From Octopus sinensis (Eukaryota): DNA of 64,000 bases. This document shows, in pieces, positions 1 through 64,000 of the stretch. The notes under the pieces are model-generated. The model was not told the origin of the DNA, ran no database searches, and saw only the letters and a program-made list of their open reading frames with translations. The DNA is taken from positions 13,247,579-13,311,578 of the forward strand of contig NC_043026.1 of NCBI RefSeq assembly GCF_006345805.1. The letters are read 5' to 3'. How positions within the stretch are numbered: the first letter of the stretch is position 1; each line of letters begins with the position of its first letter. Position numbers and translations under genes: made by a program.

Positions 1-112
1 GTAGCTTTAGGTGTTTTCACTCAATAAACACTCACAGGACCCGGTCTGGGAATCGAAGCTACGATCCCACAACTACAAGTCTGCTGCCCTAACCACTGGA
101 CCATTGCACCTC
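1..112 (-). mobile_element. tRNA-headed SINE family 1, 5' part (runs off the window)
   Basis: Reverse complement shows A box TGGTCCAGTGG and B box CTTCGATTCCC, then the family body GTGTTTATTGAGTGAAAACACCTAAAGC. Confidence 0.75.
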
Positions 113-150
113 CACACACACACACACATATATACATATCTTAATATATA

Positions 151-489
151 ACCATCCGAACGTGGCCATGCCAGTGCCGCCCCAACTGGCTTCCGTGCTG
201 GTGGCACGTAAAAAGCACCATCCGACCGTGGCCGTTTGCCAGCCTCGCCTGGCCTCCGTGCCGGTGGCACGTAAAAAGCACCATCCGACCGTGGCCGTTT
301 GCCAGCCTCATCAGGCACATAAAAAGCACCCACCACACTCACGGAGTGGTTGGTGTTAGGAAGGGCATCCAGCCGTAGAAACATTGCCAGATCAGACTGG
401 GCCTGGTGCAGCCTTCTGGCTTCCCAGTTGCACCGTCCAACTCATGCTAGCATGGAAAGCGGATGCTAAACGATGATGATGATGATGAT
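151..489 (+). mobile_element. GAT-tailed retroelement 3' end (family C) with internal 63-bp repeats
   Basis: GGTTGGTGTTAGGAAGGGCATCCAGCCGTAGAAAC...CATGCTAGCATGGAAAGCGG(GAT)n; more than 20 related fragments occur in the window. Confidence 0.75.
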
Positions 490-965
490 ATATACATAAT
501 ATATATATTATATAGTAGTCACAGCTCATGTCTCACTGCTATGTAGCGTTGCTGTTCGTTAGAATGTTTTCCCTGCATTTGTTCCGTTTGCTGGGTCTTT
601 GAGTTTCTATACCTTTCCTTTCCAGACTGGTTTCTTTCCTTGAGTCCTTCTAACTCTAAGCGTGAAGTCACTAACCACTTACCTATGTTGAGTTGTACAT
701 TCTTCGTCTGGTAAAGACTTTACATTTACAAACATCTATCCATTCTGTTTCCTGGTGACAACATAATCTAGCCAGCACACCCACCAGATTGGTAGGTGAT
801 TGGGTGGTTCTTTTGTTTCCTTCAGTTAATTTTGCAGATCATCAAATCGTTTGCATCTCAGTACTCTAACAGCCTTGCTCCCTATTCATTTCTAGAGCCA
901 AAGCCATAACCTCCGTGCACCCAATGAAATCCATTGTAGAGCTGCCTAAAATGTCTGTTAGTCAC

Positions 966-2668
966 AAGGCGGTGTGTTGGCAGAAGTGTTAGCACGCCGG
1001 GCGAAATGCTTAGCGGTATTTCGTCTACCTTTACGTTCTGAGTTCAAATTCCGCCGATGTCGACTTTGCCTTTCATCCTTTCGGGGTCGATAAATTAAGT
1101 ACCAGTTACGCACTGGGGTCGATGTAATCGACTTAATCCATTTGTCTGTCCTTGTTTGTCCTCTCTGTGTTTAGCCCCTTGTGGGTAGTAAAGAAATAGA
1201 TATTTCGTCTGCCGTTACGTTTTGAGTTCAAATTCCGCCGATGTCGACTTTGCCTTTCATCCTTTCGGGGTCGATAAATTAAGTACCAGTTACGCACTGG
1301 GGTCGATGTAATCGACTTAATCCATTTGTCTGTCCTTGTTTGTCCTCTCTGTGTTTAGCCCCTTGTGGGTAGTAAAGAAATAGGTATTTCGTCTGCCGCT
1401 ACGTTCTGAGTTCGAATTCCGCCGATGTCGACTTTGCCTTTCATCCTTTCGGGGTCGATAAATTAAGTACCAGTTACGCACTGGGGTCGATGTAATCGAC
1501 TTAATCCATTTGTCTGTCCTTGTTTGTCCTCTCTGTGTTTAGCCCCTTGTGGGTAGTAAAGAAATAGGTATTTCGTCTGCCGCTACGTTCTGAGTTCGAA
1601 TTCCGCCGATGTCGACTTTGCCTTTCATCATCCCTTCGGGGTCGATAAATTAAGTACCAGTTACGCACTGGGGTCGATGTAATCGACTTAATCCATTTGT
1701 CTGTCCTTGTTTGTCCTCTCTGTTTTAGCCCCTTGTGGTAGTAAAGAAATAGATATTTCGTCTGCCGTTACGTTTTGAGTTCAAATTCCGCCGATGTCGA
1801 CTTTGCCTTTCATCCTTTCGGGGTCGATAAATTAAGTACCAGTTACGCACTGGGGTCGATGTAATCGACTTAATCCATTTGTCTGTCCTTGTTTGTCCTC
1901 TCTGTGTTTAGCCCCTTGTGGGTAGTAAAGAAATAGATATTTCGTCTGCCGTTACGTTTTGAGTTCAAATTCCGCCGATGTCGACTTTGCCTTTCATCCT
2001 TTCGGGGTCGATAAATTAAGTACCAGTTACGCACTGGGGTCGATGTAATCGACTTAATCCATTTGTCTGTCCTTGTTTGTCCTCTCTGTGTTAGCCCCTT
2101 GTGGGTAGTAAAGAAATAGGTATTTCGTCTGCCGCTACGTTCTGAGTTCGAATTCCGCCGATGTCGACTTTGCCTTTCATCCTTTCGGGGTCGATAAATT
2201 AAGTACCAGTTACGCACTGGGGTCGATGTAATCGACTTAATCCATTTGTCTGTCCTTGTTTGTCCTCTCTGTGTTTAGCCCCTTGTGGGTAGTAAAGAAA
2301 TAGATATTTCGTCTGCCGTTACGTTTTGAGTTCAAATTCCGCCGATGTCGACTTTGCCTTTCATCCTTTCGGGGTCGATAAATTAAGTACCAGTTACGCA
2401 CTGGGGTCGATGTAATCGACTTAATCCATTTGTCTGTCCTTGTTTGTCCTCTCTGTGTTTAGCCCCTTGTGGGTAATAAAGAAATAGGTATTTCATCTAC
2501 CTTTACGTTCTGAGTTCAAATTCCGCCGATGTCGACTTTGCCTTTCATCCTTTCGGGGTCGATAAATTAAGTACCAGTTACGCACTGGGGTCGATGTAAT
2601 CGACTTAATCCATTTGTCTGTCCTTGTTTGTCCTCTCTGTGTTTAGCCCCTTGTGGGTAGTAAAGAAA
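966..2668 (+). repeat. SINE family 2 (Meta-domain-like core) expanded into nine ~184-bp tandem units
   Basis: One tRNA-like head followed by 9 units each containing GACTTTGCCTTTCATCCTTTCGGGGTCGATAAATTAAGTACCAG; TSD TGTTAGTCAC at 956-965 and 2669-2678. Confidence 0.9.
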
Positions 2669-2868
2669 TGTTAGTCACCAGACACAATAACTAAGTCCTT
2701 GTCACTGAGGTAGTCTACAACAGGACCTCATAAAATTCCTTCTTCTGATCTGCCAACTCAGAATGTGGAGCATATGCAAAGACAAATATAGCTACTGACT
2801 TGTCTACGACTATGACAGCTTCAATTACTTTATCTACATATTTTTCTGTCAAAAGTATGCATACATAG

Positions 2869-3028
2869 GCGTAGGAGTGGCTGTGTGGTAAGTAGCTTGT
2901 TTACCAACCACATGGTTCCAGGTTCAGTCCCACTGCATGGCACCTTGGGCAAGTGTCTTCTACTATAGCAGCGGGTCGACCAAAGCCTTGTGAGTGGATT
3001 TGGTAGACGGAAACTGAAAGAAGCCCGT

Positions 3029-3081
<53 letters not shown>

Positions 3082-3412
3082 GTATGTGTGTGTATATGTT
3101 TGTGTCTGTGTTTGTCCCCCCAACATCACTTGACAACCGATGCTGGTGTGTTTAAGTCCCTGTAAGTTAGCAGTTCAGCAAAAGAGACCAATAGATTAAG
3201 TACTAGGCTCGCTAAGAATAAGCCCTGGGTTTGATTTCCTCGAGTAAAGGCGGTGCTCCAGCATGGCCGCAGTCAAATGACTGAAACGAGTAAAAGAGAC
3301 CGATAGAATAAGTACTAGGCTTACAAAGAATAAGTCCTGGGGTCGATTTGCTCAACTAAAGGCGGTGCTCCAGCACGGCCCACAGTCAAATGACTGAAAC
3401 AGGTAAAAGAGT
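2869..3412 (+). mobile_element. SINE family 3 (CORE-like block, internal microsatellite) with duplicated tail
   Basis: A box TGGCTGTGTGG, B-box-like GGTTCAGTCCC, CCTTGGGCAAGTG block, tail GACTGAAAC...AAAAGAG present twice. Confidence 0.85.
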
Positions 3413-3723
3413 ATACATCACCCAAAATTCAAGAAGGATTTAGGGAGAGAATAGAAGTGGGACTGAAGCTAGAACCAGTCTTGGGCTGACCAAAACTTTA
3501 TGAGCAGATTTGGTAGATGGAAACTGAGGATGGTTGGGTGGATAGGTAAGTTTGTGAGAGTGTAAAGTGAAAGTGAAAGAGAGTAGGGACAAGAAACAGA
3601 AGTGAAAACAACACTGAAATATTTTCTTTTTCATTTTGTATATTTATTTACAACATAACAACTGTTCACTGATTTTATCTTTTATTGTATATATAGTATA
3701 GTATCTTTTATTATATATATATA

Positions 3724-3978
3724 CGTGCCGGTGACGCGTAAAAAAAAACCAATTCGATCGTGGTCGCTGCCAGCCTTGCCTGGCACCTGTGCTGGTGGCA
3801 CGTAAAAAGCACCCACTACACTCTCGGAGTGGTTGGTGTTAGGAAGGGCATCCAGCTGTAGAAACACTGCCAGATCAGACTGGAGCCTGGTGCAGCCTTC
3901 TGGCTTCCCAGATCCCCGGTCAAACCGTCCAACACATGCTAGCATGGAGAACGGATGCTAAACGATGATGATGATGAT
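3724..3978 (+). mobile_element. Family C fragment
   Basis: Family core and (GAT)n tail. Confidence 0.75.
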
Positions 3979-4959
3979 AGCTACAGAAAATATGAAATAT
4001 TGTTATCACAGTTATATCATTTTCCTGTGCCGAAGCATAATCATCATCTAATTTCCACCTTCAAAGATTGCACGGCTTGCACATGTTGACAGGTCCAGGG
4101 ACTGCTTTGTCCTCCAGCATTTGCTCTGGCCCTGTTTCTACAGCTGGGTGGCTTTGCCAACACCAATCACTTCACTTAGTGCACTGGGTGCTTTTGTCAT
4201 GACACTAGTACCAATGAAGCTACTATGTAGCTTGCAACACTGAAATCCCCTTCGACTGAGCAGAGCTACATTAAAGAGGGAGATAAGAAGTTAAAGTATG
4301 AAAGAAGGGTTTGTATAGTTTATCTTATAGGATAAATTTTAAGCCTTCTCTGTGCTGTTGTCCACATGAGTTTCCTTCCTTGTAGCTGCAATTTGTCACA
4401 TTACTAAAGTTTATTTCCAGTAAACAGGGGACTTTTGATTCAGAACAAGGGTTAGGGTTAGGGTTAATTTTTGTTTTCTGATGTTATTTCCATTGTTTAT
4501 AAACTAAGCACGAGGTAACCAATCTTCAAAATCGATTGCAGTTTCTTTTACATTTTATTTTTACTGAATCGAAATGGCCATTCCTGCATTTGAAGCTTTT
4601 TCTGAAGGAAATCTTGTTTGATTCTGACTCAGACGATGATTTTGAAGGATTTACTTAAGCAGACATCGATGGTGAAATCATTTGAGATGATGATGAGGAT
4701 GTAGACTGTGCTTACAGTTTATATTGAGTGGATACTATCATCCATGGTTGGCCGATTTAAGGAACATACTATCCCAGGGTTACATAAAAATACTATTCAT
4801 CCATTCCTTTATTAGTATACAGAAAAATCAAGTCTGTACACACAATACAATGTAAGTTATAACAATTTTAAACCAATGGTGCTCCTGGCTTTTGCTCCCT
4901 CAAAAATAATGCAGGGGCAGGGGAAACTATTTTAGGGGCAAATCAGCGTGTTAAAGGTT

Positions 4960-5545
4960 AGTGGGTAGCTAGCAGAAACGTTAGCATGCAGGGCAAAATG
5001 CTTAGCGGTATTTTGTCTGCCGTTACGATGTAAGTTCAAATTCTGCCGAGGTCGACTTTGCCTTTCATCCTCCTGGGGTCGATAAATTAAGTACCAGTCA
5101 CACTCTGGGGTCGATGTAATCGACTTAATCCGTTTGTCTGTCCTTGTTTGTCCCCTTGTGGGTAGTAAAGAAATAGGTATTTCGTCTGCCGATACGTTCT
5201 GAGTTCAAATTCCGCCGCGGTCGACTTTGCCTTTCATCCTCCTGGGGTCGATAAATTAAGTACCAGTCAAGCTCTGGGGTCGATGTAATCGACTTAATCC
5301 GTTTGTCTGTCCTTGTTTGTCCCTCTGTGTTTAGCCCCTTGTGGGTAGTAAAGAAATAGGTATTTCGTCTGCCGATACGTTCTGAGTTCAAATTCCGCCG
5401 CGGTCGACTTTGCCTTTCATCCTCCTGGGGTCGATAAATTAAGTACCAGTCAAGCTCTGGGGTCGATGTAATCGACTTAATCCGTTTGTCTGTCCTTGTT
5501 TGTCCCTCTGTGTTTAGCCCCTTGTGGGTAGTAAAGAAATAGGTA
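4960..5545 (+). mobile_element. SINE family 2 trimer
   Basis: Head plus three tandem body units with the same register as 966-2668. Confidence 0.85.
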
Positions 5546-5719
5546 AATATAGAGCAGCAACACATAATGGAAGTTTTGTTGATTTTTTACCTTTTTCTCA
5601 TTGGTATATCAAGAAATTTTATAAATTCTATAACTCATCAATACTTGTCTTAACTTCTCCTTTTCCCTACAGGTACAGATTCTGCCAAACTGTGAAGAAG
5701 GCACAATGAAAAGTAGCTC

Positions 5720-6515
5720 AGGTGAAATTGTGGGGATGCTGGAGTGGAGAGAAATTGTGTGCGTACGAGATGTAAGATGGAAGAGGTCCTCAAACCAAAT
5801 TCCTCACAGCTAAGTGACAGCAGGTGTGTATAAGTGAGATTAGTGTTTGGGTAGGGATACTGTCAGCTGAGATGGCAAAAGTAATTGCGAGTAGAAAAGG
5901 TGGATCTTTTCGGTTTGAACGGTAGTTTTTAACACAATTTCTAGGTAACTAAAAAATTTTAAACTTCGTATACTGGTAGAATGTGTTTATAAAACATCTT
6001 TTTCTCTTGGCTTTATTGAGAAAATTCTATAGTTTGTAAGATATTTGTTGTTTTTTTTTTCTTCAATTTCTGCAATTTCAACCAATCACTGATGTCTATT
6101 GAGGTAAAAAAAAAACATTCTGTGCTGTATGAATATGTCCCTCGTTTAAGAAACAGATTGGGTTTATTTACATTTGTGAAGAAAAAAGATACCCTTCATC
6201 CCACCCCTAACCCTAAAACAGATTGAAATGCAATAGATCGATACTAGGGTCATAATTATGGGTGACAATTTCATATGACACTGCTAGAAAAAACTGCCGT
6301 TCAAACCGAAAAGATCCGAAAGGGTGTGTGACAGGATGATTAAGTTTGAGAATAATTAAAGGTACCTCAACAGCAACATTTATCTTGGCACATGCCCTAC
6401 AGGCAAGACTGTCAGAAATACAGGAGTTCCATTATGAGATCTTTCAGCAGACTCTGTCAACACCTGACAGCAACCTCGTTATCATAGGCAGAAACTTGAA
6501 TGGACATATTAGTTT
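5720..6515 (+). mobile_element. RTE-type LINE APE-endonuclease relic interrupted by a MITE
   Basis: Broken frames EIVGMLEWREIVCVRDVRWKR, VERVCDRMIK and VIIGRNLNGHI resemble exonuclease/endonuclease/phosphatase motifs. Confidence 0.6.
5902..6317. mobile_element. Merlin-like MITE, type 1
   Basis: ~29-bp TIR GGATCTTTTCGGTTTGAACGG(C/T)AGTTTTT; 8-bp TSD GAAAAGGT / GAAAGGGT; related copies at 10518-10620, 47452-47851, 48060-48212 and 51802-51960. Confidence 0.8.
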
Positions 6516-6615
6516 CAAATTTTGGCACAAGGCCAGCATGGAAGATGGATGTCAACTGATGATGATAATGATATGGTTACTAAACTCTATGGTTATGTTT
6601 ATGCTTCATCAAGTT

Positions 6616-6997
6616 AAGTTAAGTTAAGTTAATTTTTTGGCTCAAAAAGCAAAAAGCAAGGCCATGTAGGGGGACATGGAGTTATGTACAGGGAGGGTGT
6701 TCATGCAAAGAGTTCAGGCCATTTCTGGTAAAGAGAGATTTTGAACCGAGCCGTCGTTGGCATCTTCACTATCTCGTCCGGACGGAGAAAGCACCTCTCC
6801 TTCGGTTGAAATGAAATCGTCGCAGATAGAGCTTTTCGGAGTGACCCCACAGCCGACGCTCTGGAGCAGGAGTGAAGAACATCTCTTTCGAGAGGTTACA
6901 CTTTCCGCTTATGATGTGAGCAAGAATGAGATCACCACGGTGTCGTCGTTTTTCTAGGGAATAAAGTTCGAGCGTCTCCAGCCTTTCTTCATAAGAG
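6616..6997 (-). mobile_element. 5'-truncated CR1-clade LINE inserted in the terminal finger of B1
   Basis: SYEERLETLELYSLEKRRHRGDLI...GHSEKL...FSVR is a CR1/L2-type ORF2 C-terminus; (TTAAC)n tail. Confidence 0.82.
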
Positions 6998-7027
6998 TAA
7001 TTATACGAAAGTGATTTATCACAGATA

Positions 7028-7969
7028 TCACAGAGATGAAGGTTTCTTTCCTGTATGAATACGTTTGTGACTAGATAAATCACCACTTCGAGAAAATGAT
7101 TTACCACACACCTCACAGTGAAATGGTTTCTCACCTGTATGAATACGCTTATGAACAGTTAAGGGGCTACTTTCAGCAAAGGATTTACCACAGATGTTAC
7201 ACTGATATGGCTTTTCCCCAGTGTGAATACGTCTGTGTACAGTCAATTGGGTACTGTGTGAGAATAATTTCCTACAGATATCACACTGATATGGTTTTTC
7301 ACCGGTATGAAAGCGTTTGTGTTGAGTTAAGTCACCACTTACAGAGAATGCTTTATCACAGACATCACAGTGAAAGGGTTTCTCACCTGTATGAATGCGC
7401 TTATGAACAGTTAATGAACTACTTTCAGCGAATGATCTACCACAGACATCGCAGGGATATGGCTTTTCCCCAGTGTGAATACGTCTGTGTACAGTCAAGT
7501 GAGTACTTTGTGAGAATGATTTACTACAGATATCACACTGATATGGTTTTTCACCAGTATGAAAGCGTTTATGTTGAGTCAAGTCACTACTCCCACAGAA
7601 CGATTTACCACAGATGTCACAGTGAAATGGTTTCTCCCCTGTATGAATGCGTTTGTGTTTAGTTAGGGTACTCCCTACTGAGAAAGATTTTCCACAGACA
7701 TCACAGTGATATGGTTTCTCTCCTGTGTGAATACGTATATGAACAGTCAAATGAATCCTTCGAGAGAATGATTTGCCACAGATATCACAGTGATGTGACC
7801 TCTCTCTTCCGTGGATAAGTTTGTGTTCATGGAGAAGCCGCTCATCAGAGAATAATTTACCACAGACATCACACTGACATGGTGTTTTTCCTTTCTCTTT
7901 CTTTATATCATCAGGAAAATCAATAGCTTTACATTGTCTTTCATAGTCCTCACATAATATATACTCCAT
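7028..7969 (-). CDS. C2H2 zinc-finger protein, family B copy 1 (313 aa, 10 fingers)
   Basis: Ten C-x2-C-x12-H-x3-H units, mostly joined by TGEKP linkers; short N-terminal ME-x-x-LCE...DFPD motif shared with the ORFs at 49966 and 57065. Confidence 0.92.
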
Positions 7970-8219
7970 AATTTTTCTTCTCCAATTTATATAAACAAGA
8001 TTGCATCAATTCTGTAAAACATTTTCCTTTTGGTCATCAAGAGACGATAACTAATGATGATGTATCTGCTGCAAACAATTCTTTAACCTTTTGCACACTG
8101 TCCACACGTTATGTCACTGTATGAGTTTTCTCCTCTGTAGCAGCAGAGCAGTGGAAGTGGAGACAATCCTAGAGAAGATGCAGTGTTTGAAAGGTCAATC
8201 TTGAATGTTATTTGATAAT

Positions 8220-8240
8220 CTGAAATAAGAAAGAAACAAT
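8220..8240 (-). promoter_or_regulatory. Putative splice acceptor of family B copy 1 coding exon
   Basis: Minus strand TTTCTTTCTTATTTCAG|ATTATC; the homologous acceptor is present upstream of B2 and B3. Confidence 0.55.
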
Positions 8241-8313
8241 AGTGTAGAAGATATTTAAACAATAGATATCCAACAATATCACAACTCCCTACAGATAAAC
8301 TGTAGATCATAGT

Positions 8314-8730
8314 CATCATCATCATCAAGTAACATCCGTTGTCCATGCTGATATGGGTTGGATGGTTTGACCAGGGCTGGTAATCTGAGGGATTGCATCA
8401 GGTTCCTATCTGATCTAGCATGGTTTCTACAGCTGGATGCTCTTCCTAGCGCCAACTACTCTGAGAGCGTAGTGGGTGTTTTTTACGTGCCACGATCGGT
8501 TGGTGCTTTTACGTGTCACCAACACTGACGCCAGTCAGGCGATGCTGGCATCTGCCACGTCCGGACGGTGGTTTTTACGTGTCACCAGCACAGGTGTCTT
8601 AACTACAATTTCCATTTGATTTTTATTTTGATGTTGACGAACTTGACTCAGTAGGTCTCCCCGGGAACAGCGGGTCACTCTATGATCCAAGGTTTGCACA
8701 GCAGGCCGTCCTGCGAGCCGTAAAATACAA
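8314..8730 (-). mobile_element. Family C fragment (in the predicted B1 intron)
   Basis: (CAT)n followed by the reverse-complement core. Confidence 0.7.
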
Positions 8731-9096
8731 GGATACATCATCATTACATTGCTGAACAAAATTTTTATTATTTTTTGTCTTTGGTCAGTAAGTGTTATTC
8801 CCTGATTGCTTTTATCTACAAATCAAAGGAGATGACTACATATATATATATATATGTATATATAAGTTCAGCAACAATTTAGATTCAAATGAATATGGTA
8901 CTTAATTTAGATGCACCAGAATTTTGTATGGTGTTAGCCATAAAAAATTTGTGGGGTGATTATAATAAAAAATAAGCAACAAGAATGACTCCGGTTATTT
9001 GGTACAATTGTTTCGCACTACAACATTTTATTAAAAGTTGTAAGTATTACAAGTATTTGTGTGTATATATATATATATTATATATATATATAAAAA

Positions 9097-9147
<51 letters not shown>

Positions 9148-9682
9148 TAAACAGTAAAAATAATTACAGACATGGACAAGAACATGAAACACCACAGAGA
9201 CGACACAAGAACCACAGGACGGGACATTCGAAGCCCTCAGTCATCAGTCAAGAACCAGATCATCTTAGCAATTTCGGCTGATTATATATATATATATATA
9301 TATATACATACATATCGTGAAGGAGATGAGTGTATGTATGGATGGCAGTAATTTTATTTAGGTTAACAGATCCCAGTACCTTGTCATTTCCTCAGTAGTG
9401 ATGTAGTCACATATCTCTTCTACAGCAAGACCTTTGTACCTATCCCTCCATCAAACCTTCGTGTCCCAACAGATAACTAACAAAAGACTTTATTATATGT
9501 TCATAATCAGAAACTATAAATTTGTGTCAGATTCCTCTAATGTCATAGATAGTAGCTTAGAGAAAGTGGTTCTGAACCAGGGTCCATAAAAGAGTTAGTT
9601 ATAATATCGAATCGCTCGTTAGAAGGGTACAACCGAGTAAAATAGGAATTAAAGAAGTCCATATATAAAATATATGTTGGAG

Positions 9683-10321
9683 CAGGAGTCGGGGAACTTT
9701 TTTAACCAGTTACCCCAAAATATATTTAAGCCGACGTTACCTCCCTTGAGTTGAAACTAAATAAATTTCAGATTCTTTGAATACAAAAGATTTATTGTAT
9801 TTATTTATATGGAGAACACAATTATAAATATAAAAAGTATAAAACAAATGAATAGCCTTATTACGAAACAAAAGGATTTTTTAAGAAACTTTTTCACTTC
9901 AGATTTGGAAGAAATGATGTTTCACTTTTGTTACAATTACATCAAAATTGATGCATTTTGATGCCAGAGCAATTTGGATACAGTCTTCAGGGTCCAATAT
10001 ATACTCTGCTTTGTTTTTATGTTCATTAGGGTGGAAAATCCTTGTTTGCGAAGGTAGGTTGTTAAAAAAGGCAACTTTTTGACTGTCTTCTGATTCCAGA
10101 AGAAAGATTTATCGTAACAAGGAACACGTTTTTTAAATATAATTTTACTTATGCCCAATGAGTCCTCATTACCCGCAAGAATTTTCTTCAACGAAAAGAA
10201 AAAGAAAATTCCAAATGATTCCCGGACGAGAGCCAGGGTCTCTCCCCGCCACCACTTTTTCCGAACCAAAATAAGGGATTTGCAGCATATTAGGTCATTT
10301 ACACAGGTTCGCCGACCCCTG
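9683..10321 (-). mobile_element. hAT (Buster/Charlie-like) deletion derivative
   Basis: Ends CAGGAGTCGGGGAAC / GTTCGCCGACCCCTG; KLPFLTTYL..QGFSTLMNIKTK resembles the hAT C-terminal dimerisation domain; 6/8 TSD match. Confidence 0.72.
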
Positions 10322-11011
10322 GCTTGGAGAAAGTTTCGAACCGGTATTTTTTAATCAGGGTCCACATAGGACTTTGAGGGGTCCACGCAACAAAATAGTC
10401 GACTGGGGATTCACAATAGTATTTTAAGACAAACTTTGTTTTAGGTTTATGCAATGGTATGCATTGCAAAAAACAGCTTGACGTCTCTCAACAAAACAGG
10501 ATTTTTGAAAGAAGTTGGGATCTTTTCTGTTTGAACGGCAGTTTTTTCTAGCGGTGTCATATGAAATTGTCACGCATAATTATGACCCTAGTATCGATCT
10601 ATTGCATTTCAATCTGTTTTAGGTTTATGCAATGGTATGTATTGCAAGAAACATATTGACGTCTCTCAACCTAAACAAGTTAATGTCCGGAAAACAAAAC
10701 AGGAATTTTGAAAGAAGATTCTATAAGACAAGTTTTTAAAAATCGAATGGTTATGGGAGTCCACCAGAATAAAATAGTAACCAAAGGGATCCATTGGTTA
10801 AAAGAATGGTTAAAAACTGCTGGTAATTGCTTTGTATCGTTGAAATCTGTTCGATAATTGAGGCAAGGAGGTGGAGACCAGAACTGCTGTCTACGTCCAC
10901 CGAGCAACATTAAAGGGTTTGTTTTGTGGAGGCGAAGATGCGGGAGTTAATGCAGACGATGACACACGATGTTAATTAAGAGATAGAATAGCTTCATGAC
11001 TGAATACTTAC

Positions 11012-11130
11012 AGAAATTTGTTTCTATCGAGGTTAAATATCGATTTGGCTTCAACAGTGGACATGAGAAGCAGAAAACCAGGAACAAAGGTGCGAAGAAG
11101 GCGGATGCCACCTTTACTGCGCTTGCGTAG
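11012..11130 (-). promoter_or_regulatory. Putative promoter and non-coding exon 1 of family B copy 1
   Basis: Minus-strand donor TTTCT|GTAAGT (intron starts 11011); TGCGCTTGCGT motif at 11118-11128; partial homology to the equivalent blocks upstream of B2 and B3. Confidence 0.5.
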
Positions 11131-12424
11131 AACTGACATCGCTTTCCTATAGAATATCAGTTTCAAATTCTGGCACAAGGCCAGCAATTTCGGGGGTCGG
11201 GGTGAGTCGTTCACATCGACTCCAGTGCTCAGCTGGTACTTATTTCATCGACCCTAAAAGGATGAGGTAATTTTTCAGGGTAACACCTGCACGATTTTCA
11301 CTAACAAAAAAAAAAAACCCTCCAGTTTTTTTGCGTGGAATTAAGTACCCTGACCTCCTAATATGTTGCAAATCCCTTATTTTAGTTCAGAAAAAGTGGT
11401 GGCAGGGAGAGACCCTGGCCCCCGTCCCGGAGTCATTGGAAATTTTCCATTTCTTTTCGTTGAATGAATTCCTATCGCATCCTAATATGCTACAAAACCA
11501 TTGTTTTGGAGTCCGAAAAACGGAAATTGTACCCACTCCCAACATTTTACAGAAATAAAATTTCCAGAGAGTGAATTACATGGTTCGTTATTAAATCTAT
11601 ATATATTGTGCATGGTTAATGTTTACATCTTTAACCGGTTATTAAACAGAACGTAGTTTTTGTTTCCCATACATGTAATAACATGGCAATCTTTCGGTCA
11701 CCCACACAATCATCCCGCATGACATAAAGTGGCTAGTCTGAAAAACAGGGTAAATGACGTTGTCTCCTCATGCCTCAGTCTGTATACCAGTAACTAATAA
11801 TCGCCAAAAACATTACATACATTGTTTATATCGAATATATAATTACAGTTTCTACAACAAATGAGGACACTCTTGGTTTCTTATTCTTTTCCTTATACTC
11901 GTTCCACTTTTTGCATCAACCATTATCGTGTCACTATAAACTGGTGAGATGACATCTGTGTCATTAATAAAAGAAAATATTATACAACAGAATTTAAGGA
12001 TATATATATATCTTTTATATTTTACTCGTTTCAGTCATTAGGTTGTGGCCATGCTGGAGCACCACCTTGAAGAATTTATAGCTGAATGAAACCATGCCAG
12101 AACTTATCGGTGTCTTTTACTGAACCACTAAGTTACAGGGTTCTAAACACACTAACACCAGTTGTCAAGTGGCGGTGGGGGAACAAACATTGACAATGGA
12201 CTTCTTTTCAGTTTCCACCTTCTCAATCAATTAGGTTTTCATTGATTCAAGGCTATCGTAGAAGACACTTGCCCAAGGGGTCACATAATGAGACTGAACC
12301 CTACCTTATGGTTGGGAACGTAGACGTCCTTCTAATTGAATGTAATAAAGTGTAGGATTAGATTATTATCCTACTTCCAGCTAGTGTTGCGGTCAGGATT
12401 TGAAAAGTAGGGCAGATTTCCCCT

Positions 12425-12655
12425 CATCCGATCGTGGCCGTTTGCCAGCCTCGCCTGGCACCTTTGCCGGTGGCACGTAAAAAGCACCCGCTACACTCAT
12501 GGAGTGGTTGGCGTTAGGAAGGGCATCCAGCTGTAGAAACACTGCCAGATCAGACTGGAGCCTGGTGCAGCCTTCTGGCTTCCCAGACCCCAGTTGCACC
12601 GTCCAACCCATGCCAGCATGGAAAGCGGATGCTAAACAATGATGATGATGATGAT
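12425..12655 (+). mobile_element. Family C fragment
   Basis: Family core and (GAT)n tail. Confidence 0.75.
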
Positions 12656-13076
12656 TTGAAAAAAACAAGGGGGAATTTGTAGAAGTGTTCAGTGAACAAA
12701 TACCCGGTAGTGGCTGAAACATGAACTGATCAAGTTTCTGTATAAATTTTCCTTTTATATGTTTGTTTCCTTTTACACAATATGAAACCAACGGCTAAAA
12801 ATTCTCTGAAGCAGCAACCCTCCTGATTTTATCAATGAGCCACCATTGCCTGGTGAAAAGGATTAGCCTGCAACAGTCCTGTGCTGGTGCCATGTAAACG
12901 TGTTCATGCCATTGCCACATTAAAAGCACCCAATACACTTTGTGAAGTGGTTGGCATTAGGAAGGGCATCCAGCCATAGAAACCAAGCCAAATCAGAGTG
13001 GAACCTGGTGCAGCTCTCTAGCTTCAGCCAACCAATCCGACCCATGCCAGCATGGAAAACAGATGTTAAAGGTAAT

Positions 13077-13340
13077 ACCTCTTTTTTTTTCAGCACCTTC
13101 CGGAGTATTCGGGCGGTTCCAAGCAATGCTGTTTTCTGCAAGTGCTCCACCCTTATTGCAGCCCCTATTTGTTCCACGAATTCCTCGAGATTTTTGCTCA
13201 CTGTTTCCAGGGCTCCGACAATTATTGGTACTACTGCTATCTTTTTCATCGACCACAACTGCTTAAACGTCCCAAGCTAACCTGTCATATCTCTCGACTT
13301 ATCGCATACCTTGGTGTCAGCTGGGCTTGCTATATCGATT
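13077..13340 (-). mobile_element. R4/Dong-like non-LTR retrotransposon C-terminal (restriction-like endonuclease) fragment
   Basis: IDIASPADTKVCDK...RYDRLAWDV.QLWSMKKIAVVPIIVGAL...LQKTALLGTARILRKVL. Confidence 0.7.
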
Positions 13341-13453
13341 AGGACAATGATGAAGATGATGATGTATAAAGAATAATACTGAATCTGTTGCAATTTTTGA
13401 TAGACAAAATTTTATTTTTTTCCTACACAAAAATATAAGCAATGTCTGTGCTA

Positions 13454-13805
13454 TAATAATAATAATAATGAAATTATTGTATACAGTGCTCAGGTGCACC
13501 ACAACTTGTCAGAAAGTGCATATAAAGTACATGCAGTAATGTAGAAATGTCTGGAAAGTGAACATGCTTGTGTGTGTATCAAGTGTAGTGTTGGTGAATC
13601 TCAGGAAGCATGGAAGTTTTGAAGGATGCAGTGCTCCGACAACTAACAACTGATGCCGGCAGTTTGTTCCACGCTTCAGCAACTCTCAGCGTGAAAAAAT
13701 GTTTCCTGAAGTCATGGGAGCTGTGCTGTTTTCTTACTTTGTAAATATGTCCACGGGTGTTAGATGGGTGGAGTTTGAAGAGGTGCTCAGAGTTATTGTT
13801 TGAAT
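13454..13805 (-). mobile_element. CR1-clade LINE 3' end
   Basis: TRGHIYKVRKQHSSHDFRKHFFTLRVAEAWNKLP; (ATT)n tail; empty paralogous site near 19710. Confidence 0.82.
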
Positions 13806-13999
13806 GTCAAAATGGCAAAAGAGTTTAAATGTTATTGTTACAACAGTGAGAAACTTAAGTGTTAGTCGTGTTGCTGATCGTTCATAAACTTAGGATCCAA
13901 AGCAGCAGAAGTAGGGTTGCATCTTCTGTCGACAGTAATTTTATGTATATTTCTGGTGTCACATAAGAAAAAGCACCCGTGCTGGTGCCACATAGCACC

Positions 14000-14258
14000 C
14001 CTTCAGGGTTGGCAAAAACGATGTGGTGGACAACGAAAAAAACTGGCTGATGACAGTCAAGGCTGATCTGGAACCCAACCTAGGCCCCCATATCTTTGGC
14101 GTTCGCTGCTGGAATAAGGAGTGGTTGGAAATCATGCGGTCATTAGCCTCAAATTGCCAGGCCTGGTCGGCGTTTCTGAGAAATGCAGCATTGAGGATGA
14201 ATGAAGCCAGCTCAACCCACCCCGGGTGAATGCTGTCTCAAGTCAAAAAAGTCATATA
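14000..14258 (+). mobile_element. RTE-clade LINE ORF C-terminus and tail
   Basis: GGQRKNWLMTVKADLEP...GVRCWNKEWLEIMRSLASN.QAW; short AAGTC-type tail. Confidence 0.55.
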
Positions 14259-14992
14259 ACACCCTGGTGCTGTGTAATATGTCCAGTGCACTCTGTAAAG
14301 TGGTTACCATCATGAAGGGCATCCAGTTTGTGCAAACGGTGAGGCTGATGTCATTAGGGACCCAATATGAACCGATTGCAGGCATGTGATGCTGACAGAT
14401 TCTTGTTTGACAAAGAACAACAAAGAGAAAAAGACAAGAATTTCTGGGTTTGTTGGTTGGTATCATCCAGTCATAAGAACTGAGCGAAAAACAGACATGG
14501 AGTCTGGGCATCTTTTCAGATGGCCAGTTGCTATCAAACCCACCGACCCATGCTGGCATTGAAAACGGACGTTAAATGATGATGTTAGCAATGAATGTGT
14601 TTGCTAAGCATCTCTAGGAATGTTGAGCAAGTGCTGGGTGCTTAAATGTGAATGTATGGATGTTGAAATGTGTGACATGTAAAGATGTTCAGGTGTATGC
14701 GTGTGTGAGCAGAAAGAAAGTGAAACTAGTAAGACAGAAAAACAATCATCTTGAGAAGACCATGGCCATCCATACATACAGGCATGTCCTTTATGAACAC
14801 ACACCCTATTTTCCTTTTACACATGGCTTAAACCTTTTGATATCAATCTCCCTGAAACTGCCATTGCGTCTATGATACAAAAACCCCAGTTCTAAAGAGA
14901 TCTAAATTAAGACTGTTGCAAAGGTTGCAAGACGCAACGAAAATTTTAGGAAAATAAAAATAAGAAACAAGTGGAAATTTTACCGGTGAGTG

Positions 14993-15343
14993 TGTCGATT
15001 ACATCGACCCCAGTGCGTGACTGGTACTTTATTTAACGACCCCAAAAGGATGAAAGGCTAAGTCGACCTCGGCGGAATTTGAACTCAGAACATAACAGCA
15101 CATCCAAACATATGTTTCTTTATTACCCACAAGGGGCTAAACACAGAGGGGACAAACAAGGACAGACATGGGTATTAAGTCGATTACATCGACCTCAGTG
15201 CGTAACTGGTGCTTATTTAATCGACCCCGAAAGGATGAAAGGCAAAGTCGACCTCGGTGGAATTTGAACTCAGAACGTAACCGCAGACGAAATACCACTA
15301 AGCATTTCGCCTGGCGTGCTAACGTTGCTGCCAGCTCTCCGCC
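14993..15343 (-). mobile_element. SINE family 2 dimer
   Basis: Two body units with the head at the right end. Confidence 0.8.
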
Positions 15344-15683
15344 CACTCCAGCTAAGGTCTTTGATCTTGCATGTGCATGTAAAATGTTCGTGTGCTGGTG
15401 CTGCATGGATGCACCAATGCTGATGGCATGTAAAAAGGACCCAGAACAATTTGTTAAATGGTTGCTGTTAGGAAGGGCATCCAGCCATAGAAACCATGGC
15501 AAAGCAGACAATTGGGGCCTGGATGGCGCTCCATCTGGTCAGCTCCTGTCAAACTGTCCAACCCATGCCAGCATATGTGACTGTGAATATGAACACTAGA
15601 ACGGTTTTTCTCAAGCGTGGATTCCTAAGTGCTTTTTTTTAATCATTTTTTGATCCAAAATATTTTCCACAGATTTCAAAGTT

Positions 15684-16925
15684 TCATGGTTTTATTGCCC
15701 TGTGTATTCTTTGGTGAATAGCAAGACTTGATCTCCCAGGAAACGAATTACCACATGTTTTACACATGAAGCGTTTATCCCCGATATGTGTCCTTTTGTG
15801 ACCTGCAAGATTAGAACTATCAGAGAAACGTTTTCCACATGTCTCACAACGGAAGGGTTTCTCCCCACTATGGATTCGTTTGTGTCTCTCCAAATTAGGA
15901 TTAGTTAGAAACGACTGCCCACACGTTTCACAACGATAGGGCCTTTCTCCTGTGTGTATGCGCCGGTGAGCTCTTAAGTTACTATTAGAAGCGAAATACT
16001 TATCACATATTTCACACCGATACGGTTTTTCCCCAGTATGTTTCCGTTGGTGATCTACAAGACTGGAATTCTCACTGAAAGATTTCCCACAAATTTTACA
16101 GCAGAATGGTCGTTCTCCAGTATGAGTCCTAATGTGTGATTTTAAGTGGCTGCTAACGGTAAAAGATTTGCCACAGAGATCACAGGTGAAGGGTTTCTCT
16201 CCCGTATGTACCCTCACGTGGTTTTTCAAATCAGATTTGACCACAAAAGTTTTCCCACATATATCACAGTGAAAAGGCCTTTCCCCACTGTGTATTCGTC
16301 GATGAGGTATAAGGGTAGAACGTTGAGAGAATGATTTACCACAAGTTTCACAACGATACTGTTTTTCACCCGTGTGGATTCTTTGATGAGCTACAAAAGT
16401 AAAACGATGACAGAATGACTTCTTACATATTTCACAATGATACCGTTTTTCACCCGTATGAATTCTAACGTGAACTACAAGATTATATTCATCAAAGAAT
16501 GCTTTGTCACACGTTTCACAACGATACTTTTTTTCCGAGATATGTATTCGTTTGTGCTTTGTTAAATAACTTTTACAGACGAATGATTTCTCACATAATT
16601 CACACTGATATGGTTTTTCTTCACTGTGTAATTTTTTGTGTTTTCTTAAAGCATGCTTAGTAGCAAAATCTTTCTCACACGTTTCACATCGATATAGTTT
16701 CTCTGTTTTGTGTATTTCTCTGTGCGTTAAAACTTCCTGTTCTGAAGAGAATGTTTTCCTACAAATCTCACAGCGATATTCAGGAATATTCCTTTTATCT
16801 AATAACCTTTCTTTAGATTCATTAATTAAAGGCTTTTCGTCGCTGAATGTCCGTGTAACTGTTTCTGTGTCGGTCTGAACAGTCGGGTTAGAAGTGTTCA
16901 ACCGATTAATGTCCTGCATTTTCAT
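15684..16925 (-). CDS. C2H2 zinc-finger protein, family A copy 1 (413 aa, 13 fingers)
   Basis: Intact ORF with 13 fingers and TGE(K/R)P-type linkers; ~50-aa N-terminus shared with four paralogs. Confidence 0.93.
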
Positions 16926-17788
16926 TCTTCAGAATTCCGGAATATATTAATATATAACGATCCAGTTCCTTGTCTTGAATCTCATAAGAATTTTGATAAC
17001 GTTTGTGGAAAATATGCAATGCAGATATATATTCTATTCGCTACGAAAATGCAGATTGTCAACTGGGTCGTCTCTTTTCTCCTTTAAGAGATGTGGCTAT
17101 AGTTTAATAAAGGCAAAAACGATTTTAGAGAGAGATCATAAATGACAGGTAACACAACTTCAGGTGAACATTTTGTTTTTTCTCACAGCTTATAACAAAA
17201 CAATCCCTTAGCATAATAGTAAATCATTGAAAGACAGGGCGATGCAATTTTCCACTAACGATTGTAAGGTGCGCGCAATGATATTCCGAATGAGTTACAA
17301 ACAATCGACGATGTAACTTCATTTATGATGGAATTAATTAATGATGAAGGTGATAGAACACTGACCCTGAAACATGTAGGCAATCGGATGTCGTCCACAA
17401 ACATTAATGTGTCCTCGTAATATAATTATTACACATTATAACAATTAAATTGCCGAAACGATGGATTTATCGGTGACATAGGTCAGAAGTCCCCAACAAA
17501 ATTTAGTACATTCAAAAATGCCGTTCTTTCAAATGATCCAACCCGTTGTTAATCAAAAGGCATTTGCCAGCAAAATAATTATTTCTTATCAACGAAATAG
17601 TCTCTTCGTGCTCCTTCAATCTGCGACAAACAGCAACCGAATTTGCCTCAAATCATGAATCCAAAGCTAAAATCTACGTGTTTAAAAGTGAAAACAAACT
17701 TAACGGCCCAATTAATGTTTCTTTTAGTTTAATGTAAGTTATTAAACAAAACGTTGTTTTTGTTTCCTATACATGGAATAACACCATC
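16926..17788 (-). promoter_or_regulatory. Conserved upstream block of family A genes (also 21224-21820, 30898-31505, 39239-39970, 39983-40852)
   Basis: Near-identical 600-860 bp non-repeat sequence 5' of all five ATGs; contains a TGCGCGCA palindrome (17270-17277). Confidence 0.5.
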
Positions 17789-17790
17789 AT

Positions 17791-17924
17791 GGCAATCTTT
17801 CGGTATTGGTAAACAATATCAGTCACCCACTCAAAGGGGCTTTTTTCGTCTCGTTTTTTTTTTTCTTCACTTTCTCAGCGTCCTGGTATTAAAAAAACCT
17901 ATGAACAGAGCCCGAAAGATTGCT
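17791..17924. mobile_element. Degenerate Merlin-like mini-element beside the family A upstream block
   Basis: Left end GGCAATCTTTCGGTATTGGTA matches the type-2 TIR at 18/21 positions; right end CCGAAAGATTGCT; related ends at 11686, 44978 and 44981. Confidence 0.55.
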
Positions 17925-18181
17925 TGGAGATACATAGCATGTTTCATAAATCTGCCAGTTTAAAGTATAGTTAAGCATATACCTTTTAAAGTAGCTCTTT
18001 CGTAATTCTATGTTAAATTAATATAATGTGGATGTACAAATTTTACATATTTTATACTAACATATAAAAATATGTACAAAACTGATTAATACGATTAATA
18101 GCCAGGCTAGCAAGAAGCTGAAGGGTGTGTGTTTTTCTTGGCTAAACTGGCAACATGACCATCCGAAATACAACAATATCT

Positions 18182-18553
18182 AGAGGCGCAATGGCCCAGT
18201 GGTTAGGGCAGCGGACTCGCGGTTTCGATTCCCAGACCGGGCGTTGTGAGTGTTTATTGAGCGAAAACACCTAAAGTTCCACGAGGCTCTGGCAGGTTGT
18301 GGGGTGGCGAACCCTGCTGTACTCTCTCACTACAACTTTTTCTCACTCTTACTTCCTGTTTCTGTTGTACCTGTATTTCAAAGGGCCGGCCTTGTCACTC
18401 TCTGTGTCACGCTGAATATCCCCGAGAACTACGTTAAGGGTGCACGTGTCTGTGGAGTGCTCAGCCACTTACACGTTAATTTCACGAGCAGGCTGTTCCG
18501 TTGATTCGGATCAACCGGAACCCTCGACGTCGTAACCGACGGAGTGCTTCTTC
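18182..18553 (+). mobile_element. SINE family 1, full length, deleted-head subfamily
   Basis: 13-bp TSD TACAACAATATCT (18169-18181, 18554-18566); empty paralogous site at 44583-44595. Confidence 0.9.
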
Positions 18554-19221
18554 TACAACAATATCTGTTTCAACACACGATTTCACATAAAAAATCTTGC
18601 ACAACAAATAAATAAACGTAAGATTAAATCATTTAGCAATTAAACTGGACGTATCTAGCCAAAACATTCTTCTTAGTTTATGTTCAAACTGGTCAGGTCT
18701 GGCCTCTCATACCTATCATACAATGTCTTTCTAAAAATTTAGTTTCCTCATCAAAATCTCAAAGCTACAGGATACGCAGGATTAATACAAAACAATGTGG
18801 ATGAATCTGCATTACTTTTGAAAGAATTATGTGAATGCAAAAGATTTAAATAAAAAATTGAAACTTGTTCAACTCAGTTTTGTGTAAAAGTTTAATATTT
18901 AAGTAATTTGCTATTAACTCTTTTGTTACTATATGAAACCAACGGCTAAAAATTCTCTGAAGCAGCAACCCTCCTGATTTTATCAATGAGCCACCATTGC
19001 CTGGTGAAAAGGATTAGCCTGCAACAGTCCTGTGCTGGTGCCATGTAAACGTGTCCATGCCATTGCCACATTAAAAGCACCCAATACACTTTGTGAAGTG
19101 GTTGGCATTAGGAAGGGCATCCAGCCATAGAAACCAAGCCAAATCAGAGTGGAACCTGGTGCAGCTCTCTAGCTTCAGCCAACCAATCCGACCCATGCCA
19201 GCATGGATAACAGATCTTTAT

Positions 19222-19590
19222 CTTCTCTTTTACTTGTTTCAGTCAGTTGACTGCGGCCATGCTGGAGCACCGTCTTTAGTCGAGCAACTCGACCCCGGGA
19301 CTTATTCTTTGTAAGCACAGTACTTATTCTATCGGTCTCTTTTGCCGAACCGCTAAGTGATGGGGACGTAAACACACCAGCATCGGTTGACATGCAATGC
19401 TAGGGGGACAAACACAGACACACACACATACATATATACGACGGGCTTCTTTCAGTTTCCGTCTACCAAATCCAAGGCTTTGGTCGGCTCGAGGCTATAG
19501 TAGAAGACACTTGCCCAAGCTACCACACAGTGGGACTGAACCCGGAACCATGTGATTGGTAAGCAAGCTACTTACCACACAGCCACTACT
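19222..19590 (-). mobile_element. SINE family 3
   Basis: Full family structure; mirrored in the inverted duplicate at 43565-43940; absent from the paralog near 13075. Confidence 0.85.
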
Positions 19591-20065
19591 ATGCCTATGT
19601 CAAAGGACAATAATTAAGATGATGATGTATAAAGAATACTGAATCCATTGCAATTTTTGATAGACAAAATTTTATTTTTTTTCTACACAAAAATATAAGC
19701 AATGTCTGTGCAATGAATGACAAAATGTCAAAAGAGTTGAAATGTTATTGTTACAACAGTGAGAAAGTGAAATGAGAGTCGTTGTGTTGCCGTTGCTGAT
19801 CGTTCATTGTGGTTGTTGTCAGCATCTGTCTATGGATACTCATTGCCTCATCTCTGCTGTCTTTCACTGTTCTCTCTGCTCTAACCCAATGCTCTCTGTC
19901 AAGTAGCCGTGCTGCATTTATATTGATGGTTAGGCTCAGAAACAAGCCTTTCTCTAATGTGACTGTGAATATGAACACTAGAACGGTTTTTCTCAAGCGT
20001 GGATTCCTAAGTGCTTTTTTTTAATCATTTTTTGATCCAAAATATTTTCCACAGATTTCAAAGTT

Positions 20066-21223
20066 TCATGGTTTTATTGCACTGTGTATTCTTTGGTGAA
20101 TAGCAAGACTTGATCTCCCAGGAAACGAATTACCACATGTTTTACACATGAAGCGTTTATCCCCAGTATGAATCCTCTTGTGAACTATAAGATTAGAACT
20201 ATCAGAGAACCATTTACCACATGTCTCACAACGGAAGGGTTTCTCCCCACTATGGATTCGTTTGTGAGTCTTTAAATGGGAATTATTTTTGAATGACTGC
20301 CCACACGTTTCACAACGATAGGGCCTTTCTCCTGTGTGTATGCGCCTGTGTGCTGTTAAGTTACCATTAGAAGCGAAATACTTATCACATATTTCACACC
20401 GATAAGGTTTTTCCCCAGTATGTTTTCCTTGGTGAACCACGAGGCTGGAATTCTCACTGAAAGATTTCCCACAAATTTTACAGCGGAATGGTCGTTCTCC
20501 AGTATGAGTCCTTCTGTGGGATTTTAAGTGGCTGCTAACGGTAAAAGATTTCCCACAGAGATCACAGGTGTAGGGTTTCTCACCCGTATGTACCCTCACG
20601 TGGTTTGTTAAATCACATTTGATCACAAAACTTTTCCCACATATATCACAGTGAAAAGGCCTTTCCCCACTGTGTATTCGTTGATGGGGTATAAGTGTAG
20701 AACGATGACAGAAAGATTTACCACATATTTCACAGTGATACCGTTTTTCTCCCGTGTGGATTCTTACGTGAACTACAAGATCATATTCATCAAAGAAAGC
20801 TTTCTCACACGTTTCACAACGATACTTTTTTTCCGCGGTATGTATTCGTTTGTGCTTTGTTAAATAACTTTTACAGACGAATGATTTCTCACATAATTCA
20901 CACTGATATGGTTTTTCTTCACTGTGTAATTTTTTGTGTTTCCTTAAATAACGATTAGAAGCAAAATCTTTCTCACACGTTTCACATCGATATAGTTTCT
21001 CTGTTTTGTGTATTTCTCTGTGCGTTAAAACTTCATGTTCTGAAGAGAATGTTTTCCTACAAATCTCACAGCGATATTCAAGAATATTCCTTTTATCTAA
21101 TAACCTTTCTTTAGATTCATTAATTAAAGGCTTTTCGTCGCTGAATGTCCGTGTAACTGTTTCTGTATCGGTCTGAACAGTCGGGTTAGAATTGTTCAAC
21201 CGATTAATGTCCTGCATTTTCAT
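20066..21223 (-). CDS. C2H2 zinc-finger protein, family A copy 2 (385 aa, 12 fingers)
   Basis: Intact ORF, exactly 28 aa (one finger) shorter than copy 1; hybrid finger CHRSTLIP. Confidence 0.93.
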
Positions 21224-22530
21224 TCTTCAGAATTCAGGAATATATTAATATATAACGATCCAGTTCCTTGTCTTGAATCTCATAAGAATTTTGATAACGT
21301 TTGTGGAAAATATGCAATGCAGATATATATTCTATTCGCTACGAAAATGCAGATTGTCAACTGGGTCGTCTCTTTTCTCCTTTAAGAGATGGGATATAGT
21401 TTAATAAAGGCAAAAACGATTTTAGAGAGAGATCATAAATGACAGGTAACAGAACTTCGGGTGAACATTTTGTTTTTTCTCGCAGCTTATAACAAAACAA
21501 TCCCTTAGCATAATAGTAAATCATTGAAAGACAGGGCGATGCAATTTTCCACTAACGATTGTAAGGTGCGCGCAATGATATTCCGAATGAGTTACAAACA
21601 ATCGACGATGTAACTTCATTTATGATGGAATTAATTAATGATGAAGGTGATAGAACACTGACCCTGAAACATGTAGGCAATCGGATGTCGTCCACAAACA
21701 TTAATATGTCCTCTTAATATAATTATTACACATTATAACAATTAAATTGCCGAAACGATGGATTTATCGGTGACATAGGTTAAAAGTCCCCAACAAAAAT
21801 TAGTACATTCAGAAATGCCGTTCTTTGGCGTTCATCAGTTTGGGGTTGATTAAATGAGTACCAATTAAAAACAGATGTTGATGTAATCTAATTACCCGCT
21901 GTCCTGAAATTTCTGGCTTTGTGGCAAAATTTGAAATCAAATATTAACACACTTCTGTTTTTATGATATAAGGTAAAACGTAAAGGCAAATAGGAAAAAA
22001 ATCTAGCTAGAAGTTCAAAAAAATACTCTCATTTAATATCTCAGAAGATTGAATTGATTCAATCAACTTAGTCTATGACAAATGCTCTAAAATACTTTTA
22101 TTTCAGTCCTTTAGCATTCAAAAGTAATGCTTATTTATTCATATTGTTTGAATTAATCATGCATTATCTCTGTTACGATATAGGTATACACGTCTGGTGT
22201 AAATTGGTATTACATAAATAAATACTTGGTTGTGGTTATCTAACAATAACGTATCGCAGAAATATATATTAACACAGAACGCATTCCGTATTACTCACGT
22301 GTAGGTATGATACTCAGTATTTACTGTTCAACTACCGACTGCTAAATCATCACATATCGAACTAACACCCATTTCTTTATTTTGTGCATCAGGACAAGTG
22401 AGGCCATAACTTGTGGCCTCTACATGGGATGTAGCCAGCCCACTTATGCATACGTTTCTTCCTTGGGACACAAAACTCTGCTTGCGAGTACCTGTTGAGG
22501 CAAGTGAAATCAGAATTGAAATCGAAATTT

Positions 22531-22879
22531 CGTTTGCCACAGTAAGCAGGCAATCTTCCTCTGTATGGTAGAGGATGGCTGCCACCTGCCATGCCTCGTC
22601 AATTTCAAGGGGCAGTCTACCTATCCTTACTCTGGGCGCTCGTTTGCCACAGTAAGCAGGCAATCTTCCTCTGTATGGTAGAGGATGGCTGCCACCTGCC
22701 ATGCCTCGTCAATTTCAAGGGGCAGTCTACCTATCCTTACTCTGGGCGCTCGTTTGCCACAGTAAGCAGGCAATCTTCCTCTGTATGGTAAAGGATAGCT
22801 GCCACCTGCCATGCCTCGTCAATTTCAAGGGGCAATCTACCTATCCTTACTGTGGGCGCTCGTTTGCCACAGTAAGTAG
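22531..22879. repeat. 110-bp tandem repeat (3 units plus a partial); 2 units at 33277-33496
   Basis: Unit CGTTTGCCACAGTAAGCAGGC...CTGGGCGCT recurs at 22531, 22641 and 22751. Confidence 0.9.
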
Positions 22880-23360
22880 GCAGTGGTGCCCACTCAGCCG
22901 ATTTCAAGGCCACAGTGGAGTATTTATTTATTTGCTTCATTTTCGTTTACAAAGCACACCTCCACCATGCCGAATTTCCGCCCTCTGGTGTAGAACGTGG
23001 TACAGACCTTCACCTCACTCAAACACTCTTTTACTGCTTCTGTCCTTGCTGTTTCTACTTTCTTTGTTGCTATGTTTAACGTTCTGTAGATAATAGTTCT
23101 TTTCTCGATATTCTCAATAACCAAATTTGGGAGGCGTCAGCCTAAGACAGTCTCCCTCCTTTTGCAACAAACTGTTATACTTCTTGAGATTCTTATCTTT
23201 AACTTCTTATTCCACGGACTTGCAGTAGCTCCGCTGACAGGCTTTTGCCAGTCGCTGCAGCATAACTGCCCGCTTCTACTGGTCTATTTTCCATGTTATT
23301 TACAACTTCACCCATAAATGGAGAAGACAAATAAAAATTCCAACAAATTCATCAGGTTAA
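22531..23360 (-). mobile_element. 3'-truncated copy of the ORF1-only element
   Basis: ATG at 23294; collinear with 33277-34340 minus the Helitron. Confidence 0.6.
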
Positions 23361-23363
23361 CAA

Positions 23364-23945
23364 TCATCATCATCGTTTAACGTCCGCTCTCCATGCTAGC
23401 ATGAGTTGGACGATTTGACTGAGGACTGGCAAACCAGATGGCTGCACCAAGCTCCAATCTTGATCTGACAGAGTTTCTACAGCTGGATGCCCTTCCTAAT
23501 GCCAACCACTCCGAGAGTGTAGTGGGTGCTTTTGTATTCCACCAGCACAAGGGTCAGTCAGGCAGTTCTGGCAACGACCTCGCTTGAACCCTTTTACACA
23601 TGCCCCCAGTACAGGTGTCAGTAAGGTGACATTGGTAATGATCACGCTCGAATGGTGCCCTTTTACGTCCCACTGACACGGAAGCCAGTTGGCAACGGCC
23701 ACGCTCAAATGGTCTTTTTTTACATGCCACCTGGACAGCAGCCATTCCAGCGGCACTGGCAATGACCTCACTCGAATGTTTATTCACGTGCCACCGGCAC
23801 AAGTGGTAGTGAGGCGATGCTGGTAATGATCACGCTTGAATGGTGCTTTTCACGTGCCACCGGCATAGAAGCCACTTAGCCACACTAGCAACGACCACGC
23901 TCGGATGGTGCTCTTAGCGCTCCACTAGCACGGATGCCAGTCATC
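23364..23945 (-). mobile_element. Family C copy with about 7 degenerate internal ~60-bp subunits
   Basis: Repeated TGGTGC..TTTTACGTGCCAC-like units after the core. Confidence 0.75.
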
Positions 23946-24132
23946 GAATAAGAATTACAGTACTCACATTTTCCAATTTACTCAAATACAACGACGACGT
24001 CAAACTATCACCTGTCAACTATTCCCATGACAGTTCTCTCAGCCCTAAGGCAGCAAGCTGGCAGAAACGTTAGCACGCCAGGCGAAAGGCTGAGCATGAC
24101 TAATTCAAAACAATGTGACATTTACGGTATAT

Positions 24133-24520
24133 AGGCGCAGGAGTGGCTGTGTGGTAAGTAGCTTGTCTACCAACCACATGGTTCCGGGTTCAGTCCCACT
24201 GCGTGGCATCTTGGGCAAGTGTCTTCTGCTATAGCCCCGGGCCGACCAATGCCTTGTGAGTGGATTTGGTAGACGGACACTGAAAGAAGCCTGTCGTATA
24301 TATGTATATGTATATGTGTGTGTATGTGTTTGTCCCCCTAGCATTGCTTGACAACCGATGCTGATGTGTTTGCGTCCCTGTCACTTAGCGGTTCGGCAAA
24401 AGAGACCGATAGAATAAGTACTGGGCTTACAAAGAATAAGTCCCGGGGTCGATTTGCTCGACTAAAGGCGGTGCTCCAGCATGGCCGCAGTCAAATGACT
24501 GAAACAAGTAAAAGAGAGAG
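24133..24520 (+). mobile_element. SINE family 3
   Basis: Full family structure. Confidence 0.85.
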
Positions 24521-24582
24521 AGTATCTAAAGATGGCTATAGAGAGTGTAACTCTTTAACATTCAGATTCTTGTGTGAAATGT

Positions 24583-24896
24583 AACGTTGAATCCAGCAAA
24601 GTCCATCTTCTCACCCCTACCATACATCAATGGAAATTGTAGTTGTGATACCAGTGCGGGTGGCACATAAATGAACCATCCAAACATGGCTGTTGCCAGC
24701 GCCGACCCGACTGGCCTCCGTGCCGGTGGCACGTAAAAAGCACCCTCTATGCTCATGGAGTGGTTGGCGTTAGGAAGGGCATCCAGCTGTAGAAACACTG
24801 CCAGATCAGACTGGAGCCTGGTGCAGCCTTCTGGCTTCCTAGACCCCAGTTGAACCGTCCAACCCATGCTAGCATGGAAAGTGGATGATGATGATG
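24583..24896 (+). mobile_element. Family C fragment
   Basis: Family core and (GAT)n tail. Confidence 0.75.
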
Positions 24897-25330
24897 AAAC
24901 AATACACTGTTTATTAAACTCACAATGGAAGTGCAAATAAAGTTATCATCTACTCTTGAATTTCAGCCGCTTGTTTTGTTGTAGTATATAATATTCTTAA
25001 GTAAGCAAAGCACCCATTACACTCTCGGAATGGTTGGCATTAGGAAGGACATCCAGTTGTAGAAAAAACAATGCTAAACCGACTGGAGTGTGGTGCAGCC
25101 TTCCAGTGTGTCAGCCCGGTCAAACTGTCCAACCCCCATATCAGCATGGACAATGAATGTTAAATGATGGTGACGATGATGATGATAATGAATTGTTAAC
25201 ATCTCAGACAACATTTTCATTGATCATGACACTTATAAAACCATCCCCTTTTTCCAAGCAACCTTTTACTGCACAAGCAATATATATATATATATATCAT
25301 CATCATCATCGTTTGATATATATATATATG

Positions 25331-25567
25331 TGCTTTATTTAAAAGCAGCAGATTCAACAAAACCTGTTACTTGGAGTTTCACGTTCCCGTTCGTCGGACA
25401 GTTTTGTCAAAATTTTAACAAAAATGTCCGACGAACGGCAACGTGAAACTCCGAGTAACAGGTTTTGTTGAATTTCTGCTGCTTTTAAATGAAGCATATT
25501 ACTCTACCCCTGGTATTTGAGTGCTCTTTTTTTCCTCCTTGTTTCACATTTATGTGTTTACTCCGGT
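25331..25567. mobile_element. Fold-back Penelope-like fragment in a (TA)n tract, with variant hammerhead motifs
   Basis: ~70-bp inverted arms 25331-25400 / 25425-25497; each arm reads CCGACGA-ACG-GNRA-CGT-GAAAC...GTA. Confidence 0.5.
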
Positions 25568-25877
25568 ATATATATATAATAGAAATATGTTACAAAAAGA
25601 AAATAGAGACTACACGTGGTAATGTAAGGGGAAAGTAAGAAAAATAGACGAAAATGCACATTGTAAATCAAAAAAGTGAAGGGTTTTTATGAAAAGTAAG
25701 GAAAGATATATACAATTAGATGAACTGTGGTAGGAATAAAAGCAATAAAAGTCATTATTGTGAAATTATTAAAGAGATTGAACCATACCGGTTTCGTAAA
25801 TTACTCATTATTGCTTTGAATACAATTCATTGCTTTGAATGCACACCAATTAAATATATATATATATATATATATAT

Positions 25878-26205
25878 CATCATCATTTAGCGTCCGTTTT
25901 CCATGCTAGCATGGGTTGGACGGTTCAACTGGGGTCTGTGAAGCCGGAAGGCTGCATCAGGCCCAGTCAGATCTGGCAGTGTTTCTACAGCTGGATGCCC
26001 TTCCTAACGCCAACCACTCTGTGAGTGTAGTGGGTGCATTTTACGTGCCACCCGCACAGGTGCCAGATGGAGCTGGCAAACGGCCACGAACAGATGGTGC
26101 TTTTACGTGCCACCGGCACGGGGGGCCAGGCGAGACTGGCAACAGACACAAACGGATGGTGCTTTTACATGCCACCGGCACGGGGGCCAGGCGAGGCTGG
26201 CAATT
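25878..26205 (-). mobile_element. Family C fragment
   Basis: (CAT)n, core and 3 subunits. Confidence 0.75.
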
Positions 26206-26629
26206 TGTGTGTGTCTTTTGGTTTTTATTGGGATTAATTTACATTTAGGACATTTTAAGAATATAAATATTATCTTCATAATATAAAACAAACACCACAA
26301 TTTTAGAGATTTTTTGTAGAGTTAAATCTTAATAAATGTTCTCTTTTTGAGAAAGAGTTGTTTTGAAGATAGTTAAATCGGGAAGAGTCCATTTGCAAAC
26401 ACACATGCACATATGTATATATATATATCTCAATAGGTGAATGAATTATCCTATGTTTATCGTCAGCATGGAAAATTCGTTGAACCAATACCAGGGTAGC
26501 AAATTCACGTCAGAAACATGGTTGAAGCGACCTGTCCAAGGGTAGAAACTCCGGGTTCATGTGCAGAAATTTGTGTGTTGTATATGAATAAATGAAAGAA
26601 TGGAGTCGAACGAAGATGTTAACAAAATT

Positions 26630-26722
26630 CCTTTACTCTCGACATATGTTTCGAAGACAACATGGTTTCATTCCAAAGGAATAAAGGGAGCATTATGCAA
26701 TCTTCTCATCAGGAAAGAAAGG
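26630..26722 (-). ncRNA. Type I hammerhead ribozyme motif (Penelope-like context)
   Basis: CTGATGA (26712-26706); stem II GAAGA/TCTTC; GAAA (26652-26649); stem III AC-ATAT-GT; GTC cleavage triplet; ~10-bp stem I with one bulge. Confidence 0.75.
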
Positions 26723-26956
26723 GAGCCTTCGTTTTGTTTACCATGCAGGAAATCATCAAAATTTTTGTTTGTCTTGTTGTTGAGAGAGGCTCTCAAAGAA
26801 AAAATAAGAGGAAAAGAAAAGAAATCAAAGAAAATGAAAGTAAGAACAATGTCATCTATGACAACAGTTACAAGAACAACGTAACAGAAATGAAAAGAAA
26901 AAGAATGGTGATGAAAGGTGTGGGTGTATACTTATACATACATACTAACATACATG

Positions 26957-27064
26957 TGGAGGCGCAATGGCCCAGTGGATAGGGCAGTGGACTCGCGGTT
27001 TCGATTGCCAGACCGGGCGTTGTGAGTGTTTATTGAGCGAAAACACCTAAAGCTCCACGAGGCT
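26957..27064 (+). mobile_element. SINE family 1, 3'-truncated
   Basis: Same head as the 18182 copy. Confidence 0.75.
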
Positions 27065-27507
27065 TGGACTGCATTTTGTAGTTTCATTATTTCAACTCCT
27101 TGAAGGATTGAGCAGATCTTTTCAAAGTACCATTGTCAATATAGGTAGCATGTTGCATAATGTCAAACTGAAGGTGGGGAGCTATATGCAGCGAAGAAAA
27201 ATTTCAGGAGCTGTTCGATAGAGCAGAAAAAATGATTTATCAACTTGACTTTTCTCCTTTTGGGTTACCCATGCAACGAAAAGTTCCTAAAAGATACCAG
27301 GAAGGAAATGCATTAAAATATCAACACTGCACTGTTTTGGATCATTAGAAAGTGCAGTACTTGCAGGTAGTGGATACTGCAATAGCAAATTTGAAAGATA
27401 ATTTCTTTTCAGGATTTAGCAGATTATGAAAAACTGAGCAATATTTTACACAATGGAAATTTTGTGCTGAAGTGATCATGCAGTATTCAGAGCTTGATGA
27501 ATTTCCT
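27065..27507 (+). mobile_element. Degenerate hAT transposase fragment
   Basis: SEEKFQELFDRAEK...LPMQRKVPKRY...YLQVVDTAIANLKD; the paralog at 36424-36870 (-) adds the CPTRW motif. Confidence 0.68.
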
Positions 27508-27511
27508 TTAA

Positions 27512-27732
27512 CCCTTTCGATACCAACCAGGCTGAAACCGCCTCTGGTTCTTTAGTACAAATGTCTTGTTTTCATAAGTTTTGAATTAAAATCTTCCACC
27601 AAACCTTAGTCACAATTAATGTTCCTAACACTAGCTTAATGATAACCAAGTTATTTTACTAAATTCTTTGTTGTATCTAAAATAATTGAGAGAAACATAG
27701 AGCATCTCAAAATAAATATAGTAACAAAAGGG
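27512..27732. mobile_element. piggyBac-like MITE
   Basis: TTAA|CCCTTTCGATAC...GTAACAAAAGGG|TTAA; copy at 37365-37585. Confidence 0.8.
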
Positions 27733-27790
27733 TTAAGGAATGAAATAGTTTTTTTATAGAAATCATCATAGTGGATCATCTCTCAAGGAT

Positions 27791-28163
27791 CATCATCATC
27801 ATCATTTAACATCCGCTTTCCATGCTGGCATGGGTTGGACGGTTCAGCTGGGGTCTGGGGAGCCCGAAGGCTGCACCAGGCCAGTCAGATCTGGCAGTGT
27901 TTCTACAGCTAGATGCCCTTCCTAACGCCAACCACTCCAAGAGTGTAGTGGGTGATTTTATGTGCCACCGACACAGGTGCCAGACGAGGCTGGCGAACGG
28001 CCATGCTCGGATGGTGTTTTTTTTTTTTTTTTTTTATGTGCCACCGACACAGGTGGCAGACGGCCACGCTCGGATGGTGTTTTTATGTGCCACCGACACA
28101 GGTGCCAGATGAGGCTGGCGAACGGCCACGATCGGATGGTGTTTGTTACGTGCCCACAGCACG
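27791..28163 (-). mobile_element. Family C fragment inserted in the ghost 3' flank
   Basis: Interrupts the GGATCA...TTTGGTG sequence, which is uninterrupted at 37639-37660. Confidence 0.78.
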
Positions 28164-28330
28164 GATTTGGTGAAATGCAACCAGAAGACCATCGCATGTT
28201 TCCAAATGTTGAGCGATTGCTCAGTCTCCTTATAGTGTGTCCAACCAGTTCTTATGAAGATGAAAGATCTTTTAGAGCATGGCAGTGACTCAAACCTTGG
28301 CTGCGATTGACCAAGACTCATCAAAAGATG
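28164..28330 (-). pseudogene. Gene-less relic of a family A 3' end
   Basis: Aligns to the 3' flank of copies 3 and 4 (29300-29740) without the SINE; CTAAAAGATC stop context is preserved. Confidence 0.6.
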
Positions 28331-28433
28331 GAATCACATTCTAATAGACCACGTTCATAGAGGTGTTTTATTCTTTGCTTTCTTGATATTTTAACGAAGA
28401 TGCAGTCTTCACTAAAATATAAATTCTTTTTAA

Positions 28434-28653
28434 CCCTTTAGTGTTTAAACCGGCCATATCTGGCCCAATATATTCTACATGTTTTATATTCAAACTGGCC
28501 ATATCCAGCCTCTCACACCTAACCTACATTGACATTCTAAAAATAAACAATCACATCATTGAAACCCCAAAGCTATGAGATAATGTTTTATTAATTCAAA
28601 CCAATTTGAGTAAAAAATATTACATTTAACAGAGTCATCTGAAAACTAAAGGG
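28434..28653. mobile_element. piggyBac-like MITE, second family
   Basis: TTAA|CCCTTTAGT...ACTAAAGGG|TTGA; relatives at 42486-42838 and fragments near 18640, 44330 and 45990. Confidence 0.7.
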
Positions 28654-28688
28654 TTGAGCTTATTTTTTATATCTGAATTTCATTTGAA

Positions 28689-29020
28689 TCATCATCATTT
28701 AACGTCCGTTCTCCATGCTAGCGTGGGTTGGACGGTTCGACCGGGGATCTGGGAAGCCAGAAGGCTGCACCAGACTCCAGTCTTATCTGGCAATGTTTCT
28801 ACAGCTGGATACCCTTCCTAACGCCAACCACTCCGTGAGTGTAGTGGGTGCTTTTTACATGCCAACTGCACAGGTGCCAGGCGAGGCTGGCAACGGCCAC
28901 GGTCGGATTGGTGTATTTTACGTGCCACCGGCACAGAGGCCAGTCGAAGCGGCGCTGGCATCGGCCACGAGTCGGATAGTGCTTTTTACGTACCACCAGA
29001 CCAGGGATCCTGGCTGGTTC
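28689..29020 (-). mobile_element. Family C fragment
   Basis: (CAT)n and core. Confidence 0.75.
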
Positions 29021-29375
29021 AATTGATTTCGATTATATAAAATTTAATTAGCATAAAATTTTCCCCATGTGATTGGGTCCAGGAAAGGCACAATAAGCAC
29101 TACGAACGTGCTTCTTTAAGAATCAACATATATTGGTTTGTCTCCCTCACATTTTAAAGGCAAACAAGAAACCCTGACTATGTATATGAACTCGAAGACT
29201 AGAATGGTTTTTCTCCAGGGTGGATTCTTACATGCTTTTTTAAAAATCACCAATCGAAAATATTTTATAGAAATCATCATAGTGGATCATCTCTCAAGGA
29301 TCAGTGTAAAATGTTTGGTGAAATGCAACCAGAAATCCATCGCATGTTTCCAAATGTTGAGCAGTTGCTCAGTCT

Positions 29376-29681
29376 ACTTTTTTTATTCCTTCTCGAGCCA
29401 TTCCTGGCTCATAAGGGCCGGTTTCCCGGTTTCTTTGGCGTATAGGTTCCCCACCTGGATGGGACGCCGGTCCGTCACAGGTGAGCTGCAAGATGCAGGA
29501 GGAAAGAGTGAGAGAAAGTTGTGGCAAAAGAGTCACCAGAAATTCGCAATTACCTTCTGCCGGAGTCGCAAAGAGCTTAGGTGTTTCACTCATAAACACA
29601 CACATTGCCCGGTCTGAGATTCGAACCCACGATCCTTCAACCCCGAGTCCGCTGCTCTAACCACTAGGCCATGTGCCTCCA
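29376..29681 (-). mobile_element. SINE with a family-1-like head and a different 3' tail, in the 3' UTR of A copy 3
   Basis: 8-bp TSD CTCAGTCT (29368-29375, 29682-29689); A and B boxes; empty site at 28220-28227. Confidence 0.88.
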
Positions 29682-29733
29682 CTCAGTCTCCTTATAGTGT
29701 GTCCAACCAGTTCTTGTGAGGATGAAAGATCTT

Positions 29734-30897
29734 TTAGGGCACTGCAATAGCACTGTGTACTTTTTGGTGAATAACAAGACTTGTTCTCCCAGAAAACATA
29801 TTCCCACACGTTTTACACATGAAGCGTTTATTATCCCCAGTATGAATCCTTTTGTGAACTATAAGATTAGAACTATCAGAGAAACATTTCCCACACGTCT
29901 CACAATGGTAGGGTTTCTCCCCACTATGGATTCGTTTGTGTCTCTTCAAATGACAATTATTCTTAAATGACTCCCCACATGTTTCACAACGATAGGGCCT
30001 TTCTCCTGTGTGTACCCGCCTGTGTGTTGCTAAGTTACCATGAGAAGCGAAATATTTATCACATGTTTCACAATGATAGGGTTTTTCTCCAGAGTGTCTC
30101 CTTTGGTGAACCACAAGACTGGAATTCGTATTGAACGATTCGCCACATATTTTACAGCAGAATGGTTTCTCTCCACTATGAATCCTCCTGTGTTTTTTTA
30201 AAACGCTTCTAACATTAAACGATTTGCCACAGAGATCACAGGTGAAGGGTTTCTCTCCCGTATGTACCCTCACGTGGTTTGTTAAATCAGATCTGCTCAC
30301 AAAACTTTTCCCACATATATCACAGTCAAAGGGCTTTTCCCCACTGTGTATTCGTTGATGAGCTACAAGAGTAGAACGTTGAGAGAATGATTTACCACAC
30401 ATTTCACAACGATAGTTTTTTTCTCCCGTGTGGATTCGTACGTGAACTACAAGATCATATTCATCAAAGAATGTTTTCTCACACGTTTCACAACGATACT
30501 TTTTTTCTGCTGTATGTATTCGTTTGTGCTTTGTTAAATAACTTTTACAGACGAATGATTTCTGACATATTTCACACTGATATGGTTTTTCTTCACTGTG
30601 TAATTTTTTATGATTTGTTAAATAACGATTAGCAGCAAAATCTTTCTCACACGTTTCACATCGATATAGTTTCTCTGTTTTGTGTATTTCTCTGTGCGTT
30701 AAAACTTCCTGTTCTGAAGAGAATGTTTTCCTACAAATCTCACAGCGATATTCAGGAATATTCCTTTTATCTAATAACCTTTCTTTAGATTCATTAATTA
30801 AAGGCTTTTCGTCGCTGAATGTCCGTGTAACTGTTTCTGTATCGGTCTGAACAGTCGGGTTAGAAGTGTTCAACCGATTAATGTCCTGCATTTTCAT
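29734..30897 (-). CDS. C2H2 zinc-finger protein, family A copy 3 (387 aa, 12 fingers)
   Basis: Intact ORF; C-terminal half almost identical to copy 4. Confidence 0.93.
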
Positions 30898-31671
30898 TCT
30901 TAAAAAGAATTCAGGAATATATTAATATATAACGATCCAGTTCCTTGTCTTGAATCTCATAAGAATTTTGATAACGTTTGTGGAAAATATGCAATGCAGA
31001 TATATATTCTATTCGCTACGAAAATGCAGATTGTCAACTGGGTCGTCTCTTTTCTCTTTTAAGAGATTTGGATATAGTTTAATAAAGGCAAAAACGATTT
31101 TAGAGAGAGATCATAAATGACAGGTAACAGAACTTCGGGTGAACATTTTGTTTTTTCTCACAGCTTATAACAAAACAATCCCTTAGCATAATAGTAAATC
31201 ATTGAAAGACAGGGCGATGCAATTTTCCATTAACGATTGTAAGGTGCGCGCAATGATATTCCGAATGAGTTACAAACAATCGACGATGTAACTTCATTTA
31301 TGATGGAATTAATTAATGATGAAGGTGATAGAACACTGACCCTGAAACATGTAGGCAATCGGATGTCGTCCACAAACATTAATGTGTCCTCGTAATATAA
31401 TTATTACACATTATAACAATTAAATTGCCGAAACGATGGATATATCGGTGACATAGGTCAGAAGTCCCCAACAAAATTTAGTACATTCAGAAATGCCGTT
31501 CTTTGGCGTTCATCAGTTTGGGGTTGATTAAATGTGTACAAATTAAAAACAGATGTTGATGTAATCTATTTACCCGCTGTCCTGAAATTTCTGGCTTTGT
31601 GGCAAAATTTGAGATCAAATATTAGCACACTTCTGTTTTAATGATATAAAGTAAAACTTAAAGGCAAATAT

Positions 31672-31868
31672 ATTTCTTTATTGCCCACAAGGGGCTAAAC
31701 ATAGAGGGGACAAACAAGAATAGACAATGGGATTAAGTCGATTACATCGACCCCCAGAGCGTAACTTGTACTTAATTTATCAACCCCGAAAGATGAAATG
31801 CAAAGTCGACCTCGGCGTAATTTGAACTCAGAACGTAACGGCTACGCATTTCGCCCGGCGTGCTAACG
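31672..31868 (-). mobile_element. SINE family 2 monomer
   Basis: Absent from the paralogous site near 21990. Confidence 0.8.
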
Positions 31869-32269
31869 TAATATGAAAAATATCTAGCTTCTGACCAGTG
31901 TAATTCAGAATTTCAAGAAAATACTCTCATTTAATATCTCAGAAGATTGAATTGATTCAATCAACTTAGTCTATGACAAATGCTCTAAAATACTTTTATT
32001 TCAGTCCTTTAGCATTCAAAAGTAATGCTTATTTATTCATATTGTTTGAATTAATCATGCATTATCTCTGTTACGATATAGGTATACACGTCTGGTGTAA
32101 AATGGTATTACACAATAAAATACTTGGTGTGGATATATAACAATAACGTATCGCAGAAATATATATTAACACAGAACGCACTCCGTATTACTCAGGCGTA
32201 GGTATGATACTCAGTATTTACTGTTCAACTACCGACTGCTAAATCATCACATATCGAACTAACACCCAT

Positions 32270-34340
32270 TTATTTATTCTGGCACTACGGCCATAACTTA
32301 GGGGAGATAGCACAAGGACAGACAAAGCAATAGATTGGGGTACATGAAAATACATATCGGATGAATCATGAATATAATTAAAATGAGAATGAAATGGCTT
32401 TCCTACCCTCCAAAGGAGGTAGTTCCATATGACTGTTTTCTTAAATTAGTTTTACTTTACAGTCCTGTATCTTTTCTTTAACACAAAATTACAACAAATG
32501 CTGCATTATTATATCGTCAAAAATTTCAACAGACGGCAGCTCGTCGTATCTATACTGAAATCCTGTTATTTCAACTCTTTCCCCCCGCCCCAAATAGTTC
32601 TACTAACAACTCCCCTCTTTCTCTATCCAACAGCACACCCTTCTTACCTTCATGGTTTTCCATTTTCACTCTGATTATATTTTTCATTATTGTTACTCTC
32701 TTTTCAATTTCAACACTTTTTTTAATATATTATGAAGCTTCTTAATTTTCTCCCTGTACATATTGTTCTCTGATATCCTTCACCACTCACTTCGTCCATC
32801 ATAAATTTCTCTGTCTCTTTCATTTCCTTCCTTCTTCCTTGCTAGTTGAAAGCGACAGTTCATGCGTTCGCATTTCACTTGATTTTATATCTTTTCTTTC
32901 TTATTCTTCTCTTCATTTGTCTTTTTTTTTTCTTATTGGGATTTTTGGTGGTGATTCTAAGTACTTTTTTCTTTTCCCCACTGTAAATGGCTCTTCCATT
33001 TCTCTTCCTCTACTGCTGTACTCCCTTGAATTTCTTTTTCTGTTATTTCACTCTCGTGTTTCTGGGGACACTTGGCCTTCATGTGTCCCCCTTACTCCAC
33101 ACAAAAAACATATTGGAGGTCTAGCCTCCATAACAATCCTCAATCTAGTTTCATCCGGCAAAACCAGCTTTCCACAATCTTATGGATGTCTGGCAGACTT
33201 ATATGGACTGTCACCTCTAGCCCATATCCGCACCAGTTCACCTCCGTAGTTTTGGACACTTTCAGAATTTCCGCATCTTCCTCTGTATGGTAGAGGATGG
33301 CTGCCACCTGCCATGCCTCGTCAATTTCAAGGGGCAATCTACCTATCCTTACTCTGGGCGCTCGTTTGCCACAGTAAGCAGGCAATCTTCCTCTGTATGG
33401 TAAAGGATAGCTGCCACCTGCCATGCCTCGTCAATTTCAAGGGGCAATCTACCTATCCTTACTCTGGGCGCTCGTTTGCCACAGTAAGTAGGCAGTGGTG
33501 CCCACTCAGGCGATTTCAAGGCCACAGTGGAGTATTTATTTCTTAGCTTCATTTTCGTTTACAAAGCACACCTCCACCATGCCGAATGTCCGCCCTCTGG
33601 TGTAGAACGTGGTACAGACCTTCACCTTTCTCAAACACTCTTCTACTGCTTCTGTCGCTGCTATTTCTACCTTCTTCGTTGCTATGTTTAACGTTCTGTA
33701 GATAATAGTTCTTTTCTCGATATCTCTCTATATATAAACGGCAGTTTGTCTGTCTGTGTGTCTGTCAGGTTGTACCCTCACCCTGACCACGGCTTTCAAC
33801 CGATTCTGATGAAACTTGACACACACATAGCCCAATGTCATAATTCAAAACTAACGCAGCGAAAATTTTGAAAAGTTCCCCCAGTTCTGAAAAAAATCGA
33901 TAAATTCGACATGGGGTCGAGAATTAAAAACACAAACCACAGACTGTATAGGGGGCGCAACTCGACCTTTTTAACTCTCAAAAAAAATTTACCATAATTT
34001 TTTTTCCATTTTTTTCTATTTTTTGGCTATAACTCTCTAAAAATACTTTATAGTTATTTCCCTTACAAACCCGAGCAACGCCGGGCGATACTGCTAGTTC
34101 TCAATAACTTCTTTGGGAGGCGTCAGCCTAAGACAGTCTCCCTCCTTTTGCAACAAATCTTTATACTTCTTGAGGTTCTTATCTTTAACTTCTTATTTCA
34201 CAAACTTGCAGTAGCTCCGCTGACAGGCTTTTGCCAGTCGCTGCAGCATAACTGCCCGCTTCTACTGGTCTATTTTCCATGTTATTTACAACTTCACCCA
34301 TAAATGGGGAAGACAAATAAAAATTCCAACAAATTCAACA
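32270..34340 (-). mobile_element. ORF1(gag-like)-only non-LTR element, degenerate, with a nested Helitron
   Basis: ATG at 34280: MENRPVEAGSYAAA...VIENIEKRT...RIGRLPLEIDEAW...; frameshifted CCHC knuckle CFLCGVRGHMKAKC near 33065-33115; K/E-rich tail; AATAAA-type end; no ORF2 seen. Confidence 0.6.
33723..34097 (+). mobile_element. Non-autonomous Helitron
   Basis: 5'-TC, 3'-CTAG, subterminal hairpin CCCGAGCAACGCCGGG, inserted between A and T with no TSD; empty site GATA^TTCTC at about 23107-23115. Confidence 0.88.
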
Positions 34341-34659
34341 GGTTAACAATAATCATCATCATCATTTAACGTGCTCATGATAAATATTCTTCAATGTCAG
34401 TAGATTAGAAGTTTAGATTTGTAAAAAAATTTCTTACATCCAGCAATTAAATAAGTTTCCTTTTGTATATATTTGTTTGCCTTTTTAAGTGACCCACCCT
34501 CCTCTTCACTATCAGGAGGCACAAGCACTTACACACACATGTACACATGCAACGAGAATTTCTGCCTACCAAATTCAATCACAAAGCTTTGGTTGGCCGA
34601 AGGCTAAAGCAGAAGACACTTGCCCAAGGTGCTGTGCAGTGGGACTGAACTCGAAACCA

Positions 34660-34900
34660 TGTGGTTGAGAAGATGGTTAATGCTAAAAGATTTACAAAGA
34701 ATACTTTCAACAAATCTTCTGAATATTCTCCTCCTGGACATAACTAGTAACAACAAGGCTTTTGGATGTATAATTTTCCACAAATTTTATATACAAATGT
34801 TTTACCCTTGCATTTTTCTCATTAACCCCTGTACTATTCTAATCAGGATTAATGAGGGATCTCATTGTAATTCACAGTAATGGATTTCCCAAAAACTTTA
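34660..34900 (-). pseudogene. Detached paralog of the family A fossil-finger 3' flank
   Basis: Reverse-complement similarity to 42840-43060. Confidence 0.5.
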
Positions 34901-35546
34901 ACCCTTCAGCACATAAACTAGCCATATCTGACCTCAGATACCGGTCGAACCGTCCAACCCATGCTAGCATGGAGAACAGACGTTAAACGATGATGATGAT
35001 ATAGACTGTAAGTTTCAATCAGTATTGAATTTTGTTTGTTCGATATTTACATCCATTTGGTAAAAATTAAGAGATAAACTCATCAATAATTTGAATGACA
35101 ATTGTATGACATTTTTATATGTATTTGTCTCTCTAAGTGAATATAGAAAAATAGACAATACACTGTTTATTAAACTCACAATGGAAGTGCAAATAAAGTT
35201 ATCATCTACTCTTGAATTTCAGCCGCTTGTTTTGTTGTAGTATATAATATTCTTAAGTAAGCAAAGCACCCATTACACTCTCGGAATGGTTGGTGTTAGG
35301 AAGGACATCCAGTTGTAGAAAAAACAACGCCAAACCGACTGGAGTGTGGTGCAGCCTTCCAGTGTGTCAGCCCGGTCAAACTGTCCAACCCCCATATCAG
35401 CATGGACAATGAATGTTAAATGATGGTGACGATGATGATGATAATGAATTGTTAACATCTCAGACAACATTTTCATTGATCAGGACACTTATAAAAACCA
35501 TCCCCTTTTTCCAAGCAACCTTTTACTGCACAAACAATATATATAT

Positions 35547-36209
35547 ATAATAATAAATATTAGGGAATAAATCCAAATTTACAGGGAAAAATCAGATTTA
35601 TGATTGAATCCAATTTTATAGTAAAATATAATACAATATTAATTAGAGACAAAACCACTATTATGCAAATCAAACAAAGAAAGACTTAATCCAATACATA
35701 AAAAATTTTATATAAATTAAATATAATTAAGATTAATTAAGATATCTAACACCAACCATTCTGAGAGTGCAATGGGTGCTTTGCTTGCTTAAGAATATCT
35801 TAATTAATTTTTTATGTATTGGATTAAGTCTTTCTTTGTTTGATTTGCATAATAGTGGTTTTGTCTCTAATTAATATATATATATATAATAATAAATATT
35901 AGGGAATAAATCCAAATTTACAGGGAAAAATCAGATTTATGATTGAATCCAATTTTATAGTAAAATATAATACAATATTAATTAGAGACAAAACCACTAT
36001 TATGCAAATCAAACAAAGAAAGACTTAATCCAATACATAAAAAATTTTATATAAATTAAATATAATTAAGGTTAATTAAGATATCTAACACCAACCATTC
36101 TGAGAGTGCAATGGGTGCTTTGCTTGCTTAAGAATATCTTAATTAATTTTTTATGTATTGGATTAAGTCTTTCTTTGTTTGATTTGCATAATAGTGGTTT
36201 TGTCTCTAA

Positions 36210-36225
<16 letters not shown>
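35547..36225. repeat. Tandem ~340-bp dimer, each unit containing a ~68-bp inverted repeat
   Basis: 35547-35880 and 35887-36220 are near-identical; internal arms TAATTAGAGAC...CATAAAAAATT and their reverse complement. Confidence 0.85.
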
Positions 36226-36242
<17 letters not shown>

Positions 36243-36423
36243 ATAGAAATATGTTACAAAAAGAAAATAGAGACTACACATGGTAATGTAAGGGGAAAGT
36301 AAGAAAAATAGACAAAAAAACACATTGGAAATCAAAAAAAGTTAAGGCTTTTTATGCAAAGTGACGAAAGATATATACAATTAGATGTTTTGTGTTTAAC
36401 CTCTTGTGGGTAGTAAAGAAATG

Positions 36424-37360
36424 GGTATCTTTTAGGAACTTTTCATTGCATGGGTAGCCCCAAAGGAGAAAAGTCAAGTTGATAAATCATTTTTTTTGCT
36501 TCATCGAACAGCTCCTGAAATTTTTCTTCGCTGCATATAGCTCCCCACCTTCACCAGTTTGGCATTATGCAACATGCTACCTATATTGACAATGGTACTT
36601 TGAAAAGATCTGCTGAATCCTTCAAGGAATTGAAATAGTGAAACTACAAATTGCAGTCCAAGAATACAGTTGCCCATAGAGTGACATGTAAGAATACCAT
36701 TAGTTCTGGATGTAATGTTGGTGCCAAACTCATTGGTTGCTTCTTGTAAAGAAATGAGGACATCTGAATAATTTTGAAGGTCTTTGACTGGAGAAATTCG
36801 TTAGCCATCGAGTAGGACAAACGCTTTAAGGGGCATGGTGATGATACTTCCTTTTTTTCATCATGTGATAAATATGTGTGCTTAAATTTCCCTTATGTAC
36901 TATATAGTTATTTCTTTACTACCCACAAGGGGCTAAACACAGAGAGGACAGACAAACGGATTAAGTCGATTATATCGACCCCAGTGCATAACTGGTACTT
37001 AATTTATCGACCCCGAAAGGATGAAAGGCAAAGTCAACCTCGGCGGAATTTGAACTCAGAACGTAGCGGTAGGCGAAATACCACTAAGCATTTCGCCCGG
37101 CGTGCTAACGATTCTGCCAGCTAGCTGCCTTCCCAGTTCCTAAAGGATACCAGGAAGGAAATGTATTAAAATATCAACACTGCACTGTTTTGGATCATTA
37201 GAAAGAGCAGTACTTGCAGGTAGTGGATACTGCAATAGCAAATTTGAAAGATAATTTCTTTTCAGGATTTAGGAGATTATTAAAAACTGAGCAATATTTT
37301 ACTCAATGGAAATTTTGTGCTGAAGTGATCATGCAGTATTCAGAGCTTGATGAATTTCCT
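36424..37360. mobile_element. Second copy of the hAT transposase relic, partly inverted
   Basis: 36424-36665 is the reverse complement of 27065-27300; 37135-37360 is direct. Confidence 0.68.
36908..37125 (-). mobile_element. SINE family 2 monomer
   Basis: Complete body and head. Confidence 0.8.
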
Positions 37361-37716
37361 TTAACCCTTTCGATACCAACCAGGCTGAAACCGCCCCTGG
37401 TTCTGTAGTACAAATGTCTTGTTTTCATAAGTTTTGAATTAATATCTTCCACCAAACCTTAGTCACAATTAATGTTCCTAACACTAGCTTAATGATAACC
37501 AAGTTATTTTACTAAATTCTTTATTGTATCTAAAATAATTGAGAGAAACATAGAGCATCTCAAAATAAATATAGTAACAAAAGGGTTAAGGAATGAAATA
37601 GTTTTTTATAGAAATCATCATAGTGGATCATCTCTCAAGGATCAGTGTAAAATGTTTGGTGAAATGCAACCAGAAATCCATCGCATGTTTCCAAATGTTG
37701 AGCAGTTGCTCAGTCT

Positions 37717-38022
37717 ACTTTTTTTATTCCTTCTCGAGCCATTCCTGGCTCATAAGGGCCGGTTTCCCGGTTTCTTTGGCGTATAGGTTCCCCACCTGGA
37801 TGGGACGCCGGTCCGTCGCAGGTGAGCTGCAAGATGCAGGAGGAAAGAGTGAGAGAAAGTTGTGGCAAAAGAGCCACCAGAAATTCGCAATTACCTTCTG
37901 CCGGATTCGCAAAGAGCTTAGGTGTTTCACTCATAAACACACACATTGCCCGGTCTGAGATTCGAACCTGCGATCCTTCAACCCCGAGTCCGCTGCTCTA
38001 ACCACTAGGCCATGTGCCTCCA
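37717..38022 (-). mobile_element. Same SINE insertion in the 3' UTR of A copy 4
   Basis: Same TSD CTCAGTCT and near-identical sequence to 29376-29681. Confidence 0.88.
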
Positions 38023-38074
38023 CTCAGTCTCCTTATAGTGTGTCCAACCAGTTCTTGTGAGGATGAAAGATCTT

Positions 38075-39238
38075 TTAGGGCACTGCAATAGCACTGTGTA
38101 CTTTTTGGTGAATAACAAGACTTGTTCTCCCAGAAAACATATTCCCACACGTTTTACACATGAAGCGTTTATTATCCCCAGTATGAATCCTTTTGTGAAC
38201 TATAAGATTAGAACTATCAGAGAAACATTTCCCACACGTCTCACAATGGTAGGGTTTCTCCCCACTATGGATTCGTTTGTGTCTCTTCAAATGACAATTA
38301 TTCTTAAATGACTCCCCACATGTTTCACAACGATAGGGCCTTTCTCCTGTGTGTACCCGCCTGTGTGTTGCTAAGTTACCATGAGAAGCGAAATACTTAT
38401 CACATGTTTCACAATGATAGGGTTTTTCGCCAGAGTGTCTCCTTTGGTGAACCACAAGACTGGAATTCGTATTGAACGATTCCCCACACATTTTACAGCA
38501 GAATGGTTTCTCTCCACTATGAATCCTCCTGTGTGATTTTAAAACGCTTTTAACATTAAACGATTTGCCACAGAGATCACAGGTGTAGGGTTTCTCTCCC
38601 GTATGTACCCTCACGTGGTTTGTTAAATCAGATTTGATCACAAAACTTTTCCCGCATATATCACAGTGAAAAGGCCTTTCTCCACTGTGTAGTCTTTGAT
38701 GAGCTACAAGAGTAAAACGATGACAGAAAGATTTACCACATATTTCACAATGATACCGTTTTTCACCCGTATGGATTCTTACGTGAACTACAAGATCATA
38801 TTCTTCAAAGAATGTTTTCTCACACGTTTCGCAACGAAATTTTTTTTCTGCGGAATGTATTCGTTTGTGCTTTGTTAAATAACGTTTACAGACGAATGAC
38901 TTCTCACATACTTCACACTGATATGGTCTTTCTTCACTGTGTAATTTTTTATGATTTGTTAAATTACTATTAGTAGCAAAATATTTCTCACACGTTTCAC
39001 ATCGATATAGTTTCTCTGTTTTGTGTATTTCTCTGTGCGTTAAAACTTCCTGTTCTGAAGAGAATGTTTTCCTACAAATCTCACAGCGATATTCAGGAAT
39101 ATTCCTTTTATCTAATAACATTTCTTTAGATTCATTAATTAAAGGCTTTTCGTCGCTGAATGTCCGTGTAACTGTTTCTGTATCGGTCTGAACAGTCGGG
39201 TTAGAAGTGTTCAACCGATTAATGTCCTGCATTTTCAT
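38075..39238 (-). CDS. C2H2 zinc-finger protein, family A copy 4 (387 aa, 12 fingers)
   Basis: Intact ORF with 12 fingers; ends HSAIAVP like copy 3. Confidence 0.93.
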   Translation of the reverse strand: MKMQDINRLNTSNPTVQTDTETVTRTFSDEKPLINESKEMLLDKRNIPEYRCEICRKTFSSEQEVLTHREIHKTEKLYRCETCEKYFATNSNLTNHKKLHSEERPYQCEVCEKSFVCKRYLTKHKRIHSAEKKFRCETCEKTFFEEYDLVVHVRIHTGEKRYHCEICGKSFCHRFTLVAHQRLHSGERPFHCDICGKSFVIKSDLTNHVRVHTGEKPYTCDLCGKSFNVKSVLKSHRRIHSGEKPFCCKMCGESFNTNSSLVVHQRRHSGEKPYHCETCDKYFASHGNLATHRRVHTGERPYRCETCGESFKNNCHLKRHKRIHSGEKPYHCETCGKCFSDSSNLIVHKRIHTGDNKRFMCKTCGNMFSGRTSLVIHQKVHSAIAVP

Positions 39239-40852
39239 TCTTCAGAATTCCGGAATATATTAATATATAACGATCCAGTTCCTTGTCTTGAATCTCATAA
39301 GAATTTTGATAACGTTTGTGGAAAATATGCAATGCAGATATATATTCTATTCGCTACGAAAATGCAGATTGTCAACTGGGTCGTCTCCTTTCTCCTTTAA
39401 GAGATGTGGCTATAGTTTAATAAAGGCAAAAACGATTTTAGAGAGAGATCATAAATGACAGGTAACACAACTTCAGGTGAACATTTTGTTTTTTCTCACA
39501 GCTTATAACAAAACAATCCCTTAGCATAATAGTAAATCATTGAAAGACAGGGCGATGCAATTTTCCATTAACGATTGTAAGGTGCGCGCAATGATATTCC
39601 GAATGCGTTACAAACAATCGACGATGTAACTTCATTTATGATGGAATTAATTAATGATGAAGGTGATAGAACACTGACCCTGAAACATGTAGGCAATCGG
39701 ATGTCGTCCACAAACATTAATGTGTCCTCGTAATATAATTATTACACATTATAACAATTAAATTGCCGAAACGATGGATTTATCGGTGACATAGGTTAAA
39801 AGTTCCCAACAAAATTTAGTACATTCAAAAATGCCATTCTTTCAAATGATCCAACCCGTTGTTAATCAAAAGGCATTTGCCAGCAAAATAATTAGTTATC
39901 AACGAAATAGTCTCTTCGTGCTCCCTCAGCCTGCGAAAAATAGCCACCGAATTTGCCTCAAATCCAAAGCAATGTTTTTGTTTGGTGCTATTCCATGTAT
40001 GTGAAACAAAAACAACATTTTGTTTAATAACTTACATAAAAACCATTAAACTAAAATAAACATTAATTAGGCCGTTAAGTTTGTTTTCACTTTTGAACAC
40101 GTAGATTTTAGCTTTGGATTCATGATTTGAGGCAAATTCGGTGGCTATTTTTCGCAGGCTGAAGAAGCACGAAGAGACTATTTCGTTGATAAGAAATAAT
40201 TATTTTGCTGGCAAATACCTTTTGATTAACAACGGGTTGGATCAATTGAAAGAACGGCATTTCTGAATGTTCTAAATTTTGTTGGGGACTTTTAACCTAT
40301 GTCACCGATAAATCCATCGTTTCGGCAATTTAATTGTTATAATGTGTAATAATTATATTACGAGGACATATTAATGTTTGTGGACGACATCCGATTGCCT
40401 ACATGTTTCAGGGTCAGTGTTCTATCACCTTCATCATTAATTAATTCCATCATAAATGAAGTTACATCGTCGATTGTTTGTAACGCATTCGGAATATCAT
40501 TGCGCGCACCTTACAATCGTTAATGGAAAATTGCATCGCCCTGTCTTTCAATGATTTACTATTATGCTAAGGGATTGTTTTGTTATAAGCTGCGAGAAAA
40601 AACAAAATGTTCACCCGAAGTTCTGTTACCTGTCATTTATGATCTCTCTCTAAAATCGTTTTTGCCTTTATTAAACTATATCCAAATCTCTTAAAAGAGA
40701 AAAGAGACGACCCAGTTGACAATCTGCATTTTCGTAGCGAATAGAATATATATCTGCATTGCATATTTTCCACAAACGTTATCAAAATTCTTATGAGATT
40801 CAAGACAAGGAACTGGATCGTTATATATTAATATATTCCTGAATTCTGAAGA

Positions 40853-42178
40853 ATGAAAATGCAGAACATTAATCGGTTGAACACTTCTAACCCGACTGTT
40901 CAGACCGATACAGAAACAGTTACACGGACATTCAGCGACGAAAAGCCTTTAATTAATGAATCTAAAGAAAGGTTATTAGATAAAAGGAATATTCCTGAAT
41001 ATCGCTGTGAGATTTGTAGGAAAACATTCTCTTCAGAACAGGAAGTTTTAACGCACAGAGAAATACACAAAACAGAAAAACTATATCGATGTGAAACGTG
41101 TGAGAAAGATTTTGCTACTAAGCATGCTTTAAGGAAACACAAAAAATTACACAGTAAAGAAAAACCATATCAGTGTGAATTATGTGAGAAATCATTCGTC
41201 TGTAAAAGTTATTTAACAAAGCACAAACGAATACATACAGCAGAAAAAAAGTATCGTTGTGAAACGTGTGAGAAAACATTCTTTGATGAATATGATCTTG
41301 TAGTTCACGTAAGAATTCATACGGGAGAAAAAAACTATCGTTGTGAAACTTGTGAGAAGTCATTCAGTCATCGTTTTACTCTGGAAGCTCATCAAAGAAT
41401 CCACACCGGTGAAAAACAGTATCGTTGTGAAACTTGTGGTAAATCATTCTATCAACGTTCTACTCTTGTAGCTCATCAACGAATACACAGTGGGGAAAGG
41501 CCTTTTCACTGTGATATATGTGGGAAAACTTTTGTGGTCAAATCTGATTTGAAAAACCACGTGAGGGTACATACGGGAGAGAAACCCTTCACCTGTGATC
41601 TCTGTGGCAAATCGTTTCATGTTAAAAGCGGTTTAAAATTACACAGGAGGATTCATAGTGGAGAAAAACCCTACACCTGTGATCTCTGTGGCAAATCTTT
41701 TACCGTTAGCAGCAACTTAAAATCACACATGAGGACTCATACTGGAGAACGACCATTCTGCTGTAAAACGTGTGGGAAATCTTTCAGTGAGAATTCCAGT
41801 CTTGTAGATCACCAACGGAAACATACTGGGGAAAAACCGTATCAGTGTGAAATATGTGATAAGTATTTCGCTTCTAATAGTAACTTAAGAGATCACCGGC
41901 GCATACACACAGGAGAAAGGCCCTATCGTTGTGAAACGTGTGGGCAGTCGTTTCTAACTAATTCTAAATTGGAGAGACACAAACGAATCCATAGTGGGGA
42001 GAAACCCTACCATTGTGAGACATGTGGGAAACGGTTCTCTGATAGTTCTAATCTTGCAGGTCACAAAAGGACACATATCGGGGATAAACGCTTCATGTGT
42101 AAAACATGTGGTGATTCGTTTCCTGGGAGATCAAGTCTTGCTATTCACCAAAGAATACACAGGGCAATAAAACCATGA
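40853..42178 (+). CDS. C2H2 zinc-finger protein, family A copy 5 (441 aa, 14 fingers), inverted
   Basis: Intact ORF, 28 aa longer than copy 1; head-to-head with copy 4. Confidence 0.93.
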
Positions 42179-43120
42179 AACTTTGAAATCTGTGGAAAAT
42201 ATTTTCGATAAACAGTGATTAAAAACGATTCCACATTGTAGAAAAACCGTTCTAGTGTTCATATACACAGTGACATTAGAGAAAGGCATTTTCACTGTGA
42301 AATCTTTTAGCACTAATGGTCCCTTAGAAAGACAAACAAATACACACAAGCGGAAATTGTTTTAACAGACATATGTAAGGAAATTTCTTACAGTCCCCCA
42401 ACATTGAAGAATATCCATTGTGGTCATGTGTTGTAAGAATCAATCTTTTACAGATTTTATCTGAGAAAAAAAGCCTTTATCTGAACCCTTTAGCACTCAC
42501 ACCTGACATCTACATCAGTCACGTGATTGTTTACTTTTAGAATGAGATTGTAGGGTAGGTGTGAGAAGAAGGAGTTTGCTGGTTTCAACATAAAGACGGA
42601 TACAGCTAGTGTAACCCGCTAGCTTTCAGATTCCTGTGTCAAATGTAATGCTTATTTATTCGCATAGTTTTCAATTAATCCTGCATTATCTCAGAGCTTT
42701 GAAATTTTGATGATGTGATTGTATATTTTTACTATGACATTGTAGAGCAGATGTGAGAGGTCAAATCTGGCCTGTTTGAGCATAGAACAAGTAGAATATT
42801 TGGGCGGGCCAGATGCGGCCAGTTTAAGTGCTGAAGGGTTAAAGTGTTTGGGAAATCCATTACTGTGAATTACAATGAGATCCTGATTAGATTAGTACAG
42901 GGGTTAATAAGAAAAATGCAAGGGTAAAGCATTTGTCTCCAAAATTTGTGGAAAATTATACATTCAAAAGCCATGTTAATCACAAGCAAATATGTTCAGA
43001 AGAAAAATATTCAAATTATTTGTTCAGAATATTCTTTGTAAATCTTTTAGCATTAATGGTCCCTTAAAAAGACAAATACATACAAAAGGAAAATCTTTTC
43101 ATAGCTGAATGCAAGGAAAT
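42179..43120 (+). pseudogene. Fossil finger fragments downstream of family A copy 5 (interrupted by a MITE)
   Basis: KP*NFEICGKYF, ERHFHCE, KSFSTNGPLERQTNTH, KICGKLY and CKSFSINGPLKRQIH in broken frames. Confidence 0.6.
42486..42838. mobile_element. piggyBac-like MITE (possibly composite)
   Basis: TGAA|CCCTTTAGCAC...GTGCTGAAGGG|TTAA. Confidence 0.65.
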
Positions 43121-43215
43121 TTCTTACACAACTTCAGTCACTCACTCACACTCTTAGCTGCACTCACCTGGCTCTTGTACTTACATATATCTTCATCAGT
43201 TATTCCTTCATAGTA

Positions 43216-44980
43216 TTGTTTCTGAGCCTAACCATCAATATAAATGCAGCACGGCTACTTGACAGAGAGCATTGGGTTAGAGCAGAGAGAACAGTGAAAG
43301 ACAGCAGAGATGAGGCAATGAGTATCCATAGACAGATGCTGACAACAACCACAATGAACGATCAGCAACGGCAACACAACGACTCTCATTTCACTTTCTC
43401 ACTGTTGTAACAATAACATTTCAACTCTTTTGACATTTTGTCATTCATAGCACAGACATTGCTTATATTTTTGTGTAGGAAAAAAATAAAATTTTGTCTA
43501 TCAAAAATTGCAATGGATTCAGTATTCTTTATACATCATCATCTTAATTATTATCCTTTAACATAGGCGTAGTAGTGGCTGTGTGGTAAGTAGCTTGCTT
43601 ACCAATCACATGGTTCCGGGTTCAGTCCCACTGCGTGGTAGCTTGGGCAAGTGTCTTCTACTATAGCCTCGAGCCGACCAAAGCCTTGGATTTGGTAGAC
43701 GGAAACTGAAAGAAGCCCGTCGTATATATGTATGTGTGTGTGTCTGTGTTTGTCCCCCTAGCATTGCATGTCAACCGATGCTGGTGTGTTTACGTCCCCA
43801 TCACTTAGCGGTTCGGCAAAAGAGACCGATAGAATAAGTACTGTGCTTACAAAGAATAAGTCCCGGGGTCGAGTTGCTCGACTAAAGACGGTGCTCCAGC
43901 ATGGCCGCAGTCAACTGACTGAAACAAGTAAAAGAGAAGATAAAGATCTGTTTTCCATGCTGGCATGGGTCGGATTGGCTGGCTGAAGCTAGAGAGCTGC
44001 ACCAGGTTCCACTCTGATTTGGCTTGGTTTCTATGGCTGGATGCCCTTCCTAATGCCAACCACTTCACAAAGTGTATTGGGTGCTTTTAATGTGGCAATG
44101 GCATGGACACGTTTACATGGCACCAGCACAGGACTGTTGCAGGCTAATCCTTTTCACCAGGCAATGGTGGCTCATTGATAAAATCAGGAGGGTTGCTGCT
44201 TCAGAGAATTTTTAGCCGTTGGTTTAATATAGTAACAAAAGAGTTAATAGCAAATTACTTAAATATTAAACTTTTACACAAAACTGAGTTGAACAAGTTT
44301 CAATTTTTTATTTAAATCTTTAGCATTCACATAATTCTTTCAAAACTAATGCAGATTCATCCACATCGTTTTGTATTAATCCTGCGTATCCTGTAGCTTT
44401 GAGATTTTGATGAGGAAACTAAATTTTTAGAAAGATATTGTATGATAGGTATGAGAGGCCAGACCCGACCAGTTTGAACATAAACTAAGAAGAATGTTTT
44501 GGCTAGATACGTCCAGTTTAATTGCTAAATGATTTAATCTTCCGTTGTGCAAGATTTTTTATATGAAATCGTGTGTTGAAAGAGATATTGTTGTATTTCG
44601 GATGGTCATGTTGCCAGTTTAGCCAATAAAAACACACACCCTTCAGCTTCTTGCTAGCCTGGTTATTAATCGTATTAATCAGTTTTGTACATATTTTTAT
44701 ATGTTAGTATAAAATATGTAAAATTTGTACACCCACATTATATTAATTTAATATAGAATAACGAAAGAGCTACTTTAAAAAGTATATGCTTAACTATACT
44801 TTAAACTGGCAGATTTATAAGACATGCCATGTACCTCCAAGCAATCTTTCGGGTTCTGTTCGTAGGTTTTTTTAATACCAGGACGCTGGATGCTGAGAAA
44901 GTGAAGAAAAAAAAACGAGACGAAAAAAGCCTCTTTGAGTGGGTGACTGATATTGTTTACCAATACCGAAAAATTGCCAT
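43216..44980. repeat. Inverted near-identical duplicate of 17789-19960
   Basis: Mirror ORFs (19093+/43847-, 19175-/43768+); lacks the 18182 SINE. Confidence 0.9.
43565..43940 (+). mobile_element. SINE family 3
   Basis: Reverse complement of 19222-19590. Confidence 0.85.
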
Positions 44981-45010
44981 GGCAATCTTTCGGTAGTGGT
45001 AAATGATATC

Positions 45011-45424
45011 TATTTCTTTACTGCCCACAAGGGTCTAAACACAGAGAGGACAAATAAGGACAGACATAGGTATTAAGTCGATTACATCGACTCCAGTGTG
45101 TAACTGGTACTTAATTTATCGACCCCGAAAGGCTGAAAGGCAAAGTCGACCTCGGCGGAATTTGAACTCAGAACGTAGCGGCAGACGAAATACCTATTTC
45201 TTTATTACCCACAAGGGGCTAAACATAGAGGGGATAAACAAGGACAGACATAGGTATTAAGTCGATTACATCGACTCCAGTGTGTAACTGGTACTTAATT
45301 TATCGACCCCGAAAGGATGAAAGGCAAAGCCGACCTCGGCTGAATTTGAACTCAGAACGTAGCGGCAGACGAAATATCGCTAAGTATTTCGCCCGGCGTG
45401 CTAACGAGTCTGCCAGCTCACCGC
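45011..45424 (-). mobile_element. SINE family 2 dimer
   Basis: TSD AATGATATC / AACGATATC (45002-45010, 45425-45433). Confidence 0.85.
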
Positions 45425-46354
45425 AACGATATCATTCACCCACACAATCATCCCGCATGATACAAAGAGGGTAGTCTGAAAAACAGGGTAAATGACGTTG
45501 TCTCCTCATTGCCTCAGTCTGTATACCAGTAACTAAGGATCGCCAAAAACATTACATATATTGTTTACAATTACAGTTTCTACAACGAAAGTGGACACTC
45601 TTGGTTTCTTATTCTTTTCCTTATACTCGTTCCACTTTTTGCATCAACCTTTTATCTTTTTTGCGTATTTTTCCTATTGTTTTTATTTCTTCTTCACTTT
45701 TTCAGCATCCAGCTTCCTGGTATTAAAAAAAAAAAAAAAAACGTACGAACAGAGCTCGAAAGATTGCTTGGCGATACATGGCATGTTTTTATAAATCTGC
45801 CAGTATCGTTAAGCACGTACGTTTTAGTAGCTCTTTCATAATTGTTTCTTAAAATCGATATAACGTGTGTGCAAATGTTATATACTTTATACGAATAGAT
45901 AAAAAAATCGTATCTTTTCCATCTCAGGCACAGATGAGATCCAAATCAGCTGTACAAAACTGATTAATAAGATTTAAACTACTTAGTAATTAAACTGGAG
46001 GTATCTGGCCAAAACATTCTTCTTAGTTTATGTTCAGCCTGGTCTCTCATACCTATCATACAATATCTTTCTAAAAATTAAGTTTCCTCATCAAAATCTC
46101 AAAGCTAGACGATATGCTTGATTAGTACAAAACGATGTGGATGAATAAGCATTACTTTTGAAAGAATTATGTGAATAAAGATTTAAATCAATAATTAAAA
46201 CTTGATCAACTCCGTTTTGTGTAAAAGTTTAATATTTAAGTAATCTGGTATTATCCCTTTTGTTACCATATTTCTGTTGAAATACACAGTTAATGCTTCA
46301 GTTAGTTTTGACAACAGTAAAGAATTTATTAAAAACAGTCAAAACTATATGCGC

Positions 46355-46740
46355 ATGAGTGGTTGTGTGGTAAGTAGCTTGCCACATGGTTCCGGGTTCA
46401 GTCCCACTGCGTGGCATCTTGGGCAAGTGTCTTCTTCTATAGCCCCGGGCCGACCAACGCCTTGTGAGTGGATTTGGTAGACAGAAACTGAAAGAAGCCC
46501 GTCGTATATATGTATATATATGCGTTTGTGTGTCTGTGTTTGTCCCCCTAGCATTGCTTGACAACCGATGCTGGTGTGTTTACGTCCCCATCACTTAGCG
46601 GTTCGGCAAAAAAGACCGATAGAATAAGTACTGGGCTTACAAACAATAAGTCCCGGGGTCGATTTCCTCGACTAAAGGCGGTGCTCCAGCATGGCCGCAG
46701 TCAAATGACTGAAACAAGTAAAAGAGAGTAAAGAGTATAT
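46355..46740 (+). mobile_element. SINE family 3
   Basis: Near full length. Confidence 0.82.
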
Positions 46741-46986
46741 GCAATAACCAGATGTAAGCACCTTGTCTATATATACAGCATTATTTTTGGACAGAAAAAT
46801 AAGGTGGCGAGCTGTCAGAATCGTTAGCACAGTGGGCAAAAAATTTTTGCATTTCATCCGTCCTTATGTTTCGAGTACAAATGCCCCCCGGTGTCACCCT
46901 AGTCTTTCGTACTTTCCGGGTCGATGAAATGTGTATCAGTTGCGTACTTGTACCTAATGTAGAAAGGGTTGTTATTATTATTATTA

Positions 46987-47450
46987 AGGTAGCGAGCTAG
47001 GTAGAATCGTTAGCAACCTGGACGAAATTCTTAGCGGTATTTCGCTCGTCGCTATGGTCTGACTTCAAATTTCTTCGAGGTCAACTTTACCTTTCGTCCT
47101 TTCAGGGTCGATAAATTAAGCACCAGTCAATTACTGGGGTGGATGTAATCGGCTTATCCCCTCCCGACAAATTTCAGACCCCGTGCCTATAGTAGGAAGG
47201 ATTATTATTAAGGCGACGAGCTGGCAGAAACGTTAGCACGCTGGACGAGATGCGTAGCCGTATTTCGTCTGCCGTTATGTTGTGAGTTCAAATTCCGCCG
47301 AGGTCGACTTTGCCTTTCATCCTTTCGGGGTCGATAAATTAAATACCAGTTACGCAATGGGGGTCGATGTAATCGACTTAATACCTATGTCTGTCCTTGA
47401 TTGTCCCCTCTGTGTTTAGCCCCTTGAGGGTAATAAAGAAATAGGTATTT
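46987..47450 (+). mobile_element. Two consecutive SINE family 2 copies
   Basis: Two heads (GCGAGCT(A/G)G...CGTTAGCA), each followed by the core. Confidence 0.75.
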
Positions 47451-47451
47451 C

Positions 47452-47851
47452 GGAATGTTTTCGGTTTGAACGGCAGTTTTTTCTAGCGGTGTCATATGAA
47501 ATTGTCACCCATAATTATGACCCTAGTATCGATCTATTGCATTTCTATCTGTTTTAGGGTTAGGGGTGGGGAAGGGTATCTTTTTTTTTTCACAAATGTA
47601 AATAAACCCAATCTGTTTCTTAAACGAGGGACATATTCATACGGCACAATGTTTTCACCCCAATAGACGTCATTGATTGGTTGAAATTGCAGAAAAAAAA
47701 CGACAAATGTCTTACAAACTATAGAATTTTCTCAATAAAGCCAAGAGAAAAAGATGTTTTATAAACACATTCTACCAGTATACGAAGTTTAAAAGTGTTT
47801 AGTTACGTGGAAATTATTTTAAAAAACTGCCGTTCAAACCGAAAAGATCCC
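47452..47851. mobile_element. Merlin-like MITE type 1 (opposite orientation, left TIR degenerate)
   Basis: Reverse-complement match to 5902-6317. Confidence 0.75.
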
Positions 47852-48214
47852 GACTCAATCCTAAAATAAAATGGTGAGAGTTATTTTGAACATTGTGTCA
47901 TTATTTTATCTGTCACTTGTTTCGGTCCTTTGACTGCAGACCATGCTTGGGTACCGCTTTGAGAAGTTCTTCGTCGAATGAAACGACCCCAGTACTTGTC
48001 TTTTTAAGCCTAGTACCCATTCTAACGGTTTCTTTTACCATTTGCCGAACCGCCAAAAAAACAACAAATATCTTACAAACTATAGAATTTTCTCAATAAA
48101 GCCAAGAGAAAAAGATGTTTTATGTAACACATTCTACCAGTATACGAAGTTTTAAAGTGTTTAGTTACGTGGAAATTATTTTTAAAAACTGCCGTTCAAA
48201 CCGAAAAGATCCCA

Positions 48215-48325
48215 GAATTGTTTTATAAAGGAGAATATTGGCGGAAGAGCGACAAGACAAAGAAAAGCGGTTTGGAAGCTGAATGAACTTTTATTGAGCT
48301 TACGCAGAAGAAATACAGATATATA
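48215..48325 (-). pseudogene. Orphan degenerate family-B promoter relic with no gene body
   Basis: Aligns to 53700-53800 and 60185-60290; motif decayed to TGAGCTTACGCA; cut on the left by a MITE end. Confidence 0.55.
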
Positions 48326-48852
48326 TATATATACATTGTCATACATACAAACTTAAATGAATCGAAAGTGTCCTAAGGGAAATAACTCATAAAAGTCAAT
48401 TAGATGCATTTCTATAGACGCAGACGTGGCTGTAAAGCTGAGAAGATTGCTTTCCCAACCATGTAGTTTTACGTTCAGTTCCACTACTACACAGAACATT
48501 GGACAAGAGTCTTCTATAGCCCTGGGCCGAACAATGCTTTGTGAATAGATTTGATAGACGACAAATGAAATGCTTATCTTCAGTCGCATTGTTTCCATAG
48601 ACGTATTTGTATACGCATCGTAACTTTTAGATGTAGGTTTAGTTTATCTAGCATATAGATCTCCTATGTTAGGAGTATGTGTGTCTGTGGAGTGCTCAGC
48701 CACTTGCATGTTAATGTCACAAGCAGGCTGTTCCATTGAATGAATCAACTGAAACAATTTTTGCTGCAACCCAAGGTGAGTCAGGCCACAGTCCAGCAAT
48801 ACATACTAAGGAAATTTTGCAGATGGAGATGAATTTTCTAACTTCCATTGGT

Positions 48853-49169
48853 CATCATCATCATCATCGTTTAACGTCCGCTTTCCATGCTAGCATGGGT
48901 TGGACGGTTTGACTGTGGGCTGGCGAACCAGATGGCTGCACCAGGCTCCAGTCTGATCTGGCAGAGTTTCTACAACTGGATGCCCTTCCTAACGCCAACC
49001 ACTCAGAGTGTAGTGGGTGCTTTTACGTGCCACTGGCACGAGGGCCAGTCAGATGTAGAAACTTTGCCAAATCAAGATAAGAGCCTGTGCAGCCATCTGG
49101 TTCGCCAGCCCTCAGTCAAAATCGTCCAACCCATGTTAGCATGGAAAGTGGACGTTAAACGATGATGAT
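48853..49169. repeat. Inverted pair of family C 3' ends
   Basis: (CAT)n-core(-) followed by core(+)-(GAT)n; ~115-bp complementary arms. Confidence 0.8.
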
Positions 49170-49689
49170 ATATAATTGACATAAGCAAGAAAATGATTTA
49201 CTGTAGATATCTCACTGACAGAGGTTTTTACACAAGTGTGACTATATCTATGTGCAGTTGTGTTTCAATTACAATGTGTATCAACATTTTTTTTTTTTAG
49301 CTTTGGTCAGTGGGTTTCATTTCCTATTTGCTTCTAGCTGGAAATCAAAAGAAATGACTAATATTCACTTCAAATTTTGCTTCTGCAACCTGGACATCAA
49401 TGTTCTGAAATGTAGTGGAAAATATTTCCATTACATTTCAGAGAGATTCAGCACCGAAAATATTCTGCTCAATACCACGGATTTGCTTGTCAGTTGCTTG
49501 ACCATATCTCTTAGCAGATGATGAGAAAGAGTAGTTAGGGAGCATCATAACCATGTGTTAAAAGGGATTATTTGGGGTTTGATTAAATATAACAAACGCA
49601 AAGTTGGCAGGAAATAGTAACCATTTTTCATACTTTCTAAAGGTAAGCAAGAAGGAAGTAACAGTTGTTATCCAAGGACCAAAATCGTG

Positions 49690-49965
49690 ATACAAAGTGT
49701 TATTTGTGAATGATTTATCACAGATGTTGCAGTGATATGGCTTGCGACTTGTATGAAAGTATTGATAAGGAGTTAAGGCACTATTTCCAAAGAATTATTT
49801 ACCACAGTCATCTCCTGCATGAATACATTTATGAATAGCTGAGGGACTATTTTCCAAAGAATGATTTACCACAGTCATCACAGTGATAAGTTTTCTCTCC
49901 TGCATGAATACATTTATGAATAGCTGAGGGACTATTTTCCAGAGAATGATTTTCCAGATATCACA
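49690..49965 (-). pseudogene. Fossil zinc-finger repeats downstream of the B2 stop
   Basis: Frameshifted [35 protein letters not shown]...KPYHCNICDKSFT immediately after the TAG. Confidence 0.75.
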
Positions 49966-50979
49966 CTATGGGTTTTCTTCTGTGTGAATACGCCTATGAG
50001 TACTTAAATATTTATTTTTTGAGAATGATTTATCACAGATATCACACTGATATGGCCTTTCTCCTGTGTGAACACGTTTATGTACAGTCAGTTGTGCACT
50101 TTGTGTGAACGATTTATCACAGATATCACAGTGATATTGTTTCTCTCCTGTATGAATACGTTTATGAGTGGTTAAAGCACTACTTCCAGGGAATAACTTA
50201 CCACAGATATCACACTGATATGGCTTTTCTCCTGTGTGAATACGTCTATGTATAGTTAAGTATGGATTTTTTGAGAAGGATTTACCACAGATATCACACT
50301 GATATGGTTTTTCTCCTGTGTGACTATTTCTATGGACAGTCAAATGTGTACTTTGGGAGAACGATTTATCACAGATATCACAGTGATATGGCTTCTCTCC
50401 TGTATGAATACGTCGATGAATTATTAAGGGACCACTTCCAGGGAATGATTTACCACAGATATCACACTGATATGGTTTCTCTCCTGTGTGAATACGTTTA
50501 TGTACAGTTAAGTGTGGACTTTTTGAAAAGGATTTGCCACACACATCACAGCGATATGGTTTCTCACCTGTATGAAAGAGTTTATGTTGAGTTAAGTTGC
50601 TACTTCCGGAGAAAGATTTACCACAGACATCACAGTGATACGGTTTCTCTCCTGTATGAATACGTTTGTGTTTTGTTAAGGTACTTCCTACAGAGAATGA
50701 TTTACCACAGACATCACAGTGATACGGCTTTTCTCCTGTATGGATGCGAACATGAACAGTTAAATTAACTTTCTGACAGAATGATTTACCACAGACATCA
50801 CAATGATATGGCTTCTCTCCCGTTTGAATACATTTATGATTATTGAGGTTATCTTTATCAGAGTACGACCTACCACATATGTTGCACTGATAAGGTGTCT
50901 CTCTTTTCTCTATCTTTATATTATCAGGAAAATCAACAGGTTTAAATTCAACTGCGTTTTCACATAATTTATTTTCCAT
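49966..50979 (-). CDS. C2H2 zinc-finger protein, family B copy 2 (337 aa, 1 atypical + 10 canonical fingers)
   Basis: Intact ORF with TGEKP linkers; first finger ends HKCIQ. Confidence 0.93.
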
Positions 50980-51684
50980 AATTTTCCTTTTCCCACCAGA
51001 ATACTATTTACTTGTTTCAGTTATTGGTTAGCAACCACGCTGAGGCAACTGCCTTGTAGGGTTTTAGTCAAAGTCTTCTTAAGTCTGACACTCATAGCAA
51101 TGGTCTCTTTTGCTGAACTGCCAAGATACAGAGAATAAATTCACACCAGATGTGAAGTGGAGAGATACACATACACACATATAGATGATAGTCGTTTTTC
51201 AGTTTTGTCTCTGAAATCCACTCACAAGGATTCAGTTGGCCTGGGGCTACAGGAGAAAATACTTGCTGAATTACAACATATTTTATTCATAACAGATATT
51301 TCTGCTGTTATATTTCCATCAATTCTGATCTATGTTGAGATTTGAAGGGGCTGAAAACTCCTTTGTAAATTTGTCCAAATTTAGTTTATCATTTAAAAAT
51401 TCCAAGAAAAAATGTTGCTATAAATCGCCATTCAGAAAATGTATTTCACTGGAGCCTGGTGCAGCCATCTGGTTCGCCAGCCCCAAGTCAAACCATCCAA
51501 CCCATGCTAGCATGGAAAGCGGACATTAAACAATGAGGATGATGTAATTCACCAGAGATTTACATAAGCAGATTATATCACTTCAGTAATGTATTTCCTT
51601 GAGTCTTCATAAGATGATAAATATTGATGACGTATGATGACTCTGCTGTAAGCAATCCTTTAACCATGAATGTTATTTGATTAA

Positions 51685-51710
51685 CTAAAATAAGAAGAAG
51701 GAAAAAAGCA
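51685..51710 (-). promoter_or_regulatory. Putative splice acceptor of family B copy 2
   Basis: Minus strand TTCCTTCTTCTTATTTTAG|TTAATC within a block shared with 8020-8310 and 58640-58830. Confidence 0.55.
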
Positions 51711-52128
51711 TCAGATACAGAAGATATTTAAACAGTAGAGATACAACAATATTACCACATCTCCTTACAAATAAACTGTACGTATAATTATTTAACTGAA
51801 TGGGATCTTTTCCTTTAGATAGACAGAATTCAACCCAATTTCTAGTTAACTAAACAATTTGAAACTTTGTATACTGGTAGAATGTGTCAAAAGAAAACAT
51901 TATTTTCACTTGGCTTTTTTGAGAAAATTGTAATTTGTAAGTTTAACGTAGTTTAATTCTTCGAATTTTAACCAATGAATCGCCAGTATTTGAGCTCAAA
52001 TCATTTGCTGCGTCTAAAAACTCAGACAACATCCTGTTACTGTTTGCTTTCTTCGTTGCCTTGGAAAGCAATTATATATACGCGATGTGTGTGTGCATGG
52101 TGAAACACTCCGAGGAGGGTGGTTGGAT

Positions 52129-52161
<33 letters not shown>

Positions 52162-52229
52162 TAACTGAGACTCAGAGTTACAGAGAAATAGATATACAAG
52201 CTTTAACTGATTTCCAGAAATATAGGACG

Positions 52230-52429
52230 AATCGTCCAACCCATGCTAGCATGGAAAGCAGACGTTAAACGATGATGATATATAATTGACATAAGCAAGA
52301 AAATGATTTACTGTAGATATCTCACTGACAGAGGTTTTTACACAAGTGTGACTATATCTATGTGCAGTTGTGTTTCAATTACAATGTGTATCAACATTTT
52401 TTTTTTTAGCTTTGGTCAGTGGGTTTCAT
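52230..52429 (+). repeat. 200-bp local copy of 49120-49320 flanked by a 10-bp TSD-like repeat
   Basis: ATATAGGACG (52220-52229) / ATATAGGCCG (52430-52439). Confidence 0.8.
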
Positions 52430-52698
52430 ATATAGGCCGTTGATTAGCTCCAAGAGGCCATTGCCTCTAGCTATCTATGTGACACACGAACCTGTGTCCA
52501 TATGTGTGTTATATATACACACAAACACATACATATAACCGTTTCAATGCAATAAAATGACGAAAAATAACGTAAAAGGTTAAAAAAAAAAGCGGGGGGG
52601 GGGGGGGACATATTTAGTGGATGTTGTTGTTCCGAAGGGAAGATCTAAGGGAGGGGGGACAAGACACGTGAGAATCATGGATCTTAAAGAAAATTGTT

Positions 52699-52852
52699 GG
52701 CGATCCTTCGGTATAGGTACCGTAAGTGGCTTTGTGTACGTTTCTGAAGATAACAGAAACCCTTTTCTCCCCCCCTATATATATATATATAAAAAAAAAA
52801 CACTTTCTTGAAATGTATCCGGTACTTCCGGTACCTATACCGAAGTTACGCC
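52699..52852. mobile_element. Merlin-like MITE, type 2 (154 bp)
   Basis: TIR GGCGATCCTTCGGTATAGGTACCG / CGGTACCTATACCGAAGTTACGCC; perfect 8-bp TSD AAATTGTT; sister copy at 59773-59971. Confidence 0.85.
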
Positions 52853-52910
52853 AAATTGTTTTCCAAAAAGAGCTTCACACGAAATTTGTTTTCACTAAAA
52901 GGAAACTAAG

Positions 52911-53137
52911 GTACTACTAAAGAAGAGTGGTCCCGGTGCGCGCACTCGCGCTAGCTAGTCATGACTAGTCGATCCTTACTTTGTGTTTTTGTTTTATTTA
53001 CTGTTTTAAAAAATATTTACTTTGTGTTTTATTTACTTTGCTAGGTAGTCGTTGTAGGATCGACTAGTCACGACTAGCTAGTGCGGATGCGCGAGTACGC
53101 GACTGCGCGCACCGGGACCACTCTTCTTAAGTAGTAC
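52911..53137. mobile_element. Palindromic MITE of unassigned superfamily
   Basis: TIR GTACTACT(A/T)AAGAAGAGTGGTCCCGGTGCGCGCA plus an inner IR CTAGCTAGTC(A/G)TGACTAGTCGATCCT around an AT-rich spacer. Confidence 0.75.
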
Positions 53138-53532
53138 AGGCAACTTAAAAAAATAGGCAATCTTTCGTCTCTAGTAGACCTTTCCGTCGATATCCGTTAA
53201 AAAAAATTTTTTTACATATGGGCTTGCGGGAACTTTTGAAGTAATGAGAGCGAAAGAGACTAAGAGAAAGCGATTGTATGACGAGGGAAGTTCTTTTGAA
53301 GTTACCGTGCATGGGAGCATTGATGTACATGTGTGCGTGCGTGTGTTTGATGGGGTGTGGGAGACAGACAGTATGTTGTGTAAGTGAAGTGCTTCTGTTA
53401 GTGTGTGTGAAGAGACAGAGTAATGTGTGAAAGAAAGTGATAACTGAAATTTTTTACTCGGTGTATGTGTATATATATGTATATCTTGCCAAAACAAGCG
53501 CAAAACAAAAAATCCGGAAAATTGCGACTTAC

Positions 53533-53800
53533 GTGAAGGTGTTTTCTCGATTATCCGGCAATTATTTCATATCGATGTTTGGTTGGAATCCTTCAGTTTT
53601 TCCGGTTATATCGTACGATGGAGGGTTGGGTGATAATTCAATTAAATGTTGACGAAGACATACAATATGAACAGATATAGTGGTTTCGTTATTAAATACG
53701 GAAATGTTTTATAAAGGAGGATATTGCGAGAAGAAAGACAAGACTCAAAGAAAAATGGTTTGGAAATAGTATTAACCCTTAATGCGCTTGCGCAGAAGTG
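53533..53800 (-). promoter_or_regulatory. Putative promoter and non-coding exon 1 of family B copy 2
   Basis: Donor CTTCAC|GTAAGT (intron starts 53532); TGCGCTTGCGCA at 53783-53794. Confidence 0.55.
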
Positions 53801-53914
53801 ACACACATATATGTCTGTGTATAAATACCTATGTATATGTATAAGCATGTATACACACACAAATACACATACCTACGTGAATGAAATATCGGTTCCCTAA
53901 GGGAAATAATTCTT

Positions 53915-54305
53915 TTTGCTCTTTTACTTGTTTCAGTCATTTGACTGCGGCCATGCTGGAGCACCGCCTTTAATCCAGCAGCTCGACCCTGGGACTTATT
54001 CTTCTGTAAGCCCAGTACTTATTCTATCGGTCTCTTTTGCCGAACCGCTAGATAACGGGGACATAAACACACCAGCATCGGTTCTCAAACGATGTTGGAT
54101 GGGACAAACACAGACACACAAACATATATATACATATATACGACGGGCTTCTTCCAGTTTCCATCTACCAAATCCACCCACAAGGCTTTGGTCGGCTCGA
54201 GGCTATAGTAGAAGACACTTGCCCAAGGTGCCAGGCAGTGGGACTGAACCCAGAACCATGTAGTTGGTAAGCAAGCTACTTACCACACAGCCACTCCTGC
54301 GCCTA
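53915..54305 (-). mobile_element. SINE family 3 next to the B2 promoter
   Basis: Empty paralogous site GGAAATAACTCATAGAAG at about 60429-60446. Confidence 0.85.
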
Positions 54306-54424
54306 ACTCATAGAAGTCATTATGGAATTGAAGACGAAAGACGAGTAATGCTTAGCGCCATTTCGTCTGCCGTTACGTTCTGTAAAAACGTCCCTTGTAT
54401 TGTCTAATCATGTTTATATATATA

Positions 54425-54815
54425 CTCTTTTTACTTGTTTCAGTCATTTGACTGTGGCCATGCTGGAGCACCGCCTTTAGTGGAGCAAATCGACCCCAGG
54501 ACTTATTTTTTTTGTAAGCCTAGTACTTATTCTATCGTTCTTTTCTGCCGAACTGCTAAGTTACGGGGACGTAAACTCACCAGCATCGGTTGTCAAGTGA
54601 TGTTGGGGGGGAGGGGACAAACACAGACACACACACATATATATATACATATATACGACGGGCTTCTTTCAGTTTCCGTCTACCAAATCCACTCACAAGG
54701 CTTTGGTCAGCCCAAGGCTATAGTAGAAGACACTCGCCCAAGGTGCCACGCAGTGGGACTGAACCCTGAACCATGTGGTTGGTAAACAAGCTACTTACCA
54801 CACAGCCACTCCTGC
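54425..54815 (-). mobile_element. SINE family 3
   Basis: Full family structure. Confidence 0.85.
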
Positions 54816-55135
54816 ATTAAATTTTTAATTGACCCTAAATTGCTCTGTGATGTAAAATCATCCGTGATTGTGTTGTCATTTCTTTGTATAGCCCTTAATG
54901 GATAATAAAAAAAGAAATCATAGGGTTATGTGTGTCTGTGGAGTGCTTGGCCGTTTGCATGTTAATTTCACAAGTAGGCTGTTCCATTAATTCAACCAAC
55001 TGAAATACTCGTCACAGTAACCCAAGGTGAGTCAGGCCAAAATGCAGCAATATATACTAAGGACCTTTTGCAGATAAGGATTAATTTTCTAGCTTTCTCT
55101 CATTGGTATAACTAGTAAATTTATAAGCAACATTG

Positions 55136-55500
55136 GCGCAGGAGTGGCTGTGTGGTAAGTAGCTTGTTTACGAACCACATGGTTCCGGGTTCAGTCCCAC
55201 TGCGTGGCACCTAGGGCAAGTGTCTTCTACTATAGCCACGGGCCGACCAAAGCCTTGTGAGTGGATTTGGTAGACAGAAACTGAAAGAAGCCCGTCGTAT
55301 ATATATATATATGTGTGTGTGTGTCTGTGTTTGTTCCCCCAGCATCGCTTGACAACCGATGCTGGTGTGTTTATGTCTCCGTCACTTAGCGTTTCAGCAA
55401 GAGACAGATAGAATAAGTCCTGGGGTCGAGTTGCTCGATTAAAGGCAGTGCTCTAGCATGGCTGCAGTCAAATGACTGAAACAAGTAAAAGAGTAAAGAA
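55136..55500 (+). mobile_element. SINE family 3
   Basis: Full family structure, inverted relative to the two preceding copies. Confidence 0.85.
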
Positions 55501-55780
55501 TATACCAATGAGAAAAGTGAAAGATTCCTTAATAAAAACAAAACAGGACATACGTCACACAACATTTATGATAACCAGCATGTTGAGAATGATACAGTCA
55601 ATTACAATGTGTAGCAAAATTTTAATTTTATTTGTCTTTGGTCAGTAAGGCTTATTTCCTATTTGTTTCTACATAGAAACCAAAGGAAATGTTTAATATT
55701 CCCTTCAAGCTTATGGTTTTGTAACCTGGACATCAATATTTTGAAACTGACCTATTTTCCCATTACATTTCAGAGATTCA

Positions 55781-56500
55781 GTGACCATCTTACAAACAAT
55801 AACTCTGAGCACCTTTTCAAACTCCACCTGTCTAACACCCGTGGACATGTTTACAAAGTCAGAAAACAGCACAGCTCCCATGACTTCAGGAAACATTTTT
55901 TCATGCTGAGAGTTGCTGAAGCATGGAACAAACTGCCGGCATCAGTTGTTAGTTGTCGGAGCACTGCATCCTTCAAAACTTCCCTGCTTCCTGAGATTCG
56001 CCAACACTACACTTGATTTTTCTCCCCTCCGTACACACGCAAGCATGTATCTGACTCATACACTGTTCACTTCCCAGACATTTGTACATTACGGCATATG
56101 CAGACACCCCTAAAATTATCAACCATCTTACAAACAATATCTCTGAGCACCTTTTCAAACTCCACCGTCTAACACCCATGGACATGTTTACAAAGTCAGA
56201 AAACAGCACAGCTCCCATGACTTTAGGAAACATTTTTTCACGCTGAGAGTTGCTGAAGCATGGAACAAACTGCCGGCATCAGTTGTTAGTTGTCGGAACA
56301 CTGCATCCTTGAAAACTTCCATGCTTTCTGAGATTCGCCAACACTACACCTGATTGTCTCCCCTCCATACACACACAAGCATGTATCTGACTCATACATT
56401 GTTCGCTTTCCAGACATTTCTACATTACTGCATATGCTTTATACGCACTTTCTGACAAGTCATGGTGCACCTGAGCACTGTATACAATAATTTCATTATT
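55781..56500 (+). mobile_element. Tandemly duplicated CR1 3' end
   Basis: Two consecutive copies of NTRGHVYKVRKQHSSHDFRKHFF.LRVAEAWNKLP; absent from the B2 paralogous flank near 49450. Confidence 0.82.
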
Positions 56501-56779
56501 TAAGTTGCTGAAGTAGAAATATCGTTACACCAAATATTCTGTCCAATTCCACAGATTTGTTTGAAGTTAACCACTTAAGCATGTCCTGTGGTGGGTAATT
56601 ATGTATATCACTGATGATAAGCAGAAGTAGTTATGGAGCATGTGTTGAGATTCTTTGGGGGTTTGAATAAATGTAACAATGCAAAGTTTGCAGGAAATAG
56701 TAACCATTTTTCATACTTTCTAGGGGTAAGCAAGAAGGAAATAAGAGCTGCTAACCAGGGACCAAAATCGTGAGACACA

Positions 56780-57064
56780 GTGTTATTTGTGAATGATTTA
56801 TCACGGATGTTGCAGTGATAGGGATTGCGACTTGTATGAAAGTATTGATAAGGAGTTAAGGCACTATTTCCAAAGAATTATTTACCACAGTCATCACAGT
56901 GATATGGTTTCTCTCCTGTATGAATACATTTATAAATAGCTGAGGGACTATTTTCCAAAGAATGATTTACCAGTCATCACAGTGATATGGTTTCTCTCCT
57001 GCATGAATACATTTATAAATAGCTGAGGGACTATTTTCCAGAGAATGATTTACCAGATATCACA
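56780..57064 (-). pseudogene. Fossil zinc-finger repeats downstream of the B3 stop
   Basis: Same degenerate fingers as 49690-49965. Confidence 0.75.
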
Positions 57065-58090
57065 CTATGGGTTTTCTTCCGTGTGTATACATCTATGAGT
57101 ACTTAAATATTTATTTTTTGAGAATGATTTACCACAGATATCACAATGATATGGTTTTTCTCCTGTGTGAATAAGTCTATGTACAGTTAGGTGTGCACTT
57201 TGCGAGAATGGTTTACCACAAACATTGCACTGATATGGTTTCTCTCCTGTATGAATACGTTTATGAGTAGCTAAAGCACTACTTCCAGGGAATGACTTAC
57301 CACAGATATCACACTGATATGGCTTTTCTCCTGTGTGAATACGTCTATGTATAGTTAAATATGGATTTTTTGAGAAGGATTTACCACAGATATCACACTG
57401 ATATGGTTTTTCTCCTGTGTGACTATTTCTATGGACAGTCAAATGTGTACTTTGGGAGAACGATTTATCACAGATATCACAGTGATATGGCTTCTCTCCT
57501 GTATGAATACGTTTATGAATTACTAAGGGACTACTTCCAGAGAATGATTTACCACAGATATCACACTGATATGGTTTCTCTCCTGTGTGAATACGTTTAT
57601 GTACAGTTAAGTGTGGACTTTTTGAAAAGGATTTGCCACACACATCACAGCGATATGGTTTCTCACCCGTATGAAAGTGTTTATGTTGAGTTAAGTCGCT
57701 ACTTCCGGAGAAAGATTTACCACAGACATCACAGTGATACGGTTTCTCTCCTGTATGAATGCGTTTGTGTTTCGTTAAGGTACTTCCCACAGAGAATGAT
57801 TTACCACAGACATCGCAGTGATAAGGTTTCTCTCCTGTATGGACCCGTACGTGAATAGTTAAATGAACTTTCTGACAGAATGATTTACCACAGACATCAC
57901 AATGATATGGCCTATCTCCCGTCTGAATACATTTATGATTATTGAGGTGATCTTTATCAGAGTACGACCTACCACATATGTTGCACTGATAAGGTGTCTC
58001 GCTCTTCTCTATCTTTATATTATCAGGAAAACCAACAGGTTTAAATTCTGTTTTAAATCCAACTGTGTCCTCACATAATTTATTTTCCAT
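57065..58090 (-). CDS. C2H2 zinc-finger protein, family B copy 3 (341 aa, 1 atypical + 10 canonical fingers)
   Basis: Intact ORF; close paralog of 49966-50979 with the same TEENP* end. Confidence 0.93.
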   Translation of the reverse strand: MENKLCEDTVGFKTEFKPVGFPDNIKIEKSETPYQCNICGRSYSDKDHLNNHKCIQTGDRPYHCDVCGKSFCQKVHLTIHVRVHTGEKPYHCDVCGKSFSVGSTLTKHKRIHTGEKPYHCDVCGKSFSGSSDLTQHKHFHTGEKPYRCDVCGKSFSKSPHLTVHKRIHTGEKPYQCDICGKSFSGSSPLVIHKRIHTGEKPYHCDICDKSFSQSTHLTVHRNSHTGEKPYQCDICGKSFSKNPYLTIHRRIHTGEKPYQCDICGKSFPGSSALATHKRIHTGEKPYQCNVCGKPFSQSAHLTVHRLIHTGEKPYHCDICGKSFSKNKYLSTHRCIHTEENP

Positions 58091-58738
58091 AATTTTCCTT
58101 CTCTTGCTAAAATATCATTTGTTTCTGTTATTGGACAGAAGCCACGCTGAGGCACTGCTTTGTGGGGTTATAGTCAAATGAAGGCACTGGTTCGCCTGGG
58201 ACTACAGTAGAAAATACTTGCCCAAGAGGACACACGGTGGGACTGAACCCAGAACCATGTGGTTGGGAAGCAAACTTCTTACCACACAGCCACACTTATA
58301 TAAAGATGCTTATTTTTATTTTTTCTCCTCACTCATATATATCATTCGTAACAGATATTTCTGCTGTTATATTTCCATCAATTCTGATCTGTGTTGAGAT
58401 TTGAAGGGGCTGAAAACTCCTTTGTAAATTTGTCCAAGTTTATTATCTAAACATTTCAAGGAAAAATGTTGCTATTAATCACCATTCAGAAGAAATATTT
58501 CACTGGAGCCTGGTGCAGCCATCTGGTTCGCCAGCCCACAGTCAAACAGTCCAACCCATGCTAGCATGGAAAGCGGACGTTAAACGATGATGATGATGTA
58601 ATCCACCAGAGATTTATGTAAGCGGATTATATCACTTCAGTAAAGTATTTCCTTTCGTCTTCAAAAGATAATAAATATTGATGATGTATGATGATTCTGC
58701 TGTAAGCAATCTTATAACCACAAATGTCATTTGATAAT

Positions 58739-58760
58739 CTGAAATAAGGAAAGAAAAAAA
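58739..58760 (-). promoter_or_regulatory. Putative splice acceptor of family B copy 3
   Basis: Minus strand TTTTTTCTTTCCTTATTTCAG|ATTATC. Confidence 0.55.
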
Positions 58761-58988
58761 GCAGTATAAGATAAAGAAGAGATACAACAACATTACCACA
58801 TCTCCTTACAAGTAAACTGTAGATATAATTATTTAACTAAACCACATCTTGTCACACTAGATTGGGTTAGAGTTAGGGTGACAGAAATCTCGATAAATCT
58901 ATCAATACTTATTGATAGATCTACTGAGATTAAGGTTAGGGTTAGGGTAAAATCCGCAAATTTCCAAGCAGAAAACAGGATCGAACTG

Positions 58989-59403
58989 GGCGATCTTTCG
59001 TCTCTAGTAGACCTTTCCGTCGATTTCCGTAAAAATTTTTTTTTTTTTTACATATGGGCTTGCGGGAACTGTTGAAGTAATGAGAGCGAAAGAGACTAAG
59101 AGAAAGCGATTGTATGACGAGGGAAGTTCTTTTGAAGTTACCGTGCATGGGAGCATTGATGTACATGTGTGCGTGCGTGTGTTTGATGGGGTGTGGGAGA
59201 CAGACAGTATGTTGTGTAAGTGAAGTGCTTCTGTTAGTGTGTGTGAAGAGACAGAGTAATGTGTGAAAGAAAGAGATAACTGAAATTTTTTACTCGGTGT
59301 ATGTGTATATGTATGTATATTACTTCAAAAGTTCCCGCAAGCCCATATGTAAAAAAAATATAAGGAAATCGACGGAAAGGTCTACTAGAGACGAAGGATC
59401 GCC
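58989..59403. mobile_element. Merlin-like MITE, type 3 (~90-bp TIRs)
   Basis: TIR begins GGCGATCTTTCGTCTCTAGTAGACC; perfect 8-bp TSD TCGAACTG; one-ended copy at 53156-53480. Confidence 0.85.
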
Positions 59404-60016
59404 TCGAACTGTCATTTGCTTCCACGGAAATACCCGAAGTGAAGTGATTTGATTTTGTCGAGTTATATCGAAGGAATGCCCGTAAAGGATATGACAGAGA
59501 TGAGATAAAAATAATGAATTCGTGAAAACATAAAACATGTACTTTTGTGTCTGTATGTGTATCTGTATATGTGTGTATGAGTGAGTGTCTGTACGAGAGT
59601 GTGTTATCCTGGGTATGTCACTGTTCAAGTCGCTCGTGAGTGAATGTGTTCGCGACCGTGTTTTTCACTGTTCAGCTGCAAAAAATAAACCTTAGAGAAA
59701 TTTTAAAAATTTATATGGAAGCTGGCGAACAAATACTTTCAGTGGCGTAACTTCGGTATAGGTAGTGTTTTTGGCGATCTTACGGTATAAGTACCGGTGT
59801 CGTAAGATCACCGTGTTGGGTTTAAAAAAATTTTTTTTTATATATATATATGGGGGGTTAGGGCTAGGGTTTGTGTTAGGGTTAGGGGTGGGAGAAAAGG
59901 GTTTCTGTTATGTTCAGAAATGTAAAGAAAGCCATTTCCGATACTTACGGTACCTATACCGAAGGATCGCCAACAAAAGAAGAAAAAAAGAAAACTCCGG
60001 AAAAATTGCGACTTAC

Positions 60017-60290
60017 GTGAAGGTGCTTTCTCGATTATCCGGCAATTATTTAATATTGATGTTTGGTTGGAATCATTCAATTTTTCCCGTTATATCGTAC
60101 GATGGAGGGTTGGGTGATAATTCAATTAAATGTTGATGAAGACATACAATACGAACAGATATAGTGGTTTCGTTATTAAAGACGGAAATGTTTTATAAAG
60201 GAGAATATTCCTAGAAGATACATAAGACAAACGAATAAGAAAAATGGTTTGGAAATAGAATCGAGTCTTATTGCGCTTGCGCGGAGGTCA
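60017..60290 (-). promoter_or_regulatory. Putative promoter and non-coding exon 1 of family B copy 3
   Basis: Donor CTTCAC|GTAAGT (intron starts 60016); TGCGCTTGCGCG at 60272-60283; paralog of 53533-53800. Confidence 0.55.
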
Positions 60291-60526
60291 CACACACACA
60301 CACATATATAATATATAATATACACATACATATTCACAAACACATACAGATGTCTGTATGTATGTGTATAAACATACATACGCACAGATACACACACACA
60401 CACATGAATGAAATATCGGTGCCCCAAGGGAAATAACTCATAGAAGTCATTCGTATGTATTTGAACACGAAAGACGAGTAAGGGTATATTAAACATCATA
60501 CAAGATAAATTCTTAATGAATTCATA

Positions 60527-60892
60527 TCTTTATATATAAAAGAGAAGTTTTGTGTCTGTCCCCTTCGATTTAGATTCCTAACTACTCCCACATTTTGCGG
60601 TGCAGTTTAACCAAAACCGGGTATCTTATAGTCGTCATTCATATCGAGCCCTTCTGGGTATTAGTGCGCGTCTACGATGAGTCTACGATTTAAAAAAAAA
60701 TTTACCATCATTTTTTCCCATTTTAATGCATTTTTTTCGCTATTATATAAGGGAAGTAACTCTCTAAAAATGTCTACGATGAGTCAACGATTTAAAAAAA
60801 AATTTTTTATGCATTTTTTGTTATTTTTCTCTAAAAACGCTTATATAGTTATTTCCCTTACAAACCCGAGCAACGCCGGGCGATACTGCTAG
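60527..60892 (+). mobile_element. Non-autonomous Helitron, different body
   Basis: A|TC start; 3' ~45 bp identical to 33723-34097; ends CTAG|T. Confidence 0.8.
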
Positions 60893-61251
60893 TTATTTAT
60901 ATAGACGCAGACGTTGTTGTATAGTTAAGAAGCTTGCTGCTAAACCATGTGGTCTTTGGTTCGGTCCTATGGCGTAGCAAATTGGACAGGTGTCTTCTAA
61001 GGCCGTGGGCTGACCAAAGCCTTGCGAATAGATTTGACAGACAGAAGCTGAAATGCCTATTTTTCTATTTTCAATCGTATTGTTTCCATCGACGTTTTCG
61101 TATACGCATCGTTGTAACTTTCAAATGTAGCTTTAATTTCTCTAGAAACTCTGTAGAAATAATTTAAGAAAAAAAAAGGGAATTTGTTATGGGCGATTCT
61201 TTCTTGTCTCGTTGATTTATTAAGGCTTTAATTTACTTGTTAGTATATGTT

Positions 61252-61610
61252 GGAGGCGCAGTGGTTAGGGCAGCGGACTCGCGGTTTCGATTCCCAGACC
61301 GGGCGTTGTGAGTGTTTATTGAGCGAAAACACCTAAAAGCTCCACGAGGCTCCGGCGGGGGATGGTGGTGATCCCTGCTGTACTCTTTCACCACAACTTT
61401 CTCTCACTCTTACTTCCTGTTTCTGTTGTACCTGTATTTCAAAGGGCCAGCCTTGTCACACTCTGTGTCACGCTGAATATCCCCGAGAACTACCTTAAGG
61501 GTACAGGTGTCTGTGGAGTGCTCAGCCACTTACACGTTAATTTCACGAGCAGGCTGTTCCGTTGATCGGATCAACCGGAACCCTCATCGTCATAACCGAC
61601 GGAGTGCTTC
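61252..61610 (+). mobile_element. SINE family 1, near full length
   Basis: Collinear with 18182-18553. Confidence 0.85.
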
Positions 61611-62214
61611 AAATAAAAAATAATAGTTACATAAGAAAATACTGTGTTCTTACCAGCAATTTATATGTATGTACCGGTTGCTAGGAGTGTGCTTAATATT
61701 TAAAGTTGGTGTATCAAACTGTGTTCATCATCATTATCATCATTTAACGTCCGCTTTCCATGCTCGCATGGGTTGAAGGGTCTGACTGAAGACTGACAAG
61801 CCAGGAGGCTGCACCAGGCTCCAGTCTGATTTGGCAAGGTTTCTACAGCTGGATGCACTAACTAACACCAACCAGTCTGAGAGTGTAGTGGGTGTTTTTT
61901 ATATGAAGAGAGTAGGCTCAAAATGTAAAAGACTTTCTCACTTTCCCGAACATCAAATTAATACACTTGCTTGTTGTTCATACACCTGCCTTTGTCTGTA
62001 AATTTCAACTATAGATATATATACATACATACATACATACATAAATTGAAAAATCCACCAGAATGGACGAAAGTGCTAATATATGATATAAGTTATATGA
62101 TGTATAAAAACATGTAATATACAAATAAATATCTGTAAATATAAAACCATCCGATTTTCTGAGTACCTCATTTCTTCTAATATAAAATACCTGTACATCA
62201 TCTCCAAACTTTCT

Positions 62215-62808
62215 AATAATAATAATAATAATAATAATATATATATATACATTATATATATATATATATACATACACACACATATATATATATATATACA
62301 CATATATATGCCTGTACTTGATAATTCAGGGTGAATACATACACATATATACATACATATATATATATACATATATATGTATATATATATATACATATAT
62401 ATATGTATATATATACATACATATATATGTATATATATATATACATACATATATATATATGTATATATACATACATATATATATGTATATATACATATAT
62501 ATATATATACATGTATATGTATATATATACATACATACATATATATATACATGTATATCGCCATGTTGATTCGCTAGCCTCTGCACGCATTTTTTTTCTC
62601 TCCTTGTTTCTTTCTGTGTTTCTTTTCTGTGTATCTTTCTGTCGAAGAGTGTAGGCTCGAAACGTAAAAGACTTGTTTTATTTATATTCCTGAGCGCCAT
62701 ACTAATACAATTGTTTGTTTGTATTCCACCTGCCTTCGTCTTTTGTTTATTTTCATAAAGCTTCCCGTTATATATACATACATACATACATACATATATA
62801 TACATGTA

Positions 62809-62840
<32 letters not shown>

Positions 62841-62870
62841 CATACATATACATGTATATATATATATATA
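62215..62870. repeat. Compound (TAA)n/(TA)n/(TACA)n microsatellite field; other (TA)n tracts at 3030-3077 and 9063-9146, (GA)n at 52128-52152
   Basis: Direct inspection. Confidence 0.95.
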
Positions 62871-63465
62871 TCATCATCATCATCATCATTTAGCGTCCGT
62901 TTTCCATGCTAGCATGGGTTGGACGGTTCTACTGGGGTCTGTGAAGCCAGAAGGCTTCATCAGGCCCAGTCAAATCTGGCAGTGTTTCTACGGCTGGATG
63001 CCCTTCCTAACGCCAACCACTCCGTGAGTGTAGTGGGTGCTTTTTACGTGCCACCCGCACTGGTGCCAGACAGAGCTGGCAAACGGCCACGAACGGATGG
63101 TGCTTTTTATGTGCCACCGGCACGAGGGCCAGGCGAGGCTGGCAACGGACACGAAACGGGGCGGTGCTGGCAACGGTCGCGAAACGGAAAGTTCTCTTAC
63201 ATGCCACCGGCACTGGTAACACATCTGCAATTTCCATTGATCGATTTCGATTCTGATCCTCACTTGCCTCAATGGGTCTTCACAAGCAGAGTTTCGACAT
63301 GCCACCGGCACTGGTAGCACATCCGCAATTTCCATTGATCGATTTCGATTCTGATCCTCACTTGCCTCAACACGTCTTCACAAGTAGAGTTTTGTGTCCC
63401 AAGAAGGGAAGGTATGCATACGTAGGCTGGCTCCATCCCATGTAGAAGGCCACGGGTTGTGGACT
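62871..63465 (-). mobile_element. Longest family C copy
   Basis: (CAT)n, core, subunits, a duplicated ~90-bp block, and a 5' extension also seen at 22390-22530. Confidence 0.75.
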
Positions 63466-64000
63466 CACTTATATATATATACACATACATACATACACAA
63501 AGAAGATATTCTCATACATATAATCAGAATACAACAGAGTCTCTAACTGTTTATTTCCAACATAATAACTGTACAGTGATCTTATCCTTCATTGTATTCA
63601 CGATGTCAATGAAACCAATAACATCTCTTCTCTCTTCAGAAAGTATCCAACATCATATACACATAAATATGTTGAAAAAATGATTTTATTAGAAATATTA
63701 CAGAAGTAAGTTATCTCACCAACATAGATACAGTTATAGAAAATATATTGGGAGATTAATATCATACACTGTTATATCGTTTTTCCACAATCAATACTTC
63801 AGAATGTCTGTCTCTTAACATTGATCTTCCATAGTGGTACGCGCTGGACAATTTGACAGGATCTGACAAGTCTAATGACTGCTTTAAGTGTCAATGTCTT
63901 CAGCTGGATGCTCTGTCCATGACATCAGCACTAGTAAAGTTACTGTGCATCTGGCATGAATAAGGTTCCTTAGAAGCAAAGGTAGTTTTATGTTGGGAGA

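Follow-up and report, generated by a model that had tools for sequence, protein, structure and literature searches.

Introduction

PRDM9-type arrays combine a PR/SET domain with a minisatellite-like series of fingers that are almost the same, contact codons being where most of their differences fall. Mammalian KRAB zinc-finger (KRAB-ZNF) clusters, exemplified by the ZNF91 subfamily on chromosome 19 (Emerson and Thomas 2009, cited in PMC10547256), consist of tandem paralogs that differ by in-register finger gain and loss and by replacements at helix positions -1, +2, +3 and +6, on a constrained scaffold of Cys, His and linker residues. A parallel to the KRAB-ZNFs exists in cyprinid fish: the FiNZ-ZNFs are lineage-restricted and carry a short N-terminal sequence without known domain; positive selection was reported in 4 of 7 clades, as was derepression of transposable elements (TEs) on knock-down (Wells et al. 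2023, PMC10547256).

Cephalopod genomes are very rich in C2H2 ZNF genes; among mollusks, an ORF survey counted upward of a thousand in many species (PMC10547256). Lineage-specific expansions of octopus and other coleoids were described by Albertin et al. 2015, as cited in PMC10547256, and also by Wells et al. 2023 (PMC10547256) and Holzinger et al. 2025 (PMC12513265). In the species studied by Wells et al. 2023, no finger positions varied more than the contact residues, and octopus ZNF motifs were predicted to match TEs (PMC10547256). The published accuracy of motif prediction by recognition code is about 5%. That octopus has a KRAB-less ZNF system with ties to TEs has been put forward in print before (Albertin et al. 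2015 via PMC10547256; PMC10547256; PMC12513265), and a TE arms race is "now an open question" (PMC12513265).

Here we describe a locus that resembles these octopus expansions: it comes from the same genus and holds tandem KRAB-less poly-C2H2 genes in a repeat-rich setting. Compared with the genome-wide octopus studies, it newly displays three independent finger fusions, a 5' block, non-coding DNA included, that is homogenised between copies, an island of divergence in the helix of finger 2, and a common module made of the N-terminus and finger 1. We consider it probable that the locus holds five functional genes in tandem, which form part of the lineage-specific expansion of octopus ZNFs and evolve by in-register recombination, conversion between paralogs and helix-focused replacement.

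Anatomy of the cluster

Five intact, single-ORF C2H2 zinc-finger genes (Family A, copies c1 to c5) were found on Octopus sinensis chromosome CM016888.1, within what we call the window, i.e. the whole 64-kb stretch of DNA analysed (Table 1). With three Family B genes in the same window, the locus forms a tandem cluster of the kind that characterizes octopus C2H2 expansions. Only c5 is annotated as a gene of its own, with a single CDS, in GCA_006345805.1; a fused gene model of 1956 aa exists as well. Re-analysis of the ORFs gave 13, 12, 12, 12 and 14 fingers, with length differences in 28-aa steps and 2 extra aa in c3 and c4 (GDNKR and AIAVP), exactly as an earlier note on this DNA had it. All five ORFs are of the Krueppel type, with C-x2-C-x12-H-x3-H repeats, TGEKP-like linkers and a finger period of exactly 28 aa.

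Pfam recognised C2H2 domains only (zf-C2H2, E=4e-75; zf-H2C2_2, E=2e-105). The search gave no match to KRAB (PF01352), SCAN, BTB or SET in the Family A ORFs, and no repressor domain was recognised, in line with the description of these genes as KRAB-less. Unlike KRAB-ZNFs, they have neither KRAB nor another known effector domain in their ORFs, and the whole protein is encoded in one ORF. Interspersed repeats fill the locus, in keeping with the earlier claim that TEs do so; an Rfam scan of the locus for SINE or tRNA-like RNAs found none at gathering thresholds.

Table 1. Family A genes and related features. Positions are those of the window; aa, amino acids; nt, nucleotides.
Feature	Position	Strand	Description
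Family A copy 1 (c1)	15684-16925	-	413 aa, 13 fingers; both F5 and F6, plus F8b
Family A copy 2 (c2)	20066-21223	-	385 aa, 12 fingers; mosaic: F13 with c1/c5, F7 and F12 with c3/c4
Family A copy 3 (c3)	29734-30897	-	387 aa, 12 fingers; F8a type; F3-F4 group with c5
Family A copy 4 (c4)	38075-39238	-	387 aa, 12 fingers; F8a type
Family A copy 5 (c5)	40853-42178	+	441 aa, 14 fingers; F5+F6 and F8a+F8b
c4/c5 head-to-head inverted repeat	38998-41093	.	arms 38998-39964 and 40124-41093, 97.5% identical, ~160-bp spacer
c2 fused finger F5/F6	20657-20740	-	F5-type to ~nt 39, F6-type from nt 40
c3 fused finger F5/F6	30331-30414	-	F6-type from ~nt 19 on; junction close to finger start
c4 fused finger F5/F6	38672-38755	-	F5-type to ~nt 63, then F6-type end and linker
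c5 unfused pair F5 and F6	41336-41503	+	pair differs at 18/84 nt; c1 equivalent 16275-16442
c5 F8a and F8b	41588-41755	+	pair differs at 17/84 nt; other copies each have just one of the two
Homogenised 5' block (c5)	40253-41083	+	~560-600 bp upstream, N-terminal 49 codons and F1
Upstream parts of the 5' block in other copies	c1 16926-17525, c2 21224-21823, c3 30898-31497, c4 39239-39838		
F2 recognition helix, -1 to +6 (c5)	41117-41137	+	equivalents c1 16641-16661, c2 20939-20959, c3 30613-30633, c4 38954-38974
F11 recognition helix (c5)	41957-41977	+	equivalents c1 15885-15905, c2 20267-20287, c3 29941-29961, c4 38282-38302

Gain, loss and fusion of fingers

The paralogs differ through in-register finger gain, loss and fusion, the indels between arrays being exact multiples of 84 bp. 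At the DNA level, c2, c3 and c4 each contain one hybrid F5/F6 finger, with a different junction in each. The c2 hybrid, F5-like on its 5' side and F6-like on its 3' side, had been recognised in the earlier note; the c3 and c4 fusions, with their own junctions, were absent from it. As had also been seen before, c5 alone carries both types of finger 8, F8a being common to c3, c4 and c5, and F8b to c1, c2 and c5. The closest pairs of fingers within the array are precisely F5/F6 and F8a/F8b, with 17-24 differences in 84 nt, where other pairs have 25-45. Whole fingers may be added, deleted or fused when the array recombines unequally but in register (84 bp), and F5/F6 would have been fused three times, each time at another junction.

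Family A shares finger-number variation and hypervariable contact residues with PRDM9. It differs in lacking PR/SET and KRAB domains, in having fingers that are 17-45 of 84 nt apart within the array rather than minisatellite-like, and in being homogenised between paralogs at the 5' end rather than between fingers.

A homogenised 5' block and mosaic copies

Upstream DNA, N-terminal codons and finger 1 make up a block, present at the five copies only, that diverges by only about 1-4% among all five, as compared to a synonymous divergence of 6-24% in the array; array dS is 5- to 10-fold the divergence of the adjacent non-coding DNA. The first 77 aa show 0-4 residue differences between copies, with a pN/pS of about 1. 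The earlier note had given 1-3 differences over some 75 aa; near-identity is confirmed and the range is slightly broader. This near-identical N-terminus is not evidence of protein-level constraint. Since the identity runs on for about 560-600 bp into upstream non-coding DNA, homogenisation by gene conversion is indicated. Assembly polishing of near-identical paralogs could inflate the identity of 5' regions.

Recombination has also left its mark on the rest of the genes. Six segment-specific trees described the data far better than a single tree (summed lnL of -2036.3 versus -2135.0), and informative splits conflict with one another: c1 groups with c4 upstream, c3 with c5 in F3-F4, and c1 with c5 and c3 with c4 in the 3' half. 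Copy c4, for example, is nearest to c1 in its 5' block (1.1% divergence) and nearly identical to c3 in its 3' half. Flanking sequences, too, form a patchwork. Conflicting genealogies along the gene again indicate gene conversion. Exchanges between paralogs, by conversion or crossing-over, would turn every copy into a mosaic, and the same exchanges would account for how little the copies differ over some 800 bp at the 5' end (upstream DNA, N-terminal 49 aa and finger 1).

Could the mosaics and the 5' identity be unreal, the product of chimeric or over-polished copies? Near-identical tandem paralogs are difficult to assemble and polish, and one assembly was examined. Against this, the five ORFs are intact and in register, array indels fall on exact finger lengths, and each copy has unique flanks of its own. 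We hold an assembly artefact to be extremely improbable.

Replacements at contact positions

Next to these rearrangements, replacements are concentrated at the positions that contact DNA, taken here as helix -1, +2, +3 and +6. Amino acids vary in 20 of the 40 contact columns and in 45 of the 235 other finger columns (Fisher P=7e-5). Nonsynonymous and synonymous events numbered 27:3 at contact positions against 51:45 elsewhere (P=1.5e-4), so that the nonsynonymous excess on which the earlier claim of diversifying selection hinged is present. Fingers F2, F7, F8, F10 and F11 are rich in replacements, and the helices of F1, F3, F4, F12 and F13 are nearly unchanged. From c1 to c5, the F2 helix reads TKHALRK/SNRYLRK/ANRYLTN/TNSNLTN/TKHALRK, and that of F11, a second helix-focused cluster of replacements, TNPNLER/NNSHLKT/NNCHLKR/NNCHLKR/TNSKLER; re-translation gave the same strings as before. 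No contact enrichment was seen between the Family B paralogs B2 and B3 (5/40 contact versus 21/240 other columns).

We estimated omega with our own implementation of codon-model maximum likelihood, run with the single tree and with the six segment-specific trees. It was 0.74-0.82 at contact sites, where a KRAB-ZNF-like arms race is marked by dN/dS >1, and 0.24-0.25 elsewhere; equality of the two classes was rejected with the single tree (likelihood ratio test, P=2e-6) and with the segment trees (P=1e-5). The scaffold of the fingers is under purifying selection, and the Cys and His ligands show no change among the five copies at an array dS of 0.06-0.24. Replacements build up about 3-fold faster at base-contacting helix positions than on the scaffold. 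In its tandem paralogs, its in-register changes of finger number, its replacements at -1, +2, +3 and +6 and its constrained scaffold, Family A is like the mammalian KRAB-ZNF clusters. By NG86 against array-wide dS, contact omega was about 1.0-1.3. Among these five paralogs contact omega did not differ significantly from 1 (P=0.22-0.37), and with segment-specific trees M2a was no significant improvement on M1a (2dlnL=1.26), the M1a fit placing about 30% of codons in the omega=1 class. These tests rest on five sequences from one assembly and have limited power. A single-tree M1a/M2a signal (P=0.002) was discarded: its sole site with omega>1 is a linker codon of F4 (AAC versus CGG) at the F4/F5 recombination junction.

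The recombination-aware, site-wise analysis proposed earlier thus bears out the difference between contact and other positions, and gives no significant support to a class of positively selected sites. Because contact omega does not exceed 1 and M2a brings no significant gain over M1a, diversifying selection on the contact residues of Family A is suggested by the concentration of replacements in helices (P<=1e-5) rather than demonstrated; positive selection in the cluster is plausible.

The same figures may be explained by relaxed constraint, if redundant copies let solvent-exposed helix positions drift neutrally and the scaffold is kept just for folding. A contact omega indistinguishable from 1, the failure of M2a to improve on M1a with its sizeable neutral class, and position +5, outside the canonical contacts yet about as variable as they are (7 events), all fit such drift. 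It accounts less well for the 20 contact columns of 40 that are invariant despite a dS of up to about 0.24, which indicates that many helices are under constraint. Moreover, changes are heaped in F2 and F11, where sites show three states each, their density in the F2 helix is 18-fold that of its surroundings, and all five ORFs are still intact. We thus regard neutral drift as rather unlikely, and favour the view that selection acts on the helices, either favouring or protecting their differences.

The helix of finger 2

The F2 helix stands out as a 21-bp divergent island within the near-identical 5' region, with three different residues at each of positions -1, +2 and +3. It has received 11 substitution events, while the 854 bp around it have 25 (Poisson, 7e-11). 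With adjacent non-coding DNA as neutral reference, M2a was preferred over M1a (2dlnL=32.7), the one strong signal of diversifying selection in the cluster, in a comparison which presumes that helix and flanks share one genealogy. The best topology near F2 is ((c1,c5),c2,(c3,c4)) for the coding block, versus ((c1,c4),c3,(c2,c5)) once upstream DNA is added. Measured against the array-wide rate, the excess in F2 is modest, with about 11 events observed and 3.6 expected.

This opens the way to another reading, in which the helix differences are old and selection merely guards them: conversion would have overwritten the flanks (5' block and F3-F4), and tracts erasing the helix would have been purged. 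This would still be selection that maintains diversity, in the absence of new adaptive substitutions. The genealogy of the F2 helix (c1 identical to c5, c3 near c4, c2 intermediate) agrees with the 3' array and not with the surrounding 5' block, and the excess of array dS over the divergence of adjacent non-coding DNA points the same way. However, conversion tracts must then stop on both sides of a 21-bp segment, and the arrays, mosaic themselves, are not immune to conversion. On balance we find old, guarded differences rather unlikely.

Alternatively, gene conversion in short tracts might have brought in helix cassettes, copied from other ZNF fingers or from paralogs that lie beyond the window; such a mutational process would mimic clustered replacement. 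Changes are indeed clustered and often involve two bases per codon (GCT>TAT, CAT>AGT, AGG>ACA), and many related arrays exist in the genome. Yet for every helix segment the orthologues are at least as good a match as any non-orthologous finger of the window, contexts of minor alleles find in-window matches no more often than those of major alleles (10/148 versus 12/214, k=11), and the F2 states can be lined up as successive steps of one base each. Import of cassettes is therefore highly unlikely in our opinion. Hamming and k-mer tests for templated transfer into helices found no donor in the window, and micro-conversion within or between arrays was likewise rejected as a source of helix or synonymous changes. 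In the absence of such in-window donors, point substitution is the simplest source of the helix changes.

The N-terminal module

Two codons ahead of the ATG there is an in-frame stop, and the equivalent Met is the start in 5 of 6 homologues; a further coding exon upstream is improbable. Six representatives of clusters made at 50% identity could be aligned with the N-terminal 49 aa and F1 (helix SSEHEVF.H), at identities of 42-57%; five of the six are named O. bimaculoides or O. sinensis proteins, encoded on other contigs. Whole-protein homology searches are dominated by generic vertebrate ZNFs, among which paralogs are not discernible. Searching an indexed database with the N-terminal query and alignment returned no candidates and no significant matches, and exact-sequence look-up of the five Family A proteins in a protein cluster collection found none of them.

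A conserved N-terminal sequence common to many ZNF paralogs of one lineage is what is found in FiNZ-ZNFs, and Family A, whose 49-aa N-terminus and invariant F1 recur in Octopus ZNF subfamilies, can be likened to them in architecture. We speculate that the N-terminus, together with an invariant and atypical F1 (helix SSE[HQ]EV[FL]), might serve as an effector module specific to Octopus and be the functional counterpart of KRAB or FiNZ; gene conversion would keep module and promoter identical across paralogs, and selection would shield or drive helix divergence, as in F2. We judge this quite unlikely as a whole. If true, the cluster would be one regulatory and effector chassis fitted with exchangeable DNA-reading parts, which would be directed at the SINE-rich repeats in octopus DNA.

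A different function is conceivable. The paralogs could be tissue-specific regulators, neural or developmental, in the course of subfunctionalisation, rather than agents of TE defence. Expanded cephalopod C2H2 genes are reportedly expressed for the most part in nervous tissue and divided among different co-expression modules (PMC12513265), and the lack of a recognised repressor domain is in line with such a role. The near-identical 5' regulatory blocks speak against divergent regulation of the five copies, and the genome-wide prediction that octopus ZNF motifs are enriched in TEs (PMC10547256) speaks against this function in general; neither argument is peculiar to the locus. We see tissue-specific regulation as a real possibility, somewhat short of an even chance.

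Significance

Helix-focused replacement in a recombining tandem cluster, our preferred account of the locus, would yield paralogs with a common regulatory and N-terminal module and divergent DNA-binding specificities, and these paralogs may bind different targets. Changes of whole fingers together with replacements at DNA-reading residues are the ordinary evolution of such gene clusters, and the cluster adds an instance, not a new principle. It does so as a compact and well-resolved example, with five intact paralogs, clear gain, loss and fusion of fingers, helix-focused replacements and a common 5' and N-terminal module, and so lends itself to binding assays and to tests of repression by the N-terminal module.

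Contact residues and the finger scaffold

We compared the ten finger slots common to all five Family A paralogs (single-ORF C2H2 zinc-finger genes, copies c1 to c5). At the base-contacting helix positions -1, +2, +3 and +6, parsimony counted 27 nonsynonymous events for 3 synonymous ones; at the remaining positions the counts were 51 and 45 (odds ratio 7.9, P=1.5e-4). In amino acid, 20 of the 40 contact columns varied, against 45 of 235 other finger columns (P=7e-5). Nei-Gojobori pN/pS, summed over all pairs, was 2.6 at contact codons, 0.72 at other helix codons (+1, +4, +5), 0.37 at other finger positions, 0.23 in linkers and 0 at zinc ligands. A low synonymous count contributes to the value of 2.6: pS at contact codons is 0.059, against 0.17-0.22 at other finger codons (F1-F13, five copies), that is about threefold rarer, so that naive class-specific dN/dS is inflated. 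This scarcity may reflect chance or codon composition. With array-wide dS as denominator, contact omega was about 1.0-1.3.

A self-written codon likelihood of GY94 type, with F3x4 frequencies and a-priori site classes and run over all 15 topologies of the five taxa, gave omega values for contact, other helix and remaining codons of 0.82, 0.41 and 0.25 on one tree, and of 0.74, 0.37 and 0.24 on six segment-specific trees. Equality of contact and remaining codons was rejected in both settings (P=2e-6 and 1e-5, respectively), and a contact omega of 1 was not rejected (P=0.37 and 0.22). On segment trees, M2a brought no significant gain over M1a (2dlnL=1.26); the apparent significance on a single tree was discarded as a recombination artefact resting on one linker codon at the F4/F5 junction. 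Contact residues are thus replaced about three times as often as the scaffold, at about the neutral rate, and omega above 1 is not seen for the class. The earlier note had proposed diversifying selection and a recombination-aware dN/dS analysis to assess it: the excess of replacements at contacts stood, and an omega above 1 was not obtained. The helix strings it gave for F2 and F11 were reproduced. Between B2 and B3, of the second zinc-finger family (Family B), no contact enrichment was found (5/40 versus 21/240 columns differing), a comparison of little power.

Near-identical 5' block and mosaic history

Copies c1-c5 share a near-identical block made up of F1, the N-terminal 49 codons and about 560-600 bp of DNA upstream of the ATG; no further occurrence of it was found in the window. 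Pairwise divergence is 1.1-4.1% upstream, with 0-3 differences per 147 nt in the N-terminus and 0-2 in F1. The N-terminal changes, few in number, have a pN/pS of about 1, which places the identity at the DNA level and not in protein constraint. The conserved N-terminus had been presented as a contrast to the helices; the identity in fact extends well into non-coding DNA.

The arrays have a synonymous divergence of 0.06-0.24, 5-10 times the 0.011-0.041 measured in the non-coding DNA next to them upstream. Homogenised flanks would account for this, as would unusually fast divergence of the arrays. Exchange with copies outside the window is a possible source of this gap; we favour selection against homogenising the arrays.

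Different segments support different groupings: c1 with c4 at upstream sites, c3 with c5 in F3-F4, c1 with c5 in F7 and F11-F12 (c2 siding with c3/c4), and c3 with c4 in F9-F10 and F13 (c2 siding with c1/c5). Segment trees outperformed a single tree (summed lnL -2036.3 versus -2135.0). The 3' flanks are 98% identical across 1.4 kb between c2 and c5, and 97-100% identical across about 500 bp between c3 and c4; beyond this, the flanks of one group cannot be aligned with those of the other. The simplest reading of this mosaic is gene conversion and unequal crossing-over between paralogs. The c2 and c5 arrays have a dS of about 0.14 despite their 3' flanks, an additional sign of mosaic history.

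An inverted repeat of ~970 bp (arms 97.5% identical, spacer about 160 bp) places c4 and c5 head to head, with their conserved upstream blocks nearly abutting. This could be a bidirectional promoter region or an inversion-prone palindrome.

An island of change in the F2 helix

Differences in F2 fall almost all in codons -1 to +6, within the homogenised block. This helix holds 11 events in 21 bp, versus 25 in the remaining 854 bp from -560 to the F2 end (Poisson 7e-11), and is by a wide margin the densest 21-bp window of the block. At each of positions -1, +2 and +3 the five copies show three states, joined by single-base steps. When upstream non-coding DNA served as the neutral reference and a shared tree was assumed, M2a was preferred over M1a (2dlnL=32.7, P=8e-8), with omega about 24 for the F2 helix codons; on coding sites alone, the same test was not significant (P=0.13). 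The genealogy of the F2 helix is that of the 3' array (c1=c5, c3 close to c4) and not that of its flanks, so its differences could be old and have only been shielded from conversion. Set against the array-wide rate, which predicts about 3.6 events, the 11 observed are a modest excess. Under either reading, the island implies that selection values helix differences, and neither proves new adaptive substitutions. F11 has a comparable, weaker helix-focused cluster. No plausible donor finger for any variant helix was found within the window, and minor-allele contexts had no excess of in-window matches.

Finger fusion and gain

Parsing at the exact 28-aa finger spacing gave the finger counts that had been reported from the sequence. 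F5 and F6 are separate fingers in c1 and c5 (24/84 and 18/84 nt apart, respectively), whereas c2, c3 and c4 each have one F5/F6 hybrid with a different junction: the type switches at about nt 40 in c2, confirming at the DNA level the hybrid described earlier, and at about nt 63 in c4, and c3 is F6-type over nearly the whole finger. The different junctions favour, over one duplication, a two-finger starting state that was reduced three times independently by in-register 84-bp deletion or unequal exchange. F8a (c3, c4) and F8b (c1, c2) differ at 17/84 nt, which is close to what separates other fingers of the c1/c5 group from those of the c3/c4 group, and c5 holds both types, as the earlier note had it. 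F5/F6 and F8a/F8b are the closest finger pairs in the array, the remaining pairs being 25-45 nt apart.

Gene content, annotation and repeats

Features of the locus
Feature	Coordinates	Strand	Upstream part of 5' block	Description
c1	15684-16925	-	16926-17525	intact ORF, 413 aa, 13 fingers
c2	20066-21223	-	21224-21823	intact ORF, 385 aa, 12 fingers
c3	29734-30897	-	30898-31497	intact ORF, 387 aa, 12 fingers
c4	38075-39238	-	39239-39838	intact ORF, 387 aa, 12 fingers
c5	40853-42178	+	40253-40852	intact ORF, 441 aa, 14 fingers
B1	7028-7969	-		ORF, 10 canonical fingers
B2	49966-50979	-		ORF, 10 canonical fingers
B3	57065-58090	-		ORF, 10 canonical fingers
c2/c5 3' flanks	18554-19945; 43216-44595			
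c4/c5 inverted repeat	38998-39964; 40124-41093			arms
Interspersed repeat	186-509; 3724-3972; 12425-12646; 24651-24897; 25856-26200; 27795-28119; 28688-28997; 62855-63159			examples
Low-complexity tract	about 62076-62900			TA- and CA-rich
ORFs antisense to Family B	7096-7662; 50262-50768; 57361-57858	+		rejected as genes

The c5 protein has an exact match on CM016888.1 of assembly GCA_006345805.1, an assembly attributed to Octopus sinensis in the papers that use it; this match places the window at roughly CM016888.1:13,247,579-13,311,578. Family B genes, whose N-termini read ME..LCE..FPD.IK.EK, flank the Family A cluster. The Family A ATG is preceded by an in-frame stop two codons upstream. 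In the public annotation, a single minus-strand model encodes a 1956-aa product; this model exceeds the 21-kb locus L002 (about 30853-52178) at both ends, spans at least c3 and c4, and is probably several zinc-finger ORFs fused together. Only c5 and B2 have single-CDS gene calls. None of c1-c4 was found as its own product in the protein collection, and c3 is without its own gene on record. The long ORFs on the strand opposite the Family B arrays, in which YHRYHTDMV recurs periodically, were rejected as by-products of periodic zinc-finger coding sequence.

Of the DNA outside ORFs, about 71% is repeated within the window, which fits the repeat-filled locus described earlier and has no bearing on zinc-finger targets. 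A putatively SINE-like repeat of about 250-350 bp, containing a sub-repeat of about 63 bp, occupies about 25 sites across both strands (71-93% identity) and had no match in Rfam. Spurious ORFs across it read ..LDALPNANHS.SV.GAFYVPPA... Overlapping YIYIYMY ORFs on both strands of the low-complexity tract were rejected as coding sequence, the tract being a simple repeat.

Comparison with known systems

C2H2-type domains were the sole Pfam matches in both families, in agreement with the KRAB-less system proposed before, and the 49-aa N-terminus of Family A had no Pfam domain match. When the first 77 aa of Family A served as query in an exhaustive search without profiles, six cluster representatives aligned from their own N-terminus (42-57% identity); in one of these, the gene model adds 104 aa ahead of the aligned part. 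The alignments take in an almost invariant first-finger helix, SSEHEVF.H. Of the six, five are named zinc-finger proteins of O. bimaculoides or O. sinensis, three of those on contigs other than the window's chromosome. The N-terminus and F1 thus form a family-defining module within Octopus, in a position analogous to that of KRAB or FiNZ.

Family A differs from KRAB-ZNFs, since it is without a KRAB domain, and from PRDM9, since it encodes no SET domain and the fingers within its arrays are not minisatellite-like. Earlier publications cover the expansion of C2H2 genes in octopus, the lack of KRAB in it and a possible TE link (PMC10547256, PMC12513265). Wells et al. 2023 predicted an enrichment of octopus zinc-finger motifs in TE consensus sequences, and reported that, across the finger positions of the species studied, variability is highest at the contact residues (PMC10547256). 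Holzinger et al. 2025 described expansions with neural expression, split into different co-expression modules, and termed the TE arms race an open question (PMC12513265). The present locus is a well-resolved further case of this already described octopus zinc-finger expansion.

Follow-up and report, generated by a model that had tools for sequence, protein, structure and literature searches.

Inversion of a ~5-kb C2H2-ZNF unit in Octopus sinensis with both breakpoints at the outer tip of a resident MITE's left TIR

Results

The tandem array and its inverted unit

The window, i.e., the whole stretch of 64,000 nucleotides that was analysed, belongs to Octopus sinensis chromosome CM016888.1 (assembly GCA_006345805.1) and contains no N or gap. 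It holds a C2H2-ZNF cluster, which is a tandem array of single-exon units. An old MITE (8-bp TSD, TIR starting with GG) lies ~865 bp upstream of each array gene. Along the array, direct unit c4 is followed by inverted unit c5 and then by the direct paralogue M6-s6.

37604–39970, minus strand: direct unit c4; its ORF (38075–39238, 387 aa) is intact and its upstream flank stops at unit position 17667
39983–44980, plus strand: inverted unit c5, one circularly permuted period (17789→19945→15575→17786 on the minus strand)
42294–43215, no strand: c5 sequence of ~925 bp that the reference unit lacks at its s1/c2 junction; this indel is unrelated to the inversion

The ~5-kb unit c5 is inverted, and both of its breakpoints lie where the left TIR of the resident MITE has its outer tip. 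The sequence-only reading had described the block 39983–44980 as reversed. This is confirmed by self-BLAST, in which one period of the direct reference aligns collinearly with the minus strand of the block. Positions 44980→44583 match 17789→18181 (94%), 44595→43216 match 18554→19945 (97.9%), 42293→41588 align with 19939→20655 and additionally with 15575→16535, and 41700→39983 match 16078→17786 (94.5%). In unit coordinates the block ends fall at 17786 and 17789–17791, i.e., 3–5 bp apart, and adjoin GGCAATCTTTCGGTATTGGTA, the tip of which is at 17791; the earlier placement of both ends at one point outside the TIR is thus correct. The anatomy of the locus and the position of the breakpoints are direct observations.

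The c5 ORF (40853–42178, plus strand, 441 aa) is intact. The c4 and c5 genes are arranged head-to-head, and their ATGs are separated by 1,614 bp. The search with the c5 protein found it encoded only on CM016888.1 of GCA_006345805.1; the c5-specific N-terminus used as a query gave zero matches, and the search for full-length c5 homologues was dominated by vertebrate ZNFs. None of four window ORFs checked against a clustered protein collection was present there (0/4), and no RNA was found in the window by ARAGORN and an Rfam scan.

Un-rearranged reference junctions

The flank-TIR junction of the unit is kept in two un-rearranged copies.

17738–17834, plus strand: c1 reference junction; flank ending ...GGAATAACACCATCAT, then the TIR with its tip at 17791
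11638–11924, plus strand: c0 junction; 46-bp flank, MITE M0, then ~120 bp of s sequence

The c0 junction region is 89% identical to M6-s6. M0 itself occupies 11685–11805 and is bounded by the TSD AATAACAT / AAAAACAT (7/8). Since the junction is preserved both in c1 (17786 to 17791) and in c0 (11683 to 11685), the breakpoints are fixed to 2–4 nt. The ancestral sequence across the tip is TCATGG in c1 and ACATGG in c0, both of which contain CATG. No paralogue in the window represents an empty site without the MITE; c2 and c3 diverge sooner, at unit position 17529.

The right joint

44935–44978, minus strand: M5, truncated left end of a MITE in the inverted unit; left TIR at 44958–44978, GGCAATTTTTCGGTATTGGTA
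44979–44980, no strand: AT spacer between two TIR tips, centre of a 30-bp near-perfect palindrome
44981–45544, plus strand: M6, complete MITE; left TIR at 44981–45001, right TIR at 45524–45544
45011–45424, minus strand: SINE-like insertion in M6 (414 bp; 9-bp TSD AATGATATC / AACGATATC)
45545–46272, plus strand: s6, direct paralogue of unit positions ~17842–18934, 72–87% identical to inverted s5

The right joint, taccgaaaaattgcc-AT-ggcaatctttcggta, is the nearly clean head-to-head fusion that had been claimed, with both TIR tips intact. Its spacer (GCC-AT-GGC) equals the ancestral flank AT, and CCATGG arose through the joint itself from TCATGG or ACATGG. As DNA, the palindrome forms a hairpin of −20.1 kcal/mol (z = −7.2). 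M5 lost its right TIR through a ~200-bp deletion common to the un-rearranged copy at 17791, and was a truncated, solo left end before the inversion.

The TIRs of M6 match at 16/21 positions, its length without the SINE is 141 bp, and its right-hand TSD copy, AAAAACAT, stands directly after the element. The two TSD copies of the SINE (45002–45010 and 45425–45433) follow the pattern AAYGATATC. The right flank matches 17791–17820 over 30 bp before the SINE begins, and homology resumes at 45434 and extends to ~46272. A later SINE insertion has split the right flank, which is a true paralogue in direct orientation. A second tip-to-tip pair, at 45761–45777, is not significant (0.27 pairs expected per window).

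The left joint

39971–39982, no strand: 12-nt filler AATGTTTTTGTT of the flank-to-flank, imprecise joint

Homology of c4 stops at 39970 (= 17667), and the filler separates c4 from the block. An exact 10-mer, TGTTTTTGTT, is common to the filler and unit positions 17753–17762 in direct orientation (p ~0.002), so the filler is not random. It may be either c4 sequence kept after a ~85-bp internal deletion or a templated insertion. The earlier description of this joint as a ~120-bp loss with a 12-nt filler stands as regards the filler; the loss lies between 23 and 120 nt, and may amount to only ~23 nt plus a separate ~85-bp deletion. Palindromic P-nucleotides, which are not obligatory, are absent from the left joint. 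Inspection of both joints revealed no 8-bp repeat flanking the block.

The MITE family

52699–52852, plus strand: family member with perfect 8-bp TSD AAATTGTT and TIR GGCGATCCTTCGGTATAGGTA
58989–59403, plus strand: related MITE with perfect 8-bp TSD TCGAACTG and TIR GGCGATCYTTCGTCTCTAGTA

The left TIR of the MITE starts with GGCAATCTTTCGG. Between the sequence at 17791 and the TIR of the TSD-flanked MITE at 52699, 18/21 positions agree, the figure given earlier. In the window, the TIR 15-mer has 14 matches at ≤3 mismatches vs 1.5 expected. Three family members in the window have 8-bp TSDs, and all family tips read GGCRATC.... The two perfect 8-bp TSDs, the 7/8 TSD of M0 and the 16/21 TIR pair of M6 identify GGCRATCYTTCG as a real TE terminus, which is likewise directly observed.

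The Merlin superfamily is defined by TIRs with 5'-GG at the start and by TSDs of 8 or 9 bp (PMC8101967). The octopus family has a GG-starting TIR and 8-bp TSDs (AAATTGTT, TCGAACTG, AATAACAT/AAAAACAT), and it is this pair of features that suggests a Merlin-like assignment. TSDs of 8 bp are also made by other superfamilies, hAT and P; the octopus tip lacks the hAT-type YARNG start. No transposase gene is present in the window, where all ORFs of at least 130 aa are ZNF or repeat-derived. When metagenomes were scanned for an autonomous element using the degenerate 21-mer TIR, 7 single hits resulted, none with an inverted partner, which is chance level.

Discussion

Proposed origin of the inversion

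The inversion could begin with DNA breakage in two units, each time at the outer left-TIR tip, both TIRs being in direct orientation. The ~5-kb segment between the breaks would then be rejoined in reverse. Alternatively, and with the same result, a unit-length fragment with the same ends could be re-inserted at the same kind of site. The nearest relatives of c5 and s5 are c1 and s1, not their present neighbours, so inverted re-insertion is as possible as an in-place flip. The TIR ends would be joined almost precisely to each other, with tips intact and AT between them, and the flank ends would be joined with a loss of 23–120 nt and with 12 nt retained or templated. The cuts could be made by the family's transposase, with host end joining afterwards.

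Breakage at two directly oriented left-TIR tips with subsequent end joining, in the inversional geometry of V(D)J recombination, is the best reading, to which we give about as much credence as doubt. For two breaks that hit one and the same nucleotide in paralogous TIRs, the family's transposase is the most likely source. Of the earlier claim that a transposase cut at two direct TIRs, the geometry fits and the TIR is a real transposon end, whereas the action of the enzyme is inferred from breakpoint position only. Precedents for precise end-to-end joints made by transposase-type enzymes exist: inversional recombination by Transib transposase together with RAG2 yields normal signal and coding joints (PMC4840297), and IR-IR junctions arise when IS30 links the inverted repeats of two separate copies (PMC9333248).

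Transposase cutting is weakened by the lack of a transposase in the window and of an autonomous element with these TIRs among the scan hits. M5, being a solo, truncated end, is an unusual substrate. Alternative transposition in eukaryotes leaves a new 8-bp TSD (PMC8225341), and its absence from the octopus junctions also counts against a transposase cut. Gene conversion among copies blurs the history of the array, which tells against the best explanation as well. From a single locus, a transposase cause cannot be proved, nor can breakpoint enrichment at TIRs be demonstrated. A wider reading is tentative and rather doubtful: a non-RAG Merlin-type transposase, acting in the octopus germline on two direct TIRs (one solo), may have produced a natural signal and coding joint by V(D)J-like inversional recombination outside an immune locus, and resident MITE ends may recurrently act as cut sites through which units of the expanded cephalopod ZNF clusters are flipped or shuffled. 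The idea of such recurrent rearrangement handles comes from one case.

Alternative explanations

Template switching (FoSTeS/MMBIR) or microhomology-mediated joining, which need no transposase, could also be considered, though we think them unlikely. A nascent strand ending ...TTGCCATG would re-anneal via self-complementary CATG to the opposite strand of the paralogous unit. A second switch would close the left joint with a templated 12-nt insertion, and the MITE inverted repeats might aid stalling. The ancestral TCATGG / ACATGG spans the tip with CATG, and a switch there gives exactly TTGC-CATG-GCAA, i.e., the right joint. The filler has a 10-mer in common with sequence ~20 nt off, and palindromic microhomology with a templated-looking 12 nt is typical of replication-based or theta-mediated repair. 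However, 4-nt palindromes are common in a 4.4-kb unit (an estimated one per few tens of bp), so CATG leaves the location of both breakpoints at the TIR tip of two units unexplained. As to the MITE hairpin as a stall site, M1 has a 12-bp stem with its base at the tip (z = −2.3), but the M6 TIRs are unpaired in the minimum-energy fold and M0 has no significant structure (z = +0.8), which gives this variant weak support. A simple fold-back at CCATGG, which the sequence-only reading had held out as a possible explanation, is excluded: microhomology is present at the junction, but the arms, 72–95% alike, are not copies of each other. Inverted s5 differs from s6 (72–87% identity, ~200-bp indel) and is 97.9% identical to s1, and c4 and c5 are ~90% identical overall. 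Fold-back or DUP-TRP/INV-DUP events (MMBIR/FoSTeS) resemble the octopus locus in its palindromic junction on CATG and in that its second joint may contain a templated insertion; they differ in that the octopus arms are not copies and both breakpoints are a transposon tip in two units.

One-ended strand transfer, which we consider improbable, would join the 3'-OH of one TIR beside the tip of the other and invert the unit, and host repair would close the flanks. This is the IR-targeting / IR-IR junction chemistry of the IS30/IS3 type, and it proceeds without double-strand cuts at both ends. The tips do abut, the 2-nt spacer is the ancestral AT, IS30 targets its own IRs as well as joining those of separate copies (PMC9333248), and Merlin is a relative of the bacterial IS1016/IS1595 group (PMC8101967). 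Against it, the octopus MITE is only a putative Merlin member, and sequence alone cannot tell such transfer from cut-and-join. As far as we know, how Merlin and IS1595 elements transpose has not been characterised. An assembly artefact (a mis-joined palindrome or reverse-inserted haplotig) seems very improbable. The block does have a palindrome centre on either side, and the cluster is repetitive; however, chimeric fold-back reads give identical arms, whereas a 5–28% difference and indels are found here. Both junctions are unique sequence outside long repeats, the window is gap-free, and a TIR of 21–30 bp is generally much too short to confuse a long-read assembler. Two unrelated random breaks with NHEJ, the coincidence with the TIR tip being due to chance, are the least credible origin. 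Inversions are common in tandem gene clusters, and one case only is at hand, but the chance of both breakpoints falling within ±4 bp of one tip in a 4.4-kb unit is ~(9/4400)^2, i.e., ~4e-6, and both TIRs are intact to the last base. NAHR between left and right TIRs, replicative intramolecular transposition, a macrotransposon (M5-L to M6-R) and Helitron-like unit ends were rejected: none predicts abutting tips with M6 in its ancestral context.

Comparison with known systems

The arrangement c4, inverted (M5 s5 c5), M6 s6 has the same-orientation signals and inverted intervening DNA of V(D)J recombination (RAG; Transib with RAG2, PMC4840297). The signal ends are likewise joined head-to-head almost precisely (2-nt spacer) and the flank ("coding") ends with loss and added or retained nucleotides. 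In contrast to V(D)J, the octopus TIR shows no resemblance to RSS, and the event is a germline one in a mollusc gene cluster with a putative enzyme. P-nucleotides are not seen at the octopus joint, though V(D)J-type joining need not leave them. The octopus TSD is 8 bp long vs 5 bp for RAG/Transib.

In Ac/Ds reversed-ends transposition (PMC8225341, PMC1592236), the termini of two nearby elements also cooperate, and inversion breakpoints are located at the tips; at the right joint, M5 and M6 each keep an intact tip, as in products of this type. Ac/Ds ends, however, enter a new target with an 8-bp TSD, whereas at the octopus locus one end is fused to the other, both are left ends lying in direct orientation, and the junctions lack a new TSD. 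IS30 and copy-out-paste-in IS (PMC9333248, PMC3299598) share with the octopus locus abutted tips of two separate copies with a few bp of flank between them, and can yield inversions. Those elements are bacterial; the octopus junction is an old mutated relic without sign of reactivity. Merlin MITEs (Feschotte 2004, as summarised in PMC8101967) share the 5'-GG start and 8-bp TSD, but the octopus TIRs have no linked DDE_Tnp_IS1595 transposase.

Significance

Large C2H2-ZNF expansions and a high repeat content are known features of cephalopod genomes; to our knowledge, the restructuring of their ZNF clusters is poorly documented. At this locus, nucleotide-level evidence places the end of a resident MITE at both breakpoints of a unit inversion, which produced a divergent pair of intact ZNF genes with 1.6 kb of upstream DNA in common. 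Should the cuts be the work of a transposase, this would be a natural case of transposon ends joined to each other, signal-joint-like, instead of being integrated, and it would bear on how readily ordinary transposases yield V(D)J-like products. As far as we know, such end-to-end joining is usually discussed only for RAG and bacterial IS circles. The right joint also supplies a motif that can be searched for genome-wide, the tip-to-tip GATYGCC-N(0-4)-GGCRATC.

The zinc-finger cluster

The window (G+C 39%, no N) contains a cluster of C2H2 zinc-finger genes, each single-exon, and no transposase-like ORF. Five A-type units (c1-c5) lie in it. Every ORF examined is intact (385-441 aa), and the 441-aa ORF within the inverted block maps to chromosome record CM016888.1 of Octopus sinensis GCA_006345805.1.

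A-type units
15575-17786, minus strand: c1
19957-21826, minus strand: c2
29263-31504, minus strand: c3
37604-39970, minus strand: c4
39983-44980, inverted, ORF on the plus strand: c5

The source's gene table gives a single model, L001 (record 13278431-13299756, minus strand), whose 1,956-residue product spans the entire locus; this model probably merges several tandem ZNF units. Units c2 (21826) and c3 (31504) break at a common point, unit position 17529, about 260 bp before the MITE, past which they carry unrelated sequence common to those two only (21826-21992 matches 31504-31670). The two units are part of a longer repeat period, about 10 kb in length (c2 to c3 to c4).

The inverted block

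Read on the minus strand, the block (39983-44980) is collinear in self-comparison with one period of the c1-c2 tandem, the direct-orientation reference for unit positions.

Segments of the block (minus strand) and their reference positions
44980 to 44583: 17789 to 18181, 94% identity
44595 to 43216: 18554 to 19945, 97.9% identity
42293 to 41588: 19939 to 20655 (equivalent to 15575 onward), 87% identity
41700 to 39983: 16078 to 17786, 94.5% identity

Because collinearity extends across all four segments, the block amounts to exactly one unit in circularly permuted order. The block ends neighbour each other in unit coordinates (17786 and 17789-17791), and the earlier claim of a reversed block with both ends at nearly the same unit point is thereby borne out. 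An un-rearranged junction is preserved in c1, where GGAATAACACCATCAT is followed by GGCAATCTTTCGGTATTGGTA with the tip (the outer end of the left TIR of the MITE) at 17791; a second occurs in the fragment c0, where GTAATAACAT is followed by GGCAATCTTTCGG at 11685.

An indel of about 925 bp (42294-43215) is present in the inverted unit and absent from the s1/c2 junction (19945/19946), s1 being the c1 unit sequence beyond the MITE; either c5 gained it by insertion or the reference unit lost it by deletion. Close to its ends (42300, 43040) there are direct repeats of about 60 bp. A 358-bp element (18193-18550 and 61255-61610, 93% identical between sites) is found in s1 and is absent from s5, its inverted counterpart, so it was inserted later into the reference unit.

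The transposon termini

Members of the TIR family, whose TIR sequence is GGCRATCYTTCGG, were located by a scan with two 21-mers. Every tip in the family reads GGCRATCYTTCG.

Family members with flanking sequences
52699-52852: perfect TSD AAATTGTT
58989-59403: perfect TSD TCGAACTG
11685-11805: copy M0, TSD AATAACAT / AAAAACAT (7/8)
44981-45544: copy M6, 141 bp without its SINE, TIR pair 16/21, then AAAAACAT

A TIR 15-mer is enriched in the window (14 matches versus 1.5 expected). The TIR is a genuine transposon end: the TIR-like sequence noticed at the breakpoints has TSD-flanked relatives and shares in this enrichment. With tips that start in GG and TSDs of 8 bp, the MITE family agrees with Merlin as defined in PMC8101967, and judged from this one locus the family could be placed there. 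An autonomous element was found neither among the window ORFs nor in a metagenome scan with the degenerate 21-mer TIR.

In copies M1 (17791) and M5 (in the inverted unit) the right TIR was lost through a shared deletion of about 200 bp. The deletion predates the rearrangement, because M1 has it yet keeps the ancestral junction; M5 was therefore a solo left end at the time of the event.

Ends of this family are adjacent or nested at 59744-59971, with a solo GGCGTAACTTCGGTATAGGTA at 59744 and, 8 nt past it, an element at 59773-59971 whose TSD is not clear. Another tip-to-tip TIR-like pair, AGATTGCT-t-GGCGATAC, lies at 45761-45777 in s6, the unit sequence beyond M6; it is equivalent to 17917-17933 and 44831-44847 and reads GGAGATAC in c1 and c5. 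It is not significant, since 0.27 such pairs are expected per window and one occurs beyond the main joint.

The right joint and its flank

The right joint (44979-44980) reads ...TACCGAAAAATTGCC-AT-GGCAATCTTTCGGTA..., with neither of the two TIR tips damaged and with an AT spacer identical to the two flank bases before the tip in c0 and c1. The nearly clean head-to-head fusion proposed by the sequence-only reading is thus confirmed. As single-stranded DNA the joint forms a 30-bp hairpin (-20.1 kcal/mol, z = -7.2). CCATGG arises from the joint itself; the site originally read TCATGG or ACATGG, whose sole palindrome is the 4-nt CATG. The AT spacer may consist of one flank base kept at each of two cut ends or of two kept at one end, or may stem from a template switch on CATG, the derived product of which is exactly TTGC-CATG-GCAA.

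The right flank 44981-45010 matches 17791-17820 at 27 of 30 positions, and this 30-bp match was all that the sequence-only reading had noticed; the homology reaches further. A 414-bp SINE-like insertion (45011-45424) is flanked by a 9-bp TSD, AATGATATC / AACGATATC, and once it is taken out the homology runs on in direct orientation to about 46272. The right flank (M6-s6) is therefore a genuine direct paralogue; its identity to c0 is 89%, and to the inverted M5-s5 only 72-87%.

The left joint

At the left joint (39971-39982) c4 homology stops at 39970 (unit position 17667), c5 begins at 39983 (17786), and AATGTTTTTGTT stands between them. These 12 nt between the flanks agree with the sequence-only description; its estimate of ~120 bp lost may shrink to about 23 nt. 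An exact 10-mer within them, TGTTTTTGTT, recurs in direct orientation at unit positions 17753-17762; only about 0.2% of random window 12-mers do equally well. In one reading c4 extends to about 17763 and lost about 85 bp internally in a separate deletion, which leaves a loss of only about 23 nt at the joint; in the other, the 12 nt were inserted by templated copying of sequence about 20 nt away. Loss from the c5 flank end is limited to 2-4 nt. Neither a P-nucleotide-like palindrome at the joint nor, by folding, a significant hairpin in its region was found.

Possible origin of the inversion

Mis-assembly is unlikely, since the arms of the palindromes are not identical, both junction sequences are unique and the window is gap-free. 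Fold-back copying was rejected, and chimeric reads are unlikely, because either would give identical arms, whereas in both palindromes the two arms are substantially different. Two random breakpoints are also unlikely: the probability that both fall within +/-4 bp of one tip in a 4.4-kb unit is about 4e-6, and a site-specific cause is therefore needed. NAHR between left and right TIRs, replicative intramolecular transposition and macrotransposon excision were discarded, since none predicts abutting tips with M6 in its ancestral context.

The most economical cause is that the transposase of the MITE family cleaved two left TIRs in direct orientation, each at its tip, after which host end joining would have connected TIR end to TIR end and flank end to flank end. 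The topology is that of V(D)J inversional joining. Transib transposase with RAG2 performs inversional recombination in which both signal and coding joints are normal (PMC4840297), and IS30, which also targets its own IRs, forms IR-IR junctions between the inverted repeats of two separate copies (PMC9333248); transposase-type enzymes can accordingly yield such joints. An IS30-type one-ended strand transfer would give the same sequence as cut-and-join. In Ac/Ds reversed-ends transposition, the known eukaryotic route, the ends integrate at a new target, which then bears an 8-bp TSD (PMC8225341). This does not match the block structure, and a new TSD of this kind is absent at the block junctions. 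Template switching on CATG, with templated insertion at the left joint, reproduces both junction sequences; it leaves unexplained why the breakpoints of two different units both coincide with the tip, and the MITE hairpin that might stall a fork is weak on folding. The transposase-cut interpretation is partly supported, as regards breaks at TIR tips and joint geometry; initiation of the breakage by a transposase, as judged from this single locus, has in our view an even chance of being correct. The inversion is best filed as a variant of transposon-end-mediated rearrangement; that the TIRs are recurrent rearrangement handles we infer from one locus.

Relationships among the copies

The units fall into {c1, c2, c5} versus {c3, c4}, and the nearest unit to c5 is c1 (96.5%). 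Identity between units c4 and c5 is about 90% overall, rising to 95% near the joint. Identity of s5 to s6 is 72-87%, plus an indel of about 200 bp; s5 and s1 are 97.9% identical, though about 25 kb apart. Since c5 and s5 are nearer to c1 and s1 than to their present neighbours c4 and s6, an in-place flip and a reversed re-insertion are equally possible; in the latter, a unit-length fragment or circle would have been opened at the tip and put in reverse at the c4/M6 tip. The TIR tips are the break sites under every version.

The 5' 870 bp (columns 16660-17529; 5' ORF part and upstream) are 97.4-99.7% identical across all five units, versus 68% to 97% for the zinc-finger part. This contrast suggests active gene conversion or homogenisation, or constraint on the N-terminus and promoter while the fingers diverge.

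Other repeats in the window

The SINE-like element has a 184-bp tandem core and no ARAGORN or Rfam match.

Copies of the SINE-like element
968-2669: 9 units
4964-5545: 3 units
14994-15343: about 2 units
45011-45424: about 2 units, 9-bp TSD

An interspersed repeat of about 390 bp is present in at least 7 copies, in both orientations and 83-93% identical (19215-19597, 24131-24521, 43563-43940, 46351-46730, 53915-54305, 54423-54815, 55132-55497). A G+C-rich element with an A+T-rich core (52930-53135), beside the TSD-flanked MITE at 52699-52852, ends in long, nearly perfect inverted repeats, ggtcccggtgcgcgc...ctagtcgatcc plus complement.
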